64,000 nucleotides of DNA. Source: Armatimonadota bacterium (GTDB taxonomy: Bacteria; Armatimonadota; UBA5829; DTJY01). Location of the stretch: positions 37,896 through 101,895 of the forward strand of contig JARYMF010000007.1 in assembly GCA_029907255.1 (NCBI GenBank), given 5' to 3'. The notes under the pieces were generated by a model that did no database searches, was not told the DNA's origin, and worked only from the letters and a program-made list of their open reading frames with translations. The translations under genes were made by a program, and so were the position numbers. Numbering within the stretch: position 1 is the stretch's first letter; the number at the start of each line of letters is the position of its first letter. Of this stretch, positions 1 through 64,000 are shown piece by piece.

Positions 1-381
1 GATATTGCCTATGGTAAGGGACTGACCAATGGTAACATCTATGCACTTGCAGATAAAGAATTGTTTGTTCGAGCTATCTACGAAGTATTGGTAAATGCTA
101 TTCAAGCATCCGAGGGACGGAAAGTATATGTTGATGTTGAATTAGTTCCTCCCGAAAGCCCTGAGTGGGTTCATGTATTGATAGCCGATTCTGGTCCCGG
201 GATACCGGAGGATATTTTGCTGGACATTTTCGATCCATTCTTTTCCACTCGAGAAAAAGCACAAGGGCTTGGTTTGACTATAAGCTTAGCAGTAATGCGC
301 CAGATGGGTGGGTCGGTCGAAGTAATGCACACGGGGCCAGAGGGCACCGTGATGGCAATCAAAGTGTCAGCAAGGAGGTAA
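1..381 (+). CDS. Sensor histidine kinase, C-terminal HATPase_c fragment (5' end lies outside the window)
   Basis: The frame is open from nt 1. G1/G2-box-like motifs DSGPGIPEDIL and GLGLTISLAVMRQMGG are present. The stop at 379-381 overlaps an AGGAGG that serves as RBS for the next gene. Confidence 0.75.
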   Translation, partial: DIAYGKGLTNGNIYALADKELFVRAIYEVLVNAIQASEGRKVYVDVELVPPESPEWVHVLIADSGPGIPEDILLDIFDPFFSTREKAQGLGLTISLAVMRQMGGSVEVMHTGPEGTVMAIKVSARR

Positions 382-385
382 GAAG

Positions 386-781
386 TTGAGCCGGGCACGA
401 ATTCTCGTTGTGGATGACGAACAGAAGCTTTGCGATATCTTAAAGGATATTCTGGAAATAGAGGGATATGAAGTTGAGATATGTTTTGATGAAGCCTCGG
501 CTTATGAAAAACTTGCCTCCAATCAGTTTGACATAGCCATTGTGGATGTCTTTATATCCAACGAGCCGTCTGGCATCTTGTTAGCTAGGCATATAGCTGA
601 GTGTTATCCAGAGACAAGCCTGATTCTAATGACTGGTTTTGCAGACGAAGCGGATATTTGCCGGGCCTTCGAGGCTGGAGCCTATGCCTGTATTACTAAG
701 CCTTTCATGCTTGACGACGTTCTTCGTGTTGTCGGAACGGTCTTAGATAATCGAGGGCAAAATCTTGCATTCGCAGCTTGA
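386..781 (+). CDS. Stand-alone CheY-like response regulator, receiver domain only
   Basis: 131 aa. Receiver hallmarks are present: VVDDE, phospho-acceptor IVDVF, LMTGF, ITKPF. There is no output domain. TTG start lies 6 nt after AGGAGG. Confidence 0.8.
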   Translation: MSRARILVVDDEQKLCDILKDILEIEGYEVEICFDEASAYEKLASNQFDIAIVDVFISNEPSGILLARHIAECYPETSLILMTGFADEADICRAFEAGAYACITKPFMLDDVLRVVGTVLDNRGQNLAFAA

Positions 782-800
782 TTAGCTGCCTGAGAGCAGG

Positions 801-2213
801 GTGTCAAAGATGCGAATAAGAACGGAAACATTACAAAAGCAGATAGCTGGAATAGCGCCTGAGTATATAATGGGGAAAAGCGTCCTGAAAATGAGTTCTT
901 TGGAACTTCAGGAGTTTGTTCAGGCGCAGTCCATTGAAAACCCAGCTCTGGTTATAGAAGAAGTACCACAATGTCCTGTTTGTGGCCGTGACCTTTCAGA
1001 TGCCGAATGTCCTGCATGCGGTTCTCATCCACTCGATGTTTCCGGTGACCAAGTTGAATCGGACGATTGGCATGAAGAGGGGTGGTTGGCAGTCCAGCGC
1101 TCATCAGAAAGTGATACTTCGTTTGAGCCTCTTTCCGTTGTGGCATCGCCCCAATCCCTTCGTGATTATTTAAAGGAGCAAATTCGGACTAGTCTTGAGC
1201 CTGAGCTTCATGAAACTGCAGATTTCATCGTTGATGTTTTGGACGAAGACGGCTATTTGCGGGAGCCCTTAATTGATATTGCTAGTCGTTTAGGCCTTAG
1301 CGTACCTGAACTTGAGTCTGTACTTGAAAAAGTTCAAGATCTTGACCCACCTGGGATAGCTGCCCGAAGCCTTCAAGAATGCTTGCTAATTCAACTTAAG
1401 CGGTTGACAATAGCACATCCAGACCATTTTCTTGCATGTGTCATCGTCCGCGACCATTGGGATGGAGTTGTGAGAATGAGGCTCGACCAAATCGCGAAGA
1501 AGATGGGCGTATCACGGGAGCAAGTTGATGGTGCTTTCAAGTTCATACGTGAGCATCTAAACCCCCGGCCTGCAAGCATGTTTCGCGACCCATGGGAGCG
1601 TTTTGCACCACGCAACGTATGCCGAACAAGCCCTGATATTGAGGTTCGTTTGAATGCCGATGGTTTAATGGCACAAATTGTAGATCCAACGACTGGCCGC
1701 ATCGCAGTAGATCAGTTTTATGCTGACTTATATGCTGAAATGAGCCACAAGAGAAATGGTTACTCAGAATCTGACCGCGCTCATGTTCGAGAGTGCGTAC
1801 TGAAGGCTCAAGCGCTCATCGAGGCTCTTGAATTTCGAAAAGTAACGCTCCGAAAAATTGCCAATGAGCTTCTTAAGCTGCAAGCTGATTTTTTCCTTCG
1901 AGGTCCATCGGAATTAAAACCTATGACAAGAAAAGAGCTTGCTGCACGCATAGGTGTTCATGAGTCGACCGTGTGTCGAGCGATTAAGGATAAGACAATC
2001 CGACTCCCATCCGGCGAAGTTATTTCAATGGAACTCCTTTTTGACTCCGCACTTCCGGTTAAGGAGCTTGTGCGAAGTCTTGCATCTCAGCGGCTTAGCG
2101 ACAGCGAAATCGCAGCTCGGCTTAAAGAGCTAGGAATCTCCATTGCTCGCAGAACTGTAGCAAAATACCGCGAGCAACTACGGGTACCGCGCATGGAATA
2201 TCGCATTGCATAG
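801..2213 (+). CDS. rpoN: RNA polymerase sigma-54 factor RpoN
   Basis: Region I LKMSSLELQEFVQAQSIENP is present. The C-terminal HTH ESTVCRAIKDK and the RpoN box ARRTVAKYRE are present. An unusual CPxCG...CPxCG insertion follows region I. Confidence 0.9.
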   Translation: MSKMRIRTETLQKQIAGIAPEYIMGKSVLKMSSLELQEFVQAQSIENPALVIEEVPQCPVCGRDLSDAECPACGSHPLDVSGDQVESDDWHEEGWLAVQRSSESDTSFEPLSVVASPQSLRDYLKEQIRTSLEPELHETADFIVDVLDEDGYLREPLIDIASRLGLSVPELESVLEKVQDLDPPGIAARSLQECLLIQLKRLTIAHPDHFLACVIVRDHWDGVVRMRLDQIAKKMGVSREQVDGAFKFIREHLNPRPASMFRDPWERFAPRNVCRTSPDIEVRLNADGLMAQIVDPTTGRIAVDQFYADLYAEMSHKRNGYSESDRAHVRECVLKAQALIEALEFRKVTLRKIANELLKLQADFFLRGPSELKPMTRKELAARIGVHESTVCRAIKDKTIRLPSGEVISMELLFDSALPVKELVRSLASQRLSDSEIAARLKELGISIARRTVAKYREQLRVPRMEYRIA

Positions 2214-2327
2214 GCATCTCTTCTTGCTTGCAAATCCCATCATTAATTGTTAAAGACCTCTTTTCAGCGAAAACCTCTGTAATATACTGCTCGGGCAGTA
2301 CGAGCGAAGCGCAGTAATTCTTTGCCC

Positions 2328-2343
2328 TGGCACACGAATTGCT
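2328..2343 (+). promoter_or_regulatory. Sigma-54 -24/-12 promoter upstream of flgB
   Basis: Sequence cccTGGCACacgaaTTGCTgtaaata. GG-N10-GC spacing is exact. It ends 42 nt before the flgB ATG. Confidence 0.6.
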
Positions 2344-2385
2344 GTAAATACGTTGCCCATCGCATAAAGGCAGGTTGAGGTAGAT

Positions 2386-2772
2386 ATGGTACGCAGTTTC
2401 TTCTCAGATTTAACGACTGTAATGTTGGCTAAATGCTTGGATGCTTGTGGCTTAAGACAACGCGTCATTGCCAACAATATCGCAAATGTTGAGACGCCTG
2501 GCTTCACGCGCTCGGAGGTGGCTTTCGAAAGCCGTCTTAAGGAGGCGCTCGAAGCTACAAGTGAGGAGTCAGCAATAAGCCGAATTGAGAAAATCCAGCC
2601 TGAAATTATACAGGATAACATTTCGCCAGCAAGACCAAATGGGAATAACGTCTCGATCGAGAAAGAAATGGCTGATATGACGAAGAACTCAATGCAATAC
2701 GAAGCCCTTGTTCAGCTAATGAACCTCAAAGCAGCCATGATTCGCATGGCGATGAATGAAGGGAGGCGTTAG
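2386..2772 (+). CDS. flgB: Flagellar basal-body rod protein FlgB
   Basis: 128 aa. N-terminal rod motif NNIANVETPGFTRSEV. First gene of the rod/MS-ring block. Confidence 0.9.
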   Translation: MVRSFFSDLTTVMLAKCLDACGLRQRVIANNIANVETPGFTRSEVAFESRLKEALEATSEESAISRIEKIQPEIIQDNISPARPNGNNVSIEKEMADMTKNSMQYEALVQLMNLKAAMIRMAMNEGRR

Positions 2773-2774
2773 CT

Positions 2775-3185
2775 GTGGGTAGTTTTTCCTCAATGGACAT
2801 AAGCGCATCGGGACTTTTCGCCCAACGAGTTCGCTTGGATGCTATTGCCAACAATATTGCAAACGCAATGACTACCCGTACTGAGAAAGGTGGACCATAT
2901 AAAAGGCTTGAGGTTGTTTTCAAGGCTTCAAGTGGTCAATTCGACCCCTCAAACGCGGGTGTGCAGGTGGAATCAGTTGTGGAAAGCGACGACCCACCTA
3001 AGATGATTTATGACCCCTCGCATCCCGATGCTGGGCCTGATGGAATGGTCGCCATGCCGAACGTGAATATTGTGGAGGAAATGGTGGACCTAATTAGCGC
3101 AACAAGAGCTTATGAGGCGAATATCATGGCAATTAATGCCGCACGTTCTATGATAAGCAAGGCTTTGGAGATCGGAAGAACATAA
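2775..3185 (+). CDS. flgC: Flagellar basal-body rod protein FlgC
   Basis: 136 aa. Motifs ANNIANAMTTRT..GGPYKR and C-terminal ATRAYEANIMAINAA. Confidence 0.9.
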   Translation: MGSFSSMDISASGLFAQRVRLDAIANNIANAMTTRTEKGGPYKRLEVVFKASSGQFDPSNAGVQVESVVESDDPPKMIYDPSHPDAGPDGMVAMPNVNIVEEMVDLISATRAYEANIMAINAARSMISKALEIGRT

Positions 3186-3194
3186 TGGGGGCAA

Positions 3195-3494
3195 GTGATA
3201 GCCATGAGGATAGAAGGAATTGGTAGTGGAATTTCAAAAAACCCGGTTTCAATAATAGAAACCACCAATAAAGATAGGAGTTTCGGGCAGTCGATAAGAG
3301 ACGCGATTTCCGAGGTAAATCGTCTTCAAACGGAAGCAGACCAGCTCGCCACAAAGCTTGCAGTAGGTGACGCTGTCGAGATACACCAGGCGATGATTGC
3401 CATGCAGAAAGCAAGCACCGCACTGCAGTTCACTGTTCAAGTTAGGAACAAGATTATAGAGGCTTATCAAGAAATTATGAGGATGCAAGTCTGA
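3195..3494 (+). CDS. fliE: Flagellar hook-basal body protein FliE
   Basis: 99 aa. The C-terminal alpha-helical segment MQKASTALQFTVQVRNKIIEAYQEIMRMQV is typical of FliE. Position between flgC and fliF fits. Confidence 0.85.
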   Translation: MIAMRIEGIGSGISKNPVSIIETTNKDRSFGQSIRDAISEVNRLQTEADQLATKLAVGDAVEIHQAMIAMQKASTALQFTVQVRNKIIEAYQEIMRMQV

Positions 3495-3509
3495 AGAGGT
3501 AAGTAACTA

Positions 3510-5057
3510 ATGGAGCAATTGGCTAAATTTGGTCCGTTTCAAGCTGTTGGAAAGTTTTGGAATGCCCTAACAGGCACTCAGCGTTTCATAAGTGTTATTT
3601 TTATCTCCACAAGTATAGTTTTGCTTATTGTTGTATCGGTTTTAGCTACAAGGCCAAGAATGGAGGTACTTTTTGCAGGGTTGGAATCCACCGATGCCGG
3701 CGCAATTGTTTCTAAGCTTCAGGAAAAAGGAATTCCTTATGAAATTAGTGGCGGCGGCTCTGTTATCAAAGTACCTGAGCGAAGCGTTCATGAGATGCGT
3801 TTGGCTATGGCGACTCAAGGCTTGCCTCAAGGTGGAAATGTTGGATTTGAAATCTTTGACAAGACAACCTTTGGGATGACGGAGTTTTCACAGCGCTTGA
3901 ATTACCAGCGTGCATTGCAGGGCGAACTGAGTCGAACAATTAGCCAGCTCGATATGGTTGATCAGGCAAGAGTTCATATTTCTATCCCGGAGCCAAGCGT
4001 CTTTAAGAAAGACAATAAGGAGGCGTCGGCGTCTGTGGTAGTCAAGCTGCGCCCTGGCGGGAGGTTGGAATCTGAGCAGGTAGCTGGCATAGTGCATCTT
4101 GTTGCGTCTGCAGTTTCTGGGTTAGACGCAGACCACGTGACCGTTATTGATACCCATGGCAATGTGCTCTCAGAAGCTGGTGAGTCTGAAACCGGAATTG
4201 ACCCTCGACTTAGTGCTTCTCAATCTCAGCTCAAGAGGAACTACGAACGCCAAGTTGAGAAGGACCTTCAGGCCATGCTTGACCGTGTTGTTGGGCCCAA
4301 CAAAGCAGTTGTAAAGGTAAATGCAAGGATGAACTTTGATCGCCGTGAAACAAGCAGTGAAACTTATATTCCGGTGGGAAATGGCAGAGGCATACTTTTG
4401 AGCGAAGAGCACGAAGAAGAAACGTATGGCGGCAATTCCGGGACTGTGGGCGGTGTTGTCGGAATAACGGGCAACGTTCGGCCCTCCGTTTCGAGGACCG
4501 TTGGGCAAAATGCAGGCTATTCCCGCATTCAAACAAGCAACAAATATCAGGTTTCCAAGACAACTGAGCATGTGATTAGGGCGGCTGGATCGGTGGACCA
4601 ACTTTCGGTTGCTGTAGTGCTTGATCAAAAAGTTGATGCATCGAGGATACCAGCTATTCAAAGCGCTGTTGAGGCGGCGGTTGGCGCAGATCCTAAGAGA
4701 GGTGATAGAGTAATCGTACAGAGCATACCCTTTGATGATTCCGCAACAAAACTAGAGAAAGAAATGAATGCGGCAGCCGCAAAGCAAAACTATCTGTCAA
4801 TTGGGAAAAGCATTCTTGGGGTACTCCTTCTCTTTGGATTCCTTTTCTTTTTAAAGCGGACTGTTAGTCAAATCAAGGTTAGCATTCCCGAACCACCGAT
4901 GCCATCAACTGCGTCGCCTCAGACAGCTCAGGTCATGACCGGCAAAGAATATATGACACCTCAGTCGGTTCCAAACGAGGTGGTAATACAAAGTATTGGG
5001 CAAAAGAGTCCCGAAGAAGTAGCCCAAGTTATTAAATCGTGGATTTCAAAATCGTAA
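3510..5057 (+). CDS. fliF: Flagellar MS-ring protein FliF
   Basis: 515 aa. N-terminal TM segment, then LPQGGNVGFEIFDKTTFGMTEFSQRLNYQRALQGELSRTI, then a C-terminal TM segment. Confidence 0.9.
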   Translation: MEQLAKFGPFQAVGKFWNALTGTQRFISVIFISTSIVLLIVVSVLATRPRMEVLFAGLESTDAGAIVSKLQEKGIPYEISGGGSVIKVPERSVHEMRLAMATQGLPQGGNVGFEIFDKTTFGMTEFSQRLNYQRALQGELSRTISQLDMVDQARVHISIPEPSVFKKDNKEASASVVVKLRPGGRLESEQVAGIVHLVASAVSGLDADHVTVIDTHGNVLSEAGESETGIDPRLSASQSQLKRNYERQVEKDLQAMLDRVVGPNKAVVKVNARMNFDRRETSSETYIPVGNGRGILLSEEHEEETYGGNSGTVGGVVGITGNVRPSVSRTVGQNAGYSRIQTSNKYQVSKTTEHVIRAAGSVDQLSVAVVLDQKVDASRIPAIQSAVEAAVGADPKRGDRVIVQSIPFDDSATKLEKEMNAAAAKQNYLSIGKSILGVLLLFGFLFFLKRTVSQIKVSIPEPPMPSTASPQTAQVMTGKEYMTPQSVPNEVVIQSIGQKSPEEVAQVIKSWISKS

Positions 5058-5069
5058 GGTTGGTGTGCT

Positions 5070-6128
5070 GTGACTACCCAAGATTCATTAAATGGTCTTC
5101 AAAAAGCATCTATTCTATTAATGTCGCTGGGTGCCTCTGCATCCGCGGAGATACTAAAGCACTTAAGTGAGCAAGAAATCGAGATGCTCACAAGAGCGAT
5201 TGTTCAAACTGAGCGTGTCGACCAAGAGGTCCGTGACATGGTGCTAGAAGAATTCCAGCGCGAACTTGCAGTTGCAGAGACCTCTTTGACCGGCGGCAAA
5301 GATTTTGCGGTACAAGTGCTCGAGCAGGCATTGGGCCAAGAAAAAGCAAGCAAACTTATTACACATTCGAGTAAGTCAACTTCTGGGAATACCCTACAGT
5401 CAGTTTGGGACATAGAGCCGGAAAAATTGGCAAAAACAATCGGCAATGAACACCCTCAAATTGTTTCTTTGCTACTCCTGAACCTCCCGCCAAATACTGC
5501 GGCAGGGGTACTCTCAAAGCTTGATCCAGAATATCAAGCGGAGGTAGCTACTCGCATATGTACGATGGGCGAAGTAGATCCTGGGGTCATAGCAGAAATT
5601 GAGGCTGCATTGAGGCCCAAAGAGTCAGGCGTAGCTGTTGAAGAGGTAGAGTTGTTGTCTGGCCCAGCTGCCCTTGTTGATATTCTAAATAACGTTGACC
5701 GCGTAACTGAGCGAGCCGTTCTCGAGGCAATGAACGCCAGGGATGAAGCTACGTGGCAGCAAGTTCGCAAGATGATGTTCCTATTTGAGGATATTGTTAA
5801 GCTCAGCGACAGGTCTGTACAGCTGGTGCTGAGGGAAATTGACCAGGATGACTTGCGCCTTGCTGTAAAGGGTTGTCAAGATGAAATAAAAGAAGTCATA
5901 TTTCGCAACATGTCTGAACGTGCAGTAGAGAGTTTGAAGGAAGACCTTGAATTAATGGAAAAGGTCAAGCAAAAGGATATAGACGAAGCCCAACAGCGGA
6001 TTGCCTCGGTGGTCAGGCGGATGCTGGCTAGCGGCGAAATTACGCTTGATGAAGATGAAGAGTCAGAAATGCCTGCAGAGGAATCGGTTACTGAGGGAGA
6101 CAAAGTTGAACAGCCTAATCAAAGCTAA
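5070..6128 (+). CDS. fliG: Flagellar motor switch protein FliG
   Basis: 352 aa. Conserved middle and C-terminal FliG motifs are present, e.g. MMFLFEDIVKLSDRSVQLVLREI. Confidence 0.9.
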   Translation: MTTQDSLNGLQKASILLMSLGASASAEILKHLSEQEIEMLTRAIVQTERVDQEVRDMVLEEFQRELAVAETSLTGGKDFAVQVLEQALGQEKASKLITHSSKSTSGNTLQSVWDIEPEKLAKTIGNEHPQIVSLLLLNLPPNTAAGVLSKLDPEYQAEVATRICTMGEVDPGVIAEIEAALRPKESGVAVEEVELLSGPAALVDILNNVDRVTERAVLEAMNARDEATWQQVRKMMFLFEDIVKLSDRSVQLVLREIDQDDLRLAVKGCQDEIKEVIFRNMSERAVESLKEDLELMEKVKQKDIDEAQQRIASVVRRMLASGEITLDEDEESEMPAEESVTEGDKVEQPNQS

Positions 6129-6789
6129 AGTAGTTGCTCAAAGTGAGCCGGTATACATTGTTGCTTGTGATACTGAAATAAAGAAGAGACGGAAAAGAAG
6201 TACTTCCTCGCCTCAGGACCAGGCTCGTGCGGTTGTGGAGAGTGCCAAAGAAGAAGCAGCACAAATTTTGGAGAATGCCAATCGCGAGGCAGAGGCAATC
6301 CGCGCTGCGGCTTACAATGAAGGCTACCAGGCTGGCCTTAGGGAGTTAAATGCTGAAAAGGAGGCTTTAGCTGAGCGGGCGGCTTTGGTAGAGAAGGAGG
6401 CAGAAAAGCAGCTTGCTGAATTTTGGGCTGAAATTGAGCCCGAATTGCTGAAGCTTGCAGTGGAAATTGCAGAGAAAATTATACGTCATGAGCTTGCAGA
6501 GAACAATAAATACGTGCTTTCAACGGTCAAGACTGCACTTTACCAGCTTCGGGACCGCAGAGAAATCAAGATAAGAGTTAACCCCAATGATTATGAGCTA
6601 GTTCGCAGTCATAAAGATGAGCTCGTTTGCTCGTTCGATGGGGTGCATGAGTTGGAAATTATCGAAGACCGTCGAGTTGATCAGGGCGGGTGCGTTATAG
6701 AGTCGGCTAACGGAGAACTAGATGCACGGATTGCCACACAGCTTGCCGAGGTAGAGCGAGCACTTATGGAGGCAGCACATAATGGCTAG
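6106..6789 (+). CDS. fliH: Flagellar assembly protein FliH (start uncertain)
   Basis: The ORF is open from 6001. An in-frame TTG at 6106 is preceded by GGGAG. Coiled-coil EAEAIRAAAYNEGYQAGL is followed by a C-terminal FliH domain. It overlaps the fliG stop by 23 nt. Confidence 0.7.
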   Translation: MNSLIKAKVVAQSEPVYIVACDTEIKKRRKRSTSSPQDQARAVVESAKEEAAQILENANREAEAIRAAAYNEGYQAGLRELNAEKEALAERAALVEKEAEKQLAEFWAEIEPELLKLAVEIAEKIIRHELAENNKYVLSTVKTALYQLRDRREIKIRVNPNDYELVRSHKDELVCSFDGVHELEIIEDRRVDQGGCVIESANGELDARIATQLAEVERALMEAAHNG

Positions 6790-8122
6790 CACCATTAGAC
6801 GCCCCGACCTTCGCCGATACAGTCGGGTTGTTAGCAAGCTTAATACTATGAAACTAAACGGCAAGGTTAGCCAGGTTGTTGGCGTTGTTATCGAATCTCG
6901 TGGCCCTGCTGCCCGACTAGGTGAGGTGTGCGAGATCTATGCCAGCAGGAACGCACCTCCAGTTCTTGCTGAGGTCGTAGGTTTCAAGGAGGATTCTGTT
7001 CTCTTGATGCCTCTCGGTGACATGGATGGGATTGCTCTCGGAAGCGACGTCATTGCAAGGGGAACCTCCCTAAAGGTTAAGGTCGGCGAAGACCTGCTTG
7101 GAAGAGTACTTGACGGACTTGGAAGGCCAATTGACGGTGGCGGGCCGATTACAGTAGAGAACGAGCTTCTTGTTAATAGAATGCCGCCGCCTGCTCTTGA
7201 ACGCCGGCGGATTCAAGAACGCTTGGCATTTGGAATAAGAGCGATTGATGGTCCTTTGGTTTGCGGCAGAGGCCAAAGGATAGGAATATTCGCAGGCAGT
7301 GGAGTGGGGAAAAGTACGCTTCTCGGTATGATTGCACGAAACACAGAAGCTGATGTGAACGTGATTGCTTTGGTAGGCGAGCGTGGCCGCGAGGTGCGGG
7401 ATTTCCTTGAAAAGGATCTTGGGCCGGAAGGTCTTGCTAGGTCGGTTGTTGTCGTTGCAACGTCAGACCAAAATGCAGTTGTCCGCTTGAAGGGTGCTTT
7501 GGTAGCTACGACAATCGCGGAGTATTTTCGCGACAAAGGAAAAGAAGTCATGCTTATGATGGATTCGATTACAAGAGTTGCTTGGGCACAGCGTGAGATA
7601 GGTTTAGCAGTTGGTGAGCCACCAACAACAAGGGGATACACGCCGTCGGTTTTCGCTTTGCTACCGAAGCTATTGGAACGTTCTGGGACCGCAGCCGTAG
7701 GTTCAATCACAGGTTTGTATACAGTTCTTGTGGAAGGCGACGATATGAACGAGCCAGTTGCGGATTCTGTAAGGAGCATACTTGACGGTCACATTGTGCT
7801 TTCGAGGGACCTGGCAAATCGAAACCACTATCCTGCAATTGATGTGCTTGCAAGTGTTAGTAGGCTGATGCCGGACATAGCCTCAAAGGAGCATTTGGAG
7901 GCAGCCGGTAAGTTAAGAGATTTACTAGCAACCTATCGGTCGGCTGAGGACCTAATCAACATAGGCGCGTATGTTGATGGTAGCAACCCAAAGATTGACG
8001 AGGCTAAACGCAAGATAGATGATGTGAATAATTTTCTTATACAGGGCACATATGAGGATGCTCCGTTTGATGAGACAGTATCTGCATTAGTAAACCTTAT
8101 AAGGAGTGAGGAAAAGGCATAA
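6782..8122 (+). CDS. fliI: Flagellum-specific ATPase FliI
   Basis: 446 aa. Walker A GSGVGKST and a T3SS/F1-type ATPase core are present. Confidence 0.92.
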   Translation: MASTIRRPDLRRYSRVVSKLNTMKLNGKVSQVVGVVIESRGPAARLGEVCEIYASRNAPPVLAEVVGFKEDSVLLMPLGDMDGIALGSDVIARGTSLKVKVGEDLLGRVLDGLGRPIDGGGPITVENELLVNRMPPPALERRRIQERLAFGIRAIDGPLVCGRGQRIGIFAGSGVGKSTLLGMIARNTEADVNVIALVGERGREVRDFLEKDLGPEGLARSVVVVATSDQNAVVRLKGALVATTIAEYFRDKGKEVMLMMDSITRVAWAQREIGLAVGEPPTTRGYTPSVFALLPKLLERSGTAAVGSITGLYTVLVEGDDMNEPVADSVRSILDGHIVLSRDLANRNHYPAIDVLASVSRLMPDIASKEHLEAAGKLRDLLATYRSAEDLINIGAYVDGSNPKIDEAKRKIDDVNNFLIQGTYEDAPFDETVSALVNLIRSEEKA

Positions 8123-8184
8123 GCAAGGAGTTATCCGTAAGCCGAAAAATGATAACGCTTTCTTCAAACGCTAGGTGATAAGTT

Positions 8185-8661
8185 ATGAAAAGCTTTCGGT
8201 TTAATCTCCAGAAGGTTCTTAACTACCGTGAGAATGTGGAAGAAATCCTTTTAGCTGAATTGGCAGCAATTAGGGCGGCATATGACCGTGAGCTTGGACG
8301 GCTGAGCGAAATCACTGCTGCGAGGGATATGTTTCATGATGCAATGAAGAGAGAGCTTGCATATGGGGATCCTGAGTACATCCGGAGGGCTTATCACTAC
8401 CTTCAGGACTTGTCAAAGCAAGTTGATGCTCAGCAGATTACGGTACACAGACTTGCCATTGAGAAGGAAGCGAAAACAGCGGAGGTTATTAAGGCATCTC
8501 AGGATCGAAAAATATTGGAGAAGTTGCGTGAGTATAAAGCGGCCGAGCATAAACAAGAGTCGCTCAGGGAGGAACAGAAGTTCCTGGATGAAGTTGCTGG
8601 AAATAAATACATGCGAAGACGAGCAGCGAAAAGATCCATGGGGTGGAAAAATGAATCTTGA
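8185..8661 (+). CDS. fliJ: Flagellar export chaperone FliJ
   Basis: 158 aa, coiled-coil, with N-terminus MKSFRFNLQKVLNYRE. Position after fliI fits. Confidence 0.7.
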   Translation: MKSFRFNLQKVLNYRENVEEILLAELAAIRAAYDRELGRLSEITAARDMFHDAMKRELAYGDPEYIRRAYHYLQDLSKQVDAQQITVHRLAIEKEAKTAEVIKASQDRKILEKLREYKAAEHKQESLREEQKFLDEVAGNKYMRRRAAKRSMGWKNES

Positions 8662-9178
8662 AAACGTTGAAGCTGTGAAAGCCCGAATAGCAGAAATTCG
8701 CAAACGATTTGTGGACCCAGTGGAAAGATTTTCTCAATCGTCGCATTGTGCGTTTGAATGTTTCCTCAAGCGTGCCAAGATTTCCAATGTGCCAGTTTGC
8801 CCAGAGGATTTAGAGCCGCTAATTAATCAAGCTGCTGAAAAATATGGCATTGATTCCTCAATAATCAAGGCAATTATCAGTGTGGAATCGGGGTTTTCTC
8901 AGTCAGCGGTATCGAGGGTTGGGGCAGTAGGTTTGATGCAGCTTATGCCTGGTACTGCTCGTGCTCTCGGTGTTGACCCAAGCGATCCAGCGCAGAATAT
9001 AGACGGCGGGACCAGGTATCTTAGGCAGCAGCTTGATCGTTTTGGAACATTGGAAAAAGCATTGGCGGCATATAACGCTGGTCCTGGCGCAGTTTTAAGG
9101 TATGGTGGAATTCCACCATACACGGAAACTCGAAACTACGTTGAGGCTGTGTTGGGAAGGATTGATTTTTATCGCTAG
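8651..9178 (+). CDS. SLT-domain lytic transglycosylase (flagellar peptidoglycan hydrolase candidate)
   Basis: The ATG at 8651 is in frame with the long ORF 8357..9178. SLT motifs: SVESGFSQSAVSRVGAVGLMQLMP and AYNAGPGAV. It overlaps the fliJ stop by 11 nt. Confidence 0.75.
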   Translation: MNLENVEAVKARIAEIRKRFVDPVERFSQSSHCAFECFLKRAKISNVPVCPEDLEPLINQAAEKYGIDSSIIKAIISVESGFSQSAVSRVGAVGLMQLMPGTARALGVDPSDPAQNIDGGTRYLRQQLDRFGTLEKALAAYNAGPGAVLRYGGIPPYTETRNYVEAVLGRIDFYR

Positions 9179-9281
9179 TTAGTTTTTGGCAGGGGTTGTT
9201 CTGGCTTAATGACCACTGCCCAAAAAAATAAACGAAGGGAGGTAAAGCATCATAAAGGAAATAGCGAGTACACTTAACGAA

Positions 9282-11000
9282 GTGGCTTTGCCAAGTGGAG
9301 CCCCGATGCCTCGGGGACAGCCAGATAGTATCGGGAAAGATGACGTTCAGTCTGCACCGCCATTTGAGTTAATTGTGGCACACTTGATGGGCGGCTCAGA
9401 CGCTGTGGTTGAGACGGATGAGGAAAGGGCTGGACAGCAGGTGCCCGACGTTGGCAATGGTGAAAGTGAGAGCGCCGGCCAACTATCCAAAACGATGGAT
9501 GCAAGCCTTCAAATCGAGTTCCTGCTGGGGTCCTTCAGAGAAGCGGTTGGCGAAGCAGTTCCATTAGGAAGCGAAGAAGATAAAACGTTGGTTTTTGATG
9601 CAAAGCAGGATTGGATGCTACCAAAAATGTTGGGTGGTGCATCTAGCCTGACATCAGAAAAGCCAGTGTCTGTTTTGCTTTCAAAGACTGCCTCGCTATC
9701 TACTCCAACGCAACTGGCGCCAGATGCCGCACGGCTTCCTAGCGGTACTGAAATCGCGATGGATAGAGCGGCTGGCGAGTTGGCGGCTATTCAGCCCACG
9801 TCTTGGTCTAGCATTGCGGATGTCCGTAGGTTAAGTAACCTACCAGACGGCATTCAGGTTAGAGATGGAAAGGTGACCCCACAGCTATCGTCTTCCAAAT
9901 CGGATTCACGGGATGCCCTGCTAGAAATGCTGGGGCCTAAACTAACTTTGACCTACAGTGCGACTCGTTCGTTGCAACTCGATGGTTCTGCGATGCTGGA
10001 GAGTGTCCCGATTTTTCTTCAAACGGGACAGGCTAGGGAACTGGTTGCGTTTATGAATACGCACTCAGATACCATAGAAAGGACAAACCTGGCCAGTCAA
10101 TCTAACAATGCATCCCAAGCAAGGACTGTCTTTGCCGAAGCTGGTACCATGCCACTTGTCAAACCTTTGGTTGTGCATGAGTCGGCATTAGCGGCTGCTT
10201 TCTCCAATGTACAAAGCACCGCTGAGTCTGCCACTCCAGGTAGCAGTACAGCAAGAAGCAAGGAAGATAAGGTAGTGGGACATGCGCCCAAAGGTATGCT
10301 AGTTGATGCCCAAATCCTAGATGAACAGGCTTTGATTAGCCCTAGTAAGCAGGAAAACCGCATCGTAGCGGAATCAATGATGATGGATGCGTTCCAGGAT
10401 TCAAAAGATGAGTCCGCAATCTTTAGCAAGGAAGTGACCGACAAGCAAAAGGATGGTGTAGTAGGTCAGGCGGCGAGAGAAGTGCCAACCGGAGTTAATA
10501 TCCAAGGCGACCAGCTTGTGAGACCTTTTGAAAGGTTGGATGGCCATGTGCCGCCAGAGCCATTGCTGAGAGCGCATATCATTCACCAGATTGTCCGTGC
10601 TGCAAGGATGCATGTCTCCGATTCTACAGCTGACATTACGTTGCGGTTGGATCCGCCTAACCTAGGAGTTGTGCATCTGAACGTAGTAGCAGAAAGGGGC
10701 ATGGTAACTGCTAATATAAGAGTTGGCACAGAAGCAGTCAGACAGGCGCTTGAGGCGGACCTCTCGATGCTAAGAGAGTCTTTAACCAACGCGGGCATCC
10801 ATGTGGATGCAATATCAGTCACAATTGGCGATGATATGACTCCTGGTTGGGATTGGCAGCTTGGTGAGCATGGAAATGCTCGAAATTATAGTGCTCAAAC
10901 CAGCGGAAATCATGCGGCAATTTCTAGGGAATCCGATATTGAGACTATTCAAGATGGAATGCGCGCAGTTTCCGTTGGTAGATTCGACTATCTAGCGTAG
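9282..11000 (+). CDS. fliK: Flagellar hook-length control protein FliK
   Basis: 572 aa. Low-complexity N-terminal half. C-terminal Flg_hook domain ITLRLDPPNLGVVHLNVVAERGMVTANIRVGTEAVRQAL. Confidence 0.8.
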   Translation: MALPSGAPMPRGQPDSIGKDDVQSAPPFELIVAHLMGGSDAVVETDEERAGQQVPDVGNGESESAGQLSKTMDASLQIEFLLGSFREAVGEAVPLGSEEDKTLVFDAKQDWMLPKMLGGASSLTSEKPVSVLLSKTASLSTPTQLAPDAARLPSGTEIAMDRAAGELAAIQPTSWSSIADVRRLSNLPDGIQVRDGKVTPQLSSSKSDSRDALLEMLGPKLTLTYSATRSLQLDGSAMLESVPIFLQTGQARELVAFMNTHSDTIERTNLASQSNNASQARTVFAEAGTMPLVKPLVVHESALAAAFSNVQSTAESATPGSSTARSKEDKVVGHAPKGMLVDAQILDEQALISPSKQENRIVAESMMMDAFQDSKDESAIFSKEVTDKQKDGVVGQAAREVPTGVNIQGDQLVRPFERLDGHVPPEPLLRAHIIHQIVRAARMHVSDSTADITLRLDPPNLGVVHLNVVAERGMVTANIRVGTEAVRQALEADLSMLRESLTNAGIHVDAISVTIGDDMTPGWDWQLGEHGNARNYSAQTSGNHAAISRESDIETIQDGMRAVSVGRFDYLA

Positions 11001-11006
11001 GAGGAA

Positions 11007-11417
11007 TTGCGAATGATAACCCCTTTAACTGAAATTAACGGGGCGAGTAACTCAAATATGAAAGCGGCTGTGGAAAAGCCGCTCGACCGCGATGCCTTCT
11101 TGAAGCTGCTTATCACTCAATTGAGATATCAGGATCCGCTTAGACCTATGGAAGACAAAGAGTTCATTGCGCAATTAGCTCAGTTTTCAAGCCTAGAGCA
11201 AATGCAAAATATGAACAAAAGCTTGGAAGTTTTTCTTCAAAATCAAACGGCTTTCCAAGCTATCGGGCTCATAGGTCATATTGTAGAAGGAATCGATCCT
11301 GAAAGTGGAGAGAAGGTAAACGGCGCCGTGAAGAGCATTCGTTTTGATGGTAGCACAATACTTCTCAAAGTCAATGACCGCGAACTGCCTCTCGGCGCAA
11401 TAAGCCTAGTACAATAG
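11007..11417 (+). CDS. flgD: Flagellar hook capping/assembly protein FlgD
   Basis: 136 aa. Motif DRDAFLKLLITQLRYQDPLRPMEDKEFIAQLAQFSSLEQM. Confidence 0.85.
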   Translation: MRMITPLTEINGASNSNMKAAVEKPLDRDAFLKLLITQLRYQDPLRPMEDKEFIAQLAQFSSLEQMQNMNKSLEVFLQNQTAFQAIGLIGHIVEGIDPESGEKVNGAVKSIRFDGSTILLKVNDRELPLGAISLVQ

Positions 11418-11436
11418 GGTTATAATATGCTGGACT

Positions 11437-11475
11437 GACACCCGAGTACGCTCATGTACTCGGGTGTCCTTTTTC
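11437..11475 (+). terminator. Rho-independent terminator after flgD
   Basis: 13-bp perfect stem gacacccgagtac/gtactcgggtgtc with a 6-nt loop, followed by cTTTTTc. It starts 20 nt after the flgD stop. Confidence 0.6.
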
Positions 11476-11655
11476 TCCCCATCCCATGTGAATTATTCCC
11501 AACCTTTGTTGCCGCTCAAGTGTAGAACTTCGGATGCTGATTTCCAATGGTAGTAAGATGTTCATCCCACCGCTTAAGAAGACATCCTTCATATATGGGT
11601 GAAGTAAGCGTAAAGTGCAACTCTTCTTTTTGCCCGTTCGAGAAGAAGCGGATGC

Positions 11656-11671
11656 TGGCACGAAAATTGCT
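11656..11671 (+). promoter_or_regulatory. Sigma-54 -24/-12 promoter upstream of the CheX-like gene
   Basis: Sequence gcTGGCACgaaaaTTGCTgttaatg. It ends 59 nt before the TTG start at 11731. Confidence 0.55.
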
Positions 11672-11730
11672 GTTAATGTGGCGGCGACGCGTCGTAATAC
11701 CTGTCGGCAGAAGACCCGGGAGGAGATTGT

Positions 11731-12192
11731 TTGAAAGTCGAGTATGTTAACCCATTTGTAGAGGCAGCATGTTCCGTGTTGGAGCATGTTTCGGGCACAT
11801 TAGTCAAGCCTGGTGATTTGTGCCTGCTTGGAAACCCTTTTGGTGCTGCTAGCATCAACATAGCCACAAGAGTTGAAGGAACCCTTTGCGGCATTGTGGT
11901 TCATAGCATGGCGGGTTTGACGGCTCGGCAGCTTGTAAGCCGCATAACCGGAAAGCAGTGCCAGGGCGTTGGCAGGGTGATGGGCGCAGGCTTAACCCAG
12001 CTTGGAATGATGTTTGTTGAGGTAGCTAGCAGGACGCTAGCGAAATACGGCTATCGCTGTGGACTCAGCAGCCCTACCATTTTCCATGGGCTGAATGTGG
12101 AGTTCATGTCTGAATCGCCTGCTTTGAGTATACCGCTAGAGACGGGAGCTGGCGAGGTGAATGTGAGTGTGGCGGTGAGAGGTAATGAGTAA
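11731..12192 (+). CDS. CheC/CheX-family (CheX-like) protein, probably catalytically degenerate
   Basis: 153 aa. N-terminus MKVEYVNPFVEA is CheX-like. The family ELGN catalytic pair is replaced by TQLGMM. TTG start is preceded by GGGAGGAG. Confidence 0.5.
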   Translation: MKVEYVNPFVEAACSVLEHVSGTLVKPGDLCLLGNPFGAASINIATRVEGTLCGIVVHSMAGLTARQLVSRITGKQCQGVGRVMGAGLTQLGMMFVEVASRTLAKYGYRCGLSSPTIFHGLNVEFMSESPALSIPLETGAGEVNVSVAVRGNE

Positions 12193-12565
12193 AATCACTC
12201 CAGGAATACAAATAGAACGCTCAAATATAGAGAGACCTGTGCCGATTCGACATGGTAAAGCAAATCATGGTGGTTTTGCTTCGGCATTGGCTAAAGAAAG
12301 TGAGCGTCTGGAAGGGTTGAAGATTTCCTCGCATGCCCAAAAAAGGCTCAACTCCTCAAACGTTGCTTTGTCGGAGTCGGATATTCGGCGCATTGATGGG
12401 GCTGTTCAGCGCGCCAGTGAAAAGGGCGCAAATCAGTCGCTAATAATGCTTGATAATCTGGCTCTTATTGTGAGTGTCAAAAATCGCGTCGTCATTACAG
12501 CAATTGATGAGGCTCGCAACAAAGAGGGAATCTTCACGAACATAGACAGCGTGGTAATCGCTTAA
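12185..12565 (+). CDS. Small flagellar-operon protein, TIGR02530-like, found between flgD and flgE
   Basis: 126 aa. Central KISSHAQKRL and C-terminal LIMLDNLALIVSVKNRVVITAID...IFTNIDSVVIA resemble the Clostridia flgD-flgE linker protein. Assignment is from memory of that family. Confidence 0.45.
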   Translation: MSKITPGIQIERSNIERPVPIRHGKANHGGFASALAKESERLEGLKISSHAQKRLNSSNVALSESDIRRIDGAVQRASEKGANQSLIMLDNLALIVSVKNRVVITAIDEARNKEGIFTNIDSVVIA

Positions 12566-12713
12566 GGAGGTGAGGTTAGAACCAGAAAAACTTACGTTCA
12601 CAAAATATATTTGGGGTCGGACCTCTACTGAGGAGACCCCGTGCCGCTTGATAGGCGAGCGGCACACAAAGTCAAGCTCATTTATCGAGTTTCTTCAGGA
12701 GGTCAATTAGAGC

Positions 12714-13964
12714 ATGATTCAAGCAATGTACAATGGTGTCTCGGGCTTACGAGCTCACAAGACACAAATGGACGTAATTAGCAACAACGTTGCTAATATC
12801 AATACGGTTGGCTTTAAAGCCAGCAGGGTGAACTTTAGAGAAATGCTTAGCCAAACTTTAAGAGGGGCAACCGCACCAAAATCTGGCGGATTGGGTGGAA
12901 CAGACCCCGTCCAGATAGGGTTGGGAACGAGTATAGGCAGTATTGATACTCTCTATTCCCAGGGTTCTCTCATTGCTACTGGGAAAGCTACCGATGTGGC
13001 AATTGAGGGTAGCGGTTTCTTCGTTCTTACCGACGGCCAAAGCAAATACTATACCAGAGATGGGTCTTTCCAGCTTGACTCTGAAGGCTATCTCGTATCA
13101 TCTGGTTCGGGCATGAAGGTTCTAGGCTGGGCGGCTGATCCAAATACAGGGGAAATAAACACAACCTCCCCGGTAACGTTTGAATCAGCGATACGCCTTC
13201 CTGTAGGTCAGCTAGTGATTTCACGACAGACAACCTCCATAACTTACGGAGGAAACTTAGACGCAGGTTCTGAGGCTGGACAAAGCTTTACCATAAGCGT
13301 TGAGATATACGACTCGCTGGGTGCGCCTCATACGCTTACGGTACTTTTCACAAAAACTGCAAATGACGGTGAATGGACATGGGAGGCTGGAAGTCCTGAT
13401 GCTGAGCCGGGTTCGTCTGTCGGAAGCGGAACGATAGTCTTTGATTCATCCGGTAACTGCACAACAGCAACAGGTGAGATCTCGCTAGCATTGGCATTTC
13501 CAAATGGAGCGAGCAGCCCAATTTCAGCTACGCTTGATTTTAGGGGCATTACTCAATTGGCAGGAGAGACTACCATTTGCCCGACGTCGCAAAACGGCTT
13601 GCCACTTGGTGGTTTGGATAGTTTTACAATTGGCAAGGACGGCGTCATATCAGGGTTTTTCACAAATGGTATGTGTAGTCCTCTCGGACAGATTGCCCTT
13701 GCCCAGTTTAGTAACCCATCGGGTCTAAGCCGCGTTGGCGGAAACCTGTTGGTTGAGACCAGCAATTCTGGACTACCACAGATTGGCCAAGCATCGGTTG
13801 GTAGCCTAGGGAATATCACTGCCGGTTTCCTGGAGTCATCTAATGTGGATTTGCCAACTGAGTTTGCCAATATGATAGTTGCGCAAAGAGGTTTCCAAGC
13901 AAACTCAAGAATAATTACAACCGCAGATGAAATACTTCAGGAACTGGTGCAGCTTAAGCGATAG
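12714..13964 (+). CDS. flgE: Flagellar hook protein FlgE
   Basis: 416 aa. N-terminus MIQAMYNGVSGLRAHKTQMDVISNNVANINTVGFK. C-terminus ANMIVAQRGFQANSRIITTADEILQELVQL. Confidence 0.9.
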   Translation: MIQAMYNGVSGLRAHKTQMDVISNNVANINTVGFKASRVNFREMLSQTLRGATAPKSGGLGGTDPVQIGLGTSIGSIDTLYSQGSLIATGKATDVAIEGSGFFVLTDGQSKYYTRDGSFQLDSEGYLVSSGSGMKVLGWAADPNTGEINTTSPVTFESAIRLPVGQLVISRQTTSITYGGNLDAGSEAGQSFTISVEIYDSLGAPHTLTVLFTKTANDGEWTWEAGSPDAEPGSSVGSGTIVFDSSGNCTTATGEISLALAFPNGASSPISATLDFRGITQLAGETTICPTSQNGLPLGGLDSFTIGKDGVISGFFTNGMCSPLGQIALAQFSNPSGLSRVGGNLLVETSNSGLPQIGQASVGSLGNITAGFLESSNVDLPTEFANMIVAQRGFQANSRIITTADEILQELVQLKR

Positions 13965-14002
13965 CACTGTGGTATTTGCCTTTCGCCGGGCATAATCGGT
14001 AA

Positions 14003-14027
14003 GGGGTGGAATTCAAAATTCCACCCC
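14003..14027 (+). other. Perfect 11-bp stem-loop downstream of flgE, no U-tract
   Basis: ggggtggaatt-caa-aattccacccc. Possible mRNA stability or processing element. Confidence 0.35.
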
Positions 14028-14060
14028 AGCGATTAGCCTTGAGAAAGTAAGGTGTTGTAA

Positions 14061-14291
14061 ATGATTGCTGTGAAGCTAATAAACGGCACGGAAATAATAT
14101 TGAACTCTGATCTTATAGAGTTCATAGAAGCAACGCCGGATACGGTAATCTCGCTTTCGAACGGAAAAAAACTTATCGTTAAAGAATCCGTGTCTGAAGT
14201 TGTTGAAAAAATTATAAATTTTCGAAAGCAGATTGGCATTACCATTAAGGGATTAAAGGTTGCCAAATCTTCGTGCGTTGATGAGGACTAA
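14061..14291 (+). CDS. flbD: Flagellar protein FlbD (SwrD-like)
   Basis: 76 aa. MIAVKLINGTEIILNSDLIEFIE...GKKLIVKESVSEV. Immediately upstream of motA. Confidence 0.8.
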   Translation: MIAVKLINGTEIILNSDLIEFIEATPDTVISLSNGKKLIVKESVSEVVEKIINFRKQIGITIKGLKVAKSSCVDED

Positions 14292-14309
14292 ATAGAGGGC
14301 AGATGAATA

Positions 14310-15095
14310 ATGGATATTGCTACCGTAGTTGGTTTAATTCTCGCATGGGGAGCAATACTAACCGCATTGATAATGGAGGGTGGTAAGGTTACAGACCTTA
14401 TCAACCCTTCTGCGTTTGTTTTAGTTGCCTTGGGTACAGCGGGTGCAACTACAATCTCGTTTTCGATGAAGCATATTCTAAGTTTGCCAGGTGTTATTCG
14501 CAACGCATTTTTCAGCAAAGAGACTGACATGCGGGAGATTATCAATACCATGGTTGAATTTGCCCGTTTGGCGCGCCGTGAAGGCATACTTGTTCTCGAG
14601 CAAGAAGCCATGAACCTTGATAACAAGTTTTTGCAAATGGGCATTCAGCTTGTAGTTGATGGCACGCCATCGGAGATGGTTCGGGAAATTCTAGAGACCG
14701 AAATAGCTTCACTTGAGGAGCGGCACAAGGTTGGTGAGAGCATTTTCTCCACTATGGGTGGATTTTCACCTACCCTTGGCATTATTGGTACGGTCATGGG
14801 TCTTATTCACATGCTCGCCAGTTTAGACGAGCCAGGAAGAATGGGACCCGCAATCGCTGCTGCATTCATTGCAACTTTATATGGTGTTTCATTTGCAAAT
14901 TTAATCTTTCTTCCTATTGGTTCGAAGCTTAAGGTGCGGACGGCCGAAGAGGTTACTACTTATGAGATGATGATTGAAGGCATTTTGTCAATTCAAGCGG
15001 GCGATAATCCGAGAATGGTAGAAGCAAAAATGATGGCTTACCTCCCACCTAAGCTCAGGCAGAACGTGACCACACATGCAGCAAGTCAGGAGTAA
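14310..15095 (+). CDS. motA: Flagellar stator protein MotA
   Basis: 261 aa, four TM segments. MotA/TolQ/ExbB signature GFSPTLGIIGTVMGLI. Confidence 0.9.
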   Translation: MDIATVVGLILAWGAILTALIMEGGKVTDLINPSAFVLVALGTAGATTISFSMKHILSLPGVIRNAFFSKETDMREIINTMVEFARLARREGILVLEQEAMNLDNKFLQMGIQLVVDGTPSEMVREILETEIASLEERHKVGESIFSTMGGFSPTLGIIGTVMGLIHMLASLDEPGRMGPAIAAAFIATLYGVSFANLIFLPIGSKLKVRTAEEVTTYEMMIEGILSIQAGDNPRMVEAKMMAYLPPKLRQNVTTHAASQE

Positions 15096-15960
15096 GATGG
15101 AGCGTCGTCGTAAATCATCTGGAGGAGAAAGTGGCGGGGGCGGCCATGACGGAGGCGGCACTCTCCGTTGGTTGCTTACCTATGCAGATATGATTACGTT
15201 GTTAATGGCTTTCTTTATTATGCTCTATTCGATGTCAATTTTGAATTTGAATAAGTTTCGCCAGGTAGCTATCTCAATTAGAAGTGGTTTCGGTGGGTTT
15301 GTGGAAGGACAAGGCAAGTCTATTCTTGGGACAAGCGGACAATTTAGCGTGAAGCCAAGCCCAATAATAGGAGAAAGTGTGGGCGTGCCTTGGAAAGTAG
15401 TAAAGAAAATCCAACGGTTTGTGCAAGAAGAAGACTTAGGCAAGTCAGTTAGATTGCGCGCAGATGAGAGAGGGCTCATTGTTAGCTTAGCTACCGATGA
15501 GATTATGTTTGCCAAGGGAAGTGCAGAGTTGTCACCCAAGGCAAAGGAAATAATTGGGGTTGTCGCTGATGTCCTTAAAGACATACCAAACTCAATTCGT
15601 GTCGAAGGGCATGCCTGTAACTTGCCTGTCTCATCAGCAAAATATCCATCAAATTGGGAGCTTTCTACGGCACGTGCTACGACTGTTGTTCGATACCTAA
15701 TCGAAGTGCTTGGTTTTCCGGCAGACAGGCTTTCGGCGGCTGGTTATGCTGATACTAAGCCTATTGCGCCCAATAATTGTGAGGCAAACCGCGCGCTAAA
15801 TAGGCGTGTGGATATAGTAGTGCTAAATTCCGAATGGGAACAGCCAAGGGAGGAGTCCAATGAGCATCGTAAACGAGAAATCGGGAAGGTTGCAGATAGC
15901 AATAATAATCGCGGTGGTGCTGGCATTGGTTCTAGGAGCAGGGGCGTTCACGTTCACTAA
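15076..15960 (+). CDS. motB: Flagellar stator protein MotB (OmpA-like)
   Basis: Single TM segment (LLTYADMITLLMAFF) and an OmpA C-like domain (NRALNRRVDIVVL). The N-terminus is Gly-rich and the C-terminal tail is long. Confidence 0.85.
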   Translation: MQQVRSKMERRRKSSGGESGGGGHDGGGTLRWLLTYADMITLLMAFFIMLYSMSILNLNKFRQVAISIRSGFGGFVEGQGKSILGTSGQFSVKPSPIIGESVGVPWKVVKKIQRFVQEEDLGKSVRLRADERGLIVSLATDEIMFAKGSAELSPKAKEIIGVVADVLKDIPNSIRVEGHACNLPVSSAKYPSNWELSTARATTVVRYLIEVLGFPADRLSAAGYADTKPIAPNNCEANRALNRRVDIVVLNSEWEQPREESNEHRKREIGKVADSNNNRGGAGIGSRSRGVHVH

Positions 15961-16315
15961 AATAATTAAAAAACCAAGTGGTAAGGCAGCTCAAGCGAAA
16001 CCAGTAGAGCTTTCCGAATGGAAATTGCCTGAATTTATAGTGAATCTAGCAGACACCGACGAGCCACGCTACCTTAAAGTCGACTTGGTGCTTGAGGTTG
16101 AAGGAAAGTGCAACAAAGGCGAGGAGGGTGGCAATGCTGAGGAGGCAAAGGCTAGGGATGCCATCATATCCGTGTTGTCTCGAAAACATTTTTCAGAGTT
16201 ACTGACAGAATCAGGCAAGAAAAGCCTCAAATCAGAACTCAAGAATGCCCTCAATTCCAGATTAAAAGATATTGAAGTAGTAAACATTTACTTTACTTCT
16301 TTTGCGATGCAATAG
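15860..16315 (+). CDS. fliL: Flagellar basal-body-associated protein FliL
   Basis: 151 aa. N-terminal TM segment IAIIIAVVLALVLGAG. FliL motif EFIVNLADTDEPRYLKVDLVLEV. The annotated start overlaps the motB 3' end by 100 nt. Confidence 0.7.
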   Translation: MSIVNEKSGRLQIAIIIAVVLALVLGAGAFTFTKIIKKPSGKAAQAKPVELSEWKLPEFIVNLADTDEPRYLKVDLVLEVEGKCNKGEEGGNAEEAKARDAIISVLSRKHFSELLTESGKKSLKSELKNALNSRLKDIEVVNIYFTSFAMQ

Positions 16316-16359
16316 CTAACGATTTGGTTAGTTGGCCTGCCATTTAGCAGGAAAGAATT

Positions 16360-17343
16360 ATGAAGAAACGGTTTGTGAAAAAAGAGACGGATATCTGCTC
16401 AGGGGCTATGAGCAAGTCAAGCGAAGGTGCTGTTGGAACGCCGGAGGTGCGACCATATGACTTTGTGCACCCTGATAAGCTTTCAAAGTCAAACCTTCGA
16501 GCTCTTAGGCTCGTGTTCTCAGGTTTAGAGCGCCCATGGACAGCAACTATTTCGACAAAGCTTAGAACAGAGACCCAAGCAAGCCTATTGTTCTTTGAGC
16601 AGATGCCGTTCAGTAAATATGCAGAGTCTGTACCAGAAAACACTGTTTTCTTCACTATTGTAATGCCGCCGCTCCGCGGATATGCGATTGTCGACATCTC
16701 TCCAGAGTTTGCATTGAGGTTGATCGACCGACTAGCGGGCGGCAAGGGTGAAATGCTACAGCAAGTCAGGGGACTAACTGAAATTGAACGGCGAATTACT
16801 GGACGTTTTCTTAGCAGTCTAATGCCAGGTTTTATTGATGCTTGGAAGCCTGTAACTAGCGTGGAAGCCGTCATTTCAGAATCTTTCTCGTCGGTGGAAG
16901 ATATTGAAATTGAACCACAGGAATTAGTGTTGGTTGTGGGTATGGCGTTGAATTCCGCTTTGGGTGAACATCAAATTAAAATTGTCTTGCCAGTTAGCTC
17001 TCTTGACCCTGTGCTTAAGTTATTAGACCCACAGAGGTGGTTAAAGAGCGAAACGTCGGATAAGTCAACTCCTGCGCAAACCCTAGCTATTTTGCTTAAT
17101 GATATTCCCATATCCGCATCTGTTCAATTGGGTCGGGCACAAGTCAGTGTTCAGGATGTATTAAATATGGAAGTAGGAGATGTAGTAAGGCTTGATAGCA
17201 AGGTAAATGATCCGCTCTTAGTTCGAATCGGGGATGAGGTAAGGTTCCTTGCGAGGCCTGGTCTTGTCGGCAAGCGTATATCAGTTCAGGTTATTGATAA
17301 GATTGAGCAAGGCACGGAGAAATGTGCTATTTCAGAATCATAA
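16360..17343 (+). CDS. fliM: Flagellar motor switch protein FliM
   Basis: 327 aa. VRPYDFVHPDKLSK and the FliM middle domain are present. The C-terminal SpoA-like part is VGDVVRLDSKVNDPLLVRIGDEVRF. Confidence 0.9.
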   Translation: MKKRFVKKETDICSGAMSKSSEGAVGTPEVRPYDFVHPDKLSKSNLRALRLVFSGLERPWTATISTKLRTETQASLLFFEQMPFSKYAESVPENTVFFTIVMPPLRGYAIVDISPEFALRLIDRLAGGKGEMLQQVRGLTEIERRITGRFLSSLMPGFIDAWKPVTSVEAVISESFSSVEDIEIEPQELVLVVGMALNSALGEHQIKIVLPVSSLDPVLKLLDPQRWLKSETSDKSTPAQTLAILLNDIPISASVQLGRAQVSVQDVLNMEVGDVVRLDSKVNDPLLVRIGDEVRFLARPGLVGKRISVQVIDKIEQGTEKCAISES

Positions 17344-17370
17344 TCACAACAAACAAAAGAGGTAAAGAAT

Positions 17371-17838
17371 ATGAGCCAGCAAGAAGAAAGAGCCCAAAAA
17401 AGCGAAGAAGTTGAACAGCCAGCTATGGAAGAGGTAATTCATGCTAATAAATCAATTGAATCACCGAAGGTTGAGTTATCCGTAGTAGAAGGAAATGCTG
17501 AGGAGGAAACCTCTTCGGGTAGTTCGGTAAGGTCGGTACGTTTTGGCCAAATTTCGCCGACTGCGAGTGTAGGCGATCAGAGTTCAATAGACCTTATACT
17601 TGATGTCAGTTTAGATTTAAGCGTGGAGCTTGGGCGAACTAGCATCCCTGTGCGTGATGTTCTTCAGCTTGGCCCAGGTTCGGTAATCGAACTTGACAAG
17701 TTAGCGGGAGAGCCGGTCGATATCATGGTAAACGGCAAGCTGATTGCAAGGGGCGAGGTTGTTGTCGTTGATGAAAACTTTGGTGTTCGAGTAACGGAAA
17801 TTGCAAGTTGCTCGGAGCGATTGCTCAAGGCTGCGTAG
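17371..17838 (+). CDS. fliN: Flagellar motor switch protein FliN
   Basis: 155 aa. C-terminal SpoA domain SIPVRDVLQLGPGSVIELDKLAGEPVDIMVNGKLIARGEVVVVDENFGVRVTEI. Confidence 0.85.
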   Translation: MSQQEERAQKSEEVEQPAMEEVIHANKSIESPKVELSVVEGNAEEETSSGSSVRSVRFGQISPTASVGDQSSIDLILDVSLDLSVELGRTSIPVRDVLQLGPGSVIELDKLAGEPVDIMVNGKLIARGEVVVVDENFGVRVTEIASCSERLLKAA

Positions 17839-17848
17839 AGGTGTTGAG

Positions 17849-18775
17849 ATGAAAACTCTGCTTGTTGTGAAGTGCCTGTTATATGTACTGATGATTGTGT
17901 GTTTTTGTGGATGTGTGCTTTCTGCAGGTGCGGCAGAAAGCCAAGGAATAAATGATAGTGGGGCGGCATTGACAACAGCAATTGATACCCAGGCAGATAG
18001 CGCGACCACAGATAACTTGGATTCATTGGATAAATCGTCTCAGGAAACGCCGGAAATCATCCCAATAATTCCAGAAGATAAGAAAACTACACCAGCAGTT
18101 TCTGTCAGCGAGGTAACCGAACCTAGAAAAGCAAAAGAAGAAAGCAGGCGAAGCAAGTCTGTCCGGCGCGCGCAAACGTACCCAGCAAGAGTGGCAGTGC
18201 AAATCAATGACTCGCAAACTTCGAAAAAGCCAGAGCCTTCACCGTATGTTATTGAAAAGAAGCGCCCAGATAAGATAGCACTCCTTTCAAATTACCAAAG
18301 AACTAGTCGAGAGCCTGCCAAGAAGGAAACTTCTACCATTGCTGTTGTTTTCTCCATGGTACTCAAGCTCTCTCTAGTTTTAGGGCTTGCATATTTTACG
18401 ATTTTGCTATTGAAATGGGTTTCATCGCGAAGAGACTTGTTGCCTAATAACCATGATTTAAAGATGGTTGCATCAGCTAAACTTTCAGCAAACAGTACCC
18501 TTCACATTGTTAATGTAAGAGGGAAAAGCCTTTTAATCGGGTGCGGTGGAGGCCAAGTGAGTCTTCTATGTGATCTGGGGGACGTATCTGAAGAAGGAAT
18601 GTCTCAACCCAGCGGTCTTTTTGTGGAGTATCTTGAGAAATACTCGAAGGAAGAAGCGCAAAACGGTCCTGCTGGGCGAATTGCTGGCCTCCTGCGGGAC
18701 TGCACTTCATATCTGCGCGAGCGTAGTCATATCTTTGCCAAAGCATCAGGTAGAGGTGTGAATGATGAAGGCTAA
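17849..18775 (+). CDS. fliO: FliO/FliZ-family flagellar biosynthesis protein with a long low-complexity N-terminal extension
   Basis: Signal/TM at the N-terminus. A ~170-aa S/T/E/K/P-rich region follows. Then a TM segment and a FliO core: [34 protein letters not shown]. The ATG at 17849 has an RBS, whereas the ORF start at 17801 overlaps fliN. Confidence 0.55.
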
Positions 18776-19508
18776 AATTTTGACGGCAGGGTATGCGCTG
18801 TTTGGCTTTTTCGGTATCGCAGCGGCAGAGCCCGTAATTCCAAAGCTAAATATTGGCATCGAAGCGGCAAACAGTCCCCAGGATGTTTCTGTGAGCCTGC
18901 AAATCCTTCTAATCCTTACGGTTCTGTCGCTTGCGCCGGCAATGTTAATCATGCTGACGTCGTTTACAAGAATTGTAATCGTTCTCTCGTTTACTAGGAG
19001 TGCGCTTGGTACTGCCCAGGTGCCGCCAAACTCAGTACTGATTGGATTAGCGCTTTTCCTTACCTTTTTTACTATGGCTCCAATATTTATCAATATAAAC
19101 GACGTGGCACTTCAGCCGTACCTGCATAGGGAAATAAGCTTCGATGAGGCACTTGACCGCGCGTCCTCGCCAATAAGGGATTTCATGTTCGCTCAGGTAA
19201 GAGAGAAAGATATCGCACTTTTTGTAAATCTTGCGCGTATTGAGCAGCCGAATAGTGAATCTGATGTGCCAATGTATGTGCTTATTCCTGCATTCTTAAT
19301 TAGCGAACTATATAAGGCTTTCAGCATTGGATTTATGATCTTCATCCCATTCTTGGTCATAGACATGGTTATTGCAGTAACCCTGATGTCTATGGGCATG
19401 ATGATGCTTCCGCCCGTGGTAATCTCACTTCCTTTTAAAATTTTGCTTTTTGTGCTTGTAGATGGTTGGCACTTAATCGCTCAATCGCTCACAATGAGCT
19501 TTCATTGA
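18762..19508 (+). CDS. fliP: Flagellar export apparatus protein FliP
   Basis: 248 aa. Signal peptide plus the FliP core [39 protein letters not shown]. Confidence 0.92.
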
Positions 19509-19518
19509 GGTGTAGACT

Positions 19519-19788
19519 ATGACTGATTCAAACGTTCTGAGTATTGCACAGCATGCATTAACTTTGGCGGTTGCCATATCTGCGCCAATCTTAGGTGCTG
19601 GATTGGTAGTGGGCTTGGTAGTAAGCATTTTCCAGGCAGCCACACAAATTCATGAAATGACAATAACGTTTATACCAAAAATTCTGGCAGTTGCTGCTGC
19701 CTTGACTGCTTGTGGACCGTGGATGGTGCGGCAGGTTGTGGATTTCACTACTGTTTTGTTTCAAAGCATACCAACAATGGTGAGATAG
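19519..19788 (+). CDS. fliQ: Flagellar export apparatus protein FliQ
   Basis: 89 aa, two TM segments. Located after fliP. Confidence 0.9.
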   Translation: MTDSNVLSIAQHALTLAVAISAPILGAGLVVGLVVSIFQAATQIHEMTITFIPKILAVAAALTACGPWMVRQVVDFTTVLFQSIPTMVR

Positions 19789-20571
19789 ATGGACCTAGCA
19801 TCGTTTAGCATTGAGAGGCTTGAAGCGTTTATATTGATTCTGTCGCGCACGGCGGGGATATTTGCCATAACGCCGCTGTTTGGCTCAAATCAGGTGCCTT
19901 TACAGATACGTATCGCAATGGCGGTGGGACTTGCAATTGTGTTTGTGCCTCTCTACCGGCTTAACGGAGTGCTAGCATCCGATGCCCTTCAAATGGCGTT
20001 GCTTATTGGGAAAGAGACATTAGTTGGATTAGTAATCGGATTCGTAGCTACGTTGGTTCTAACGACTGTTCAAATAGCAGGTGAATTTGTAGATATGCAG
20101 TCAGGATTTAGCTTTGCAAGCATGGTTGACCCTGTTAATGGAACGCATACTGCCGTGGTAGCAAGACTTCATTATTTGATTGCAGGCCTTTTGTTTTTTG
20201 TGACTAACGCCCACCATGTGATGATTCAAGGCCTTGCAGACAGCTTTAGTCTGGTTCCAATTGGCCAATTAGTCATAAATTCGGCTGTAGCTAACGGAGT
20301 TATGGATTTGTTTGTCCATTTATTTATGGTTGCGATTCGTATTGCCATGCCAGTCCTTAGCGCTGTTTTTCTTGCTGATATATCATTGGCGCTAATTGCT
20401 CGGGCTGTTCCCCAGATGAATGTGCTCATAGTGGGTTTCCCCTTGAAGATTGGGGTTGGCCTTGTTGGCATTCTTGTTGCTTTGCCGGTCATAATGGCTT
20501 CTGCTCAGGGATTATTTGGTGATATATACAGTCAGACGGGGAGTATTCTCCGCCTGTTTGTTGGTCAATAG
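19789..20571 (+). CDS. fliR: Flagellar export apparatus protein FliR
   Basis: 260 aa, polytopic membrane protein. Position fits. Confidence 0.9.
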   Translation: MDLASFSIERLEAFILILSRTAGIFAITPLFGSNQVPLQIRIAMAVGLAIVFVPLYRLNGVLASDALQMALLIGKETLVGLVIGFVATLVLTTVQIAGEFVDMQSGFSFASMVDPVNGTHTAVVARLHYLIAGLLFFVTNAHHVMIQGLADSFSLVPIGQLVINSAVANGVMDLFVHLFMVAIRIAMPVLSAVFLADISLALIARAVPQMNVLIVGFPLKIGVGLVGILVALPVIMASAQGLFGDIYSQTGSILRLFVGQ

Positions 20572-20593
20572 GCACAGCTAGGAGAATTTAGGA

Positions 20594-21670
20594 ATGGCTT
20601 CACAAGACAGGACCGAACCTGCAACCCCGCGAAGGCGGGAGGAAGCAAGGCAGGAGGGCAAAGTTGCCAAAAGCATGGACGTCAATTCTGTTGTTGTCCT
20701 GCTTGCTGGGATTCTCCTCCTCAAAGTTGCCGGGCCATATATGCTAAGAGGATTGATGGCAATTGCCACGGATGCATTTTCTCATTTGCATTCTAGCGAA
20801 GTAACGATGGGCAATGTTGGAACATACTTAGCGTCATATGGAGTTCGCGGAGCGCTTATCTGTCTTCCTTTGGCGATTGGGTTAGGTGCAGTAGGCATAG
20901 CGTCTAATGTTATGCAAGTCGGCTTAAAAGTTACACCAAAGGTGCTAAATCCCGATTTGAATAGGCTCAATCTGGTGCAGGGGATTGCAAGGTTGTTTTC
21001 ATGGCGCTGCGGTGTAGAAATCATAAAGCTAGTGGCTAAAGTAAGCATTGTTGCTTGGGTGGTTTATGCTTTTTTAAAAAACCAATATCCCTTGCTTGTA
21101 AATTTGGCGGCTATGCCTCCTGTCAGCGGTTTTCTTCTTGTAGGGAGCCTCTGCTGGCAGCTTGTTTTACGAGCATGGATTGTTATGGTGGCTATAGCAA
21201 TTTTCGATTTTATCTATCAGCGCTTTCAATTCGAACAAAGCATGAAGATGACCAAACAAGAGGTTAAGGATGAGTACCGGCGTTCGGAAGGAGACCCTTA
21301 CATAAAAGCAAGGATTAGACAGCGCCAAAGGGAGATAGCTCGTGGAAGAATGTTCCTTGATGTTGCGAGGGCAGATGTAGTGATTACCAACCCAGTTCAC
21401 CTGGCAGTGGCACTAAGATACGACTCGGATGAGATGGCTGCGCCAACCGTTGTTGCCAAAGGCCAGCGGCTCATTGCTGAGAAGATCAAGGCTATCGCCG
21501 AAGCACATTGCGTTCCAATAATTGAAAACCCGCCGGTCGCAAGGTTGCTATATAAGACTGTCGAAGTTGGTCAGCAGATACCTGAAAGCTTGTATCAAGC
21601 AGTTGCTGAGATTCTAGCTTATGTATATAGAATGAGCGAGAGAACTGGTAACAGGCACGCGGCTGCCTAA
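20594..21670 (+). CDS. flhB: Flagellar export switch protein FlhB
   Basis: 358 aa. The NPVH autocleavage motif is present (ADVVITNPVHLAVAL). Confidence 0.92.
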   Translation: MASQDRTEPATPRRREEARQEGKVAKSMDVNSVVVLLAGILLLKVAGPYMLRGLMAIATDAFSHLHSSEVTMGNVGTYLASYGVRGALICLPLAIGLGAVGIASNVMQVGLKVTPKVLNPDLNRLNLVQGIARLFSWRCGVEIIKLVAKVSIVAWVVYAFLKNQYPLLVNLAAMPPVSGFLLVGSLCWQLVLRAWIVMVAIAIFDFIYQRFQFEQSMKMTKQEVKDEYRRSEGDPYIKARIRQRQREIARGRMFLDVARADVVITNPVHLAVALRYDSDEMAAPTVVAKGQRLIAEKIKAIAEAHCVPIIENPPVARLLYKTVEVGQQIPESLYQAVAEILAYVYRMSERTGNRHAAA

Positions 21671-21737
21671 TATATTTGCGTTTTCCAAAACAATAGCGCA
21701 ATTTAGAATGATAAGATGAGGGCAAAAAGGACTAATT

Positions 21738-23828
21738 ATGGCAACAGTTATAGCACCTCGGAAGCCATTAGGGCTTCAAACAATAACCAAATATAGCGAT
21801 TATCTCGTTGCTTTTACTGCTGTCATCGTCGTGGGGATGTTGATAATGCCAATTCCTGCGTGGTTGCTCGACGTCCTCCTAACACTAAATATTGCAATGG
21901 CGATGACCGTTTTGCTGGCAACAATCTATACCCCACAGCCGCTTGAGTTTGCTTCTTTTCCGTCTATGCTTTTGGTTACTACGCTTTTCCGACTTGCCCT
22001 TAACATTTCAGCAACAAGACTAGTACTCCTTAGCGGTTCTGCTGGAGCACTCATTTCGGCATTTGGTACGGTTGTTGTCGGCGGTAACTACGTTGTCGGT
22101 GTCGTAATTTTTATTATTCTTGTAATTATCCAATTCATAGTCATAACCAACGGCACAGGTCGAGTTGCTGAGGTTGCCGCAAGGTTTACGCTAGATGCAA
22201 TGCCAGGGAAGCAAATGGCTATTGATGCGGACCTCAATGCAGGCATTATTGATGAAGAGGAAGCTCAAGCCCGCCGAAAAGCGGTAGCACGAGAGGCTGA
22301 CTTTTATGGTGCCATGGATGGTGCAAGCAAGTTTGTTCGCGGCGATGCTCTTGCCGCGGTTGTCATGATTATAATCAACATCCTTGGCGGAATCATGATT
22401 GGCGTACTTCAACGGCATATGAACTTTATAACCGCTCTCCAAAACTATACGCTGTTGACAATTGGTGTGGGTCTTGTTACGCAAATACCTTCTTTGCTAG
22501 TGTCGACTGCGACGGGCTTAATGGTTACAAAGGTATCATCAGAAAGCAATTTGGGTAGCGAATTAACTTCGCAAATGCTTGGCCAGCCAAAAGCAGTTTG
22601 GATTACATCGGGAATATGCGCAATACTCGCATTAATTCCCGGACTTCCAAAAATGCCATTTATTCTTGCTGGTCTATTTGGAATTGGGCTGGCATTCTTA
22701 ATCAAGGGGCAAGCGCAACCTCGTACTGAGGAGCAGAAGGAAATCAAAACTCCCAAGCCTCCTGAATCCATGACCGATTTGCTTGCGGTTGATCCTATTG
22801 AGGTTGAGCTAGGATATGGTCTAATACCGCTAGCTGATCCAAAGCAAGGTGGCGACCTCCTAGATAGAATTACTGCAGTACGAAGGCAGGCAGCGCTCGA
22901 ACTTGGTCTTCTTGTTCCTGCAATTAGAGTTAGAGATAATATGCAGCTTAAACCGAACGCTTACTCAGTTAAGCTTCGCGGTATCGAGATTGGCACAGGC
23001 GAAGTATATTCGGGCCAGTTGTTAGCTATGAACCCAGGGACGGCGACTGCTGAGCTCCAAGGTATAGAAACTGTTGAACCTGCCTTCGGACTTCCGGCGA
23101 TTTGGATCTCTGAACTCCAACAGACAGAAGCTGAGATGGCCGGCTATACGGTTGTTGATCCACTAACCGTTATGATTACACACCTAAGTGAACTTATTAA
23201 GAAACATGCAGCAGAAATTTTAACGCGACAAGACACGCAGACGCTAATAGATACTGTTAAGGAGAAGTCACCTGCAGTAGTTGAAGAACTTGTTCCAAAT
23301 CTTCTTGGCATCGGTGACATCCAGAAGGTCCTCCAAAACTTGCTATCAGAGCGGGTTTCAATCCGAGATCTGGGTGTCATTTTAGAAGCGCTAGCCGATG
23401 GCGCACGGCTTACAAAAGATACCGACTTGTTGACTGAGTATGTGCGCCAGGCTCTATGCAGGCAAATTAGCAAACAATATCAGTCACCAGAAGGCTATAT
23501 TCATGTAATTACCCTTGACCCGGCTGTCGAACAGATACTTGCAGAAGGTATTCGGCAGACGGATACGGGTTACCAATTGGTTCTGGAGCCCCGAATTGCT
23601 CAGCGAATTCTTGAGGAGACTCGGAACCAAGCAGAGCGAATGGCAGCATTAGGATATCAACCTGTCATACTCTGCTCGCCTAGGGTGAGGATTCACTTTA
23701 GGCGGCTTATTGAACGAATGGCTCCAACGCTAGCTGTTTTGTCGTTCAATGAGCTAAGTCCAGGTACCAAGCTTGAAACACAGGGAATGGTGAGCCTGGC
23801 AAATGAAAGTTCTTATGCAGTAAAGTGA
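21738..23828 (+). CDS. flhA: Flagellar export gate protein FlhA
   Basis: 696 aa. FHIPEP motifs and a large C-terminal cytoplasmic domain are present. Confidence 0.95.
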   Translation: MATVIAPRKPLGLQTITKYSDYLVAFTAVIVVGMLIMPIPAWLLDVLLTLNIAMAMTVLLATIYTPQPLEFASFPSMLLVTTLFRLALNISATRLVLLSGSAGALISAFGTVVVGGNYVVGVVIFIILVIIQFIVITNGTGRVAEVAARFTLDAMPGKQMAIDADLNAGIIDEEEAQARRKAVAREADFYGAMDGASKFVRGDALAAVVMIIINILGGIMIGVLQRHMNFITALQNYTLLTIGVGLVTQIPSLLVSTATGLMVTKVSSESNLGSELTSQMLGQPKAVWITSGICAILALIPGLPKMPFILAGLFGIGLAFLIKGQAQPRTEEQKEIKTPKPPESMTDLLAVDPIEVELGYGLIPLADPKQGGDLLDRITAVRRQAALELGLLVPAIRVRDNMQLKPNAYSVKLRGIEIGTGEVYSGQLLAMNPGTATAELQGIETVEPAFGLPAIWISELQQTEAEMAGYTVVDPLTVMITHLSELIKKHAAEILTRQDTQTLIDTVKEKSPAVVEELVPNLLGIGDIQKVLQNLLSERVSIRDLGVILEALADGARLTKDTDLLTEYVRQALCRQISKQYQSPEGYIHVITLDPAVEQILAEGIRQTDTGYQLVLEPRIAQRILEETRNQAERMAALGYQPVILCSPRVRIHFRRLIERMAPTLAVLSFNELSPGTKLETQGMVSLANESSYAVK

Positions 23829-23836
23829 GGTAGCAA

Positions 23837-24865
23837 GTGTTTTGGCGCAAGAAAACTGAAGACAGAGTGAACATCTTTTCCCTCGTGAGGGTCAACGACA
23901 GAATTCAATTGAAAGTCTATGGCCGCGCATATCTAAGTCGTGTTGAAGATATTCGAGGGCAGGAATTGTTTGTTGGCGCCCCTGTAGAGCAGAACCGAGT
24001 AAGGATGCTGTCGATAGGACGTGAGGTCACGGTTAGCTTGTTTGCAGCTCATGGACTGCAGCAATTCTCTGCCGTCGTTGTTCGCATGGAAACAGACCGA
24101 ATCCCGCTTGTTGTCTTGTCGAATTTCAAGGCGATAGGCACAGTTCAACGCAGAGAGTATGTTAGGGTGCCGCAGAAACTTCCTATACGTTATAGGCTAC
24201 TCTCAGGTCCTAAGAGTGGCGGGCCTTGGTTCAACGGAATAACAAACGACTTGAGCGGCGGCGGGGTCCAATTGACTGTAAGGCATTGTGGACTAGAGGT
24301 TGGAGATCTCTTGGAGATAGAGCTCTTTTTGCCCGGGGAGGAACCTATCAGTGCAGTTGGACAGGTTGTCCGTGCAGCACAGGGCTATTTTTCAATACTC
24401 AGCGATCAGACAATTGGCATTAAGTTTACAGAAATAAATTCGGCGGAGCGCGACCGAATTGTCCGTTATGTCTTCAAAAAGCAAGCAGAGATGCTTGATT
24501 CGCGCCGGAGTTTCGTTCGTATAAGGCAACGCGTGGAAGTTTCCTACAGACGCTCAAACAAACATTCATTTGAGAGAGGATACACTCTGGATATGAGCAC
24601 GGGTGGCTTGCGGTTGGTGGCTTTGTCAGGTGAGAGTTTCAACACAGGTGATATCCTCGACATTTGGATTGTTCTTTCCAACTCGACAATTATCGGAGCA
24701 ACCGGTGAAGTTGTCTGGGTAGGGAATGGAAAAGAAACTTCAGCTCAGGAACAGCAAATAGGTATAAAATTTACCAAGATTGATTCAGAATCAAGGACCT
24801 TGCTTGCTGATTTTCTTTCTGGCGCACGGACGGAAGATAACCAGCTGGATGATAAGGCAGCATAG
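23837..24865 (+). CDS. Tandem PilZ-domain protein (putative c-di-GMP receptor) in the position usually held by flhF/flhG
   Basis: 342 aa. Two PilZ signatures: QRREYVRVP...DLSGGGVQL and RRSFVRIRQRVEV...DMSTGGLRL. A ~100-aa N-terminal domain precedes them. Confidence 0.7.
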   Translation: MFWRKKTEDRVNIFSLVRVNDRIQLKVYGRAYLSRVEDIRGQELFVGAPVEQNRVRMLSIGREVTVSLFAAHGLQQFSAVVVRMETDRIPLVVLSNFKAIGTVQRREYVRVPQKLPIRYRLLSGPKSGGPWFNGITNDLSGGGVQLTVRHCGLEVGDLLEIELFLPGEEPISAVGQVVRAAQGYFSILSDQTIGIKFTEINSAERDRIVRYVFKKQAEMLDSRRSFVRIRQRVEVSYRRSNKHSFERGYTLDMSTGGLRLVALSGESFNTGDILDIWIVLSNSTIIGATGEVVWVGNGKETSAQEQQIGIKFTKIDSESRTLLADFLSGARTEDNQLDDKAA

Positions 24866-24877
24866 GACTGAAGAACT

Positions 24878-25099
24878 ATGGATGGATTTTATCAGTTAGT
24901 GTGCCTGCTGATATCGCTTGCAGGTTTCATGATAGTCATAGGGGTGTTGCTGATACGAGGTGAGCCCATTCTTGTCACCGCAGTTAAGGGTGTGCTGGCT
25001 TTTGTAGCGCTCAAAATTATTCTAGGTGTATTAAGCAAGCTTTTTAACGCAGTAGCCTGTTCTGAAAACACCAACGAAATAAACAGGGATAATACCTAG
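24878..25099 (+). CDS. Small two-TM membrane protein, hypothetical
   Basis: 73 aa with two hydrophobic helices. Tightly packed between the PilZ gene and fliA. Confidence 0.35.
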   Translation: MDGFYQLVCLLISLAGFMIVIGVLLIRGEPILVTAVKGVLAFVALKIILGVLSKLFNAVACSENTNEINRDNT

Positions 25100-25106
25100 A
25101 TAGACT

Positions 25107-25898
25107 TTGCGGAGGTTTGCGAACTTGCCAAAGACAGACCTTCTGTGGAAACGATACAAACAGGGTAGGGATTTAGATGCGCGAGAGCAATTGATTTTAA
25201 ACTATGCGTATCTGGCAAAGTATGTTGTTGACCGTTTGACCATTCGGCCCAGTGCGGTTATGGATTACGACGACTTGCTTGGGCATGCCGTCGTAGGGCT
25301 TATCGATGCTGTAGAGAAATTCGACCCCTCTAGAGATGTCAAATTCGAAACCTATGCCGTAACCCGAATTAGAGGGGCCGTACTTGATGCGATTAAAAGT
25401 CTTGATTGGATGCCTAGAACCATTCGTTCACTAGAGCAAGAGCTTAGACAAACGTTCGCACGCTTAGAAGCGGAACTTGGCCGTCCAGCAACTGATCAAG
25501 AGGTAGCTTCATCACTTGGAATAACTGTTGATGCTTTGAATGAACGGCTTGCGGATATAGCTCAGTCGGCGCTTCTCTCGTTTGAAGAGCTCTTATCTTT
25601 TAGAGAAGAAAATTTTGGCGAGAATGGTATCTATTCCTTAAACGATCCCTCGGACGATCCCATTTTGGCTGCCGAGTTGAATGAACGAAGCCAGCTGCTT
25701 GCTAAGGCAATTACCGACCTTCCCGAGAAAGAAAAGCTTGTGATTAGCTTATACTATAATGATGGGTTGACGCTAAAAGAGATTGCAAAAGTCCTAGGCG
25801 TTACTGAATCAAGAGTCTGCCAATTGCATTCCAAAGCGGTTGTAAGGCTACAAGGGAAATTGGCAAGACATGCTGATTTGCTTGTTGCCGCGGCATAA
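25107..25898 (+). CDS. fliA: Flagellar sigma factor FliA (sigma-28)
   Basis: Sigma-70 regions 2, 3 and 4 are present (e.g. LTLKEIAKVLGVTESRVCQLHSKAV). A TTG at 25125 with GGAGG 9 nt upstream is an alternative start. Confidence 0.9.
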   Translation: MRRFANLPKTDLLWKRYKQGRDLDAREQLILNYAYLAKYVVDRLTIRPSAVMDYDDLLGHAVVGLIDAVEKFDPSRDVKFETYAVTRIRGAVLDAIKSLDWMPRTIRSLEQELRQTFARLEAELGRPATDQEVASSLGITVDALNERLADIAQSALLSFEELLSFREENFGENGIYSLNDPSDDPILAAELNERSQLLAKAITDLPEKEKLVISLYYNDGLTLKEIAKVLGVTESRVCQLHSKAVVRLQGKLARHADLLVAAA

Positions 25899-25914
25899 CG
25901 TGGAGGTGTTTAAG

Positions 25915-26205
25915 GTGGATGTTCGTGCGTCAGATACTTCAAACCTGGCGGCTCAACAGGTTGAATTAAAGCGTGGGGAACCGGTCAGGGAACGTTTACA
26001 GGGGCAGGTTCATGATCCATTTGCAGCCCACGCCGCTTCTCAAGTCGACGGACAAGTATCACGTCCAAAATTGTCAAAGGAACTCAAGAGAGGCAAGAAA
26101 AACGAAGAACATACAAGAAACCAGTTTGCAGTAGAGCAAGAGTCCGAACAATCCAATGTGTCCGAAACAGAGATTGAACACCATGTTCTTGATGTGAGGG
26201 TATAG
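25915..26205 (+). CDS. Hypothetical acidic protein downstream of fliA
   Basis: The GTG at 25915 has GGAGG 8 nt upstream. 96 aa with an acidic C-terminus. No recognisable FlgM motif. Confidence 0.3.
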   Translation: MDVRASDTSNLAAQQVELKRGEPVRERLQGQVHDPFAAHAASQVDGQVSRPKLSKELKRGKKNEEHTRNQFAVEQESEQSNVSETEIEHHVLDVRV

Positions 26206-26211
26206 AAATAT

Positions 26212-26493
26212 ATGAGCGAAGGTTGGTTCACATTTTGTTTGGTTGCTGCCATAATTCTGTGTTCTGGGTGCGTTCTTGCAGCTGCAATTATGCGAACAGT
26301 TGCTATCCAGCGTCAACGTGAAGCACTTATAACAGATAACCTGCGAGCGCTCGAAGAGTCCACTGTCTTCTTGATAGAGCAATTGAGGTCAGAAACCGAA
26401 CGAATGATTGCAGAAGTTGAGCAACGAAGGGAAGTTCTTGCTGAATTAATCGCAGAGTTCGACAAACGGCTCTCGGTAATCGCTAGAAAATGA
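26212..26493 (+). CDS. Hypothetical membrane-anchored coiled-coil protein
   Basis: 93 aa. N-terminal TM segment FTFCLVAAIILCSGCVLAAAI followed by a heptad-rich tail. Last gene of the plus-strand block. Confidence 0.35.
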   Translation: MSEGWFTFCLVAAIILCSGCVLAAAIMRTVAIQRQREALITDNLRALEESTVFLIEQLRSETERMIAEVEQRREVLAELIAEFDKRLSVIARK

Positions 26494-26504
26494 GCAATAT
26501 TTGC

Positions 26505-26954
26505 CTAAAGCATATTATCTAGAAAGCGCGAACTTTGCATTTGGGGTTGCTTTTCGTATGTTTTAATGAGACTGTGGTGTTGTCTTAACCTTGCGAGGTT
26601 TCTTCTATATTCGCCAAGCAGCGCATGTAAAGCATCTTCACAGGCAGTTTGCTTCTCCATCAGCGATTTTAGACCATTGGATACCTGCTCTATTATTTGC
26701 TCCAAATTGGGATGCTTGGTGATGCCGTCTTGGCTCCGAGGTGGCAGTCGTTTGGCGATTGATTGGAGTTGATTTGAACACCGCTTGATTTCTTCACATA
26801 CCCGGGCTCTTTCTTCAAGTATGCTTGCAACAGAGCCGATATCCGAATTGCCAATTTTCCCCATGAGTTGCAAGGACAAATCGCACGCTCGTTGCAAATA
26901 CCGGTCGAACCTAATCCCAATTTGAATTGCTTCTTGAATAGCGTCGGTGGTCAT
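26505..26954 (-). CDS. FliT-like flagellar chaperone, putative
   Basis: 149 aa, helical. It follows fliS on the minus strand, as fliT does in Bacillus. The call rests on position only. Confidence 0.35.
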   Translation of the reverse strand: MTTDAIQEAIQIGIRFDRYLQRACDLSLQLMGKIGNSDIGSVASILEERARVCEEIKRCSNQLQSIAKRLPPRSQDGITKHPNLEQIIEQVSNGLKSLMEKQTACEDALHALLGEYRRNLARLRQHHSLIKTYEKQPQMQSSRFLDNML

Positions 26955-27361
26955 GCTGCCTTTGCCTCTAGTTTAGGCTGGCCGGAGCGTGCAAGCAATT
27001 CGGCTTCTGCCCAAGTTTGCCTAAGTTCAGAAAGAATTTGGATTACTTCTTCCAAAGCCCGTTGGTCGTCTTTTATGTTGGCATGCGTCAGACGGTCGAA
27101 TATATAGGAATATAGGCTATAAAGGTTTTCGGCAAGCTGGCGGTCAACATTCATATCAAGGCTTGACATAAGTTCTAGAACGATATTTTGCACTTTGCGT
27201 ATATTCTCGCTTTGCTGGTCCAGCCTACCTTCTTTCATCTTTTCAGCTGCCGTTTTGGCAAATCTGATGGCCGCATCGTACGCCATGAGGAGTAGTTTGC
27301 CGGGGGATGCGGTTTTGAATTGGTTTTCTACATATTGCGAGTATGGACTGTTTACTGACAT
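26951..27361 (-). CDS. fliS: Flagellin-specific chaperone FliS
   Basis: 136 aa. Motifs LLLMAYDAAIRFAKTA...NIVLELMSSLDMNVDRQLAENLYSLYSYI. Confidence 0.85.
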   Translation of the reverse strand: MSVNSPYSQYVENQFKTASPGKLLLMAYDAAIRFAKTAAEKMKEGRLDQQSENIRKVQNIVLELMSSLDMNVDRQLAENLYSLYSYIFDRLTHANIKDDQRALEEVIQILSELRQTWAEAELLARSGQPKLEAKAA

Positions 27362-27390
27362 GGCATCCTGCCTCTTTGCTCCTATTAAGT

Positions 27391-29364
27391 TTATTTCCAG
27401 CCGTTTGCTATTTGTGCTAGCTGGCCTGCAAGAAATTGCCCCTGCGATTGCAGTTTGCTGAGAGCGTTCTCCATAGCCGTGAATTTAGCCACGAGTTGCT
27501 CTTCTTTTGCTGCTATTCTCTTTTCTAATTCAGCGATGTAATCGTTTATGTCTTTTATCTGAGAATTAATTGTGTCTTGAGCAGCGTCTATTGCTCCAGT
27601 ATCTGCCGATGTAATGAAGCTTAGGTAGTCGGACAAAATTGCTCCGACTCCTTTTGTAAAGTAGATAACCCCATAGTTTCCAGGGGTAGTCGCGGTGATT
27701 TTAATCTTTAATCCTTCGGTGTTTTCGTTGCCTACGTTGCCAGTTAGATATTGACCATTTCCAGTCGCTGGTTCGCCGTTGATTGTGCCCGCAACATCTG
27801 TACCAGCAGCCCCTGTTCCAGTTCCTGCCTCGCCATCGTAGTCATCCTGGGTGACCAATACATTACCCAAGCCAGATGTTATTTGCCCCGGCTGGGTATT
27901 AGAGAGGTTGGAAATGGCACGAATCGAAAGGTTGCCATATCCAATCCTGGTGAGTGTTAGGTAATCTCCTGTCCCTTGGCCGTTGATGTCAGTCCTTGAC
28001 GCAATGACGCCAGTTTGGGAGGAGTACTCGTTTATTTTTGCGACTACTTGTTCAGCACTCATGCCGGTTGTGAGCTTTATGGTGGTATTGTTAATGGTGA
28101 TTTCTTCATCTTGTGTGAGGACGCCGGTTTGAGCAACGCCTGCGGTTATCCGTGATTGCGTTGCCACAGCTGTGACGACAATTTCATATCCGTTGGTGCC
28201 TGATATTTTTGTCCTTTCGGTGGATGAGACGTATGATATAGCTCCATTAGTTGTATCCCCAACGGCGGCAAAAAGGCGCTTGATGGTGTCTATATTGTTT
28301 TTTAGGGCTTCATCTAATTTAGTCTCATCAATCAAAAGCTTATTATCGCTGGTTGTGGATGTTATTCCAATCTGCGATAGTAGTTTTACAGATTGGCTCA
28401 ATCCTTCAATAGGTTTACCTACTCTTGTTGCAAGGTCCGACTGGATTAATTGCAAAGATGAATCCGAGAAGAGTGCCCCACCAGAATTGGTCTCAGTATT
28501 GTATTTAAATTGCTGATTGATATAATCCATCAGGTTATTGTATTGGTCAACAAAGTCCTTAATGGATTGTTTCACAGCGTTTGTATTGTTTTCTATTGTA
28601 ACTGTGATAACCTTTGTTGGGTCGGCCTTTTGCAAGTTAAGGGTCACACCTGGAATGAGATCTGTGATGGTATTGCTACTTTTATAAACGGTAATCTCCG
28701 AACCAGCGCCATCACCAAGTGTTAGACTAGCATCTTGCGCTGACTGCAGGTCAGTGAAAGTTGGCAAAGTGCCGGTAACATTGAGGGTAATTGTACCAAC
28801 CGTCCCAGTCTTGTTGCTAGTTATGACCAGCCGATAAGGGTTAGTTTCTGAACCATCGTTTATAATGCTAGCAGTAACGCCCGCATTTGAATTATTGATG
28901 GCATTGCGTATTCCAGCAAGAGTGTTATTTGTTTCATCAATTGTGATTTGAACTGGAGTGCCCGTTCCCACGGCTATGGTAATTGTTCCTGTCCCAACGC
29001 GAGTTGTAGTTGTATCTGCAAATCCTTCGGTTTTAAGCTGATGTGCGCGGGCAAGAGTATTAACCTTGAGATAGTAGGTTCCTGTTTGTGCTGAGGAGGA
29101 AGCTGAGCCGCGAATTATGTCTTCATCGCTTGAGATGAGACTCTTTACGTCAAAGGTCGAGCTAAGGGCTAAAGAATCGGCTTTTGTTTTAAGAGCGAGT
29201 ATACGTGTATTCGCTTCCTGCCATGCGGCAAGTTTTGAGTTCAGGGTCGCTCTTTGTGCTTCCAGTCGTTTTATAGGTATTCGCTCAATCTCAATAAGTT
29301 TTGCGATAATCTCATCCGTTTTTAACCCTGATATTACGCCGTTTATTGACGCTGTCCCTGGCAT
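27391..29364 (-). CDS. fliD: Flagellar filament cap protein FliD
   Basis: 657 aa. N-terminal and C-terminal FliD coiled-coil segments flank a Thr-rich central domain. Confidence 0.85.
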   Translation of the reverse strand: MPGTASINGVISGLKTDEIIAKLIEIERIPIKRLEAQRATLNSKLAAWQEANTRILALKTKADSLALSSTFDVKSLISSDEDIIRGSASSSAQTGTYYLKVNTLARAHQLKTEGFADTTTTRVGTGTITIAVGTGTPVQITIDETNNTLAGIRNAINNSNAGVTASIINDGSETNPYRLVITSNKTGTVGTITLNVTGTLPTFTDLQSAQDASLTLGDGAGSEITVYKSSNTITDLIPGVTLNLQKADPTKVITVTIENNTNAVKQSIKDFVDQYNNLMDYINQQFKYNTETNSGGALFSDSSLQLIQSDLATRVGKPIEGLSQSVKLLSQIGITSTTSDNKLLIDETKLDEALKNNIDTIKRLFAAVGDTTNGAISYVSSTERTKISGTNGYEIVVTAVATQSRITAGVAQTGVLTQDEEITINNTTIKLTTGMSAEQVVAKINEYSSQTGVIASRTDINGQGTGDYLTLTRIGYGNLSIRAISNLSNTQPGQITSGLGNVLVTQDDYDGEAGTGTGAAGTDVAGTINGEPATGNGQYLTGNVGNENTEGLKIKITATTPGNYGVIYFTKGVGAILSDYLSFITSADTGAIDAAQDTINSQIKDINDYIAELEKRIAAKEEQLVAKFTAMENALSKLQSQGQFLAGQLAQIANGWK

Positions 29365-29426
29365 TCTCCAGCTCCAAATGTTTAAGTATTTGTGGAAGTA
29401 GCGATTCTAATTTTATCGTGTAGTAG

Positions 29427-29450
29427 CGTGGCCGCCATGAGGCGGCCACG
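29427..29450 (-). other. GC-rich hairpin between flagellin and fliD (attenuator/terminator candidate)
   Basis: cgtggccgcc-atga-ggcggccacg, a 10-bp perfect stem. The T-rich run is on the plus side only. Confidence 0.4.
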
Positions 29451-29474
29451 TTGTTATTTGGTGAGCTTTAGGCG

Positions 29475-30290
29475 CTACCTGATTAGTGCCAGTAGCGCTT
29501 GCGGCGCTGCGTTCGCCTGCGTAAGCATTGCAACGCCAGCCTGCAGTAGAATCTGGTTGCGTGTAAACGCTACCATTTCCGCTGCCATGTCGCTGTCTCT
29601 AATCGAGCTTTCAGATGCGGCGATGTTTTCCTTTGCTACGCCAAGGGACGCTATGTTGGACTCGAGGTCCTTTTGTGCCGCACCTAACTGGGCTCTCATT
29701 GTAGATACCGTGTTTATTGCGGTATCAAGCAGTGAGATAGCGCCCTGAGCGTCAGTAGTAACGTCTATTGAGGCCACACCCAGAGCTTCTGCAGAGACGT
29801 TTTCAATGCTTATGGTTGTCGTCTGGTTGGCGTTTGCACCTACCTGGAAAACTAAACCGCTAGCAGTACCATCCAATAGCTTCTTCGTACCGAACTGCGT
29901 GTTCGCAGAAATTCGGTTAAGAGCTGATATCGCAGAATCAATCTGCGTCTGGTCTGCTTGCAAAGCGGTTTCATCGTTTGCACCTTCGTTTGCCGCGTGC
30001 AGTGCCAGGTTGCGCATTGTGCGAAGCAGGTTCTGGACTTCGGCCAGAGCGCCCTCAGCTGTCTTTATCATATTGACTGCATCGCTTGAGTTTGCTATCG
30101 CCTGGCCTAGACCACTAATCTGGCTGCGCAGGTTTTCAGAAATTGCCAGTCCTGCCGGGTCATCTGCTGCTCGGTTGATTCTAAAACCAGATGACAACCG
30201 TTCGATTGACGCAGCTAATGCAGAGTCAGTGCCCTGCAACTGACGGTGCGCATTGAGCGCTGCTGCATTCAGGTTGATCCGTAAAGACAT
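29475..30290 (-). CDS. fliC: Flagellin (short form, D0/D1 only)
   Basis: 271 aa. N-terminus MSLRINLNAAALNAHRQL...RINRAADDPAGLAISE. C-terminus ILLQAGVAMLTQANAAPQALLALIR. RBS aaggaggagga. Confidence 0.95.
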   Translation of the reverse strand: MSLRINLNAAALNAHRQLQGTDSALAASIERLSSGFRINRAADDPAGLAISENLRSQISGLGQAIANSSDAVNMIKTAEGALAEVQNLLRTMRNLALHAANEGANDETALQADQTQIDSAISALNRISANTQFGTKKLLDGTASGLVFQVGANANQTTTISIENVSAEALGVASIDVTTDAQGAISLLDTAINTVSTMRAQLGAAQKDLESNIASLGVAKENIAASESSIRDSDMAAEMVAFTRNQILLQAGVAMLTQANAAPQALLALIR

Positions 30291-30368
30291 GTTCTATCCT
30301 CCTCCTTGAAGTTTTGTCCTTTGGACTTTGGAGCATCCTGCTCCATTTTAGCCGGCTGAGTAGTGCAG

Positions 30369-30415
30369 CCGATTCCGACCGCCGGCTATTAGCACTCTGC
30401 TATTATCGGAATCGG
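30369..30415 (-). promoter_or_regulatory. Stem-loop in the 340-nt flagellin leader; GGA-rich, CsrA-site-like context
   Basis: ccgattccga / tcggaatcgg is a 10-bp inverted repeat. Downstream mRNA carries aaggacaaaac and a GGA-rich SD caaggaggagga. Confidence 0.35.
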
Positions 30416-30631
30416 ATTTTCTCATGGGCGCACATTCATGAGTCATGTTGCGCCCAAACTGCACATACGCATCACTCTCCTTTCGAAAGCAATGTTTTGC
30501 GTCTCCAAGTTAAATCGCAAACAAACTGGTTTTGCTTTTTCTTGCAAGTATTATTACGGATATTACTTCCAAGTTCTTATTCCATAATTAAGCAAATATT
30601 TGTGATATTTATTAAGCTAGATAAATAACTT

Positions 30632-31096
30632 TTAGGCTGCTTTGGCCAAGCAATTAGAGTGCTCTTCCTTTGGAATTTCGCCGATTACATGTTTTGTTCC
30701 ATATCGCTCATCATCAAGAACTATTTGGCGTGCATGGAACGTGCGAGCATTGATTACTATTGGCCCAAGGAGGTTGGTTGTAATTCTGCCGTTTTCCCTG
30801 TCAACCGTTACTGTGGTTAGCATTACAGCCTCAGTTGCCTCCTTGAGATCAAGTGATGCTACTTGGTCATCATTAAGAACTATTTCGTAATCGGGAAAAA
30901 AGTCAGTTGGATTGATTACAATGAATGCCACAGCAGGGTCATCCACTGCCTGAAGCCATTTGAATGGCGTATCGGTTCGATCATGCAATAACACATAGCG
31001 CGTGCATGCTGGGAAGCCAAGCATTCCATCTGGCATGTTTACAATAGAATCCTTGGAAACTTCCACAGTTCCGAATCTTGTTGTTTCAATTTTCAT
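30632..31096 (-). CDS. fliW: Flagellar assembly factor FliW
   Basis: 154 aa. MKIETTRFGTVEVSKDSIVNMPDGMLGFP. Confidence 0.85.
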   Translation of the reverse strand: MKIETTRFGTVEVSKDSIVNMPDGMLGFPACTRYVLLHDRTDTPFKWLQAVDDPAVAFIVINPTDFFPDYEIVLNDDQVASLDLKEATEAVMLTTVTVDRENGRITTNLLGPIVINARTFHARQIVLDDERYGTKHVIGEIPKEEHSNCLAKAA

Positions 31097-31122
31097 ATTG
31101 TGAATACTCCTTCCTCAGCAAG

Positions 31123-32037
31123 CTACTTAAGGAAATCTGCCAGCGTAAGATTCATTATTCTGCCAGCAGTTGCAATTGCTGCCTGATAAACGTTCTCTCG
31201 AGTACGAAGATCTACAATTGCTTCCGCAAGATCCGCATCCTCTGTTTTCGATAATAATTCCGCCATAGTTACTTTAGAATTAAGCAGTGCTTCATTTGTT
31301 GCTTCGAGCCTACTCAAGCTTGCACCCGCTTTTGACCTTACTGCTATGGCATTATCAAGAAGTGCATCGATGTCGGCTATCCTTGCAGAAATTGCTTTGC
31401 AGTCTCCGGCGAGTACTTCTTCTTTAAGCAAACGTATTGTTTCAAATATATCGGGCGAGCTTGGAACTGCAACGCTGCCCATATTTAGCACCATATCTCC
31501 CGTCACACCAGCGGGGATTGATATGCCAGGCCCAACTCGGATAAGTAGCTGATTGCTATTGCCTTGATATATATATGGCGGCTGACCTGCTGGATTGCTG
31601 ATTATCGGCGGCTTGTCACTTAAGCTTCCTGCAAAAATGTATTTGCCTAAGCATTGTGTATTTGCTAAATCAGCAATTTCGGATGAAACGTGGTCCAGCT
31701 GTGCCGCAACTGCCATTTTTGCTTCGTCAGTTATACTTGCATTTGCTGATGTCATAGCTAGCGACCTCACGGTGCGGATAGCTGAAACTATCGAGTCGAG
31801 AGCACTGCATGTTATCGATAATCTGTTTCGTGCGATGTCGGTATTTCGTGTATACTGCTCAATCGAAGCAATGGATGATCGCAATCCCAGTGCTCGTCCG
31901 GTTCCCACAACATCGTCCGACGGTTGCCTTATGCGCTTTCCTGAGGAAGCTCTATCCTGTGCTTTTAGAAGAGCCTCGGAGTTTGTCATGAGATTCATTC
32001 GCACTGTTTCAGCTACCATCCCAAGGGTGAGTCGCAT
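31123..32037 (-). CDS. flgL: Flagellar hook-associated protein 3, FlgL
   Basis: 304 aa. Flagellin-like N- and C-terminal helices. It follows flgK. Confidence 0.85.
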   Translation of the reverse strand: MRLTLGMVAETVRMNLMTNSEALLKAQDRASSGKRIRQPSDDVVGTGRALGLRSSIASIEQYTRNTDIARNRLSITCSALDSIVSAIRTVRSLAMTSANASITDEAKMAVAAQLDHVSSEIADLANTQCLGKYIFAGSLSDKPPIISNPAGQPPYIYQGNSNQLLIRVGPGISIPAGVTGDMVLNMGSVAVPSSPDIFETIRLLKEEVLAGDCKAISARIADIDALLDNAIAVRSKAGASLSRLEATNEALLNSKVTMAELLSKTEDADLAEAIVDLRTRENVYQAAIATAGRIMNLTLADFLK

Positions 32038-32042
32038 GGTAC

Positions 32043-33434
32043 TTACCTCCCGCTAATCCCCATTTGGCTTATTATGGTATCAAGCATTTCGTCCATAATG
32101 CTGATGATTCGGGCAGCGGCATTATAAGCCTGTTGGTATTTGATCATGTTTACCATTTCTTCGTCGATTGATACGCCTGACATGGATGCCCTTTGCAGCT
32201 TTAATTGATGGGTGGAAAGCTCCTGGACGCTGTGTTGGTTTTTTGCTTCTCGTGCATTCGCGCCAATACGGGCAATCAGGCTGTTGTAGGCATCTCCAAT
32301 GGTTTCCCCATCGATAACTGGCTGGTTGCGAAGGTCCGAGATATTTAGGGCAATGGAATTGTCAGCAATGGTTCCACTTGTGCCCGTTGCAACCATTCTC
32401 GGATCAGAAATCAGAGCCCACTCTACCTCAATGTTGGATGCATTGCGGCCGGAAGCAAAAAAGTTGCCTGCGGGATTGCCATTAGGTAAGCGCCCTTCAG
32501 AATATATTGCGTTTACTGCTTCTATCAACCCACTAGCAATAGTATTTAGCGAATCAATGCACTCTTGGATTGTTGTGTCTCGCACATATAATAGGCCTTT
32601 TATCTGGCCACCATTTATCAAAACTTGCGAATTGTCATTACTCCACACGATGTCCGACCATGCTCCGGTGCCCTGAACGACTGATATCTCGTTAACGTGT
32701 GTACCTTGCACCAGGTTTTTGCCACCTATTGAAAGCATTAGTTCAGAGCCATTGAGCCCATGTACTTCGACACGCACGAATTTTGAGAGCTCTTCGATCA
32801 GCAAAGCGCGTCGGTCAAGCAAGTCGTTTGGGCTATTGCCGGCGCTCACTACGCCAGTGATTTCGTTGTTAATTTTCGCTATCTCTTGGGCTAATGTATT
32901 TACCTGTGCAACACAGTCTGCAATGGTCTGGTCTGTGTGTTTTTGAAGGCTGAGCAAGTCGCCATAGAGCTTTCGCATACGGTCGGCCAATGCAACACCT
33001 GCATCCACTACAGCAGATCGCGCTGGCAGACTGTCGGGGCTGGAGGCTAGTTCTTCCCAAGAATTCCAAAATTGATCAAGCACTCCTGAGAGCCCCATGC
33101 TTCCTGGCTCACCGAAAATTGATTCGATTTGCCCCAAGGCTTCATTTCTTGATTGCCACATGCCGAGTTGGTCAGTAGCACGTCGGATTAACCCATCCAA
33201 ATAGTCCGTCTGAGCGCGTCTGATTGTTTGGATAACAACGCCTGTGCCAAATTGTGGAATGATACCTCCACCGAGGGCATACGAACCTTGTGCAGGATTG
33301 TTGGTGACAAAAATTGGTTCCTGACGCCGATAGCCTTCAGTGTTGGCGTTGGCGATGTTGTGCCCCGTTACATTCAATGCATATTGTTGAGCGCGAAGAG
33401 CACTAACGGCTATATCAAGCCCAGAAAACGACAA
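32043..33434 (-). CDS. flgK: Flagellar hook-associated protein 1, FlgK
   Basis: 463 aa. N-terminus MSFSGLDIAVSALRAQQYALNVTGHNIANANTEGY. C-terminal conserved helix. Confidence 0.9.
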   Translation of the reverse strand: MSFSGLDIAVSALRAQQYALNVTGHNIANANTEGYRRQEPIFVTNNPAQGSYALGGGIIPQFGTGVVIQTIRRAQTDYLDGLIRRATDQLGMWQSRNEALGQIESIFGEPGSMGLSGVLDQFWNSWEELASSPDSLPARSAVVDAGVALADRMRKLYGDLLSLQKHTDQTIADCVAQVNTLAQEIAKINNEITGVVSAGNSPNDLLDRRALLIEELSKFVRVEVHGLNGSELMLSIGGKNLVQGTHVNEISVVQGTGAWSDIVWSNDNSQVLINGGQIKGLLYVRDTTIQECIDSLNTIASGLIEAVNAIYSEGRLPNGNPAGNFFASGRNASNIEVEWALISDPRMVATGTSGTIADNSIALNISDLRNQPVIDGETIGDAYNSLIARIGANAREAKNQHSVQELSTHQLKLQRASMSGVSIDEEMVNMIKYQQAYNAAARIISIMDEMLDTIISQMGISGR

Positions 33435-33447
33435 TTTTTACCTCCAG

Positions 33448-33891
33448 TTAAACCTTCTTATCTAGCAAGAGTGCTCCGTTCCACTCACCCTCGTTAGCTG
33501 CGCGCTGCTCGGTAACGAGTTTTGAAAGCAGCTCGAGTGAAAATCGTGTGTATCCTAAAGAATTTCTGAGTAGTTCGGTGTTAGCGGCGACTAACGATCG
33601 AAGCCTTTGAGCTACTTCGGCTGTTTCATGGCGAATTGCATTAAGCCTATCATCGTCATATCTTGCTTTTTCCTGGGCAAGAAGCTTTGTAATGGCTTCT
33701 TCTCGCCGAGCCAGTTTGTCCAAGTTGAGCAAAACTGAATCATGCTTGCGTACGTTCTCAGCAAGTTCCTCGTGCATGCCATCCTTGAGAATAGATTGTT
33801 GCTCTTTTGAAAGATTTATTAATTCGCGTAGTTTCTCAAGCTTGTGCTCTGCTGTTGCAATCAATTCATCCCGAAGGCGTTCCGAGTCCAT
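33448..33891 (-). CDS. flgN: FlgN-like flagellar chaperone
   Basis: 147 aa, helical. Located between flgM and flgK. Confidence 0.55.
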   Translation of the reverse strand: MDSERLRDELIATAEHKLEKLRELINLSKEQQSILKDGMHEELAENVRKHDSVLLNLDKLARREEAITKLLAQEKARYDDDRLNAIRHETAEVAQRLRSLVAANTELLRNSLGYTRFSLELLSKLVTEQRAANEGEWNGALLLDKKV

Positions 33892-33905
33892 GTTAATTCT
33901 CCCAC

Positions 33906-34208
33906 TTACTTTATTCTGCCTTGGAATATGTCAGTCAGTATTCGGCGTGCAAGCTCATCCTCGTTCACTGCATATTTGCCAAATTGAATTCTGCTTTTGA
34001 TGTCAGCTATGACATCATCGCGAACACTTGGCAGTTTTGCAATAACTTGCTTAATTTTCTGCATTTCGGTTGCCTGTTTTGAAAGGATTAGCTTATCCGG
34101 ATGCGATGAAGGAACAACCCCGGTTATTGGCCTAATTGTATTGACTTTATGCGTATGCAATTCGAGAACTTTATGGATTTGACTGTTTGAAATATGCATC
34201 ATACACAC
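33906..34208 (-). CDS. flgM: Anti-sigma-28 factor FlgM
   Basis: The C-terminus SVRDDVIADIKSRIQFGKYAVNEDELARRIL matches the FlgM sigma-28-binding helix pattern. GTG start, with an ATG 6 nt inside. Confidence 0.65.
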   Translation of the reverse strand: MCMMHISNSQIHKVLELHTHKVNTIRPITGVVPSSHPDKLILSKQATEMQKIKQVIAKLPSVRDDVIADIKSRIQFGKYAVNEDELARRILTDIFQGRIK

Positions 34209-34255
34209 CCTTTAGGGTTGGCAATTGCCAATTTAGTTACTCTTTTCCAAAGTAT

Positions 34256-34282
34256 GTTTCGACTCATTTCACCGAAACTTTA
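34256..34282 (-). promoter_or_regulatory. Candidate sigma-28-type promoter upstream of flgM
   Basis: On the minus strand: TAAA-N15-GTCGAAAC, 5/8 match to GCCGATAA. Confidence 0.25.
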
Positions 34283-34350
34283 GCGTTTTTTAATATTGCA
34301 AGCGATTGCCTAGTAAATTAAAACCCATCTAGGTTTTATCCAACCCTTGC

Positions 34351-34644
34351 TTAGTCCTTGTCATTACGAGTTTTCGATAGCTGGGCATACAGCATGTCTG
34401 CTATGCCCAGAGGGGTTGTAAGAGAAAGCTGCTTGGCTATTTCCTCATCAAGCATGCTGTTGAAAAGTTCTTCTTCGCGCCTGTCACCAAACAAATCGGT
34501 TTTAGGAATTGACTGGCGCATTATTGTTAGGAGCTGATGGATAAGAACGGATTCAAACTCCTTACATGCCTTCCTCAATTTTTGCTCGTCGCCTATGACC
34601 GCTGATGTATTTGATTTGCTTATTGGTAGATTGTTAATGCGCAT
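34351..34644 (-). CDS. Rod-binding protein, FlgJ N-terminal-domain-like
   Basis: 97 aa. KACKEFESVLIHQLLTIMRQS matches the FlgJ rod-binding domain. No muramidase domain. Confidence 0.6.
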   Translation of the reverse strand: MRINNLPISKSNTSAVIGDEQKLRKACKEFESVLIHQLLTIMRQSIPKTDLFGDRREEELFNSMLDEEIAKQLSLTTPLGIADMLYAQLSKTRNDKD

Positions 34645-34671
34645 GAGAATGACCTCACTTTGACAAGTCGG

Positions 34672-35775
34672 TTATATAATCTCAAGCTCTGCATGAAGAG
34701 CGCCTGCCTGCTTGAGAGCCTGAAGAATAGCTACAATATCTCTGGGTGTTACCTTAAGTTCGTTTAATGCTTGCACAAGTTGCCTCAAAGTTGAGCCTGG
34801 CTGGAGGTTGATCAAATATCCGCGTTCTTCCTTTACATCAACCGTAGTTTGCTCAACGACCGCTGTTTCGCCTTTCTTGGCGAATGGACCAGGTTGCGAA
34901 ACTTGCTTTTCTGTCTTTATCTCAATGCTTAAATTGCCATGTGATATAGCAACTGGCGATAACTTGACTCCGCCGCCAATGATGACTGTTCCGGTGCGTT
35001 CATTTACAATGACTTTTGCCACCTCAGCTTCAACAACTGAAAGCTCGCCAACGTCGGCAATTGTTCTTATCACATCTTGTTCGCCTGCTTTAACCTGGAC
35101 TGTTGCTGCGTCCAAAGCTGTAGCCGTGCCCGCCCCGAACTTGCTGCTTACTGCTTCAGCGATACGGACTGCAGTGGTAAAGTCGGGGTTGTTCAGCAAT
35201 ATATTGATACAGCCGTCCTCAACAAGTGTCGTTGGGACCGCTTGCTCGATGATTGCTCCGCCAGGGATGCGCCCTACGGTAGTGTGGTTTTTCGTTACGC
35301 TGGTGCCGCCTCCACCTGCGGTGAACCCACCGACTGAAACTGGACCTTGGGCAACTGCGTAAACTAAACCATTAGCTGCTTGAAGCGGCGTCTGTAGCAA
35401 TGTGCCGCCTTGGAGCGTTCGAGCATCTCCCAGTGAGGAAACCGTTACGTCAATCTTGCTTCCTGGGCGAACAAAGGGCGGAAGGTCAGCTGTAACCATG
35501 ACAGCAGCTACATTTTTCACTTTCATCTTGTCTGGCGGCACACTAATGCCAAATTTTTGAAGCATGTTGGCTACAGACTGGGCGGTGAAAAGTGTTTGCT
35601 GGGTGTCGCCAGAACCGTCGAGGCCTACTACTAGCCCGTAGCCGAAGAGCTGATTGCTTCTGGCTCCTTCAATTCGGGCAATATCCTTAATTTTCACAGT
35701 CTGGTCGGCCGTTGCCATTTCTAGCGTCAAGATAATCAAAAAGGCAAAGCATATCTTAGCCATAGTGCGATTCAT
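34672..35775 (-). CDS. flgI: Flagellar P-ring protein FlgI
   Basis: 367 aa. Signal peptide plus IKDIARIEGARSNQLFGYGLVVGLDGSGD. Confidence 0.92.
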   Translation of the reverse strand: MNRTMAKICFAFLIILTLEMATADQTVKIKDIARIEGARSNQLFGYGLVVGLDGSGDTQQTLFTAQSVANMLQKFGISVPPDKMKVKNVAAVMVTADLPPFVRPGSKIDVTVSSLGDARTLQGGTLLQTPLQAANGLVYAVAQGPVSVGGFTAGGGGTSVTKNHTTVGRIPGGAIIEQAVPTTLVEDGCINILLNNPDFTTAVRIAEAVSSKFGAGTATALDAATVQVKAGEQDVIRTIADVGELSVVEAEVAKVIVNERTGTVIIGGGVKLSPVAISHGNLSIEIKTEKQVSQPGPFAKKGETAVVEQTTVDVKEERGYLINLQPGSTLRQLVQALNELKVTPRDIVAILQALKQAGALHAELEII

Positions 35776-35808
35776 AATGCTTCCTCCATCAACAAGGTCG
35801 TAAGCGGT

Positions 35809-36390
35809 CTAGAATAAAAACCTAAGTATCTTGCTAATAAAGCCTTCTTTTGTACGGTTACCTACCGGGCCTTTGCCAATGGTTTCAATCCTAACATCAG
35901 CCAAATTAGTTGAAAGTACTGTGTTATCAGATCTAATGTCTTGAGGCCGAACAATCCCCGTCAGAATTATGGTTTGTTTATCACCATTCATGTTGAGCGA
36001 TCGCTCGGCTTTAATTTCGAGATTGCCGTTCTTTTGAACATTTGTTACGGTAGCGGCAAGTCGGGTTTCGAACTTATTGCTTACTACGCTTTCGCCGGAT
36101 GTCGAGCTATTCTGCGATGAGGTATAGCCGAGCTCGGGGACCAGTTTTAGAAATGGGCCAATGCCTGCTGCATTATCATGCTCGAGGCTCTTGTCGAAGC
36201 TTTGTCCAGCTTTTTGTGAAGCGGCGGATTGTTCAACGATTAATACTGTAATTAAATCGCCAACCTTGCTTGGCCTTAAATCAGCAAAGAGGCTTTTCTC
36301 CGCTGGCTGCCAAAGTGAATCAGCACAGAGAGATGTGACTGTAGCTATAAGCAAAATAATACTTAAAACTGCGAATCTTCTTAGTAACAT
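35809..36390 (-). CDS. flgH: Flagellar L-ring protein FlgH
   Basis: 193 aa. Signal peptide with Cys (LCADS) and the motif SKVGDLITVLIVEQSAAS. Confidence 0.85.
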   Translation of the reverse strand: MLLRRFAVLSIILLIATVTSLCADSLWQPAEKSLFADLRPSKVGDLITVLIVEQSAASQKAGQSFDKSLEHDNAAGIGPFLKLVPELGYTSSQNSSTSGESVVSNKFETRLAATVTNVQKNGNLEIKAERSLNMNGDKQTIILTGIVRPQDIRSDNTVLSTNLADVRIETIGKGPVGNRTKEGFISKILRFLF

Positions 36391-36392
36391 TG

Positions 36393-37367
36393 CTATGTCC
36401 TCCTGTCAAGTGAAATCTCTATAATCCCAGGTGCGGTTACTGTCCCGCGAACTTCTTGGGAGTCTCTAAACAATCTAACTTTAATCCGGTCGCCAATGCG
36501 GCCTTCTTGCACAGCAATGCCTTTGTCGCTCACACTGACTGGACCGTTGTTTACATAGATAATCACTGGGTCGCCTGATTTAATCACTGGAGGGGATGCT
36601 ATCCATCCTCGACGAAGTACCGAACCCTGTGGAATTGGCACACATGCACTCCATCCTGCTTCTGGCTTGCCAATTATGATGTCACTTGGAAGGGTGGTTA
36701 TGTCTCTTTCTTCAAGCGAGATATTTGACGCATCTAACTCTTCATCTTTTGCGATGGTTTTCGTCGCTACTGGCACTTGTGCGATAACTTTGATTAGAGC
36801 TGGGACGTAAACCGTCCGGTAGGTTCTGCCATCAATTACAATCTCGATGGGAACATTCACGCGACCTTTTAGTTGTTTATTTGAGGATTTGACTCTTAGT
36901 TCAAGTTTGCCGATAGGGACTTCCTGGTCAGTTGGCAATCGAACAATTTCTGCTGATGCAACGCCAGGCAAGTCTTCCTTTTTAGATATGTATTCTCGAA
37001 CAGCATCAAAAAGCATTTCACCAGTAACGAGTAAGGCACGCCTTTTTACATTAGTCAAGTCAGGGCAAAGGAACACAATTGAGTCACTCCAAAGGCCAAC
37101 CCGTCGAAGGGCGGTAGTAATCTGTGCGCGTGTTAGTTCTCGAGACTTGCCGGGGAGTGGTGAGCAACATATGATGGTTTTCTTTACTTTTTCAGCAAAT
37201 GCTTGGTCATCCGCTTTTATTGTTGCAATGTCCCCAAGAGTGATGGCTTGGCTTTCCACTTCACAGGAAGGTCTGACTTGTATGGTTAATTGCGGCGTTC
37301 CGATTGCTGGAACAATGGCCAACATTAACCCCAAAATTAGCACATATTTGGTAATTTGCTTAGACAT
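36393..37367 (-). CDS. flgA: Flagellar P-ring assembly chaperone FlgA (extended)
   Basis: 324 aa. Signal peptide and a C-terminal SAF/FlgA domain (PIPQGSVLRRGWIASPPVIKSGDPVIIY). Confidence 0.75.
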   Translation of the reverse strand: MSKQITKYVLILGLMLAIVPAIGTPQLTIQVRPSCEVESQAITLGDIATIKADDQAFAEKVKKTIICCSPLPGKSRELTRAQITTALRRVGLWSDSIVFLCPDLTNVKRRALLVTGEMLFDAVREYISKKEDLPGVASAEIVRLPTDQEVPIGKLELRVKSSNKQLKGRVNVPIEIVIDGRTYRTVYVPALIKVIAQVPVATKTIAKDEELDASNISLEERDITTLPSDIIIGKPEAGWSACVPIPQGSVLRRGWIASPPVIKSGDPVIIYVNNGPVSVSDKGIAVQEGRIGDRIKVRLFRDSQEVRGTVTAPGIIEISLDRRT

Positions 37368-37373
37368 TTATCG

Positions 37374-38162
37374 TTACCGCCTCAGATTGTTTGCAATGCT
37401 CAGCATGTCGTCTGCTGTTTGGATAGCCTTGGAATTGACCTCGTAGGCACGTTGAGCGACAATCATGTTGACCATTTCCTCAACAACCTTTACGTTGGAC
37501 ATCTCGACAAACCCATGGGCAATTGTTCCAAGCCCATTGAGACCAGGTGTGTCTACTATCGGTTCGCCCGAAGCGGCTGTTGGTGCCAAAAGATTGCGGC
37601 CAAGGTTGTTCAGACCTGCTGGATTGATGAATTTAGCTATCTGTATCTGCCCTAGCTCCTGAGGGGTAGTTTGGCCAGCCATTGTGACAGATACTGTTCC
37701 ATCTGAACCAATGCTAATGCTTGTTGCTTCGGCTGGAATTGTAATTTCCGGGTCGAGAGGATAGCCATCTGCTGTGACTATGCGACCTTGCGAGTCTAGC
37801 TTAAATGTGCCATCCCGAGTGTAGGCAGTGGTTCCATTGGGAAGCAGTACTTGGAAAAATCCATCACCTTCAATCACAAGATCGAGCGGGTTGTTGGTCT
37901 GCTGGAAATCACCCTGCGAAAATATTCGGGTAATCGCAGCTGGTCTTGTGCCAAGGCCAACTTGGATGCCTGTGGGAACCATTGAGCCTTGGGCTTCCGT
38001 TGTGCCTGCAGTCCTAAGCGTCTGATAAAGAAGATCTTGAAAATCAACCCGGCTTTTCTTGAAGCCTGGCGTGTTTACGTTAGCCAGATTGTTTGAAATT
38101 ACATCAATGTTTAGTTGTTGTGCTGCCATGCCGGTTGCGGCGGTCCACAGTGATCTTATCAT
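37374..38162 (-). CDS. flgG: Flagellar distal rod protein FlgG
   Basis: 262 aa. N-terminus [35 protein letters not shown]. Confidence 0.92.
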
Positions 38163-38174
38163 TGCTCAATCCTC

Positions 38175-38855
38175 CTAAACTGTTCTAGGCATTTGGTTGA
38201 TGACTTTGTCGAGTGTTTGGTCTATCGATTGGATGACTTTTTGATTTGCTTCGTATGTTCGGAGCGCACTAATCATAGAGACCATCTCAAGTACAACATT
38301 AACATTCGAACCTTCTAAACTTCCTTGTATAACCTTCCCAGCGGTATTTGAACTATCGGTGTGAATGCGAAGCTTGTTAACAATTGTGCCTCCAACTTTC
38401 ACGTTACCTTCGGGTTCCACTGACCAATTATCACTGGTTATTGTTATTGGCCCATTTTCACCGAGAACAGGGTTTCCTTCTTGTGTAACCAACTGCCCGG
38501 CTTGATTGAGCTTGAAATTTCCACTTCTTGTGAGAATTTCGCCAGTGGATGTACTAACTACGAAAAAGCCAGGGCCATCAATTGCCAAGTTGGTCTTAGA
38601 TTCCGTGTCAATCACCTGACCAATGGTTTCGTCTTGCTTGGTGTTAAGTATTGGGATTACACATTTGACTTGAGCGGCAGATGATCGAGGCTCAGCACCA
38701 TAAGCGTCTGAAAGTTCAGCTATAAAATTGGAAAATGAAACCCGCGTTTGTTTAAATCCTGGAGTGCTTACGTTTGCTAAGTTGTTTGAGATAATATCTT
38801 GTTGGTCTAGTTGCGCCATCATTGCTGATGCAGATGCATACAAACCCTGAATCAC
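38175..38855 (-). CDS. flgF: Flagellar proximal rod protein FlgF
   Basis: 226 aa. N-terminus [44 protein letters not shown]. First gene of the minus-strand block. Confidence 0.8.
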   Translation of the reverse strand: MIQGLYASASAMMAQLDQQDIISNNLANVSTPGFKQTRVSFSNFIAELSDAYGAEPRSSAAQVKCVIPILNTKQDETIGQVIDTESKTNLAIDGPGFFVVSTSTGEILTRSGNFKLNQAGQLVTQEGNPVLGENGPITITSDNWSVEPEGNVKVGGTIVNKLRIHTDSSNTAGKVIQGSLEGSNVNVVLEMVSMISALRTYEANQKVIQSIDQTLDKVINQMPRTV

Positions 38856-38876
38856 TTTGCGTTACCTCCGCATTAC

Positions 38877-38904
38877 TTTTCGACCGTCTGGCAATGCAAC
38901 TTTA
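38877..38904 (-). promoter_or_regulatory. Candidate sigma-28-type promoter upstream of flgF
   Basis: On the minus strand: TAAA-N16-GTCGAAAA, 6/8 match to GCCGATAA. It shares GTCGAAA with the flgM candidate. Confidence 0.25.
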
Positions 38905-38984
38905 GCGGTATTTTTAAATGCCTTGCCAGCAGCCAAATGCCGTAAGTTCAACATCGTTTAAGCAAATGCTGTCCTACAATTCCC

Positions 38985-39000
38985 TGGCATAGTAATTGCT
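38985..39000 (+). promoter_or_regulatory. Sigma-54 -24/-12 promoter upstream of the sugar-modification island
   Basis: cccTGGCATagtaaTTGCTgtatatt. Its flanks are almost identical to the flgB promoter. It ends 90 nt before the ATG at 39091. Confidence 0.55.
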
Positions 39001-39090
39001 GTATATTCAGTGCTCTGAATGCTATCGAAAAGTGCTGTTTGCATCGGGAATGATAACTAATACGTATGTGGGGAGATATTCTCCAGGCAA

Positions 39091-39585
39091 ATGGATATTA
39101 AGCGGCATTCTGATTACAAACCTATAAAAATTGCTTTCTTCGATGTTGACGGCGTCCTTACTGATGGAACAAAGTTCTATCACGAAGACGGCACAGTTTC
39201 TAAGCTTTTTCACGACCAAGATAGCACAGGCTTGCGAATGTTAACCCAAAATGGGGTGGAGGTCATTATCATTTCCGCCGATGAGCGCGTTAATAGAAAT
39301 TGGGCGGAACATCAAAGCCTGCCTTTCTATTGCACAGCTGACAAGGCAGAAACTGTAGCAGAGTTATTGGACAAGAAGGGATATGATGGCAAATCGGCTG
39401 CCTTCGTGGGAGATGACCTGAGGGATCTTGAAGCCATGAAGCTTGTTAGATATTCAATGGCTCCTGCAAATGCATCGCGGCAAGTTCGTCGAATAGCAAA
39501 GTTTCGGCTTCGCCGTGCTGGTGGCTCGGGTGCTGGGCGTGAGGCGGCAGAATTAATTCTGCGGATAAACCGTTTCATCTTTTAG
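39091..39585 (+). CDS. KdsC-family HAD sugar-phosphate phosphatase
   Basis: 164 aa. FFDVDGVLTDG and VGDDLRDLEAM, the C0 HAD KdsC/YrbI pattern. Confidence 0.75.
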   Translation: MDIKRHSDYKPIKIAFFDVDGVLTDGTKFYHEDGTVSKLFHDQDSTGLRMLTQNGVEVIIISADERVNRNWAEHQSLPFYCTADKAETVAELLDKKGYDGKSAAFVGDDLRDLEAMKLVRYSMAPANASRQVRRIAKFRLRRAGGSGAGREAAELILRINRFIF

Positions 39586-39651
39586 AAACGTTGCTTATTA
39601 TCGCAATTGAATGTGTGGCGTTCTAAATTTCACAAAGCAAAGGAGTAGCCG

Positions 39652-41421
39652 ATGAGAAGCGTAGTGTTGCTTGCAGCAGGAATGGGGACAAGGCTTGGTT
39701 CAATGACAGAAAAGTTGCCTAAATGCCTTATTCCCTTTAATGGCAAAACGCTTCTAGAATACACCATCGAGAAGCTCCGACGCTTTAACTTTGATAATAT
39801 CGTGGTCGTTGCTGGTTATCGCCATGACCAAGTGCGCCGAATTGTTCCGGATATCTTGGTGAACGAGGATTATGCTACTACTCAGCCTCCTTATTCCCTC
39901 CGCATTGGTCTTGAAAGAGTACCTCATGGACCTGTTCTTGTTATGGATGCAGATATTTATTTCGAGGATCGTGTGCTCGAGGAAATTCTCAAAATGGGGG
40001 ACAGGTCTTTTATTATTACCTCCACTGCCGAATCTAAGCTGGAGCCAGGCAGCCGCGTGAATGTTAAAGATGGCCGAGTCGTTCAAATTGGACGCTATAT
40101 TTCGCCGTTATTCCCCTGGCAAATCCACAGCGGGATTACTCATATTAGCTCGGCTGACTTTGATTACTACAAGTATCTTGCCAATCAGGATACGTTCCGC
40201 ACAACCGAAATGCATGTTCTTTTGAACGAATTGTGCAAGAAAAGACTAATTCTTGCAATCAATATGGAGAAAACACGGGTTGAACGAAAAACAGGGGACA
40301 TCTTTCTCGATGGAGGTTCATTTTCTGACGTATTAGTAACCGAGCAGGACAATATAATAAGGAAGGAAAGCGCGAAGGATACTGAAAGGCTAATAAACGA
40401 GATATATTATCTCCGTGACTTGCCTGAAGAACTTCGGCCTCATTTTACAGAGCTTTTGGATTACAACGTCGAAGGACCAGTTGTTTGGTATACGATGCCA
40501 CATTATCCTCAGCCTTCGCTTAAGAAGCTCATTCTTTCAGGCCAGTTTACCGCACTTGATGCAGTAGAAGTTCTTACTAGAATAGTTAAATTCCTGGTTG
40601 AAAAGGTTTATGTACTGCGTCGCATTGATGCCCCAGCAAGCTACACTGCGTCTGTGCACTTTAACAGGGTTGATGTTCGTCGTGAAATGGCTTTAAAGCA
40701 AGCCCCGATATTAAAACAGGTTTTTGGAGCAAAGAAGTTCATAATTAACGGCTTGGAGTATGAGAATCCATTTGACATAATCGAAAAGATTAGAAGCCGT
40801 GTAAAATTGGTGAGCACTCTTCAACCGCCGTATCTGTGCATGATTCACGGCGATCCACATTTCGATAACCTGCTGATTGACACGTCGCAGACGCCTTGTG
40901 GTTTCCGCTTGGTAGACCCGAAGGGTTTCTGTGCCGGAGACCCCATGTACGATATATCCAAGCTTTTCCACGATTTTCAAGGTCTTTATGACTTCATATA
41001 TGAATACATGTTTGATTTGAATTGGCAGGTGCAAGGTGATGTTTTTGAAGCCGAATTCCAAATTCACAACTGTGCTGCCCTTCGAGAGTTTCAAAAGATT
41101 AATGAATATTTTCCAACAATTGTTTCACAGTTTTTTGAGAGCGACCCAAACTGGTATTTGCGCATGAAATTCATCGAGGCAATTCATTTTAATTGCCTTC
41201 AGCCGTTTCATATTAAAGGAGATGGCATAGAGTCGAAAGCAATTGCCATGTTTCTTGTTGGCGTTCAGCAGATGAACAACTTTTGGGAAATGGTCCCACC
41301 CGACCTCAAGAAAGAAGATTTGAAGTATAAGTTGGTTAATATCAACACTATTGAGGACTTTACATACGCACGAAGCCTGTTTAAGTCGGATTTGAATAAA
41401 GCGCAAGCGAAAGCAGCTTGA
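39652..41421 (+). CDS. Bifunctional nucleotidyltransferase (LicC/RmlA-like) plus APH/choline-kinase-like kinase (LicA-like) fusion
   Basis: 589 aa. N-terminus LLAAGMGTRLG...KCLIPFNGKTLLEY. C-terminal Brenner motif HGDPHFDNLLID...RLVDP. Confidence 0.7.
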   Translation: MRSVVLLAAGMGTRLGSMTEKLPKCLIPFNGKTLLEYTIEKLRRFNFDNIVVVAGYRHDQVRRIVPDILVNEDYATTQPPYSLRIGLERVPHGPVLVMDADIYFEDRVLEEILKMGDRSFIITSTAESKLEPGSRVNVKDGRVVQIGRYISPLFPWQIHSGITHISSADFDYYKYLANQDTFRTTEMHVLLNELCKKRLILAINMEKTRVERKTGDIFLDGGSFSDVLVTEQDNIIRKESAKDTERLINEIYYLRDLPEELRPHFTELLDYNVEGPVVWYTMPHYPQPSLKKLILSGQFTALDAVEVLTRIVKFLVEKVYVLRRIDAPASYTASVHFNRVDVRREMALKQAPILKQVFGAKKFIINGLEYENPFDIIEKIRSRVKLVSTLQPPYLCMIHGDPHFDNLLIDTSQTPCGFRLVDPKGFCAGDPMYDISKLFHDFQGLYDFIYEYMFDLNWQVQGDVFEAEFQIHNCAALREFQKINEYFPTIVSQFFESDPNWYLRMKFIEAIHFNCLQPFHIKGDGIESKAIAMFLVGVQQMNNFWEMVPPDLKKEDLKYKLVNINTIEDFTYARSLFKSDLNKAQAKAA

Positions 41422-41439
41422 GAATACCAAAACGGAGAA

Positions 41440-44400
41440 GTGCGAATGGGAGAAGAAAAGGTTCTAGGAAGGCATAAGAGAAGAGTAGCTTGTTATGCGA
41501 CATTACCGTTCCAATTGCGGTCTCTCAAGCCAATTGCTGATGGATTTGAGGATTCACTTATTAGCTATAGTCATAAGGAGATAATGGATTGGCAGCCAGA
41601 TGTTATTATTACCGCTGATGTTTCTCAGCTGCCTCTTTTCCGTGAGTACTGCGATGCCCACAATGTCCTATTAATAGGTATGAGACATGGTCCAGCTACA
41701 AAATACACTTCTCCTGAAAAAGAATACTCCGTCGCAGACTATGTTTGCGCTAGCGACTGGGATGTGGACGATTTTACGAAGGCTGGCGTTAGACCGAAGC
41801 GAGGTTTCTTGCTTACCGGCAATCCTTGGGTAGACGACGTATTCAAAATTCCCGAGCGCAAACTTTGCAAGGATGCTCCTACAATTCTATTTGCTCCAAC
41901 CTATAATCCTGAGGTCAGTGCGGCTAGGTTTTTCGAAGATAAGCTAGCAAATCTTATCCACTCCGTATATCCAAGAAGTAAAATCATTATCAAACCACAT
42001 CCTGCTATTCTACAATACGACCATCCGTATGTTGTTCAACATCGTGAAATATTTCGTCGTTGGATTAGACAGTGGCTTGCTATATGCCAGGATTCAAATC
42101 TTGTTACATTAATCGATGACCCTGCAGCATCAATTAGTCAGTTCTTTCCAGATGCGGATATTTTAATTTCTGATGGCTCCTCGTTAATATTTGAGTTCAT
42201 GGTGCTAAATCGCCCAATTCTTTTGTATACGAGCCCTGAGAAAGTAGGAATATGGGAGTATGATTCAAGGGCGCTCGGCAATGCCTGGCGCGATGTGGGA
42301 ACGGAGTTCACTACGCAAGAGGAGTTCATTTTTGCTTTAAAGAACGCTTTTGTCAATCATTCCGAAATACAAAGCACAAAGCAGAAGCAGTACACGAATA
42401 TTCTTTATGGCAACTACCAAGATGGGCAATCAACAGAACGAGTAATCCAAAGCATCAGAAATCTGCCTTATCTGGATATAGCGCTTCTAACGGATAAAAA
42501 TGCTAGCCGTGTAAAAGAGTTCTACGAAGGGTTAAGCAATATTCTCAGAAATAGCACCATACATGTTCTTGAAGACATAGAACCTGAGGGAAAAGACTCT
42601 CAGCTAAATGCCTTTTTTGAGAAGAGCGATTCACAGTTTGTTATGGTGATTGATTATGACAGGGGAAAGAGGTTGCAATGTGCAGATTTCATTAGCCGTT
42701 CGCTACAAATTATGTCGCAAGACCCATCAGTTGCAGCTGCTGGCAGGTTGGTAGACGGGTGGGTTGAACGCAGTTTTGCAATTTTTGATAGAAAAAAGGT
42801 TTTGGACGTGGGAGGATTCTCCAAGTCAGATTCTGACTTATGCATGAGGCTTTTAGAGAAAGGTTGGAAAGTAATCTCTGCATGGGACGATAGACCGGTG
42901 ATTAGGTTTGAAAGTGGCTTTTATGACGAGGAACACGGCGTGCGATGGATGGCAGAAGAAGCAGTTATGCGCGTTGGATGGAGTGTGTGCGATGTTGAGA
43001 AATTCCCACCTTTATGCCTCACATTTGATGTTGTGTGTTCGAATTCCAAGCATTATCCAAACTTCCCATTTAGTCTAAAAATATACGATGGCGAAGCAAC
43101 GATTAAAGAGATTCGTTTTGACAAGTCCTATAAAAAAGAAAAAGTTGAGATTTTGCTTCCTTGTATTGAAGGGCCCCATACTCTTCGATTTATAAGCGAT
43201 GAGTCCTATGTTCCTCGCGAGATTGGCATAAACGGCGACCCCAGAAGGCTTTCAGTAATGATTAACAATGTAAAACTAAATGCACAAATCTTAAATAAAC
43301 ATATACAAACTGAATGCCCAGTTCGTTTAATTGCCTTCTACTTGCCGCAGTTTCATCCCATACCTGAAAACGATAAGTGGTGGGGAAAAGGCTTTACAGA
43401 TTGGGATAATGTTCGAAAAGCTAAACCATTATTCGAGGGACACTACCAACCACACATGCCGGCCGACCTAGGCTACTATGACCTTCGCAATCCTGAAGTT
43501 CGTGAAGCGCAAGCTGAAATGGCAAAAAAATATGGGATAGAAGGCTTTTGTTACTGGCATTATTGGTTTAATGGAAAAATGTTGCTTGAGAGACCTTTTA
43601 ATGAAGTGCTTGAGTCAGGAAAGCCTGATTTCCCCTTCTGTCTCGCATGGGCTAATGAAAATTGGACGCGAAATTGGGATGGGCACGAAAACCTAATTCT
43701 TCAGCCTCAAGAGTATGGTGGAGAGGCTGATGATTTTGCTCATTTCGAATGGTTGCTAAAGGCGTTTAGAGACCCAAGATACATTAAAGTAGACGGGAAG
43801 CCCTTATTCCTCATATACAGACCCATGGATATCCCAAATGTTGAAAACACGCTTGCATTGTGGCGGCAATTAGCTGGGAGTGCTGGGTTGCAAGGCTTGT
43901 ATGTAATCGCCATCAGAATTAGTCTCGACAAAACGGTAGACGGGTACTGGTTAAAGCAAGGTTTCGATGCCGAGCTATTATTTCAGCCATCTTTTGGAAG
44001 GCTATGGGATAAATATGGAGCGGGTGAAATCCCGGGGGTTCTTAATGAATATGGCGAAGGTGATGGCGAGCCAGGGCTTATTCTAAATTACAATGACGCA
44101 TGGCATGTAATGGCTAGCATGGAAGGCAACTGTTTGCGAACGGTAGTTCCTTCTTGGGATAACACTCCGCGTAGAAAATATGGTGCTTTCATTCTAAGAG
44201 ATTCTACGCCTAAGGCATATGGCGAGTGGCTCAAACTTGAAATTGAGCGTGTGAGCAGTAGACCTCCAGAACAGCGGATTGTCTTTATCAATGCATGGAA
44301 TGAATGGGGTGAGGGCAATCATCTGGAGCCAGATGTTCGCTTCGGGCACGGCTACCTCGAGGCGACCAAGCGAGCAATTGTTGGTGCTCAAACAGCAAGG

Positions 44401-46728
44401 CTTTATTCAATGGGTAAGTTGCACGAAGCTGTTTCGCTACTGGAAGAGCATATCATGGCAGACCAGAATGATGCTCAGGCATACAATGACCTTGGCGTCC
44501 TGTATTTCGAAAAAGGCGAAATTGAGAAAGCGCAATATTGTCTTGAGAAATCGCTTGCGCTAGATGAGACCGATGATACTGTTCGGAAAAACCTTGTGGA
44601 CCTTTATCTTGCTTGCGGGCAATCGGAAAGAGCAGCAAAGCTAACTGGCAATGCCCAAGAGGATTCTAGTTGTCCAGGCTGCAAGTCTGCCAGACCTAGG
44701 ATAATTGCAATACTTGCCGCTTACAATGAAGGCGACGTTATATACCATGTAATTCGGGATTTAATCGAGCAAGATATTGAAGTATACCTTCTAAACCATC
44801 ATTCAACAGACAATACAGTTGAAGAAGCATCAAAATGGTTGGGCAAGGGCCTTATTGGCATAGAATTGTTTCCTGAAGAGAGTGGTCTCGACATTCCAAA
44901 TGATGTGTTTGCTCTTCGCTATATTCTTATGCGCAAGGAGCAGCTTGTTCGACAATTTGGTCCCGGTTGGTACATCAATGCAGATGCCGATGAGTTCCGC
45001 GAGTCGCCTTGGCCTGGTTTGAATCTCCGTGAGGGAATCGAACGTGTAGACGCATTGGGATACAATACAATCAATTTTGCAATTTTTGATTTTAAGCCAA
45101 CTGATAATTCATTTGTGCCTGGCGATGATGTCCGCAAATACTTGACCGGTTACTCAGCACCTGCCGTTTCGTGGGACAAAATGCAGGCAAGGTGTTGGAA
45201 GTATTGGGGCCAGGATTTCAAACTTTGGCATACCGGTGGTCATCTAGTTCAATTCGAAGGCAGGCGCGTATTTCCTATCCCGTTTATCCTCAGGCATTAC
45301 CCAATTAGAAGCGAAGCACATGGAGAGACTAAGATCTTCAGCCAACGAAAAAACCGCTTTGATGAAAATGAAAAAGCCGCTAACTGGCATGTGCAGTATA
45401 ACGATATCACTCGGGAAAATAAGAGATTCCTATGGGACAAGTCTCAGCTTACCCAATACGACAGAGACGAAGTGTGCCGCCAAATCCATAAGAGATTCGC
45501 TGGTGTGGAACTATCCGAGGATAATAGCGAAATAAGGATTGCAATTGTAGTTCTAGTCCACAACCAGCTCGATGACACAAGAAAGTGCTTGGAAAGCATA
45601 AGGCGACATACAAATCTGCCGTATGAGCTTGTGGTGGTGGATAACGGCTCCACAGATGGCACGGAGCAGTATCTTGAAGAGATTAAGACCAAATGGAATT
45701 CAAAACATTGCAGGGCAATCAAAGTCATACGTCATGAGACTAATCTTGGTTATGCGGCAGGCAACAACTCAGGTATTTTGGCCTCTGAGGGTGCATATGT
45801 TGTTATTCTAAACAACGATACAGTAGTTACTCCTGGCTGGCTTGAGCGTCTGGTTAGATGTGCGGATGATGACCCACGCATTGGTATTGTTGGGCCTGTG
45901 AGCAATAATGTTTCAGGTTCTCAACAAGTCGAAAGCGTTGATTATGACCAGTCTACTCTAGAGGGGCTTGAGGAATTTGCCAAGAAGTGGGCTGCCTTGC
46001 ATGATAGGCAGATTAAACCAATAACGAGAGTTGTTGGTTTCTGTATGTTGATAAAACGTGAGGTAATCGAAACAATCGGCGGCTTTGACCCAAGATTTGG
46101 GATAGGTAACTTCGAGGATGATGATTTCTCAATTCGTGCTGCGATTGCAGGATATTATTCTGTGGTAGCGCAGGACTGTTTTATTCACCACACTGGCAGT
46201 CGAACTTTTGTTGGTCAAAAGATTAATCATGATGCACTCATGCGAAAAAATTGGGACCTTTTTAAAGCAAAGTGGGGTATACCAGCTGAGCTACCTTTAG
46301 GTATACCGTACAACATGTCGTTTCTTCTCAAGCAAGCGTTCAATCCGGAGCGCCATCGTTGCCCACTGGAAATCTCGAGCTCATCTATTGTTTGGTTTGT
46401 TGCACCAGAGTGGGATAAGCCCGAAACATGGTGTCCGGTAATTGAAGAATATTTGCGGTCAAATGTATCAAAAAAAGATGCGCTTCTTAGCATGTATGCT
46501 GGACCACGCACAGCAAGTGACTCAAGTGCGGCAGCCGAACTGGTGGCTGACTTTTTGGCAACGCTAGGTGTAGATGAGGGTCAAACTCCCGACATTGAAA
46601 TAACAGGGGAGCTTCCTAAAAACGGGAATGTGCAAATTATACTATCGAACGGCGGGTTGGACGAATTTTTGCAATTTCAGTACCCTGGCCGATGCATTCG
46701 CATAGATGAGTTGCGCAAGGCAGCGTAA
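41440..46728 (+). CDS. Giant multidomain transferase: TagB/TagF-like glycerophosphotransferase + GT-A-like + WbsX-family GT + TPR + GT2 + GT2
   Basis: 1762 aa. TagF motifs [10 protein letters not shown] and [24 protein letters not shown]. WbsX motif [28 protein letters not shown]. GT2 signatures AYNEGD..STDNT and [11 protein letters not shown]..NNDT. Confidence 0.8.
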   Translation: [1762 protein letters not shown]

Positions 46729-46778
46729 TTAGGTGTGACAAGGCAATAGTTGATCTGAGACGGAGGCGAGGTATTAAA

Positions 46779-49007
46779 ATGCCTGTACGAGTTACAAAAG
46801 CCATGACAGTCGGTAATGAGAAACAGTTAGGGCTTGATGCACTAAGGGAAAAACGGTGGGCAGAGGCAGCCGACTATCTGGAAAGAGCACTCAATGGTTC
46901 GCCAGCAGATGTTGAAATTATGAATGCACTGGCAGTTGCATATAGTGCACTGGGTAACGGCAAAGCTGCTCGCACAATACTTGGGCAGGCAGTTCGGGTG
47001 TCGCCAGAATATCCCGAAACATATAAAAATCTTGCGGTGCTACTTGCGCGCGAGGGCAGGGTACTGGAAGCGGCAGATAATGCTTGTCAAGCAGTCGAAC
47101 TTTCTCCTTCTAATCCAGAAAATGTCCGAGTGCTTCGAGAAGTACAAGAACTGGTTCGAAAGCTTTCACATTCGACAAAGAAAGAGAAGAAGTTAAACCG
47201 GCGTGTTGGAGGACCAACGCGCACCGAGATTAATGCGCGCCTTGCTAAGATTAATTCAGTTATTAAAAGGACACAGTCTATTAGCGAACAAGTGCCTACT
47301 CTTTCACTATGCATGATTGTAAAAAACGAAGAAGCAAATCTCGATTCTTGTCTTCGTAGCGTAAAAGGCATCGTGAATGAAATAATCATTGTTGATACCG
47401 GGTCAACAGACCGCACGCCAGAGATTGCACAATCTCATGGGGCAAAAGTTTATTATTTTCCATGGACTGATAACTATGCCGAAGCTCGGAATAAGTCACT
47501 AAGCTATGCAACTGGAACGTGGGTTCTCATACTGGATGCTGATGAGCAGCTTGATAAATCTGCAGGCCAAGTAATTCTTAAGGCAATAAAAGAACCCGTT
47601 GCTGATGCGTTTGCATTGCTTTTCCACAACTATATGTCCGAAAGCCAAGGTCCTGATATGTTTATCCATCGCACTTGCCGGTTGTTCCGCAACAAACCCG
47701 AATATCGGTATGAAGGACGAGTGCATGAACGCATAGTCCCTTCTATTGAGCGGTCGGGTGGAAAAATGGCATATCTCGATGCGGTAATCCACCATTTTGG
47801 CTATAGGCCTGCTGTAATGTTAGAACGTTGCAAGCACGAGCGATATATTCGCCTTCTTGAAGCAGACCTTGCGGAGAACCCAAATGATCCATATTGCCTC
47901 TACAATCTAGCTTCTGTTTACATAACAAAAGGCAACTATAAGGAGGCGCTTGGATATCTTAAGAAGGCTGAGGAATACATTACGCGAAGTCATGAATTTG
48001 CTGCTGCCACTTATTCGCATATGGCGCATGCCTTTTGTGAACTTGGGAGTCCAGAAGAGGCTATAAACGCATTGGAGCGGGCGCAAAACAAAGGCATATG
48101 CCATCCTGAATTGAATTTTGCGAAGGGGAATGCTCTTCTAGTCCTTGGGAGATATGCAGAAGCAATCACTGAGTTTGTGTCTGCTGTCCAGCTCGGCCAG
48201 AGTGGTGGATGGATTGGTGATCCTGGTGCATTTGGATATAAGGCATATTTTGGAATAGCTAGTGCTTGCATGGGATTGCAAGATTACCAGAAGGCTGCTG
48301 AATATGCCGAGCTGGTGGTAAAAGAAAACCCTGGTGACGCTAAGGCACATGAACTCCTAACCATTGCTTATCTTCGTTTAGGCAAGATGGCTCAGGCTGA
48401 AAAACATGGAAAGGAGTGGCTTCGATTATCGCCGGGTGATGCCCGGGCAGTGATAGGTTTTGCCCAGGTTTTGCAGGCAAGCGGTCAATTTAAAGAGGCA
48501 AGGAATCTCTATGTTTCGCTTCTAGATTTGGATTGCGAAACTGCTGAACTTCATTTCAACTTGGGTGTTTGTGCAGAGGCACTCAATGAGCTTGAAGATG
48601 CTAGTCGGCATTTTACCAGGGCAATTGAATTGCAGCCTGATTTTGTCGAGGCGCATACCAACTTAGGACGGTGTCACGCGAAACAAGGGCGAATCTCTGA
48701 AGCGCTTGCTTGTTTTGCACACGCTGTGGAAATAGACCCGGGGTATGCGAATGCTTATTTTAATGCAGGGGATATTCTGTATTCGGCTGGCCGTTATGAG
48801 GATGCTATAAATGTCTATCAGAATGGGTTAATGTGTTATCCAAATAATCCTGCTGCATTCCTTGCCATAGGAAATTGCTACTTCCGCATGGGGGCGTATG
48901 AAGCCGCTATTATGGGTTACCGCCAAGCTTTGGCTCTTCGCCCGAATTACCCTGAGGCCCAAGCTAATCTTTCTAAGGCTCTACAGCATGTAAAATCCTC
49001 AGTTTGA
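46779..49007 (+). CDS. TPR-GT2-TPR glycosyltransferase (GmaR-like flagellin glycosyltransferase candidate)
   Basis: 742 aa. Central GT2 domain LSLCMIVKNEEANLDSCLRSV...VDTGSTDRT...LDADE, flanked by TPR repeats. Confidence 0.75.
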   Translation: MPVRVTKAMTVGNEKQLGLDALREKRWAEAADYLERALNGSPADVEIMNALAVAYSALGNGKAARTILGQAVRVSPEYPETYKNLAVLLAREGRVLEAADNACQAVELSPSNPENVRVLREVQELVRKLSHSTKKEKKLNRRVGGPTRTEINARLAKINSVIKRTQSISEQVPTLSLCMIVKNEEANLDSCLRSVKGIVNEIIIVDTGSTDRTPEIAQSHGAKVYYFPWTDNYAEARNKSLSYATGTWVLILDADEQLDKSAGQVILKAIKEPVADAFALLFHNYMSESQGPDMFIHRTCRLFRNKPEYRYEGRVHERIVPSIERSGGKMAYLDAVIHHFGYRPAVMLERCKHERYIRLLEADLAENPNDPYCLYNLASVYITKGNYKEALGYLKKAEEYITRSHEFAAATYSHMAHAFCELGSPEEAINALERAQNKGICHPELNFAKGNALLVLGRYAEAITEFVSAVQLGQSGGWIGDPGAFGYKAYFGIASACMGLQDYQKAAEYAELVVKENPGDAKAHELLTIAYLRLGKMAQAEKHGKEWLRLSPGDARAVIGFAQVLQASGQFKEARNLYVSLLDLDCETAELHFNLGVCAEALNELEDASRHFTRAIELQPDFVEAHTNLGRCHAKQGRISEALACFAHAVEIDPGYANAYFNAGDILYSAGRYEDAINVYQNGLMCYPNNPAAFLAIGNCYFRMGAYEAAIMGYRQALALRPNYPEAQANLSKALQHVKSSV

Positions 49008-49075
49008 ACCAAACCCGAAGGTTTTTCTCCCGCCAGTGTTTAATAAATTTGCGGTTGATGTAATTCATCCGTGGA

Positions 49076-50026
49076 TTGACTAAAATGGAACGCCGCGAAT
49101 TAGGGAGAACAGGTATCTGGGTATCAAGGCTTGCCTTCGGGACGCTGCCTTTCAAACTCCACGAAATGCCAATTAGCGATGGCGCGGAACTTCTTGTTTC
49201 TGCGGCAGAAATGGGCATCGATTTTTTTGACCTCGCAGAAATTTATGGTTCATATCCTCACATGCAGAAAGCTCTTAAGCATATGGAGTTACCTCCTATA
49301 ATTGCCGCCAAGTCCATGGCAAAGGACGCAAGCTCCATGATTACTTCAATCAACACTGCGCTTCGAGAAATTGGCGTACCAAGGCTTGACATTTTCAAGC
49401 TTCATAACGTGGATAGCGTCGAGGACTTGAATAGTAGATTGCCTGCGTGGGAAGAGCTAGTTAAGGCTAAATCAAAGGGATTAATTCGTGCAATTGGTGT
49501 ATCTACACATTCCTGCCGCGTGTTAGAGGAAGTCATTAGTTGGCCCGAGTTGGACGTTGTTCTAGTGGTTTTTAATAGAGGTTTTAAGGGTGTTGTGGAA
49601 GGAACAATGGCAGAGATGCTGGATGGCATCAAGGCAGCCCATAGCGCTGGCAAGGGTGTCTACATTATGAAGGCACTTGGCGGTGGGCTACTGTACGCGA
49701 ATGCTAGGGAAGCTTTGGAGTTCGCATTTAGCGTTGAAGAAGCTGATTCGGTTGCCGTTGGAATGCATAGCCTCCAAGAAGTAATATACAATGTGGCTGT
49801 GTGCAAGGGCGAGGCTGTTCCGCCTTCCGTAGAAACGAGTCTAAAGCAGCGTAAAAGACGCTGGCATGTCCGTCCATTCTGCCGAGGTTGTGGGGCTTGT
49901 ATATCCGCTTGCCGTTATGGAGCACTCCGCATGGGCGAGAAAACGCCAGTTGCGGATGAGGAGAAGTGCATACTTTGTGGATATTGCGGCTTCGAATGTC
50001 CTGCGATGGCGATTAAAATATTGTAG
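49076..50026 (+). CDS. Aldo/keto reductase fused to a C-terminal 2x[4Fe-4S] ferredoxin domain
   Basis: 316 aa. AKR core (LGRTGIWVSRLAFGT). C-terminus CRGCGACISAC...CILCGYCGFECP. Confidence 0.7.
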   Translation: MTKMERRELGRTGIWVSRLAFGTLPFKLHEMPISDGAELLVSAAEMGIDFFDLAEIYGSYPHMQKALKHMELPPIIAAKSMAKDASSMITSINTALREIGVPRLDIFKLHNVDSVEDLNSRLPAWEELVKAKSKGLIRAIGVSTHSCRVLEEVISWPELDVVLVVFNRGFKGVVEGTMAEMLDGIKAAHSAGKGVYIMKALGGGLLYANAREALEFAFSVEEADSVAVGMHSLQEVIYNVAVCKGEAVPPSVETSLKQRKRRWHVRPFCRGCGACISACRYGALRMGEKTPVADEEKCILCGYCGFECPAMAIKIL

Positions 50027-50182
50027 GCGACTAATTTTTAGAAAGGTCTTTTTTGCAAACAAGACAAAGGACTAAAAGCATCCAGTGGCATGCGCTCCTG
50101 CTTTGTCTTCGTTTAACTTGGTAAGGACCGATAAACTCGTCATTTTGGAGGACACTTGTTATAATAAGCAAGTCATATTGGG

Positions 50183-51010
50183 TTGGAGATGCCAATGAAG
50201 TTTTCAATTTGCAACGAGCTTTTTGAAAATTGGCCTATAGAGAAAGTATTCGTTACTGCTGCCGAAATCGGATATGATGGCGTTGAGATTGCCCCGTTCA
50301 CTCTCGCAACATCGGTTTACGAAATCATAGATGCACGACGCCGAGAGATTGCTCGAGCTGCCGCTGATGCTGGTGTTGAGATTGTTGGGCTTCACTGGTT
50401 GCTGGTGAAACCAGAAGGATTATATATCAATCATCCAGATGCAGATGTTCGCAAGCGAACGCGCGACTACCTTGATGCGCTGATTTGCTTGTGCAGTGAT
50501 CTCGGTGGTCGCGTTCTCATTTTCGGCTCGCCGAAGCAGAGGAACGTGCACGAAAGCCTAACTTACGAGCAGGCTTGGAATTACGCATGCGAAACATTTT
50601 CGCATTGTGCGGAAAAGGCACGGGAAAATGATGTCTACCTTTGCATAGAGGCGCTACCTCCGCGGGAGACCAACTTCATAAACACAGTTGAGGAAGCGCT
50701 GGCAATGGTTCGTGCAGTTGGTAAGCCTAACTTTCGCACAATGGTTGATGTAAAAAGCATGTGCTCCGAGGCTCGGTCAATTCCGGAGATTGTTTGTAGC
50801 GCAGGTGAACATATCATGCACGTTCATGCTAATGACGCAAGTGGACGAGGGCCAGGGATGGGCGATACAGATTTTCATGTTGTGTCGTCAGCCCTTCGCG
50901 AAATCAGGTATAATGGCTATGTCTCGGTAGAGGTTTTCGATTACAAGCCCGACCCAATAACAATTGCAAAGCAAAGTTTAGCTTATTTGAGGGAAACGTT
51001 TGGTTGTTAG
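50183..51010 (+). CDS. Sugar phosphate isomerase/epimerase (xylose-isomerase-like TIM barrel)
   Basis: 275 aa with AP-endonuclease-2/IolE-type barrel motifs. The first codon is TTG; the ATG at 50195 is probably the real start. A TGnTATAAT extended -10 sits at 50157-50165. Confidence 0.7.
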   Translation: MEMPMKFSICNELFENWPIEKVFVTAAEIGYDGVEIAPFTLATSVYEIIDARRREIARAAADAGVEIVGLHWLLVKPEGLYINHPDADVRKRTRDYLDALICLCSDLGGRVLIFGSPKQRNVHESLTYEQAWNYACETFSHCAEKARENDVYLCIEALPPRETNFINTVEEALAMVRAVGKPNFRTMVDVKSMCSEARSIPEIVCSAGEHIMHVHANDASGRGPGMGDTDFHVVSSALREIRYNGYVSVEVFDYKPDPITIAKQSLAYLRETFGC

Positions 51011-51081
51011 ATATTCGCTGAGGATTTTTCTTTTCCAGTAATAGAAGAGAACAAAAAACTTAATTTTGAGATGATTCAGCC

Positions 51082-52461
51082 ATGACTATCAGATTTTTCA
51101 ATACATTAACCCGCGAAAAAGACGAATTTCGAGCAATAAATGACATGAAGGTTGGACTCTATACCTGTGGGCCAACCGTATATGACTTCGCCCATATTGG
51201 AAACTGGCGCACTTACTTATTCGAGGATATTCTTCGGCGACACCTCGAATACCGCGGTTTCGAAGTAGCACACGTGATGAATATCACGGATGTTGACGAC
51301 AAGACAATACGCGGTGCTAGGGAAAAAGGCATAAGTCTCAACGAGTATACTCTTCCATTTATTGAGGCTTTTTATGAGGACAGGGACCATCTAAACATCG
51401 AGCCGGCGCATGTATACCCCAGGGCGACCGAGCACATTCAGGAGATGGTTGCCCTGATAAAGAAGCTTCTTGACAAAGGTATAGCATATAAAGCTGAAGA
51501 CGGCTCGATTTACTACGACATCTCAAAATTTCCTGGCTACGGCAAACTTTCTCATTTTAAGATAGGAGAGTTGAAAGCCGGCGCACGGGTTAGCTCCGAT
51601 GAATATGAAAAAGAGCAGGTTTCCGATTTTGCTCTTTGGAAGGCTTGGGATGAGGCAGACGGCAATGTATATTGGGACACTGAGCTTGGAAGAGGCCGAC
51701 CCGGATGGCATATCGAATGTTCAGCAATGAGCATGAAGTATTTGGGCGAAACATTTGACATCCATACTGGTGGCGTTGATAACATCTTTCCACATCATGA
51801 AAACGAAATAGCCCAGTCTGAGGCTGCAACCGGAAAACCATTCGTCAACTATTGGCTTCACTCAGAGCACCTCCTCGTAGAAAATCGCAAAATGAGCAAA
51901 TCACTTGGCAATTTCTACACGCTCAGAGATGTAATGGCTCGAGGGTATGATCCACTTGCGTTTAGGTATTTGGTCCTTGGTGCACATTATCGGTCAAAAT
52001 TGAATTTCACTTGGCAAGCGCTGGATGCGGCTGAAACAGCGCTTGAGAATTTATATGAATTCGTAGCGCGGCTCGACAGGGAAAACCCAACTGGACTTGA
52101 TGACGCGGTCGCCCGCTGGACTAGTGCGTTTGATGAAGCAATGGATGACGATTTGAATACGCCTGTTGCACTGGCTGCGGTGTTTAGTTTGATTAAAGAG
52201 GTCAATATTCACGGCCGTGGTGGTCGAGAAGTCTTCGCTGCAATGGTGAACTTTGACCGAATTCTAGGTCTCAAGCTTTCCGAGCGAGGGGTGCCTTTTG
52301 AAGTGGAAATACCCTCGGATATAATGAGACTCGTCGAAGAACGTCAGAAGGCAAGAAAGGCACGCGATTTTGCTACCGCCGATCGCATCCGCGATGAGAT
52401 TCTAGCTGCCGGATACATAGTAGAGGATACCCCCGAGGGTCCCAGAGTAAAGAAGAAATAG
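51082..52461 (+). CDS. cysS: Cysteinyl-tRNA synthetase (class I; HIGN variant of HIGH)
   Basis: 459 aa. CGPTVYDFAHIGN, Zn/Cys-site residues (GWHIECSAM, HTGGVDNIFPHHENEIAQSEA) and KMSKS are present. The C-terminal anticodon-binding part is present. Confidence 0.8.
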   Translation: MTIRFFNTLTREKDEFRAINDMKVGLYTCGPTVYDFAHIGNWRTYLFEDILRRHLEYRGFEVAHVMNITDVDDKTIRGAREKGISLNEYTLPFIEAFYEDRDHLNIEPAHVYPRATEHIQEMVALIKKLLDKGIAYKAEDGSIYYDISKFPGYGKLSHFKIGELKAGARVSSDEYEKEQVSDFALWKAWDEADGNVYWDTELGRGRPGWHIECSAMSMKYLGETFDIHTGGVDNIFPHHENEIAQSEAATGKPFVNYWLHSEHLLVENRKMSKSLGNFYTLRDVMARGYDPLAFRYLVLGAHYRSKLNFTWQALDAAETALENLYEFVARLDRENPTGLDDAVARWTSAFDEAMDDDLNTPVALAAVFSLIKEVNIHGRGGREVFAAMVNFDRILGLKLSERGVPFEVEIPSDIMRLVEERQKARKARDFATADRIRDEILAAGYIVEDTPEGPRVKKK

Positions 52462-52527
52462 GGGGTTTGCAATTTTTAACCATGGGCTCCAAGCGATAAT
52501 AGAGCAGTAAGTTTGAGGAGGCTAATT

Positions 52528-53229
52528 ATGCGAATTTTAGCAGTTGGGGCGCATCCCGACGATATAGAAATCCTATGCGCTGGCACACTTGCTAAGTATG
52601 CAAGCCAAGGCCATGACATTATTATGTGCCATGCATGTATTGGAGATAAAGGGCATTTCCACATTCCAAATGATGAGCTTGCGAAAATTAGGCGCAAAGA
52701 GGCTCAGCTATCGGCAAGCAGGATTGGAGCCGAAAGCATATCGCTGGGCATACCAGACTGTGAAATTTTCAATAATCGAGAGACTTTGGCGGTATTCATT
52801 GATATGATTCGCGTAACTAAGCCCGACTTGATAATTACGCACTCGCCAACTGACTATATGCCTGATCATTGTGTAGTTAGTGGCTTGGTTTATGATGCAT
52901 CCTTCCATGCCTCGTTGCCTAATTGGAAGACAGAGCACGAATATCACGACAAAGTTCCACCGGTTATCTATATGGATAACGTTGCTGGGGTGGACTTTGA
53001 ACCAGGCGAATATGTGGATATTACGGATTTTATTGAAAAAAAGAAGGAAATGATGATGTGTCATCAGAGTCAAGTCGTCTGGCTAAAAGAGCACGATAAC
53101 CTGGATGTTATTCAGTTTATAGAAGATTGCGCTAAGTTCCGAGGATGGCAGTGTGGTGTTAAATACGCAGAAGCTTTCCGTACTGTCAACCGCTGGCCTA
53201 GATTGAGAACTCAGCGGTTGCTGCCTTGA
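52528..53229 (+). CDS. PIG-L/LmbE-family N-acetylglucosaminyl deacetylase
   Basis: ATG at 52528 with GAGGAGG 6 nt upstream. MRILAVGAHPDDIEILCAGTLAKY...HSPTDYMPDH. Confidence 0.8.
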   Translation: MRILAVGAHPDDIEILCAGTLAKYASQGHDIIMCHACIGDKGHFHIPNDELAKIRRKEAQLSASRIGAESISLGIPDCEIFNNRETLAVFIDMIRVTKPDLIITHSPTDYMPDHCVVSGLVYDASFHASLPNWKTEHEYHDKVPPVIYMDNVAGVDFEPGEYVDITDFIEKKKEMMMCHQSQVVWLKEHDNLDVIQFIEDCAKFRGWQCGVKYAEAFRTVNRWPRLRTQRLLP

Positions 53230-53307
53230 TTTTATACGCTTGGAAAGATCTCTTTCCAAAAATCCAATCATTTTATTCGTTTTAATTTCGATATTGGAGG
53301 TACAGCT

Positions 53308-54573
53308 ATGTCAGCAGATAAACTAGCAATCAATGGTGGAACGCCTGTTAGAACAGCTCCATTTCCACCATGGCCCTATTTTTGGGATGATATGAAAGCT
53401 GCTGTAAAGGAAGTTCTGGATAGCGGAAAAGTCAACTATTGGACAGGCTTTCGCGGAATGGAGTTCCAGAAGCGATATGCTGATTACTGCGGAGTTAAGC
53501 ATGCAATAATGTTGAATTCTGGCACGAGTGCACTGCATGTAGCATATGCCGCCGCAGGAATTGGCCCCGGAGACGAAGTCATAGTTCCATCTTATACCTT
53601 TATTGCCACTGCAGCTGCTGTTTTGCACCAGAATGCTATCCCGATTTTCGCTGATGTCGAGGAAAAGACGTGGAACATTGATCCAAAGTCGGTTGAAGCC
53701 CTCATTACTGAGCGCACGAAGGCTATTGTGCCAGTTCATCTTCATGGTCATCCGGCAGACATGGACGCAATTAATGCAATTGCCGCAAAGCACGGATTAG
53801 TGGTGATAGAGGATGCCGCTCAGGCACACGGCGCTGAGTATAAGGGGAAGAAAATAGGTTCTCTTGGAGATTTGGCAGCATTCAGCTTTTGCCAGGACAA
53901 AATTATAACAACCGGCGGCGAAGGCGGGGCGGTGACTACTGACAACGATGATTATGCTGAAATTGCGCGCAGTTTCAAAGACCATGGTTATTGGGAAGAA
54001 GAGCGTAAGGACCTTCTCCAGATGGAGGCACTCTATCCATATATCCACCATCGGATGGGATTTAACTACCGCATGACTGAAATGCAAACAGTTATTGGAA
54101 TGGCGGCCCTTGAGCGTCTTGATGAATGGGTTGAAAAGCGACGGGCTAATGCTCATTTCCTAACTAAGCGGTTGTTAGAGATTCCACAGGTCGAGCCGCC
54201 GTATGAGTCTCCGGATGTAAAGCATGCGTTCTATAAGTATGCTTTCAAGATAAAACCTGAGATGCTGAATTGCACGCGAGACGAGTTCATCCATGCCCTA
54301 CGTGCTGAAGGCATTCCGTGTGTTGCTGGTGTTCCACCGGAAAACTACAAAGAAGAAGTTTTCCTAAAAATGGTTGGTTATGGAAATACCAAATGCCCGT
54401 TTAAGTGCCCGTGGTATAAAGGCAATGTAGATTACAGCAAGGTTGACTGCCCAACTGCACGAAGGATTGGCATGCAGACCATTTGGTTGTTAGTACATCC
54501 AACGATAGATGAGCAATGTCTTGAAGACATGGCAACAGCTGTCGCTAAGGTTGCGACGGCTTATGCGAAGTAA
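53308..54573 (+). CDS. DegT/DnrJ/EryC1/StrS-family PLP-dependent aminotransferase
   Basis: 421 aa. NSGTSALHVAYAAAGIGPGDEVIVPSYTFIATAAAV...SFCQDK (PLP-binding Lys). The long C-terminus has Cys pairs. Confidence 0.9.
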   Translation: MSADKLAINGGTPVRTAPFPPWPYFWDDMKAAVKEVLDSGKVNYWTGFRGMEFQKRYADYCGVKHAIMLNSGTSALHVAYAAAGIGPGDEVIVPSYTFIATAAAVLHQNAIPIFADVEEKTWNIDPKSVEALITERTKAIVPVHLHGHPADMDAINAIAAKHGLVVIEDAAQAHGAEYKGKKIGSLGDLAAFSFCQDKIITTGGEGGAVTTDNDDYAEIARSFKDHGYWEEERKDLLQMEALYPYIHHRMGFNYRMTEMQTVIGMAALERLDEWVEKRRANAHFLTKRLLEIPQVEPPYESPDVKHAFYKYAFKIKPEMLNCTRDEFIHALRAEGIPCVAGVPPENYKEEVFLKMVGYGNTKCPFKCPWYKGNVDYSKVDCPTARRIGMQTIWLLVHPTIDEQCLEDMATAVAKVATAYAK

Positions 54574-54587
54574 ATGGAGTTAAAAGA

Positions 54588-54616
54588 AGCGGGGGTTTAA
54601 CCCCCGCTATTTTTTA
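54588..54616 (+). terminator. Rho-independent terminator after the DegT gene
   Basis: agcggggg-tttaa-cccccgct followed by aTTTTTTaa. A second imperfect hairpin follows at 54618-54655. Confidence 0.7.
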
Positions 54617-54670
54617 AGCCGAAGCAAGCAAAAAATTTTAGTTGCTTTTCGGCTTGGGAGGTTGCCTGAT

Positions 54671-55687
54671 ATGGAAAGGAAACTTGGTGCTGCGGTATGG
54701 GGCGCCGGATGGGTATCTGGTGAACATATCAAAGCGTATAAGAACAATCCTCATTGCGAGGTAGTCGCCATTGGGAGCCGAAGGGCAGAGAGTGCGAAGG
54801 CAAAGGCGGCTGAGGCGAATGTTGAATGTACAATATACACCAACTATGATGAGCTACTGAAAGACAAGCGCGTGGATATTGTTTCTATCTGCACCCCAAA
54901 CGACCGCCATGCCATTGAGACAATCAAGGCGGCTGAAGCTGGCAAGCATATCCTTATCGAGAAGCCGGTTGCTCTGAATCTTGATGACTTAGTTAAGATG
55001 CGAGATGCTGTTCGAAAGGCCGGGGTGAAAACTGTCGTGAGTTTTGTTCTCCGATGGAATCCACTTTTTCAATGTATAAAGGGGTTGCAGAAGACTCCTG
55101 CGATTGGGCGCATCTTCTATGCTGAGGTGGATTATTGGCATCCTCTTGGCCGCTGGTATAAGGGATTTGATTGGGTAATTACCAAGGCGTCTGGCGGTAG
55201 CATGCTTTTAGCCGCAGGTTGTCATGCAGTTGATGCGATTAGGTATTTTGTTGAATCTGAGGTAGCGGAAGTAACAGCATATTCAAATAATATGGGGCCA
55301 TGCGAATATGATGCAAATATCGTTGTTGCCATGAAGTTCCAGAATGGTACAATTGGCAAGGTCTCAGCGAGTTGGGATGTCGCTTCGCCTTACATATTCA
55401 ACATTGAGCTATTGGGAGAGAATGGCACTATTCGAGACAACAAGCTTTTTTCAAAGGCACTCCTCCCTGGCCAAACAAAGTTTTTAGAGATTCCAACTAT
55501 TCTTCCCGACAGCGGTGACGTAACTCACCATCCGTTCCAGCCAGAAATTGACCATTTAGTTGAGTGCATTCTCACGGATAGGGAGTCTCACGTTAATCTA
55601 GACGATGCAGTAAAGACGCATGAAGTTTGCATAGCGGCTGATATCTCTGCGGCAGAAGGTCGTCCTGTTAAATTACCCCTGTTGTAA
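54671..55687 (+). CDS. Gfo/Idh/MocA-family NAD(P)-dependent oxidoreductase
   Basis: ATG at 54671 with GGGAGG 9 nt upstream. N-terminal Rossmann segment AAVWGAGWVSGEHIKAY. EKPVALNLDDL. Confidence 0.85.
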   Translation: MERKLGAAVWGAGWVSGEHIKAYKNNPHCEVVAIGSRRAESAKAKAAEANVECTIYTNYDELLKDKRVDIVSICTPNDRHAIETIKAAEAGKHILIEKPVALNLDDLVKMRDAVRKAGVKTVVSFVLRWNPLFQCIKGLQKTPAIGRIFYAEVDYWHPLGRWYKGFDWVITKASGGSMLLAAGCHAVDAIRYFVESEVAEVTAYSNNMGPCEYDANIVVAMKFQNGTIGKVSASWDVASPYIFNIELLGENGTIRDNKLFSKALLPGQTKFLEIPTILPDSGDVTHHPFQPEIDHLVECILTDRESHVNLDDAVKTHEVCIAADISAAEGRPVKLPLL

Positions 55688-56715
55688 TGGCCATGAAACA
55701 AGTATTCATTAATGGAGTTGGTGAAGTAGTTGTCAAAGAGGTTGAGGAACCGCCCCTCGTAGAAAATGGCATTTTGTGCCGAACAGCCTATTCTCTTATC
55801 AGCTCAGGAACGGAGACAATGGGTTTATTGGCACGGCGCAGGAACCCAGATCCAAATCGCTCCGACTCGAGTTTAGGATACTCGAATTCTGGCATTGTAG
55901 TTAGAGTCGGCTCGAACGTTACGGAGTTCTCTGTGGGGGACCGTGTCGGCAACTATGGAAGTCCCTCATGCTACGGCGGGCATGCTGAGGTTTGTTGTAT
56001 TGGCCGCAACCTTGCCGTAAAGCTTCCTGAAAACGTTGACCTTCGTGAGGCAGCGTTCACAGGTTTAGGGGGGATAGCTGTGCAAGCCTTGCGGCGGGCA
56101 AACTTAACTTTTGGCGAAACCGCCGTTGTGATGGGATTGGGGGTTCTTGGCCAGTTGATTGCCCGGATTAGCCATGCTGTGGGTTATCGAACCATGGCTA
56201 CAGATTTCATTAAAACTCGGCTGAGCATTGCGGAGTCAAATGGAATTCATGCGATAAACGCAAATGAAGATATTGTATCTGCGGTTATGGATTCAACGAA
56301 TGGGCAGGGGGCAGATGCCGTTTTAATTGTTGTAGCCTCCGAGTCTTCGGAGCCAATAACTCAAGCGCTTAAAATGATACGCTTTGGCGGCCGCATTGTC
56401 ATGGTTGGCGTGGCAAAGATGGAAATTGACCGCAATCTCTTCTTTGCAAAAGAGGCAGATTTTGTTATTTCACGTGCTGCTGGTCCAGGCAGATACGATC
56501 CAGTTTATGAACGTGATGGTGTGGACATGCCGTATCCATTTGTTAGATGGACCGAAGGAAGGAACCTCGGTGAGTTTATTCGCCTGGTGGCGGAGAAGCG
56601 CGTTCGAGTAGATGACCTCATTAGCCATGAATTTCCTGTTGAAGATGCGGCAAAAGCTTATGACCAGGTATTGAACCACCCGCAGGAAACGCTTGCGGTT
56701 TTGTTGAAGTATTAG
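55687..56715 (+). CDS. Medium-chain dehydrogenase/reductase without catalytic zinc ligands (BchC/sorbitol-DH-like)
   Basis: 342 aa. MDR fold with a GLGVLG NAD-binding motif. No GHE zinc motif. Start overlaps the previous stop (ATGA). Confidence 0.7.
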   Translation: MAMKQVFINGVGEVVVKEVEEPPLVENGILCRTAYSLISSGTETMGLLARRRNPDPNRSDSSLGYSNSGIVVRVGSNVTEFSVGDRVGNYGSPSCYGGHAEVCCIGRNLAVKLPENVDLREAAFTGLGGIAVQALRRANLTFGETAVVMGLGVLGQLIARISHAVGYRTMATDFIKTRLSIAESNGIHAINANEDIVSAVMDSTNGQGADAVLIVVASESSEPITQALKMIRFGGRIVMVGVAKMEIDRNLFFAKEADFVISRAAGPGRYDPVYERDGVDMPYPFVRWTEGRNLGEFIRLVAEKRVRVDDLISHEFPVEDAAKAYDQVLNHPQETLAVLLKY

Positions 56716-56717
56716 CA

Positions 56718-59264
56718 ATGTCAAGTAAAGTAAGGCAATTTCTTCTCCTCTTAAGCCAGAATGTGAAAAATCGAATATTGCTGGCGTTTGATTCTTGTCT
56801 AGTGAAAGATTTGTCGTTTATCAAGAAACTCTCGGTCGTACTGCTGTTGTGCTTTGCGATTGAGATTGCATACGCGAAGGCTGATAAGAAGGACCAGATT
56901 GTCCTAACTGTTCATCGTCTTCCACTCAAAGAAGCTAGAAGTGTTCCGGATAAAGCAAACTGGGCTATTGTCCAGCGCTTCATGGAGCTTCACCCAAATA
57001 TCAAGCTTGAGGGTTTCCGTGGGCTTACTGCGCCTGGACTCGATATGGAGGTCGGTCCTCTTCTTGCGATGGCAGGTGGGGTCGCTCCAGATGTACTCTA
57101 CGTCAATTTCCGTATCTCCGACAGCTACATCCAGCAAAAGTTCCTCTATCCTCTCGACGAGTATGTTGAAAAATGGGCGAAAGAGGAGAATTTGGATGAG
57201 TTAATTTACCCTCCTGTTTGGCAAGTAATCAAACGCAATGGTCACATCTGGGCGATTCCTTATCAGACTTATGTGATGACTCTACAATATCGCAAAGATT
57301 TGTTCCGCGAAGCTGGCCTTGACCCAGAAAGACCTCCCAGGAATTGGGATGAACTTTTTGAGTATGCTAAGAAGCTAACAATCCCTGAGAAAGGCCAATA
57401 TGGTATGGCGCTTTTTGCAGGTCCCCATTCGGCTTGGTGGTTTATAGATCTCCTATGGTCGGCAGGCGGTGAGGCAGTAGCCCAAGACGAAAACGGAAAT
57501 TGGCGTGCTGTTTTTAACGATGAGGCGGCAGTTACTGCTCTGAAGTTTTACCAGAAGCTCGGACGTGCTCGGTGGACAAGAAATGGCAAAACTTACCGCG
57601 GTGTGGCTTATCGCGATACAGATTACGGCAAACTTTGGCAGTTGGGCAAGATAGGTATGGTCTTCGGCTATATAAATGACCAAATGATTGCCAATGTCAA
57701 TCCAAATCTGATTGGCATTGCGCCGGTTCCCGTCGGTCCCACTGGTAAGCGCGGAAACGAGCTTAATTGCGCTATGATGGGTATCAACGCAACGGTCAAG
57801 GATAAGCGGGTGCGCGACGCCGCTTGGGAGTATATTAAGTTTTGGGCAAGCGATGAGGCAGCTCGAATAAGATGCAAAGTCTATGTTGAGTCGGGCTTTG
57901 CTCGGTTTATTGCACCTAAATATCTGAAGAAATACGGCTATACTCAATATCTTAAAGAGGTGCCGAAGGGCTGGTCAGAAACCCTTGAAGAGGCACTTCG
58001 CTCAGGGCGGCCTGAGCCGTATGGGCGTAACTGCGAGAACATCTATCAGGAGATGACACCGCCTCTTGATGCTGTATGGTTAAGCGACCGCACAGACTAT
58101 AAGAGGCTGCTCGATAATGCTGTTGCCCACTGCAATGAAAAGTTAATGGGTGTAGTTGACCCCAAAATACTAACAGTTAGGCGTCGTGTTGCATGGGTGG
58201 TTGTTATTGCTCTTTTTATTATCTTTTCGCTAGTGTTTCGCTTTGTAATTAAAAGCTTCAGCAAGGATTATGAATCCCCACACAAAATACCCGCAAAAGG
58301 GAAAAAGTCTCGTTGGGTGAAGTACAAGCGAACTGCTTTTGCGTTTTTGTTAATGTCTCCTGCCCTAATCTCAGTTGCACTGTGGGCATACTACCCTCTA
58401 CTTCGCGGCTCAGTGATGGCATTTCAAGATTATCGAATAGTGGCTGGCACTAGGTGGGTCGGACTAGATAATTTTAGCGAGGTCTTATTCACGCCGCAGG
58501 TATGGAAATCATTTTGGAACAGCTTTGTATTTATGCTTCTTTCCCTGGGCCTTGGATTCTTTAGCCCAATTGTTTTAGCACTAATGCTTCACGAAGTACC
58601 AAAAGGCAAGATGCTCTTCCGAACGCTGTATTACCTGCCCGCGGTAACAACAGGTCTTGTGATTATGTTTTTATGGAAATTCTTTTACAATCCAAGTCCA
58701 GCTGGGTTGCTAAACCAGCTTTTGCTTAATATAAACGACTACGTCATAAAACATCTGAACTCTGCTATGGCGATTATGCATATCCCTGCCAGAATCCCAT
58801 TGTTCGAACCGTTGACTTGGTTGCAAGATCCAAGGCTCGCAATGTTGTGTGTTGTACTCCCGATTATATGGGCGCATGTCGGGCCAGGGTGCATCATTTA
58901 TCTTGCCGCGTTGAAAAGCGTGCCTGAAGACGTATATGAAGCTGCTGACCTCGATGGAGCAGGGGTGCTCCAAAAAATTAGGCATATCACAATCCCATAT
59001 TTAAGGCCATTGATTATTATCAACTTTGTTGGTGCGTTTATACACGCATTTCGGTCATTCGATTTCATATTTGTAATGACAGGCGGCGGCCCAATGCATG
59101 CTACACATGTCGCTGGGCTAGAAATTTGGTATAACGCTTTTCTTTACCTAAAATTCGGATACGCAGTTGCAATGGCTTGGCTGATGGGATCATTTCTTGT
59201 AGGGTTTACGGTTTTTCAGTTGAGAATTCTTTCGCGTCTCCAATTCAAGACCGCAGGCGCATGA
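56718..59264 (+). CDS. ABC importer subunit: family-1 solute-binding domain fused to a MalF/UgpA-type permease
   Basis: 848 aa. N-terminal signal/TM segment. An SBP_bac_1 domain spans roughly aa 55-470. A six-TM permease follows, with EAA loop EAADLDGAGVLQKIRHITIPYLRP. Confidence 0.75.
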   Translation: MSSKVRQFLLLLSQNVKNRILLAFDSCLVKDLSFIKKLSVVLLLCFAIEIAYAKADKKDQIVLTVHRLPLKEARSVPDKANWAIVQRFMELHPNIKLEGFRGLTAPGLDMEVGPLLAMAGGVAPDVLYVNFRISDSYIQQKFLYPLDEYVEKWAKEENLDELIYPPVWQVIKRNGHIWAIPYQTYVMTLQYRKDLFREAGLDPERPPRNWDELFEYAKKLTIPEKGQYGMALFAGPHSAWWFIDLLWSAGGEAVAQDENGNWRAVFNDEAAVTALKFYQKLGRARWTRNGKTYRGVAYRDTDYGKLWQLGKIGMVFGYINDQMIANVNPNLIGIAPVPVGPTGKRGNELNCAMMGINATVKDKRVRDAAWEYIKFWASDEAARIRCKVYVESGFARFIAPKYLKKYGYTQYLKEVPKGWSETLEEALRSGRPEPYGRNCENIYQEMTPPLDAVWLSDRTDYKRLLDNAVAHCNEKLMGVVDPKILTVRRRVAWVVVIALFIIFSLVFRFVIKSFSKDYESPHKIPAKGKKSRWVKYKRTAFAFLLMSPALISVALWAYYPLLRGSVMAFQDYRIVAGTRWVGLDNFSEVLFTPQVWKSFWNSFVFMLLSLGLGFFSPIVLALMLHEVPKGKMLFRTLYYLPAVTTGLVIMFLWKFFYNPSPAGLLNQLLLNINDYVIKHLNSAMAIMHIPARIPLFEPLTWLQDPRLAMLCVVLPIIWAHVGPGCIIYLAALKSVPEDVYEAADLDGAGVLQKIRHITIPYLRPLIIINFVGAFIHAFRSFDFIFVMTGGGPMHATHVAGLEIWYNAFLYLKFGYAVAMAWLMGSFLVGFTVFQLRILSRLQFKTAGA

Positions 59265-59336
59265 GAAATATTCGTTGTTATTTGCTAATTGGCAATCATT
59301 CAGTTTAGCAACTGATGTTAGTAGAGGCTCTTCCAT

Positions 59337-61190
59337 ATGCCTATCATCACTGTTGTTGGTAGAAAACAGAGAAAGATTCGCATACTTATAGCCGCACTTT
59401 ATATAATACTCTCGGCTGGAGCGGTAACGATGGTCTACCCTTTCTTGCTGATGGTTTCGACTTCGTTTACTAGCCCAGTCGACCAAAACCAATTTCGAAT
59501 TATTCCGCGCTATTTTTATTCAGATGATGAGCTCTACCGCAAATATGTCGAAGCGAAGTATGGCGAGGAAATCGTTAAATATAACGCTTGGCTTGGCGAA
59601 GACCTTTCAACATTCGAGGAACTTCAGCCACCTAAGAGTGTAAACCGCCAGTTTGTGGAAGAATGGCGGCAATTTAAGGACTCACTCCCAATTGACCATA
59701 TGATGCTTGCCCACTCGTTTTCGCTTTCCAGAATAACGCCCGAGATAGTCTATAAATACAGAAACTTCTTGAAAGAAAAGTTTCATGGTGATTTGGAAAA
59801 GCTCAATAAAACCTATATCGAGGCAAACGAGACTTGGATGGAAGTTCAGATGCCTGTCGAGGATTGGACTCAGCGCAATTTTATACCAGAGCAAACCAAA
59901 AAATATTGGGAGTTTTTGAAATTTAAAAAGTCACAAGAGCCACGTTATTTAATTACGGTATCGGTCGACGGTCTTTTCCAAGAACACCTGAGGTTGAGCT
60001 GTGGTGATATAAATACCATCAACAAAGCGCTTGGCAGCCATTATAAAAAGCGCGCGGATATCCATCTAACTGCTCGGGTTCCAAACTCACCCATGGCGGA
60101 CGAATGGGAAAGCTTTGTCAGAAAAGAATGTCCTGTCCATTTTATCCGAATGGATGCCGAGGCTACGCCGCTATTCCAAAGTTTTTTAAGGAAAAAATAT
60201 GGAACAATTGCTTATCTTAGTAAAGCATACAGAACCAATTTGAGTTCGTTTGGACAGGTAAGTCTTCCTCAGAAGCCGCCCAAGAGCGGCATGCTGCTGG
60301 TAGACTGGATTGAGTTCCTCCAGAGTGCTGTTCCAATCAAGATGGTGGAACTTCAGTCGCCAGAGGTGCTTTTTAGAACTCACCTAGCTCGTAAGTTTGG
60401 GACAATCGAAAAGATGAATCAGGCACTGGGCACTAGGTTTGCTTCTTTCCAAGCTGTTGCGCCACCCTATGCTGAAAACGACTTTGTTGAGCTTTTAGAA
60501 AACACAGGTGCAATTCGCCGCGAATTCATCGTCCGCAACTATCGTGAGGTTATTGATTATATAGCGCTTCATGGTAGGGCTCTCATTAATACGGCAATTC
60601 TGTGCATTGCATTAGTGCTAACAACTTTGACCGTCAATCCGCTCTGCGCCTATGCACTTTCGCGTTTTAACCTCAAATCTACATACAAAATTTTGCTTTT
60701 CTTGCTGGCTACAATGGCGTTCCCAGCAGAGGTTAGTGCAATCCCGAGCTTCCTGCTTATCAAGGAGCTTCACCTGCTGGGCACCTATTGGGCGATAATA
60801 TTGCCTGGCTTGGCAAATGGATACTCGATTTTCTTGCTCAAGGGATTTTTTGATAGTTTGCCAAAGGAACTTTATGAAGCCGCTGTGATGGATGGGGCTA
60901 CTGAGATGCAAATGTATCGAAAAATTACCTTGCAGCTGTCAAAGCCAGTACTGGCGGTGATAGCTCTCGGAGCATTCACAGCCGCATACGGTTCGTTTAT
61001 GTGGGCTTTCCTCGTATTGCAAAATCCCAAAATGTGGACACTGATGGTTTGGCTATATCAAATGCAGATTTGGGCGCCTCAGTTTTTGGTCTATGCGGGG
61101 CTGGTGCTGGCCGCAATCCCGACATTACTCGTTTTCATTTTCTGCCAAAATATAATAATGAGGGGAATAATTGTTCCTTCCGAGAAATAA
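59337..61190 (+). CDS. ABC importer MalG/UgpE-type permease with a ~370-aa periplasmic insertion after TM1
   Basis: 617 aa. TM1 with YPFLLMVSTSF. A large soluble domain follows. Then TMs with EAA loop EAAVMDGATEMQMYRKITLQLSKP. Confidence 0.75.
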   Translation: MPIITVVGRKQRKIRILIAALYIILSAGAVTMVYPFLLMVSTSFTSPVDQNQFRIIPRYFYSDDELYRKYVEAKYGEEIVKYNAWLGEDLSTFEELQPPKSVNRQFVEEWRQFKDSLPIDHMMLAHSFSLSRITPEIVYKYRNFLKEKFHGDLEKLNKTYIEANETWMEVQMPVEDWTQRNFIPEQTKKYWEFLKFKKSQEPRYLITVSVDGLFQEHLRLSCGDINTINKALGSHYKKRADIHLTARVPNSPMADEWESFVRKECPVHFIRMDAEATPLFQSFLRKKYGTIAYLSKAYRTNLSSFGQVSLPQKPPKSGMLLVDWIEFLQSAVPIKMVELQSPEVLFRTHLARKFGTIEKMNQALGTRFASFQAVAPPYAENDFVELLENTGAIRREFIVRNYREVIDYIALHGRALINTAILCIALVLTTLTVNPLCAYALSRFNLKSTYKILLFLLATMAFPAEVSAIPSFLLIKELHLLGTYWAIILPGLANGYSIFLLKGFFDSLPKELYEAAVMDGATEMQMYRKITLQLSKPVLAVIALGAFTAAYGSFMWAFLVLQNPKMWTLMVWLYQMQIWAPQFLVYAGLVLAAIPTLLVFIFCQNIIMRGIIVPSEK

Positions 61191-61237
61191 TATGATAAGC
61201 CTTGATTGTTTAATTTACTTGTATTTAGAGAGCTATT

Positions 61238-62254
61238 ATGCCTTTTAAACTACGCACTGGCAAGCTGCCACATAACCTACTCGCAAAGATGTTGTCTAAG
61301 ATTGACCTAGATGAACGGGTTGTCGTTGGTCCGGCGGTTGGAGTAGATGCGGCAGTAATTGATTACGGCAACCGATTGCTTGTAACAAAGACCGACCCAA
61401 TTACCTTCGCCACTGATTTAATTGGTTGGTATGCGGTAAATATCAATGCAAACGACATCGCAGTGATGGGCGCTATACCAAAGTGGATGTTGGCGACCGT
61501 CCTTCTTCCCGTAGGTGTTTCATCGGAGACTGTAGAGCAAATTTTTAATCAAATACTTTCGGCGTGTGAAGAATTGCAGATAAGTGTTATTGGGGGTCAC
61601 ACCGAGATAACACATGACCTTAGTCGCCCAATCGTCGTAGGTTGCATGCTAGGTGAAACTGACCGATCAAGTTTAGTTACTAGCTCGGGTGCCAAAGTAG
61701 GTGATGACATAATAATCACAAAAGGTATTGCAATCGAAGGAACGGCAATTTTAGCACGCGAAGCATACGACCGACTTAGGGAGATGTGGTTTACTAAACA
61801 GTTTCTGAAACGAGCTGCCAACTTTCTTTTTGACCCAGGTATTAGCGTGGTGAAAGACGCGAGGATTGCAGTAGAATCGGTCAAGGTGAACGCAATGCAT
61901 GACCCGACGGAAGGAGGACTTGCTACTGGTTTGATGGAGATAGCACAAGCGTCGGGACTCGGAATCGAAATCGAAAAAGATGCCATTCCAGTGATACCCG
62001 AAACGCAAAGCCTTTGTCGCGAATTGGGTCTCGACCCGCTTGGTTTGATTGCGTCTGGCTGTCTAATCCTTACAGTTTCTCCTTCCGATACTCCGCGTCT
62101 TCTCGATGCCTTTGGACAGGCGGGAATACGAGCCAATGTGATTGGGAAAATGATGCCAAAAGAACACGGCTTAAAAATGCGTACTCCCAGCGGCGTTGTT
62201 GATTTGCCTTCATTTGCAAGAGATGAAATAGCTCGATTTTTCGAGGAGATGTGA
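61238..62254 (+). CDS. AIR-synthase-related (PurM/HypE/ThiL superfamily) ATP-binding protein
   Basis: 338 aa. VGVDAAVIDYGNRLLVTKTDPITFATD...NINANDIAVMGAIPKW...ISVIGGHTE. Confidence 0.6.
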   Translation: MPFKLRTGKLPHNLLAKMLSKIDLDERVVVGPAVGVDAAVIDYGNRLLVTKTDPITFATDLIGWYAVNINANDIAVMGAIPKWMLATVLLPVGVSSETVEQIFNQILSACEELQISVIGGHTEITHDLSRPIVVGCMLGETDRSSLVTSSGAKVGDDIIITKGIAIEGTAILAREAYDRLREMWFTKQFLKRAANFLFDPGISVVKDARIAVESVKVNAMHDPTEGGLATGLMEIAQASGLGIEIEKDAIPVIPETQSLCRELGLDPLGLIASGCLILTVSPSDTPRLLDAFGQAGIRANVIGKMMPKEHGLKMRTPSGVVDLPSFARDEIARFFEEM

Positions 62255-62357
62255 AAATCTATTTAAAGCCACGGTGTTCTTCAATTCTTGCATGCAACCT
62301 CTGGAAGTCGCAAATGTTGCCTTCCTTTTTGGCCAAAAAGACTGCGCAATTGCTTAA

Positions 62358-62552
62358 TTACTTGTATATTTGCGCAAATCTTTTGAACGAACGGTCCCAA
62401 GTCTTTTCGACGTCATCCGGGAATGCGCAAGCCGGGAGCTGGTTATTGCTTAGGTGATAGCGCAGGCACTCACAGCAATTTCCTTTTCGTGAACAACTTG
62501 GGTAGCTACAATTGCAGAATTCAAGGTTGGTACTCATTTTGGGGCAAGACAT
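62358..62552 (-). CDS. Small Cys-rich protein, hypothetical
   Basis: 64 aa with 8 Cys (CPK...CNCSYPSCSRKGNCCEC...C). AGGAGG lies 10 nt upstream of the ATG. Confidence 0.35.
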   Translation of the reverse strand: MSCPKMSTNLEFCNCSYPSCSRKGNCCECLRYHLSNNQLPACAFPDDVEKTWDRSFKRFAQIYK

Positions 62553-62664
62553 ATTATAAAAACCTCCTAATTCGATATTGGCAGGCTAATTCTACCAAAA
62601 GGTTGCCCAATGTACAATATTCCTTCCGCTTTCTTCAAAGGTTATTCTTCTGGGAATGGTGTTT

Positions 62665-64000
62665 CTATCCCATTATGACGTGGACTTTATGTACGCCGCT
62701 TGTGAAAACCGGAAGGGTATTTCCAGCGATTGGCTTTCCATCTACTTGGATGCTTTTGACTCCATGTTGCACATGATTTGGATTTTGTACTTCAATCTCG
62801 TAAATCGCTCCCCTAAATTTTCGAATAACGCTGAAGGAATCCCAATCATGCGGAATACAAGGGTCAATAGTGAGACCATCGTATGTAGGACGAACGCCGA
62901 GAATCCAATCGAGACCATCGCGGTACATCCAGACTGCTGAACCTGTCAGCCATGAGTGGCTTGCTTCACCAAAGGTTGGATGATCAGGACTAGTAACATA
63001 TTCCGAATATACATATGGTTCCATTCGGTAAATATCTGGATCGTATGCTTGGTTGATTGGGATAGTCTTCTTGAAATACTCATACGCTCTGTCGCCATTT
63101 CCGATAACACATTCGGCAAGAATTGCCCATGCGGCAGGATGATTGAAAATTGCGCCATTCTCTTTCTTGCCGGGTACACATCTTGTCGCAAGTCCAATCC
63201 CTGAGTCTACCTTTGTATAAGCTGGATGCAAAATCTTGGGCCCTCTTGGTGTGTTTAGGTATTTATAGACGGAATCCATAGTCATGCGAGCGCGGTCCTC
63301 TGGAGCTATGCCGCTAATTACAGCCCATGTTGTTGACTCCAAGAATATACGGCCTTCCTCGTTGGTATGTGAACCAATTACGCTGCCGTCATCTCTTGTT
63401 CCGCGTATATACCACTCTCCATCCCAGCAGTATTTATTGAGCGCATCTGCAATTTGAGCATATTCTGAGCGGTACTGTTTTGCCTTGTTCAGGATTTCCG
63501 TGTGGTCGAGTCCTATGTTTGAAGAAATTTCTTTAGATGAACCGCATTTTTCTAGCAGTTCCGCCGCTTCTCTTAAAACATAGCATAAGAACTCAGCAAC
63601 CCACATACTTTCGCCGATTCCCTCTCTGCCGACATAATCGAGTGTGTCGTTCCAGTCACCTGGCCCAAATTTTGGTAGGTGTCTGGGTGTTAGATTGCTT
63701 AATGGATAATCAATTGCCCGAATTAGATGCTCGAGAACAGTTGCCTCGCCTTTGTCGTGGAACGGTACAACTTTTTGGAGAAAGCCAAAGTCGCCTGTTT
63801 CCTTTAGGTATGCAACAATGGCGAAAGGAAGCCACAAAGGAGTGTCCGAGTGGCCCGTTTTTTCTCCTTGACCAGTGAGGCGGAAGTAATTATGGAGTGT
63901 GCTTCCATCGGCAAATTGGTGGGAAAGGACTTCGCAAATACGCTCGGCAACAACTTGAGGTTCGGCAATTAAAGGGCCGAGGAGGTCTTGGCATTGATCA
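62665..64000 (-). CDS. GH94-like (alpha/alpha)6-barrel glycoside phosphorylase, C-terminal part (N-terminus beyond the window end)
   Basis: The frame stays open to nt 64000, upstream of the TTG at 63837. A catalytic-type GDWND motif and a six-hairpin barrel segment are present. Confidence 0.55.
   Translation of the reverse strand, partial: DQCQDLLGPLIAEPQVVAERICEVLSHQFADGSTLHNYFRLTGQGEKTGHSDTPLWLPFAIVAYLKETGDFGFLQKVVPFHDKGEATVLEHLIRAIDYPLSNLTPRHLPKFGPGDWNDTLDYVGREGIGESMWVAEFLCYVLREAAELLEKCGSSKEISSNIGLDHTEILNKAKQYRSEYAQIADALNKYCWDGEWYIRGTRDDGSVIGSHTNEEGRIFLESTTWAVISGIAPEDRARMTMDSVYKYLNTPRGPKILHPAYTKVDSGIGLATRCVPGKKENGAIFNHPAAWAILAECVIGNGDRAYEYFKKTIPINQAYDPDIYRMEPYVYSEYVTSPDHPTFGEASHSWLTGSAVWMYRDGLDWILGVRPTYDGLTIDPCIPHDWDSFSVIRKFRGAIYEIEVQNPNHVQHGVKSIQVDGKPIAGNTLPVFTSGVHKVHVIMG

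Follow-up and report, generated by a model that had tools for sequence, protein, structure and literature searches.

Probable sigma-54 promoters of flagellar operons and a sugar-modification island in an uncultured Armatimonadota bacterium

Sigma-54/sigma-28 flagellar hierarchies are documented, as is sigma-54 control of a flagellin glycosyltransferase (PMC5550985, PMC5368276, PMC3162934). A full-text search of the literature found nothing on flagellar regulation or sigma-54 regulons in Armatimonadota, and the phylum is absent from a 2025 survey of sigma-54 across phyla. The 64,000-nt stretch of DNA analysed here (the window), from an uncultured Armatimonadota bacterium, carries rpoN next to a large flagellar gene cluster. 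The original prediction placed three sigma-54 promoters beside rpoN, heading the flgB operon, a unit containing a cheX-like gene and flgE, and an island of sugar-modification genes. The three sequences are present in the window at the coordinates given for them, and statistics, position and comparison with relatives all support their assignment to these units. They are likely to be true sigma-54 (-24/-12) promoters belonging to a flagellar regulon (Table 1).

The core pattern TGGCAY-N5-TTGC occurs four times in the window, compared with 0.47 expected from shuffled sequences, none of which contained four. The extended pattern TGGCAY-N5-TTGCTGTW, which had been described as the shared context of the three sites, is found at exactly those three places (2328, 11656 and 38985), where 0.01 would be expected. 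Intergenic DNA, which makes up 5.7% of the window, contains all three, and each is on the strand of its downstream gene, oriented toward the next operon. Scored with a matrix built only from relatives' sites, they reach 26-27 bits, and the rest of the window does not exceed 12. Shine-Dalgarno sequences are present before the start codons that follow the predicted leaders; folding of the leaders gave stabilities no greater than those of shuffled sequence, and an Rfam scan of the window returned no matches. The remaining core match, absent from the earlier list, lies inside the 3' end of fliR. We rejected it as a promoter of flhB because of its low matrix score and because, in the relative L096 (79% nucleotide identity), a synonymous GGC>GGT change turns its TGGCA into TGGTA.

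The fliR match does look like a chance occurrence, and the core pattern is short enough that the other three might be read in the same way, as matches to a brief consensus with no promoter function. Conservation contradicts this reading. The sequence TGGCAC-N5-TTGCTG of the flgB promoter is kept at the same position in four relatives (L081, L082, L083 and L097; 97, 73, 60 and 51% RpoN identity), and that of the cheX-like/flgE promoter in three (L081, L082 and L097; 97, 73 and 51%), although the intergenic DNA around both sites is otherwise unalignable among relatives and the flanks diverge. Given that the sites are retained at the orthologous place in as many as four lineages, together with the excess, intergenic location and correct orientation of the extended motif, chance is barely credible as an explanation.

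Across 13 sites from five lineages, TGGCA and TTGCTG are invariant and the GG-N10-GC spacing is exact. The sites have in common more than the general sigma-54 consensus needs, namely the A before TTGC and the invariant TTGCTG. We found no activator binding site common to the three promoters: no 10-mer is common to the three upstream regions, and because the best candidate carried a summed three mismatches across them, none is claimed. Both observations would suit a 19-mer that is the operator of another regulator, such as a flagellar-operon repressor, and merely resembles a -24/-12 promoter. We regard such an operator as very unlikely, since the invariant positions are the sigma-54 contacts (TGGCA, TTGC and the exact spacing), the asymmetric motif is always co-oriented with its downstream gene at 32-80 nt from the start codon, and in every relative examined the motif is in physical linkage with rpoN and an activator gene. 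Under the preferred promoter reading, the derived consensus (G)CYTGGCAY-N3-AATTGCTGT could serve to delimit the regulon in metagenome-assembled genomes of relatives.

Table 1. Predicted features of the window and of its upstream flank (window coordinates unless another sequence is named)
Feature	Position	Strand	Details
NtrC-type activator	L092 4667-6055		REC, AAA+ with GAFTGA, HTH_8; ends 437 nt before window
Soluble histidine kinase, 3' part	1..381	+	HisKA + HATPase_c, 275 aa; gene start 446 nt before window
Single-domain response regulator	386..781	+	REC only, 131 aa
rpoN (sigma-54)	801..2213	+	TIGR02395 288.8 bits vs 277.35 cut-off; PDB sigma-54 matches; gene callers' start probably 810
Sigma-54 promoter of flgB operon, TGGCACACGAATTGCTGTA	2328..2346	+	predicted start ~2354, leader ~32 nt
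flgB-flgC-fliE-fliF-fliG-fliH-fliI-fliJ-SLT-fliK-flgD operon	2386..11417	+	NCBIfam, Pfam
Intrinsic terminator closing flgB operon	11437..11468	+	14-bp stem + T tract
Conserved block just past terminator, candidate enhancer for activator	11477..11513	.	alignment; putative function
Sigma-54 promoter of cheX-like/flgE unit, TGGCACGAAAATTGCTGTT	11656..11674	+	predicted start ~11682, leader ~49 nt
cheX-like gene, TIGR02530 flagellar protein gene, flgE	11731..13964	+	
flbD-motA-motB-fliL-fliM-fliN-fliO-fliP-fliQ-fliR-flhB-flhA-PilZ-(small ORF)-fliA-orf111-orf93	14061..26493	+	Pfam
Core-pattern match inside fliR	20466..20480	+	<12 bits on matrix; most likely chance
fliA (sigma-28)	25107..25898	+	TIGR02479 244.8 bits vs 189.6 cut-off; Pfam sigma-70 r2, r3, r4
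Sigma-28-like promoter of flgM-flgN-flgK-flgL	34257..34283	-	
Sigma-28-like promoter of flgF-flgG-flgA-flgH-flgI-flgJ, CTAAAGTT-N13-GTCGAAA	38878..38905	-	
Sigma-54 promoter of sugar-modification island, TGGCATAGTAATTGCTGTA	38985..39003	+	predicted start ~39011, leader ~80 nt
Sugar island	39091..54573	+	Pfam, NCBIfam
Strong bidirectional terminator	54588..54608	+	latest possible end of island transcript

The terminator of the flgB operon lies 188 nt before the second sigma-54 site, and a hairpin is kept at its position in L082 and L097. The first gene of the next unit had been called CheX-like, a label that holds: its product matches a relative's PF13690 protein in BLASTP (E = 4e-19) and NCBIfam CheX with E = 2e-10, under that model's cut-off. 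In the long unit from flbD to orf93, fliP, fliQ, fliR, flhB and flhA were named from ORF order and their annotated L096 counterparts. The matrix scan found no sigma-54 site belonging to this unit and we saw no convincing plus-strand terminator; the hairpin between flgE and flbD has no T tract. The unit is probably read through from the 11656 promoter, and fliA, which lies downstream of that promoter with no sigma-54 site of its own, would depend on sigma-54 by the same read-through.

No sigma-54 promoter was found for the minus-strand flgF operon, where a sigma-28-like site is present instead. The pattern CTAAAGT-N13/14-GTCGAAA occurs twice in the window (0.00 expected), in intergenic DNA and in the right orientation in both cases; the flgF site is kept in L093, L094 and L095, and the flgM site in L094. 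The original prediction had one sigma-54 signal turning on the early flagellar genes, the hook-stage genes and the island together. This would hold for the three units headed by sigma-54 promoters, but not for the whole cluster, in which flgF...flgL and flgM have sigma-28-like promoters. The position of fliA behind the second sigma-54 promoter and the sigma-28-like sites at flgF and flgM point to two tiers: the predicted circuit is a cascade from sigma-54 to sigma-28 rather than a single signal for the whole cluster.

It had also been proposed that no sigma-54 activator is encoded in the 64 kb and that the activator must be elsewhere. Pfam and NCBIfam found no activator domain in the window ORFs scanned; for fliP, fliQ, fliR, flhB and flhA it was the L096 counterparts that were covered, and these show flagellar export families only. 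The activator is outside the window but not distant: an NtrC-type gene of the same co-directional cluster ends 437 nt upstream of position 1. It was located in L092, which is the same genome as the window (0 mismatches over 15,057 nt) and supplied the upstream genes. Its product has a Walker A motif, GAFTGA, the receiver aspartate and HTH_8, and scores below the NCBIfam cut-offs for FlgR (361 vs 750 bits), FlbD (375 vs 750) and AtoC (507 vs 714). On these scores the predicted activator is a generic NtrC-class regulator and is not equivalent in sequence to FlgR, FlbD or any other named activator.

The module reads hybrid PAS-kinase/REC, NtrC-type activator, soluble kinase, REC-only protein, rpoN, flgB. 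The order is kept in four relatives, and the linkage of the kinase and activator genes to rpoN-flgB is conserved. That rpoN lies directly upstream of flgB, behind a histidine kinase and a REC-only gene, agrees with what had been foreseen (NCBIfam/TIGR02395). The soluble kinase, whose gene is cut by the window edge (the window ORF of its C-terminus spans 61-381), has NCBIfam kinase matches and no transmembrane segment. A cytoplasmic kinase and a REC-AAA+-DNA-binding regulator encoded with flagellar genes make up, as predicted from these domains, a flagellar two-component system of the FlgS/FlgR or FlrB/FlrC type. The distance between the candidate enhancer block and the cheX-like/flgE promoter varies among relatives.

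Sequence comparison suggests that rpoN is itself probably part of the sigma-54 regulon. A fourth site of the same type lies just outside the window, in the last codons of the activator gene and upstream of kinase-REC-rpoN. Over the whole activator gene there are 289 codons whose amino acid is conserved, and 32 of them are the same codon in every lineage; around the site, in the final ~25 codons, the figure rises to 8-10 of every 12. From this spike of synonymous-codon conservation we infer that rpoN probably amplifies its own expression. In L097, which has neither the kinase nor the REC gene, a site of this type is found 253 nt before rpoN itself. Against a feedback promoter, only a ~6-nt leader is left before the kinase start codon. 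A promoter hidden in the activator's last codons may drive kinase-REC-rpoN once the activator fires, and sigma-54 would then boost its own level; for basal rpoN expression, transcription would have to run on from the kinase-activator genes upstream. No terminator was seen between rpoN and flgB, so read-through could add sigma-54-independent transcription.

The third promoter precedes an island that begins with a KdsC-like HAD phosphatase, a nucleotidyltransferase/kinase fusion and a 1762-aa multi-domain glycosyltransferase, continues with TPR-GT2 and aldo-keto reductase/ferredoxin genes, and resumes after a 156-nt gap with a xylose-isomerase-like protein, cysS, a PIG-L deacetylase and a DegT aminotransferase. 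Pfam HAD domains and homologues named KdsC family bear out the earlier label of the first gene. Glycosyltransferase and sugar-nucleotide genes next to the flagellar cluster are conserved in relatives, with a glycosyltransferase island kept beside flgF in L093 and L094, and this conserved neighbourhood is the basis on which the island may have a role in flagellin glycosylation. The island promoter is kept in one of two informative relatives, L093 (74% FlgF identity); in L094 (a 58% relative) the sigma-54 site is absent and a sigma-28-like site is there instead. L095 has hrcA-groEL-grpE at the island's place. The predicted sigma-54 wiring of the island is specific to this lineage, and a sigma-54/sigma-28 promoter swap in sister lineages would show that co-expression of the island with the flagellum is under selection, irrespective of the sigma factor.

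Sigma-54 might instead only boost transcription that is dominated by read-through or sigma-70, with the island perhaps an ordinary cell-surface polysaccharide locus rather than one for flagellin glycosylation. The closest non-identical homologues of the HAD region (58-67%) sit in non-flagellar polysaccharide clusters without a sigma-54 site, which indicates that gene cassette and promoter do not move together; Pfam detected no Maf or Pse/Leg nonulosonic-acid synthesis genes among the island proteins; the island itself contains a sigma-70-like site (50137-50165); and the lack of an rpoN-flgB terminator fits as well. We nevertheless judge this account unlikely, since a strong terminator keeps transcription from upstream out of the cheX/flgE unit, read-through has no source upstream of the island promoter, which sits between divergent genes, and the island stands beside flgF in three lineages, always with a flagellar-type promoter (sigma-54 or sigma-28-like). 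When metagenomes were scanned with the HAD protein, the two loci returned were distant and uninformative.

With sigma-54 as the main driver of the three units, one or both cytoplasmic kinases would phosphorylate the activator, which would oligomerise and use ATP to open sigma-54 holoenzyme complexes at the three promoters. The flgB promoter would supply the proximal rod, the MS ring, the rotor protein FliG, the export ATPase complex FliH/I/J, hook-length control and the hook cap. The cheX-like promoter would give flgE and, by probable read-through, the stator, the C-ring switch (fliM/fliN), the export gate and fliA, and the third would transcribe the glycosyltransferase/sugar-nucleotide island that diverges from flgF. 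The fourth site would probably activate kinase-REC-rpoN, a positive feedback on sigma-54, and FliA made from the second unit would turn on the sigma-28-like promoters of flgF...flgJ and flgM...flgL.

This predicted circuit resembles the FlgS-FlgR systems of C. jejuni and H. pylori in its soluble histidine kinase and NtrC-type regulator, its sigma-54 rod/hook promoters, its later sigma-28 class and the tie between sugar genes (there a flagellin glycosyltransferase) and a sigma-54 promoter. In the epsilonproteobacteria the MS ring, rotor, export ATPase and export gate genes are sigma-70 class I, whereas here the first three, and probably the export gate, are behind sigma-54 promoters. Also different are the placement of the two-component genes and rpoN within the flagellar cluster, the extra hybrid kinase and REC-only protein, and an activator at 361 bits against the 750-bit FlgR cut-off. 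In H. pylori, the RpoN-dependent flaB-jhp0106 operon encodes the flagellin glycosyltransferase (PMC5368276), one gene riding on flaB, compared with an 11-15 kb island with its own sigma-54 promoter here. Xanthomonas oryzae has an RpoN2/FleQ/FliA three-tier flagellar hierarchy (PMC5550985). Like it, the present locus combines an rpoN copy and an activator within a large contiguous flagellar cluster that also has modification enzymes and a PilZ protein, with sigma-54 first and FliA second. FleQ has no phosphorylatable receiver, whereas our locus pairs a canonical REC-AAA+-HTH_8 response regulator with two kinases.

V. cholerae (FlrA-FlrBC) and P. aeruginosa (FleQ-FleSR) have four-tier flagellar hierarchies. 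Common to them and to our locus are sigma-54 promoters before fliE-fliJ and flgB-type operons, a soluble PAS-kinase with an NtrC-type regulator, and fliA as a sigma-54 target (here a predicted one) followed by sigma-28 promoters. Since our locus shows a single activator, its two sigma-54 tiers appear to have merged; moreover, flgF-flgI, which encode the distal rod and rings, have a sigma-28-like rather than a sigma-54 promoter. The V. cholerae hierarchy is cited in PMC12316311, as is the use of RpoN2 for flagella in Rhodobacter sphaeroides. The rpoN gene studied here is linked to one regulon and is a candidate for transcription partly from a sigma-54 promoter. Such features recall positively autoregulated or dedicated rpoN copies (Rhodobacter capsulatus nifU2-rpoN, Rhizobium etli rpoN2), from which it differs in having its candidate promoter within the final codons of the activator gene. 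The mechanism is a textbook one, so what is added is wider coverage and not a new principle: a concrete, testable flagellar control map for Armatimonadota, a phylum with few cultured members. Sigma-54 flagellar control with rpoN and activator inside the cluster would extend to a Terrabacteria lineage, in which surface-sugar genes would have been recruited to the flagellar regulon by promoter acquisition.

The RpoN protein has a feature of its own. Region II of sigma-54 is normally acidic and unstructured; here it contains an invariant CxxC-N8-CxxC, and the RpoN box ARRTVAKYR is invariant in 34 homologues. A genome collection was scanned with the RpoN alignment, the pattern used being the universal RpoN-box peptide, which retrieved at least 80 loci for sigma-54 in other phyla, with no Armatimonadota among the matches listed; the cysteine-motif survey drew on sigma-54 loci among those matches. 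Structure prediction of the cysteine region gave short strands with a pLDDT of only 56-68 for the putative zinc ribbon. Among the matches listed, this sigma-54 may fall in an Armatimonadota/Chloroflexota clade with a four-cysteine, zinc-ribbon-like insert at region II. For the combined proposal of a self-amplifying, flagellum-dedicated sigma-54 switch, a zinc-ribbon-like sigma-54 clade and a sigma-54/sigma-28 swap at the island, we would put the chances a little below even. The four-cysteine insert may be a regulatory or RNA-polymerase-contacting element of a kind undescribed for sigma-54.

The three sigma-54-type sites of the original prediction, at 2328 (before flgB), 11656 (before the cheX-like gene and flgE) and 38985 (before the sugar island), were recovered with the same coordinates and sequences. 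The core pattern TGGCAY-N5-TTGC occurs four times in the window versus 0.47 expected from dinucleotide-preserving shuffles, none of which reached four. When the pattern was extended to TGGCAY-N5-TTGCTGTW, exactly these three sites remained (0.01 expected), in agreement with the claim that all share the TTGCTGTW context. All three are intergenic, in a window whose gene map leaves only 5.7% intergenic, and lie on the same strand as the following gene. A 24-nt scoring matrix trained only on sites from relatives gave them 26-27 bits, while nothing in the rest of the window, on either strand, scored >12. With the C of the GC element set at -12, transcription is predicted to start at ~2354, ~11682 and ~39011, giving leaders of ~32, ~49 and ~80 nt; Shine-Dalgarno sequences are present. 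The fourth core match, at 20466-20480 inside fliR, was absent from the original prediction and was treated as a chance match rather than a promoter, because one coding match is predicted by chance, its matrix score is <12 bits, and a synonymous GGC>GGT change turns TGGCA into TGGTA in L096, from a relative with 79% nucleotide identity across fliR.

Features of the flagellar region and the adjoining sugar island (window coordinates)
Feature	Position	Strand	Remarks
Histidine kinase gene	to 381		Cut by window start
REC-only response regulator	386-781
rpoN	801-2213		TIGR02395, 288.8 bits vs 277.35 cut-off
TGGCAC-N5-TTGCTG before flgB	2328		Kept in all four relatives (L081, L082, L083, L097)
First operon: flgB-flgC-fliE-fliF-fliG-fliH-fliI-fliJ-SLT-fliK-flgD	2386-11417
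Intrinsic terminator after flgD	11437-11468		14-bp stem
TGGCAC-N5-TTGCTG after flgD terminator, before the cheX/TIGR02530/flgE unit	11656		Kept in L081, L082, L097; L083 locus ends short
Second unit: CheX-like gene, TIGR02530 flagellar gene, flgE	between 11656 site and flgE/flbD spacer
flbD-motAB-fliLMNOPQR-flhBA, PilZ protein, fliA, two small ORFs	to 26493	+
fliA	25107-25898		Above FliA/WhiG cut-off
flgF-flgG-flgA-flgH-flgI-flgJ-flgM-flgN-flgK-flgL-fliW-flagellin-fliD-fliS	38855 down to 26505	-
Sugar island	39091 to terminator	+	Divergent from flgF
Strong terminator, latest end for the island transcript	54588-54608

As proposed, rpoN precedes flgB and follows a kinase and REC pair, and the CheX-like label of the gene after the 11656 site holds (BLASTP E = 4e-19 to a relative's PF13690 protein). 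Genes from fliP to flhA were named from ORF order and their L096 counterparts.

To assess conservation, we compared the rpoN neighborhoods of four relatives, L081, L082, L083 and L097, with RpoN identities of 97%, 73%, 60% and 51%, respectively. The intergenic DNA flanking the sites is mostly unalignable past the closest relative. The 13 sites collected from five lineages all have TGGCA, an A in front of TTGC, and TTGCTG, and the consensus is (G)CYTGGCAY-N3-AATTGCTGT. The original interpretation is supported, with refinements: the three sites probably work as sigma-54 promoters for a flagellar regulon. No activator binding site shared by the three promoters emerged when their upstream regions were compared. 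A block directly following the flgD terminator (11477-11513) has been conserved as far as the 51% relative, and its distance to the sigma-54 promoter differs between genomes, making it a candidate enhancer for the activator. The 60% relative, L083, carries a (ACTCCCAC)n microsatellite of ~20 units (~14400-14545) directly upstream of its flgB sigma-54 promoter, and an extra fliG-cheX-fliM set (11523-14248) between rpoN and flgB.

It had been proposed that the activator is encoded outside the 64 kb. No sigma-54 activator domain was found in any window ORF scanned, so that part stands, but "elsewhere" proved to be the next gene but one leftward rather than a distant locus. L092, from the same genome, is identical to the window over 15,057 nt (0 mismatches), reaches 6.5 kb further left, and has the gene order hybrid PAS-kinase/REC, 462-aa NtrC-type activator, kinase, REC, rpoN. 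The activator gene stops 437 nt short of window position 1; its product has REC, Sigma54_activat, AAA lid and HTH_8 domains, with Walker A (GETGVGKE), GAFTGA and the receiver aspartate. Because it reaches none of the NCBIfam equivalog cut-offs (AtoC, 507 vs 714; FlbD, 375 vs 750; FlgR, 361 vs 750), its sequence classes it as a generic NtrC-class regulator. Neither kinase has transmembrane segments.

A further sigma-54-type site, TGGCATGGAAATTGCTG (TGGCAYRGAAATTGCTG), lies in the activator gene, within its final 43 nt (L092 6013-6031, 478-460 nt to the left of window position 1), upstream of kinase-REC-rpoN, and the relatives have a same-type site in the same place (L081 8713, L082 2738, L083 9096, L097 9748). 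The site encodes ...LG(M/I/T)EIA..., and coding constraint by itself could explain its presence there. However, in a codon alignment of the activator gene from four lineages, only 32 of the 289 codons for conserved amino acids are identical in all, and a typical 12-codon window holds 0-2 of these, whereas 8-10 of 12 are identical within the last ~25 codons. This spike in synonymous-codon conservation argues for selection acting on the DNA itself. In L097, which lacks the kinase and REC genes, the site is 253 nt before rpoN. The activator-gene site is probably a sigma-54 promoter of kinase-REC-rpoN, which would place rpoN under positive feedback. An oddity of the window genome is that the predicted start is only ~6 nt before the kinase ATG, so that REC and rpoN may be the main genes expressed from such transcripts.

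The second tier involves fliA, for which no sigma-54 site of its own was found. The seeming 241-nt gap before it (24866-25106) is occupied by a small ORF, not annotated, whose product would be hydrophobic and ~70 aa long, so a free promoter region is probably lacking for fliA. From flgE to 26.5 kb there is no convincing + strand terminator; the flgE/flbD spacer (13965-14060) folds into a hairpin of unusually high stability (-42.9 kcal/mol, z = -5.6) that has no T tract and could be a partial terminator or mRNA stabilizer, setting flgE apart from the downstream genes. Thus, read-through from the 11656 promoter into fliA is plausible. The pattern CTAAAGT-N13/14-GTCGAAA occurs twice in the window (0.00 expected), before flgF (38878-38905) and flgM (34257-34283), each copy intergenic and on the minus strand. 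It is kept before flgF in three relatives' flgF loci (L093, L094 and L095) and before flgM in L094, and it resembles the sigma-28 consensus, TAAAGTTT-N11-GCCGATAA. Given fliA and these conserved sigma-28-like promoters, the cluster reads as a sigma-54 to sigma-28 cascade rather than as a single signal serving every gene. Having the genes of the distal rod and the L/P rings follow a sigma-28-type promoter is unusual; the classic model has FlgM exported no earlier than completion of the hook-basal body.

The sugar island encodes a KdsC-like HAD phosphatase, a nucleotidyltransferase/kinase fusion, a TPR-GT2 protein, an aldo-keto reductase and further sugar-modifying enzymes; a 1762-aa protein has Glyphos_transf, WbsX, TPR and GT2 domains. 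The closest non-identical HAD homologs (58-67%) come from other organisms and belong to non-flagellar polysaccharide clusters, at which no sigma-54 site was found; thus, the promoter is not carried along with the gene cassette. L093 (74% FlgF identity) has the same divergent island and a site, TGGCATAATAATTGCTGT, with diverged flanks. In L094 (58% FlgF identity) a glycosyltransferase island diverges from flgF but has no sigma-54 site; in its place, a sigma-28-like CTAAAGCC-N12-TCCGATAA (7940-7973, minus strand) is directed into the island. L095 (52% FlgF identity) has hrcA-groEL-grpE where the island would be. Judged from these loci, the island-flgF association is conserved, with a putative flagellar-type promoter in both lineages examined (L093 and L094). 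Because the predicted promoter is sigma-54-type in L093 and sigma-28-like in L094, sigma-54 wiring of the island is, on this comparison, specific to the window's lineage, and the promoter class appears to have been swapped between sister lineages.

The HAD-led cassette and nucleotidyltransferase genes recur in the non-flagellar polysaccharide loci L086, L088 and L091, which suggests a mobile module that was recruited into the flagellar cluster in the window's genome. L086 resembles the window in its HAD, nucleotidyltransferase/kinase and Glyphos_transf genes; in L088 and L091, the latter labeled Omnitrophota by one source, the HAD gene has different partner genes. The distal island end (51082-54573) holds a full-length cysS with anticodon-binding domain, a PIG-L deacetylase and a DegT aminotransferase. 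The cysS/PIG-L pair is reminiscent of mycothiol-type chemistry (MshC/MshB), possibly by coincidence. The 56718-61190 region encodes two unusual fusions, a solute-binding protein with an ABC permease (848 aa) and a GH42-like segment with an ABC permease (617 aa).

In the proposed mechanism, a kinase would phosphorylate the activator, leading to ATP-driven opening at the flgB, cheX/flgE and island promoters, and probably also at the rpoN-operon promoter; FliA from the second unit would then activate the flgF and flgM operons. The Vibrio/Pseudomonas model has FleQ plus FleR, whereas the window system shows one receiver-containing activator and, also unlike that model, has flgF-flgI behind a sigma-28-like promoter. 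The difference from the epsilonproteobacterial model is that sigma-54 promoters precede the MS-ring, rotor and export genes. Flagellar hierarchies that depend on sigma-54 have ample precedent (broader surveys, PMC3162934, PMC12316311). In the Xanthomonas RpoN2/FleQ/FliA system, rpoN2 is inside a cluster in which modification enzymes are encoded as well (PMC5550985), and in H. pylori a putative flagellin glycosyltransferase is encoded by flaB-jhp0106, which is driven by RpoN (PMC5368276). Neither a 2025 sigma-54 survey nor a full-text literature search mentions Armatimonadota in this context.

Right after region I, at the start of region II, the window's RpoN has a CxxC-N8-CxxC motif (969-1019; C58, C61, C70 and C73 in 801-start numbering) that is invariant in 34/34 aligned Armatimonadota RpoN proteins. 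Among the matches listed, 9 of 80 sigma-54 loci from other phyla have it (Chloroflexota and one Candidatus Udaeobacter-labeled MAG) and 71 lack it. Region II has been described as acidic and without clear structure (PMC5095919), and the corresponding segment of the solved E. coli/Klebsiella sigma-54 is acidic and cysteine-free. The system may be a sigma-54 switch that amplifies itself and uses a sigma-54 from a clade with a cysteine insert. AlphaFold2 gives short strands for the cysteine segment at a pLDDT of only 56-68, and we regard its zinc-ribbon-like character as a lead, not a finding.

What the first reader, a model, noticed from the sequence alone, without database searches (positions are those of the whole stretch)
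23837..24865. Tandem-PilZ c-di-GMP receptor occupies the flhF/flhG slot directly after flhA
No FlhF SRP-GTPase or FlhG/MinD gene follows flhA. A 342-aa protein with two complete PilZ signatures (RREYVRVP...DLSGGG and RRSFVRIRQR...DMSTGG) and a ~100-aa N-terminal domain is translationally coupled 9 nt after the flhA stop, and fliA follows. This suggests c-di-GMP input built into the export-gate/sigma-28 operon. A brake or clutch like YcgR/MotI is possible, or a role in placing or numbering flagella in place of FlhF/FlhG.
Basis: partly seen in the sequence, partly recalled or inferred. Interest (0 to 1): 0.55.

Follow-up and report, generated by a model that had tools for sequence, protein, structure and literature searches.

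The report
Three-domain c-di-GMP flagellar brake protein
The gene after flhA encodes a MotI/YcgR-type c-di-GMP flagellar brake with one extra PilZ domain; it sits in its own old, conserved place before fliA, and this lineage has lost the flhF and flhG genes that normally lie in front of it.

Summary
ORF 23837-24865 (342 aa) starts 8 nt after flhA. It encodes PilZNR + PilZ + PilZ, and both RxxxR/DxSxxG motif pairs are intact. No flhF or flhG exists anywhere in the 64-kb window.

The "flhF/flhG slot" reading does not hold.
- In related Armatimonadota contigs the orthologous three-domain gene lies in the same place, directly before a small membrane ORF and fliA. In those contigs flhF and flhG (or flhF alone) are still present between flhA and it.
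- A two-domain orthologue holds the same position in a close relative.
- Two-domain PilZNR-PilZ genes follow flhG in Clostridia, Negativicutes and Thermotogae.

So the gene is not a substitute. flhF and flhG were deleted around it, in a clade of at least three related lineages.

The first 220 residues are a complete MotI-like module. The best PDB match is 5VX6, and the module's c-di-GMP motifs are invariant in 23/23 family members. The extra C-terminal PilZ looks like an old internal duplication. Its motifs are intact here but degenerate in about half of the family.

Most likely function: a c-di-GMP-gated inhibitor of the flagellar motor (stator clutch or brake) with a second, lineage-variable ligand site. 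This is a modest new variant of a known kind. NCBI already names the 96%-identical protein "flagellar brake protein".

The parts
23837..24865 (+). Gene for the three-domain PilZNR-PilZ-PilZ protein (342 aa, GTG start, TAG stop).
   Evidence: The 96%-identical P0001 is named 'flagellar brake protein' by NCBI.
23827..23830 (+). GAGG Shine-Dalgarno-like site. It overlaps the flhA stop codon and lies 6 nt before the GTG start.
   Evidence: Read directly from the sequence.
23891..24121 (+). PilZNR (YcgR_2) N-terminal beta-barrel domain, aa 19-95. Invariant residues N20, D21, R22, R35, P49.
   Evidence: Pfam PF12945, E 2.5e-12. Alignment A2. AF2 strands 22-105.
24146..24505 (+). First canonical PilZ domain with its C-terminal helix (aa ~104-223). 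This is the MotI-equivalent c-di-GMP site.
   Evidence: Pfam. phmmer and Foldseek matches to 5VX6 MotI cover aa 34-217. AF2.
24149..24166 (+). RRxxxR motif of PilZ-1 (R105 R106 E Y V R110).
   Evidence: R106 and R110 are invariant in 23/23 family members.
24248..24265 (+). DxSxxG motif of PilZ-1 (D138 L S G G G143).
   Evidence: D138, S140 and G143 are invariant in 23/23.
24503..24859 (+). Second canonical PilZ domain with its own C-terminal helix (aa 223-341). This is the extra domain.
   Evidence: Pfam best stretch 223-327. AF2 strands 227-315 and helix 317-341. 33% identical to PilZ-1, E 1e-16.
24500..24517 (+). RRxxxR motif of PilZ-2 (R222 R223 S F V R227).
   Evidence: Present here and in the whole flhF/flhG-less clade. 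RxxxR is kept in only 14/23 family members.
24590..24607 (+). DxSxxG motif of PilZ-2 (D252 M S T G G257).
   Evidence: Intact here. Kept in 14/23 family members.
24854..24862 (+). C-terminal Lys-Ala-Ala tail on a low-confidence (probably disordered) end.
   Evidence: 19/23 orthologues end in xAA. pLDDT is below 50 for residues 335-342.
21738..23828 (+). flhA (export gate), immediately upstream.
   Evidence: PF00771, 911 bits.
24878..25099 (+). Conserved 73-aa hydrophobic ORF between the PilZ gene and fliA.
   Evidence: No Pfam family. tblastn matches of 34-96% identity at the same position in L004-L009 and L091-L097.
25107..25898 (+). fliA (sigma-28).
   Evidence: TIGR02479 FliA_WhiG, 245 bits (cut-off 190).

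Best explanation
The gene encodes a c-di-GMP-gated inhibitor of flagellar rotation of the MotI/YcgR type. It is co-transcribed with the export apparatus genes and fliA, so every cell that builds flagella also makes the brake.

Proposed steps (all inferred unless marked):
- Residues 1-223 form a complete MotI-like module: a PilZNR barrel, an RRxxxR linker and a canonical PilZ. (Shown by homology.)
- When c-di-GMP rises, the module should bind an intercalated c-di-GMP dimer between its two barrels. It should then dock on the stator protein MotA, and/or FliG, and so uncouple or slow the motor.
- A second canonical PilZ domain is fused directly to the C-terminal helix of the first. It probably arose by an old internal duplication.
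- In this clade the second domain keeps an intact RRxxxR/DxSxxG site. It probably binds a second c-di-GMP dimer and tunes the response, for example its threshold, its cooperativity, or access to the helix surface that YcgR uses for MotA.

The gene is not a stand-in for FlhF/FlhG. It occupies its own ancestral position before fliA. This clade has deleted flhF and flhG from between flhA and the PilZ gene.
For: Domains and motifs: PilZNR plus 2x PilZ. PilZ-1 motifs are invariant in 23/23 family members.

Structure:
- The closest solved sequence is B. subtilis YpfA/MotI 5VX6, aligned over query residues 34-217.
- The AF2 model (pLDDT 82) shows three barrels and two helices.
- Foldseek best hits are MotI (E 2e-12), then MrkH, PlzD, YcgR and PlzA.

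Database picture: hundreds of ~220-aa homologues align to residues ~15-220. Only about 20 representative clusters cover all three domains.

Synteny:
- flhA-flhF-flhG-PilZ3-small ORF-fliA in L004-L007, L091, L096 and L097; the short contigs L092, L094 and L098 show the flhF-flhG-PilZ3 part.
- flhA-flhF-PilZ3 in L001-L003, L093 and L104.
- flhA-PilZ3 in the window, L008 and L090.
- A two-domain orthologue (43% identity) sits in the same slot in L102.
- Two-domain genes lie directly after flhG in Clostridia, Negativicutes and Thermotogae loci.

Operon: 8, 12 and 7 nt gaps, and no terminator-like site between the genes.

Literature:
- MotI/DgrA binds MotA on c-di-GMP binding and separates it from FliG (PMC7064775).
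- YcgR binds MotA through the RxxxR region and the PilZ C-tail helix (PMC10140304).
- An R/K just before RxxxR goes with binding of dimeric c-di-GMP (bioRxiv 10.1101/2020.02.11.943704).
Against: - No binding or motility data exist for any member of the family.
- Sequence identity to MotI is low (19%; phmmer E 0.012).
- The domain arrangement in the model is uncertain (pTM 0.53).
- The extra PilZ has lost one or both motifs in 12 of 23 family members. Its conserved role may therefore not be ligand binding.
- The gene lies almost invariably next to fliA, which would also fit a role in sigma-28 or export control.
Confidence: 0.7

Rival explanations
1. The protein replaces FlhF/FlhG. In this lineage it sets the place or number of flagella under c-di-GMP control.
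For: flhF and flhG are absent from the whole window. No FlhF from the two NCBI MAGs that carry this arrangement appears among the accession-bearing entries checked from the 120 best FlhF relatives. PilZ-2 motifs are intact throughout the flhF/flhG-less clade.
Against: - Orthologues coexist with flhF+flhG, or with flhF alone, at the same position.
- The protein has no GTPase or ATPase domain.
- Intact PilZ-2 motifs also occur in members that have flhF and flhG, for example P0010.
- Many flagellated bacteria lack FlhF/FlhG without any substitute (general knowledge).
Confidence: 0.04
2. The protein is a c-di-GMP-dependent regulator of sigma-28 (FliA) activity or of the FlhA export gate. On this reading it controls flagellar gene expression or assembly rather than rotation.
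For: In nearly every locus the gene lies just upstream of the small ORF and fliA, and downstream of flhA or flhG. The extra PilZ could provide a second partner surface.
Against: - The module is homologous to MotI, which acts on MotA.
- A three-domain paralogue lies next to flgF, away from fliA (L105).
- The protein has no DNA-binding or anti-sigma-like region.
Confidence: 0.12
3. The second PilZ is a ligand-independent adaptor or oligomerisation domain. Only the first PilZ senses c-di-GMP, so the tandem signature is a relic.
For: PilZ-2 keeps RxxxR in 14/23 members and DxSxxG in 14/23, and both in only 11/23. PilZ-1 is 23/23. Published surveys note that one domain of tandem PilZ proteins is usually non-canonical.
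Against: In the window clade both PilZ-2 motifs, including the extra upstream Arg, are conserved at 73-96% identity. The domain keeps the canonical barrel and C-terminal helix.
Confidence: 0.14

Closest known systems
MotI (DgrA/YpfA) of Bacillus subtilis, PDB 5VX6: PilZNR-PilZ molecular clutch acting on MotA
   Same: - Same N-terminal PilZNR family, followed by a canonical PilZ with the RxxxR linker and DxSxxG.
- Best sequence and fold match in the PDB.
- Two-domain homologues of this type lie in the same flhG-fliA slot in Clostridia and in a close Armatimonadota relative.
   Different: - The window protein is 342 aa, not ~217 aa. It carries a third domain, a second canonical PilZ with its own helix and motifs.
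- Only 19% identity to MotI.
- It is encoded inside the flagellar operon, next to fliA.
- The host has flagellar L- and P-ring genes (flgH, flgI), as diderm bacteria do.
YcgR of E. coli / FlgZ of Pseudomonas: PilZN-PilZ flagellar brakes
   Same: Same two-barrel logic and the same c-di-GMP motifs. Fold match to 5Y6F. YcgR's MotA-binding surface includes the PilZ C-tail helix, and that helix is present here.
   Different: The N-domain belongs to the PilZNR (PF12945) family, not PilZN (PF07317). In the window protein the C-tail helix of PilZ-1 is not free, because it runs into the second PilZ.
PilZ-PilZ tandem proteins (Bradyrhizobium Bll4394/Blr5568, Sinorhizobium SMc00999)
   Same: Two canonical PilZ domains in tandem. 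Both keep their C-terminal helices, and often both keep intact motifs (Galperin & Chou preprint). This describes residues 104-341 here.
   Different: Those proteins lack a PilZNR domain, are mainly alphaproteobacterial, and are not described in the passages read as flagellar-operon genes. A direct sequence relationship was not tested.
FlhF (SRP-type GTPase) and FlhG (MinD-type ATPase)
   Same: Only the position relative to flhA in this one clade.
   Different: No shared domain. In relatives both systems are present together.

Membership tests
MotI/YcgR-type (xPilZ-PilZ) c-di-GMP flagellar brake | N-terminal divergent PilZ-like domain of the PilZNR (PF12945) or PilZN type | tested here: met
   PF12945, 47.2 bits (cut-off 23), aa 19-95.
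MotI/YcgR-type (xPilZ-PilZ) c-di-GMP flagellar brake | Canonical PilZ directly after it, with RxxxR in the linker and [D/N]xSxxG | tested here: met
   R106/R110 and D138/S140/G143 are invariant in 23/23 family members.
MotI/YcgR-type (xPilZ-PilZ) c-di-GMP flagellar brake | Fold like the solved members (MotI, PlzD, YcgR) | tested here: met
   Foldseek: 5vx6 E 2e-12 (target TM 0.57-0.66); 2rde and 5y6f at about 1e-8 to 1e-7. The model's pLDDT is 82.
MotI/YcgR-type (xPilZ-PilZ) c-di-GMP flagellar brake | Two-domain architecture of about 210-250 aa | tested here: not met
   342 aa with a third domain. In the representative search about 20 clusters share this length and the rest are ~220 aa.
MotI/YcgR-type (xPilZ-PilZ) c-di-GMP flagellar brake | Association with flagellar genes | tested here: met
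   Lies inside the flagellar cluster in every locus examined.
MotI/YcgR-type (xPilZ-PilZ) c-di-GMP flagellar brake | Binds c-di-GMP, then binds MotA/FliG and inhibits rotation | not testable with these tools
   Needs biochemistry and genetics. Inferred only from motifs and homology.
Tandem canonical PilZ-PilZ proteins | Two canonical PilZ domains, each with a C-terminal helix and c-di-GMP motifs | tested here: met
   Two PF07238 stretches. Helices 202-223 and 317-341. Both motif pairs are intact in the window protein.
Tandem canonical PilZ-PilZ proteins | Architecture consists only of the two PilZ domains | tested here: not met
   An additional N-terminal PilZNR domain is present.
FlhF/FlhG flagellar placement and number system (functional substitute) | SRP-type GTPase or MinD-type ATPase domain | tested here: not met
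   No such Pfam or NCBIfam hit.
FlhF/FlhG flagellar placement and number system (functional substitute) | Mutually exclusive with flhF/flhG across relatives, as expected of a replacement | tested here: not met
   Co-occurs with flhF+flhG in L004-L007, L091, L092, L094 and L096-L098, and with flhF alone in L001-L003, L093 and L104.

The most novel reading that the evidence does not exclude
The added C-terminal PilZ turns a simple MotI-type clutch into a two-site, four-ligand c-di-GMP integrator.
- Occupancy of the second site would move the domain off the C-tail helix of PilZ-1, which is the MotA-binding surface in YcgR. That would give a sharp or two-threshold motor response, or let the protein switch partner between the stator and FlhA/FliA.
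- The conserved Lys-Ala-Ala tail would make the brake a ClpXP substrate, so that braking is reset by proteolysis.
Probability: 0.15. Interest if true: 0.5.

Novelty: new variant of a known kind. Interest (0 to 1): 0.3.

Why it matters
- It defines a small family, about 20 clusters at 50% identity among 1.84 billion representatives, in which a flagellar brake has gained a second canonical c-di-GMP domain.
- The binding motifs of that second domain are kept in some lineages and decaying in others. This is a natural series for asking what a second PilZ adds to a motor brake.
- The practical value is modest. The organisms are uncultured, and the core function is already implied by existing annotation.

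Tried and rejected
1. Testing for flhF elsewhere in the genome.
It returned 80 loci from other organisms and none from JAIMAU contigs, so it is inconclusive.
- An FlhF profile search of the 5.8-billion-protein set, followed by accession look-ups, found no FlhF with accessions from the two MAGs that carry this arrangement (MCL65..., MDH748...).
- Several hits carry no accession, and MAGs are incomplete. This is consistent with loss but does not prove it.

It was repeated with 9 sequences.

3. The promoter and terminator scan around the gene gave counts no higher than shuffled sequence, so no internal promoter or terminator can be claimed.

4. No tRNA or tmRNA gene lies in the window, so the C-terminal AA tails could not be compared with this organism's ssrA tag.

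5. I considered that the three-domain protein arose by fusion of two tandem two-domain paralogues, as seen in L100 and L041. In a small panel PilZ-2 matches the protein's own PilZ-1 best (56.6 bits, against 44 bits or less for the others). Internal duplication is therefore favoured, but only weakly.

6. The order of the flhG and flhF losses: an NJ tree of FlhA places the window clade with lineages that have flhF+flhG, and apart from the flhF-only clade. This suggests independent losses. The tree has no support values.

Full report
**What is in the sequence**

ORF 23837..24865 on the + strand encodes 342 aa from a GTG start. The flhA stop codon is at 23826-23828, so only 8 nt separate the genes. 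A GAGG overlapping that stop lies 6 nt before the GTG. The predicted N-terminus aligns residue for residue with the starts of all homologues, so the start is sound.

Pfam finds three domains:
- a PilZNR (YcgR_2, PF12945) domain at aa 19-95 (47 bits);
- two PilZ (PF07238) stretches (116 bits in all).

The N-terminal domain is a known family. fliA (25107..25898) does not follow directly, because a 73-aa hydrophobic ORF (24878..25099) lies between, with gaps of 12 and 7 nt.

**Surroundings**

Window 1-39000 is one large flagellar cluster.
- Plus strand: rpoN, rod genes, fliF/G/H/I/J, a lytic transglycosylase, fliK, flgD, flgE, motA, motB, fliL/M/N/O/P/Q/R, flhB, flhA, the PilZ gene, the small ORF and fliA.
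- Minus strand: fliS, fliD, flagellin, fliW, flgL, flgK, flgN, flgM, a rod-binding protein, flgI, flgH, flgA, flgG and flgF.

No ORF of at least 150 aa carries an SRP54 or MinD/ParA domain. tblastn with FlhF and FlhG from a relative finds nothing in any frame of the 64 kb. The promoter and terminator scan shows no terminator-like site between flhA, the PilZ gene and fliA, and its counts do not exceed shuffled sequence. The tight spacing points to co-transcription.

**Who has it**

The word-indexed search returned ten relatives, all ~340 aa with PilZNR + PilZ. The closest is 96% identical. It comes from an Armatimonadetes MAG (GCA_023511795.1), and NCBI names it "flagellar brake protein".

The exhaustive HMMER search of 1.84 billion representatives found 2423 hits. 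Only about 20 representative clusters are 310-360 aa or partial and cover all three domains. The rest are ~220-aa proteins that align to residues ~15-220. The three-domain form is therefore a small family inside the very large MotI/YcgR-like group.

**The decisive comparison is synteny**

| Gene order | Loci |
|---|---|
| flhA-flhF-flhG-[three-domain gene]-small ORF-fliA | L004-L007, L091, L096, L097 (L092, L094 and L098 are short contigs showing only flhF-flhG-PilZ3) |
| flhA-flhF-[gene]-small ORF-fliA (no flhG) | L001-L003, L093, L104 |
| flhA-[gene] (both absent) | the window, the 96% relative L008, and L090 (76% identical; FlhA 92%) |
| Two-domain orthologue (43% identity over residues 4-222) in the same slot, after flhG and before a 67-aa ORF and fliA | L102 |

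Further away, loci fetched with an FlhF profile show ~210-250-aa PilZNR-PilZ-like genes directly after flhG. These are in Clostridia, Negativicutes and a Thermotogaceae MAG, the last with two copies.

The gene therefore sits in its own old position. What is special in this window is a clean deletion, or a relocation, of flhF and flhG. That deletion is shared by at least three related lineages, so it is not an assembly artefact.

An NJ tree of FlhA groups the window clade with lineages that have flhF+flhG, and apart from the flhF-only clade. This hints at independent losses, but the tree has no support values.

Whether flhF exists elsewhere in these genomes could not be settled. Among the accession-bearing entries checked from the 120 best FlhF relatives in the protein database, none comes from the two NCBI MAGs with this arrangement. 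This is consistent with loss.

**Anatomy of the protein**

The AlphaFold2 model built on 23 family sequences has mean pLDDT 82 but pTM 0.53. The domains are reliable and their mutual arrangement is not. The model shows:
- a barrel at 22-105;
- a barrel at 116-200 with a helix at 202-223;
- a barrel at 227-315 with a helix at 317-341.

Foldseek against the PDB ranks B. subtilis MotI (5VX6) first (E 2e-12), followed by MrkH, PlzD/VCA0042, YcgR, PlzA and then single PilZ domains. By sequence, 5VX6 is also the only meaningful PDB hit, aligned over residues 34-217. Residues 1-223 are thus a full MotI-like unit, and residues 223-341 are an added canonical PilZ.

The two PilZ domains are 33% identical (E 1e-16). 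In a small panel PilZ-2 matches the protein's own PilZ-1 better than it matches the PilZ domains of two-domain relatives. This weakly favours an old internal duplication.

**Constraint on the two sites**

Across 23 three-domain members, both PilZ-1 motifs are present in 23/23. PilZ-2 keeps RxxxR in 14/23, DxSxxG in 14/23, and both in 11/23. In the clade without flhF/flhG (window, P0001, P0002, L090) both PilZ-2 motifs are intact. They are also intact in members that have flhF and flhG, for example P0010. There is thus no link between the state of the second site and the presence of FlhF/FlhG.

Both sites here have an Arg just before RxxxR. A published survey associates that residue with binding of dimeric c-di-GMP. 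Four ligands per protein is therefore a reasonable inference, but it is untested.

**Mechanism**

Shown:
- the domain composition, the motifs and the fold;
- orthology by conserved position;
- operon-like packing with the export genes and fliA.

Taken from the literature:
- MotI/DgrA binds MotA on c-di-GMP binding and separates it from FliG, acting as a clutch (PMC7064775).
- YcgR binds MotA through the RxxxR region and the PilZ C-tail helix, and binds FliG through its N-domain (PMC10140304).
- xPilZ-PilZ proteins bind the ligand at the interdomain linker (Galperin & Chou preprint).

Inferred:
- This protein acts the same way on the MotA/MotB stator encoded 9 kb upstream.
- The second PilZ is attached exactly at the C-tail helix, and it modulates the response.

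I put 0.7 on the brake/clutch reading. I put 0.12 on a regulatory role at FliA or FlhA, and 0.04 on substitution for FlhF/FlhG. The chance that the second PilZ binds no ligand in this protein is about 0.14. This last figure concerns only the second PilZ and is not a fourth exclusive alternative.

**Comparison with what is known**

The protein works like MotI/YcgR and meets most of their defining features. It departs from them in architecture: three domains rather than two. Its C-terminal two-thirds resemble the PilZ-PilZ proteins of alphaproteobacteria. The papers found do not describe a PilZNR-PilZ-PilZ architecture. A 2026 preprint does list PilZ-domain proteins among the widely distributed flagellar genes, and counts FlhF/FlhG among the strongly co-present genes.

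I therefore class it as a new variant of a known kind, with modest interest.

**Side observations**

The most striking concerns C-termini. Eight of 52 window genes end in Ala-Ala: FliN, FlhB, this PilZ protein, FliA, FliS, FliW and two glycosylation-island proteins. Six of the eight end in Lys-Ala-Ala, and the codons differ between genes.

In loci of this family 25 of 157 ORFs end in AA, against 15 of 802 in loci from other phyla (Fisher p 2e-11). 19 of 23 orthologues of the PilZ protein end in xAA.

A terminal Ala-Ala is the critical element of ssrA-like ClpXP degrons, although it is not sufficient by itself (PMC10862746). This may mark a lineage-specific proteolytic control of cytoplasmic flagellar proteins. 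It was not pursued further.

Noticed in passing
window 17371-17838, 20594-21670, 23837-24865, 25107-25898, 26951-27361(-), 30632-31096(-), 39652-41421, 41440-46728; also loci L001, L004, L093, L097: Strong excess of proteins ending in Ala-Ala, mostly Lys-Ala-Ala. It affects 8 of 52 window genes. In loci of this Armatimonadota family it affects 25/157 ORFs, against 15/802 in other phyla (Fisher p 2e-11). The codons differ between genes, so the signal is at protein level. The tail is conserved in 19/23 orthologues of the PilZ protein. It may be an ssrA-like ClpXP degron on cytoplasmic flagellar proteins (FliN, FlhB, FliA, FliS, FliW and the brake).
   Followed up: partly
window 24878-25099 (+): A 73-aa hydrophobic ORF with no Pfam family lies between the PilZ gene and fliA. 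It is conserved in position and sequence (34-96% identity) in all related loci. Small membrane ORFs with acidic tails occupy the flhG-fliA gap in spirochaete, Planctomycetota and Ignavibacteriota loci. It may be an undescribed flagellar component.
   Followed up: partly
loci L001-L003, L093, L104 (flhF only); window, L008, L090 (neither gene): Within one family of Armatimonadota, flhG alone or flhF+flhG have been removed cleanly from the flhA-flhF-flhG-PilZ-fliA array. An unsupported FlhA NJ tree suggests this happened more than once. An FlhF without its partner FlhG is unusual.
   Followed up: partly
L100/L101 3519-5004; L041 5503-6912; L103 834-2903; L105 6001-7050: The YcgR-like gene in the flagellar cluster is often duplicated. 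There are two tandem two-domain copies after flhG (Logan contigs, and a Thermotogaceae MAG), and two tandem three-domain copies before fliA (L103). A three-domain paralogue lies divergent from flgF (L105).
   Followed up: no
window 39091-49007 (+): A probable glycosylation island lies directly beside the flagellar cluster. It holds a HAD hydrolase, a nucleotidyltransferase-kinase fusion (589 aa), a 1762-aa protein and a 742-aa TPR-GT2 protein. The 1762-aa protein combines glycerophosphotransferase, WbsX and GT2 glycosyltransferase domains with TPR repeats. Flagellin glycosylation is a plausible role.
   Followed up: no
window 56718-59264 and 59337-61190 (+): Unusual fusions in an ABC sugar-transport locus. 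One 848-aa ORF combines a solute-binding protein (SBP_bac_1) with a permease domain (BPD_transp_1). The next ORF combines a weak GH42-like region with a permease domain.
   Followed up: no
window 801-2213 (+): rpoN (sigma-54) lies at the head of the flagellar cluster that also encodes fliA and flgM. This hints at a two-sigma flagellar hierarchy in this Armatimonadota lineage.
   Followed up: no
L004/L005 1235-1331: In the relative carrying P0004, fliL is followed directly by a 148-aa FliN-type gene. No fliM lies between them, whereas the window and L001 have a 327-aa fliM there.
   Followed up: no
window 25870-26493 (+) and 26505-26954 (-): Two small conserved ORFs follow fliA (about 96 and 93 aa; called in L008 and L009, with similar-sized ORFs after fliA in L001 and L004) and have no family assignment. 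The 149-aa ORF upstream of fliS has only a weak or faint FliT hit in the relatives.
   Followed up: no

What the first reader, a model, noticed from the sequence alone, without database searches (positions are those of the whole stretch)
38985..54616. 15.5-kb flagellum-adjacent island predicted to make and transfer a complex glycan or phospho-substituent, probably onto the short flagellin
Nine co-directional genes lie between a sigma-54 promoter and a strong terminator. They encode a KdsC-type phosphatase, a kinase+nucleotidyltransferase fusion, a 1762-aa multi-transferase, a GmaR-like TPR-GT2, an AKR-ferredoxin fusion, a TIM-barrel isomerase, a CysRS, an LmbE deacetylase and a DegT aminotransferase. 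The island abuts flgF and shares the flagellar promoter type. The flagellin is a 271-aa D0/D1-only protein with a Ser/Thr-rich central stretch. This is the usual setting for flagellin O-glycosylation, but the enzyme set is not a pseudaminic/legionaminic acid pathway: no PseB/PseC/NeuB-like genes are visible.
Basis: partly seen in the sequence, partly recalled or inferred. Interest (0 to 1): 0.8.

Follow-up and report, generated by a model that had tools for sequence, protein, structure and literature searches.

The report
Flagellin sugar-and-phosphate tagging gene module
Only the first four of the nine flagged genes form a flagellum-linked module, related to a known Pseudomonas and Clostridioides system and most likely coating flagellin with sugars capped by a phosphate-linked small molecule; the other five are an unrelated neighbouring block that includes the cell's ordinary cysteine-tRNA synthetase.

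Summary
All nine genes, their domains, the exact sigma-54 promoter (38985-39000), the strong terminator (54588-54608), the flgF neighbour and the 271-aa flagellin are present.

The "15.5-kb island", however, is two units.

Unit 1 (39091-49007) has four genes: a KdsC-type HAD phosphatase, a LicC-like cytidylyltransferase fused to an APH-fold kinase, a 1762-aa multi-transferase and a TPR-GT2.
- The multi-transferase's N-terminal TagF-like domain is 50% identical (E 3e-106) to that of P. aeruginosa FgtA/PA1091, the flagellin glycan phosphotransferase.
- The TPR-GT2's best catalytic match among solved structures is GmaR, the Listeria flagellin GlcNAc transferase.
- The multi-transferase/TPR-GT2 pair recurs in four other loci. 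Two lie divergent from flgF. All three loci whose downstream DNA is visible run into unrelated genes after the TPR-GT2.
- The donor-synthesis genes upstream of the pair differ between loci.

Unit 2 (AKR-ferredoxin, TIM barrel, CysRS, LmbE, DegT) is conserved as a block in a relative that has no flagellar or transferase genes beside it.
- There it continues past the position of the window's terminator.
- It has its own conserved extended -10 promoter.
- Its CysRS looks like the housekeeping enzyme.

Verdict: a new variant of the known FgtA/Fta-type flagellin modification, in Armatimonadota, with an undetermined phospho-linked substituent. Interest is moderate.

The parts
38985..39000 (+). Sigma-54-type promoter (TGGCAT-N5-TTGCT) upstream of the HAD gene.
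   Evidence: Exact consensus match. The window holds 4 exact matches against 0.16 expected, and the other three precede flgB, the flgE region and flhB.
39091..39585 (+). KdsC/YrbI-type HAD-IIIA phosphatase (164 aa), part of the donor cassette.
   Evidence: Pfam and NCBIfam. Solved KdsC/YrbI and KDN-9-P phosphatases match at E 1e-22 to 1e-20. The DVDG nucleophile motif is visible. A 66% identical copy lies next to the NT/kinase ortholog in L005. No similarity to the PA1089 HAD.
39652..41421 (+). Fusion of a LicC-like cytidylyltransferase (residues 1-~200) and an APH-fold small-molecule kinase (residues ~215-589).
   Evidence: Pfam NTP_transf_3 at 3e-17 and APH at 2e-5. Best solved structure is LicC 1jyk at E 5e-12. 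The NT domain is 30% identical to PA1090. The kinase model has pLDDT 83 and an APH fold. The HGDxHxDN motif is invariant in the family.
41440..46728 (+). 1762-aa FgtA-like multi-transferase. A public gene call for the same contig starts it two codons downstream, at 41446 (1760 aa).
   Evidence: Pfam. Full-length relatives at 52-58% identity. Paired with the TPR-GT2 in L099, L100, L101 and L102.
41482..42525 (+). TagF-like phosphotransferase domain (residues 15-362) of the multi-transferase.
   Evidence: Pfam Glyphos_transf, 58 bits, E 1e-15. 50% identity and E 3e-106 to residues 173-521 of P. aeruginosa PA1091. 67 positions are invariant across 13 sequences, including FAPTxNP and IKPHP.
43327..44367 (+). 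WbsX-type glycosyltransferase-like domain (residues 630-976).
   Evidence: Pfam PF14307, 462 bits, full length of the profile.
44392..44643 (+). TPR repeats (residues ~985-1068) inside the multi-transferase.
   Evidence: Pfam TPR families. Matches to solved TPR proteins.
45538..46209 (+). GT2 glycosyltransferase domain (residues 1367-1590).
   Evidence: Pfam Glycos_transf_2, E 7e-41. Solved GT2 enzymes match.
46779..49007 (+). TPR-GT2-TPR protein (742 aa), the candidate flagellin-priming glycosyltransferase. Its GT2 domain (residues 172-366) lies at 47292-47876.
   Evidence: Pfam. GT2 domain against solved GmaR 22ao at E 1.5e-29, then SunS at 2e-23. Full-length orthologs at 51-54% identity directly follow the multi-transferase in L099 and L100.
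29475..30290 (-). 271-aa flagellin, the presumed substrate (inferred).
   Evidence: Flagellin_N and Flagellin_C only. Ser+Thr is 23-27% in residues 131-200.
801..2213 (+). rpoN (sigma-54), encoded inside the flagellar cluster. Listed as context for the promoter class.
   Evidence: Pfam Sigma54_CBD, Sigma54_DBD and Sigma54_AID.
49076..50026 (+). AKR-ferredoxin fusion. NOT part of the module; it is the first gene of the separately conserved block.
   Evidence: 70% identical in L088, where it follows a ceramidase-like gene. Also present in L009. Absent after the TPR-GT2 in L099, L100 and L102.
50137..50165 (+). Sigma-70-like promoter with an extended -10 (TGTTATAAT) upstream of the TIM-barrel gene.
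   Evidence: Promoter scan. TGnTATAAT is conserved at the same place in L088 and L009.
50183..54573 (+). TIM-barrel epimerase/isomerase, CysRS (51082-52461), LmbE deacetylase and DegT aminotransferase. A separate unit, NOT part of the module.
   Evidence: Same order at 67-89% identity in L088 and L009, continuing into GFO, Zn-ADH and an ABC transporter. CysRS passes the cysS equivalog cut-off and not the MshC one. It is 81% and 71% identical to CysRS genes near or next to panB-panC in L008 and L010.
54588..54608 (+). Intrinsic terminator that ends the TIM-to-DegT unit.
   Evidence: 9-bp stem with 7 G-C pairs, followed by ATTTTTT.

Best explanation
The flagged region is two adjacent units.

Unit 1 (38985-49007) is a sigma-54-driven, flagellum-associated module of four genes. 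I infer that it O-glycosylates the short flagellin and then caps the glycan with a phosphodiester-linked small molecule. This is the logic shown experimentally for C. difficile Type A (FgtA plus FtaABCD) and P. aeruginosa b-type (PA1088-PA1091).

Proposed steps, all inferred from homology:
1. The APH-fold kinase domain phosphorylates a hydroxylated small molecule X. The KdsC-type phosphatase may supply X from a phosphorylated precursor.
2. The LicC-like domain of the same protein joins X-phosphate to CTP, giving CDP-X.
3. The GmaR-like TPR-GT2 puts the first sugar on flagellin Ser/Thr, using its TPR repeats to hold the protein substrate.
4. The WbsX and GT2 domains of the 1762-aa enzyme extend the glycan.
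5. The N-terminal TagF-like domain of that enzyme transfers X-phosphate from CDP-X to a sugar hydroxyl, releasing CMP.

X is not identified. The donor genes differ between related loci, so the substituent is probably variable.

Unit 2 (49076-54573) is AKR-ferredoxin, then TIM barrel, housekeeping CysRS, LmbE and DegT. It is a separately conserved block with its own sigma-70-type promoter. In relatives it runs on into GFO/IDH/MocA, Zn-ADH and sugar ABC-transporter genes. It is not needed for the flagellar module. Its function is unresolved; amino-sugar or cyclitol metabolism is the simplest guess.
For: Shown here:
- Domain content.
- TagF-like domain: 50% identity and E 3e-106 to a P. aeruginosa 1420-aa protein. 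That protein's locus reads flgK, flgL, methyltransferase, HAD, NT, this gene, an unannotated 309-aa ORF, fliC, flaG, fliD, which is the PA1088-PA1091 arrangement. It is 52% identical to a P. straminea protein named FgtA. 67 positions are invariant, including FAPTxNP and IKPHP.
- The NT domain's best solved match is LicC, and it is 30% identical to PA1090.
- Kinase fold and catalytic motif.
- The TPR-GT2's best catalytic match among solved structures is GmaR, at E 1.5e-29.
- Synteny: L100 and L102 are relatives (for L100, FlgG 86% and FlgI 77% identical). Both read flgF divergent from an Asn-synthase-like gene, an NT, the multi-transferase (52% in L100, 49% in L102), the TPR-GT2 (51% in L100), and then molybdopterin oxidoreductase and hydrogenase genes.
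- L099 and L101 read NT, methyltransferase, multi-transferase, TPR-GT2. L099 then continues with unrelated genes; the L101 contig ends at the TPR-GT2.
- The HAD plus NT/kinase pair is 66% and 74% identical in L005, next to flgK-flgL, although FlgL there is only 27% identical.
- The promoter class is shared with three flagellar operons.
- Unit 2 is independent.

From the literature:
- FtaD/CD0244 and PA1091 are CDP-(methyl)threonine phosphotransferases acting on flagellin glycans, and PA1091 fuses a glycosyltransferase with the phosphotransferase (bioRxiv 10.64898/2026.02.12.704994; PMC10714395; PMC11833859).
Against: - There is no biochemical or expression data for this uncultured organism. 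Flagellin as the target is inferred only from position, promoter type and homology.
- L099 and L101 show no flagellar genes in the flanks that are visible.
- There is no strong terminator between the TPR-GT2 and the AKR-ferredoxin gene. Only a 4-bp hairpin plus a T run is present, and the fold z-score is -0.6. Read-through from the sigma-54 promoter into unit 2 is therefore possible.
- The HAD is KdsC-type rather than the PSP/ThrH type of PA1089/CD0241, and no methyltransferase is present. The donor chemistry therefore differs from the known systems and is unknown.
- In L100 and L102 the matching intergenic region has a sigma-28-like site rather than a sigma-54 site.
Confidence: 0.62

Rival explanations
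1. All nine genes form one operon that together makes and transfers a complex flagellin glycan. DegT, LmbE, the TIM barrel and the AKR-ferredoxin build an unusual amino sugar, and the CysRS plays a dedicated role.
For: The genes are co-directional with short gaps, and there is one strong terminator at the far end. No strong terminator follows the TPR-GT2. DegT and LmbE are typical sugar-tailoring families.
Against: - The 3' block is conserved without the 5' genes or any flagellar genes in L088, where it extends beyond the position of the window's terminator.
- The 5' pair occurs without the 3' block in L099, L100 and L102; the L101 contig ends at the TPR-GT2.
- A conserved extended -10 promoter precedes the TIM gene.
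- The CysRS passes the cysS equivalog cut-off. It is 81% identical to the CysRS of a sister genome, where panB-panC lie about 2 kb upstream, and 71% identical to one directly beside panB-panC.
Confidence: 0.1
2. The four-gene module is real but targets something other than flagellin, for example an S-layer protein, a pilin, or a teichoic-acid-like or capsular polymer.
For: TagF-like, WbsX and GT2 domains are typical of cell-surface polymer synthesis. L099 and L101 carry the module with no flagellar genes in the visible flanks. The more distant NT/kinase relatives sit beside LicD genes on phage-like contigs.
Against: - The TagF-like domain is closest to the FgtA clade of flagellin enzymes, not to teichoic acid polymerases. 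It is 50% identical to PA1091, while TarL reaches only E 0.08.
- The TPR-GT2's best catalytic match is GmaR.
- Three of five loci lie directly divergent from flgF.
- Flagellar-type promoters precede the module.
- No membrane-spanning polymerase, flippase or export genes are present in the module.
Confidence: 0.2
3. The adjacent LmbE and CysRS genes work as in mycothiol synthesis (MshB deacetylase, then the MshC cysteine ligase). They would make a cysteinyl amino sugar, either a low-molecular-weight thiol or a thiol-bearing glycan.
For: The LmbE-CysRS adjacency is conserved in L009 and L088. The LmbE is closest to BshB1, at 130 bits in NCBIfam and E 3e-22 against solved structure 6p2t.
Against: - The CysRS scores 504 bits on the cysS equivalog (cut-off 340) but only 258 on MshC (cut-off 485). 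It keeps the DALR and anticodon-binding domains.
- Each of the three related MAGs appears once among the 80 loci kept (of 599 matching stretches), and in two of them the CysRS has no LmbE beside it.
- The LmbE is about equally similar to diacetylchitobiose deacetylases, and the block leads into sugar-uptake genes.
Confidence: 0.05

Closest known systems
P. aeruginosa b-type flagellin glycosylation, PA1088-PA1091 (FgtA = PA1091) (PMC11833859)
   Same: - A TagF-like phosphotransferase domain fused to glycosyltransferase domains in one large protein; that domain is 50% identical over about 350 residues.
- A neighbouring small cytidylyltransferase homolog, 30% identical to PA1090.
- A HAD-fold gene in the cassette.
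- Location inside the flagellar cluster.
   Different: - This protein has extra WbsX, TPR and second GT2 modules (1762 aa against 1420 aa), and a separate GmaR-like TPR-GT2 follows it.
- The cytidylyltransferase is fused to an APH-fold kinase.
- The HAD is KdsC-type, not PSP/ThrH-type, and shows no similarity to PA1089.
- There is no methyltransferase.
- The donor is therefore probably not CDP-N,N-dimethylthreonine.
C. difficile Type A flagellin modification, FgtA (CD0240) plus FtaABCD (CD0241-CD0244) (PMC10714395; bioRxiv 10.64898/2026.02.12.704994)
   Same: The same pathway logic: a HAD-fold enzyme, a LicC-like cytidylyltransferase that makes a CDP-activated small molecule, a TagF-like phosphotransferase that installs it on an O-linked sugar of flagellin, and a separate priming glycosyltransferase.
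   Different: - In C. difficile the genes are separate and the glycan is a single GlcNAc.
- Phosphothreonine there is proposed to come from a phosphoserine:threonine phosphotransferase, not from a kinase.
- I made no direct sequence comparison with the C. difficile proteins.
Listeria monocytogenes GmaR, flagellin O-GlcNAc transferase and MogR anti-repressor (PMC9638930)
   Same: A GT2 catalytic domain combined with TPR repeats. GmaR is the best catalytic-domain match among solved structures, at E 1.5e-29 over residues 172-366.
   Different: - This protein has TPR blocks on both sides of the GT2 domain and is 742 aa long.
- No MogR-like repressor gene is seen in the window.
- A regulatory role is untested.
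LicA/LicC/LicD phosphocholine decoration, and the fused LicCA of Treponema denticola (the fusion is recalled from my own knowledge)
   Same: The same domain order, cytidylyltransferase then APH/choline-kinase-fold kinase. LicC is the best solved match of the NT domain. More distant family members sit next to LicD genes.
   Different: - The kinase domain matches Pfam APH only weakly (25 bits), and its fold matches are aminoglycoside kinases at low TM-scores.
- The transferase here is TagF-type, not LicD.
- Choline as the substrate is unproven.

Membership tests
FgtA/PA1091-type flagellin glycan phosphotransferase-glycosyltransferase | TagF-like (Glyphos_transf) catalytic domain with the family's conserved motifs | tested here: met
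   Pfam at 58 bits, E 1e-15. 50% identity and E 3e-106 to the P. aeruginosa protein. 67 invariant positions, including FAPTxNP and IKPHP.
FgtA/PA1091-type flagellin glycan phosphotransferase-glycosyltransferase | Phosphotransferase fused to GT2 glycosyltransferase domain(s) in one polypeptide | tested here: met
   GT2 at residues 1367-1590 (E 7e-41) and WbsX at 630-976, in the same ORF.
FgtA/PA1091-type flagellin glycan phosphotransferase-glycosyltransferase | Gene lies within or beside the flagellar gene cluster | tested here: met
   Divergent from flgF in the window, L100 and L102. Not seen in the visible flanks of L099 and L101.
Fta/PA1088-1090 donor pathway (CDP-(methyl)threonine) | LicC-like or IspD-like cytidylyltransferase adjacent to the phosphotransferase | tested here: met
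   NT domain: LicC at E 5e-12; 30% identical to PA1090 at E 2e-10.
Fta/PA1088-1090 donor pathway (CDP-(methyl)threonine) | PSP/ThrH-like HAD phosphotransferase (CD0241/PA1089) | tested here: not met
   The HAD here is KdsC/YrbI-type. BLASTP against the PA1089 ortholog gives no hit at E 1e-3.
Fta/PA1088-1090 donor pathway (CDP-(methyl)threonine) | SAM-dependent N-methyltransferase (CD0243/PA1088) | tested here: not met
   No methyltransferase domain occurs in any of the nine genes. One is present in L099 and L101.
Fta/PA1088-1090 donor pathway (CDP-(methyl)threonine) | Phosphodiester-linked substituent found on the flagellin glycan | not testable with these tools
   This needs mass spectrometry of flagellin from an uncultured organism.
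GmaR-type flagellin O-glycosyltransferase | GT2 catalytic domain homologous to GmaR, combined with TPR repeats | tested here: met
   Solved GmaR 22ao at E 1.5e-29 over residues 172-366. TPR families at E 5e-56. The DAD motif is visible.
GmaR-type flagellin O-glycosyltransferase | Transfers GlcNAc to flagellin and binds the MogR repressor | not testable with these tools
   No assay is possible. No MogR-like gene was noticed in the window.
Pseudaminic/legionaminic acid flagellin glycosylation | PseB/LegB dehydratase, PseC/LegC aminotransferase, PseI/NeuB synthase and a Maf- or FlmG-type transferase | tested here: not met
   DegT scores 266 bits against the PseC cut-off of 423. No PseB or NeuB family was found among the scanned ORFs of the window.
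Mycothiol-type MshB/MshC pair | CysRS paralog that lacks tRNA-binding features and meets the MshC model | tested here: not met
   MshC at 258 bits against a cut-off of 485. The cysS equivalog at 504 against 340. DALR and CysS_C domains are present. 81% identical to a CysRS in a housekeeping context.

The most novel reading that the evidence does not exclude
The KdsC-type phosphatase and the cytidylyltransferase-kinase fusion make a CDP-activated metabolite that has not been described and is not CDP-threonine. Related lineages swap this donor cassette in front of a conserved FgtA-like multi-transferase/TPR-GT2 pair to vary the phospho-linked cap on their flagellin glycans. The alternatives seen are Asn-synthase-like plus NT, and NT plus methyltransferase. 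Some cassettes would be exchanged with phages, which carry the same fusion next to LicD transferases.
Probability: 0.35. Interest if true: 0.6.

Novelty: new variant of a known kind. Interest (0 to 1): 0.45.

Why it matters
Phosphodiester-linked caps on flagellin glycans are so far worked out only in C. difficile and P. aeruginosa, and the CDP-amino-acid donors were found only recently.

This locus shows the same enzyme family in a deep-branching, uncultured phylum (Armatimonadota). Here it is built into a much larger multi-transferase and paired with a GmaR-like enzyme. The donor-synthesis cassettes in front of the pair are interchangeable.

That gives a concrete set of candidate enzymes for finding new CDP-activated metabolites. 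The cytidylyltransferase-kinase fusion family alone has over 100 uncharacterised clusters. It also offers a natural experiment in how flagellar surface chemistry diversifies.

The analysis removes one tempting but wrong lead: the CysRS, LmbE and DegT genes are neighbours, not part of the pathway.

Tried and rejected
1. Mycothiol-like LmbE+CysRS chemistry. I considered this first and rejected it. The CysRS meets the cysS cut-off and not the MshC cut-off. It is 81% and 71% identical to CysRS genes that have no LmbE beside them and sit near or next to panB-panC in sister genomes.

2. Pairwise search of the TagF-like domain against solved structures. It gave only marginal hits: TarL at E 0.08 and Cps3D at 0.25. 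The family assignment rests on Pfam and on FgtA homology instead.

3. Identifying the kinase's substrate by structure. The model is good (pLDDT 83), but Foldseek finds only aminoglycoside kinases, at TM-scores of about 0.35-0.59. The substrate is not resolved.

4. My first impression that the NT/kinase family is tiny (12 hits). The exhaustive search corrected this: 128 clusters at E<=1e-30, mostly with the same fusion length.

5. A sigma-54 site in front of the module in L100. None was found. A sigma-28-like site is present there and in L102.

6. A strict sigma-28 pattern in the window. No match. Only a CCGATAA element lies upstream of the flagellin gene.

7. A terminator between the TPR-GT2 and the AKR-ferredoxin gene. 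Only a weak hairpin is present, and its fold is not better than shuffled sequence.

8. A literature search for Armatimonadota flagellar glycosylation. Nothing was found.

9. The protein after the NT/kinase gene in L005. It has a sulfatase-fold domain and only marginal N-terminal similarity to the TagF-like domain (E 0.006). It is not an ortholog of the multi-transferase.

Full report
**Source.** The 589-aa protein of the window is identical to an NCBI protein from an Armatimonadota MAG. The same region lies on a 112-kb assembled contig. The organism is uncultured.

**Checking the observation.**
- a KdsC/YrbI-type HAD phosphatase;
- an NTP-transferase/APH-kinase fusion;
- a 1762-aa protein with TagF-like (Glyphos_transf), WbsX, TPR and GT2 domains;
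- a TPR-GT2-TPR protein;
- an AKR with two 4Fe-4S motifs;
- a xylose-isomerase-like TIM barrel;
- a CysRS;
- an LmbE/PIG-L deacetylase;
- a DegT aminotransferase.

The promoter at 38985-39000 matches TGGCAY-N5-TTGCW exactly. The window has four exact matches against 0.16 expected. The other three sit just upstream of flgB, the flgE region and flhB. The sigma-54 gene itself is at 801-2213.

The terminator at 54588-54608 is strong.

Upstream, on the other strand, are flgF, flgG, flgA, flgH, flgI, flgJ, flgM, flgN, flgK, flgL, fliW, the 271-aa flagellin and fliD. The first 26 kb are flagellar genes as well. No PseB- or NeuB-type gene is in the window. The flagellin's central stretch is only modestly enriched in Ser/Thr.

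**The island is two units.** I used the AKR-ferredoxin protein, which sits at the junction, to fetch related metagenome loci. I used the CysRS to fetch related genomes.

Evidence from the 3' genes:
- In L088 (a 113-kb contig) the order AKR-Fdx, TIM, CysRS, LmbE, DegT, GFO, GFO, Zn-ADH, SBP-permease is kept at 70-89% identity. The block therefore runs past the position of the window's terminator.
- The 10 kb upstream in L088 encode argG, argH, an RsbW-like kinase, a SpoIIE-GAF phosphatase, a 1078-aa protein with no Pfam match and a ceramidase-like protein. There are no flagellar or transferase genes.
- L009 (an Armatimonadota MAG) keeps AKR-Fdx through GFO.
- An extended -10 element (TGnTATAAT) upstream of the TIM gene is conserved in the window, L088 and L009.
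- The CysRS passes the cysS equivalog cut-off (504 against 340 bits) and not the MshC one. It has the anticodon-binding domains.
- The CysRS is 81% identical to that of L008 (panB, panC, TIM, RadC, an unannotated ORF, CysRS) and 71% identical to that of L010 (panB, panC, CysRS). It is 50-59% identical to the CysRS of many phyla, including Chlamydia.
- Each of the three related MAGs appears only once among the 80 loci kept.
- It is therefore the housekeeping enzyme. A housekeeping enzyme would not be expected to depend on a flagellar sigma-54 promoter.

**The four 5' genes are an FgtA-type flagellin module.** A homology search with the 1762-aa protein found full-length relatives at 49-58% identity. 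It also found many Pseudomonas, Pantoea and Erwinia proteins that match only its first ~350 residues, at 47-53% identity. Some of those are named "flagellar glycosyl transferase FgtA".

The P. aeruginosa hit lies in the order flgK, flgL, methyltransferase, HAD, NT, this gene, an unannotated 309-aa ORF, fliC, flaG, fliD, fliS, fliT, fleQ. That is the PA1088-PA1091 locus. An alignment of 13 such domains has 67 invariant positions, including FAPTxNP and IKPHP.

According to the literature:
- PA1091 combines a GT2 glycosyltransferase with the TagF-like phosphotransferase. That phosphotransferase is postulated to install N,N-dimethyl-phosphothreonine on the flagellin deoxyhexose.
- Its C. difficile counterpart, FtaD, was reconstituted in vitro with CDP-N-methylthreonine as donor (PMC11833859; PMC10714395; bioRxiv 10.64898/2026.02.12.704994).

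Other matches of the module's proteins:
- The GT2 domain of the TPR-GT2 matches solved GmaR (the Listeria flagellin GlcNAc transferase) at E 1.5e-29, and next the peptide glycosyltransferase SunS.
- The NT domain's best solved match is LicC, the CTP:phosphocholine cytidylyltransferase. It is 30% identical to PA1090.
- The C-terminal half of that protein models confidently (pLDDT 83) as an APH-fold kinase with an invariant HGDxHxDN motif. Its substrate cannot be read from the fold.

**Synteny of the module.** The multi-transferase is directly followed by an ortholog of the TPR-GT2 in four other loci.
- L100 and L102 are relatives (for L100, FlgG 86% and FlgI 77% identical). They share the window's flagellar gene order and have the module divergent from flgF. 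After the TPR-GT2 come molybdopterin oxidoreductase and hydrogenase genes.
- L099 and L101 have NT, methyltransferase, multi-transferase and TPR-GT2, with no flagellar genes in the visible flanks.
- The genes in front of the multi-transferase differ: HAD plus NT-kinase in the window, Asn-synthase-like plus NT in L100 and L102, and NT plus methyltransferase in L099 and L101.
- The window's HAD and NT-kinase pair is 66% and 74% identical to a pair in L005. There it sits next to flgK-flgL and other TPR-glycosyltransferase genes, although FlgL is only 27% identical. This suggests the cassette moved between flagellated lineages.

**Mechanism (inferred).**
1. The kinase phosphorylates a small hydroxylated molecule X.
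2. The LicC-like domain makes CDP-X.
3. The GmaR-like TPR-GT2 primes flagellin Ser/Thr with a sugar.
4. The WbsX and GT2 domains extend the glycan.
5. The TagF-like domain caps it with X-phosphate.

The KdsC-type phosphatase may release X from a phosphorylated precursor. It is not the PSP/ThrH-type HAD of the known systems. No methyltransferase is present. X is therefore probably not N-methylthreonine.

**Limits.**
- There are no expression or chemical data.
- There is no strong terminator between the TPR-GT2 and the AKR-ferredoxin gene, so read-through is possible.
- Two of the five loci are not visibly next to flagellar genes.
- In L100 and L102 the promoter region looks sigma-28-like rather than sigma-54-like.

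**Novelty.** This is a new variant of a known kind. The enzyme family and pathway logic are known from Pseudomonas and Clostridioides. Three things are new: the phylum, the expanded architecture with a separate GmaR-like enzyme, and the kinase-based donor cassette, which appears to be exchangeable. I found no paper on Armatimonadota flagellar glycosylation.

Noticed in passing
L002:1-2400; L003:6264-6854; L007:7700-13756: Relatives of the NT/kinase fusion at 45-60% identity sit on phage-like contigs. These carry a major head protein, a head-maturation protease and a baseplate-wedge-like protein. The fusion lies next to LicD-type phosphotransferases, GT2 genes and PIG-L genes. The kinase domain matches phrog_21938 (unknown function) at E 2e-38. 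These phages may carry glycan phospho-decoration cassettes.
   Followed up: partly
L002:315-2213: The major-head-protein gene appears interrupted. A 52-aa gpT-like ORF comes first, then a 280-aa LAGLIDADG/HNH endonuclease ORF, then the rest of the head protein. This would fit a homing endonuclease or intron inside the capsid gene.
   Followed up: no
window 801-2213, 2328-2343, 11656-11671, 20466-20481: The sigma-54 gene rpoN lies at the head of the flagellar cluster, preceded by a stand-alone response-regulator receiver gene (386-781). Exact sigma-54 promoter matches precede flgB, the flgE region and flhB. A FliA sigma-28 gene is at 25107-25898.
   Followed up: partly
window 50157-50165; L088:~11020; L009:~340: An extended -10 element (TGnTATAAT) upstream of the TIM-barrel gene is conserved in three relatives. 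It marks an independent promoter for TIM, CysRS, LmbE and DegT.
   Followed up: yes
window 56718-61190: Two unusual fusions occur in an ABC sugar-uptake system. One is a solute-binding protein fused to a permease (848 aa). The other is a GH42-like domain fused to a permease (617 aa). The first is conserved at 86% identity in L088.
   Followed up: no
L100:7877-7999; L102:7854-8007: In the two relatives with the module next to flgF, the intergenic region carries a sigma-28-like CTAAAG-N15/16-CTCC(G/A)ATAAT instead of the window's sigma-54 site. The promoter class of the module seems to have been exchanged within the flagellar hierarchy.
   Followed up: partly
window 30291-30640 (- strand): The flagellin gene has a leader of about 120 nt downstream of a CCGATAA (sigma-28 -10-like) element. 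GGA motifs lie around the ribosome-binding site, and fliW is the next gene upstream. This is the usual setting for FliW/CsrA control of flagellin translation. No csrA gene was looked for.
   Followed up: no
window 23837-24865: A YcgR-like protein (PilZN plus PilZ, 342 aa) lies between flhA and fliA, where flhF/flhG are often found. No flhF or flhG was seen among the ORFs I scanned in the window.
   Followed up: no
L100:7999-9920; L102:8007-9977: In these loci the donor cassette is an asparagine-synthase-like protein (an adenylating amidotransferase family) plus a 261-aa nucleotidyltransferase. This hints at an amide- or amino-acid-derived phospho-substituent different from the window's.
   Followed up: no
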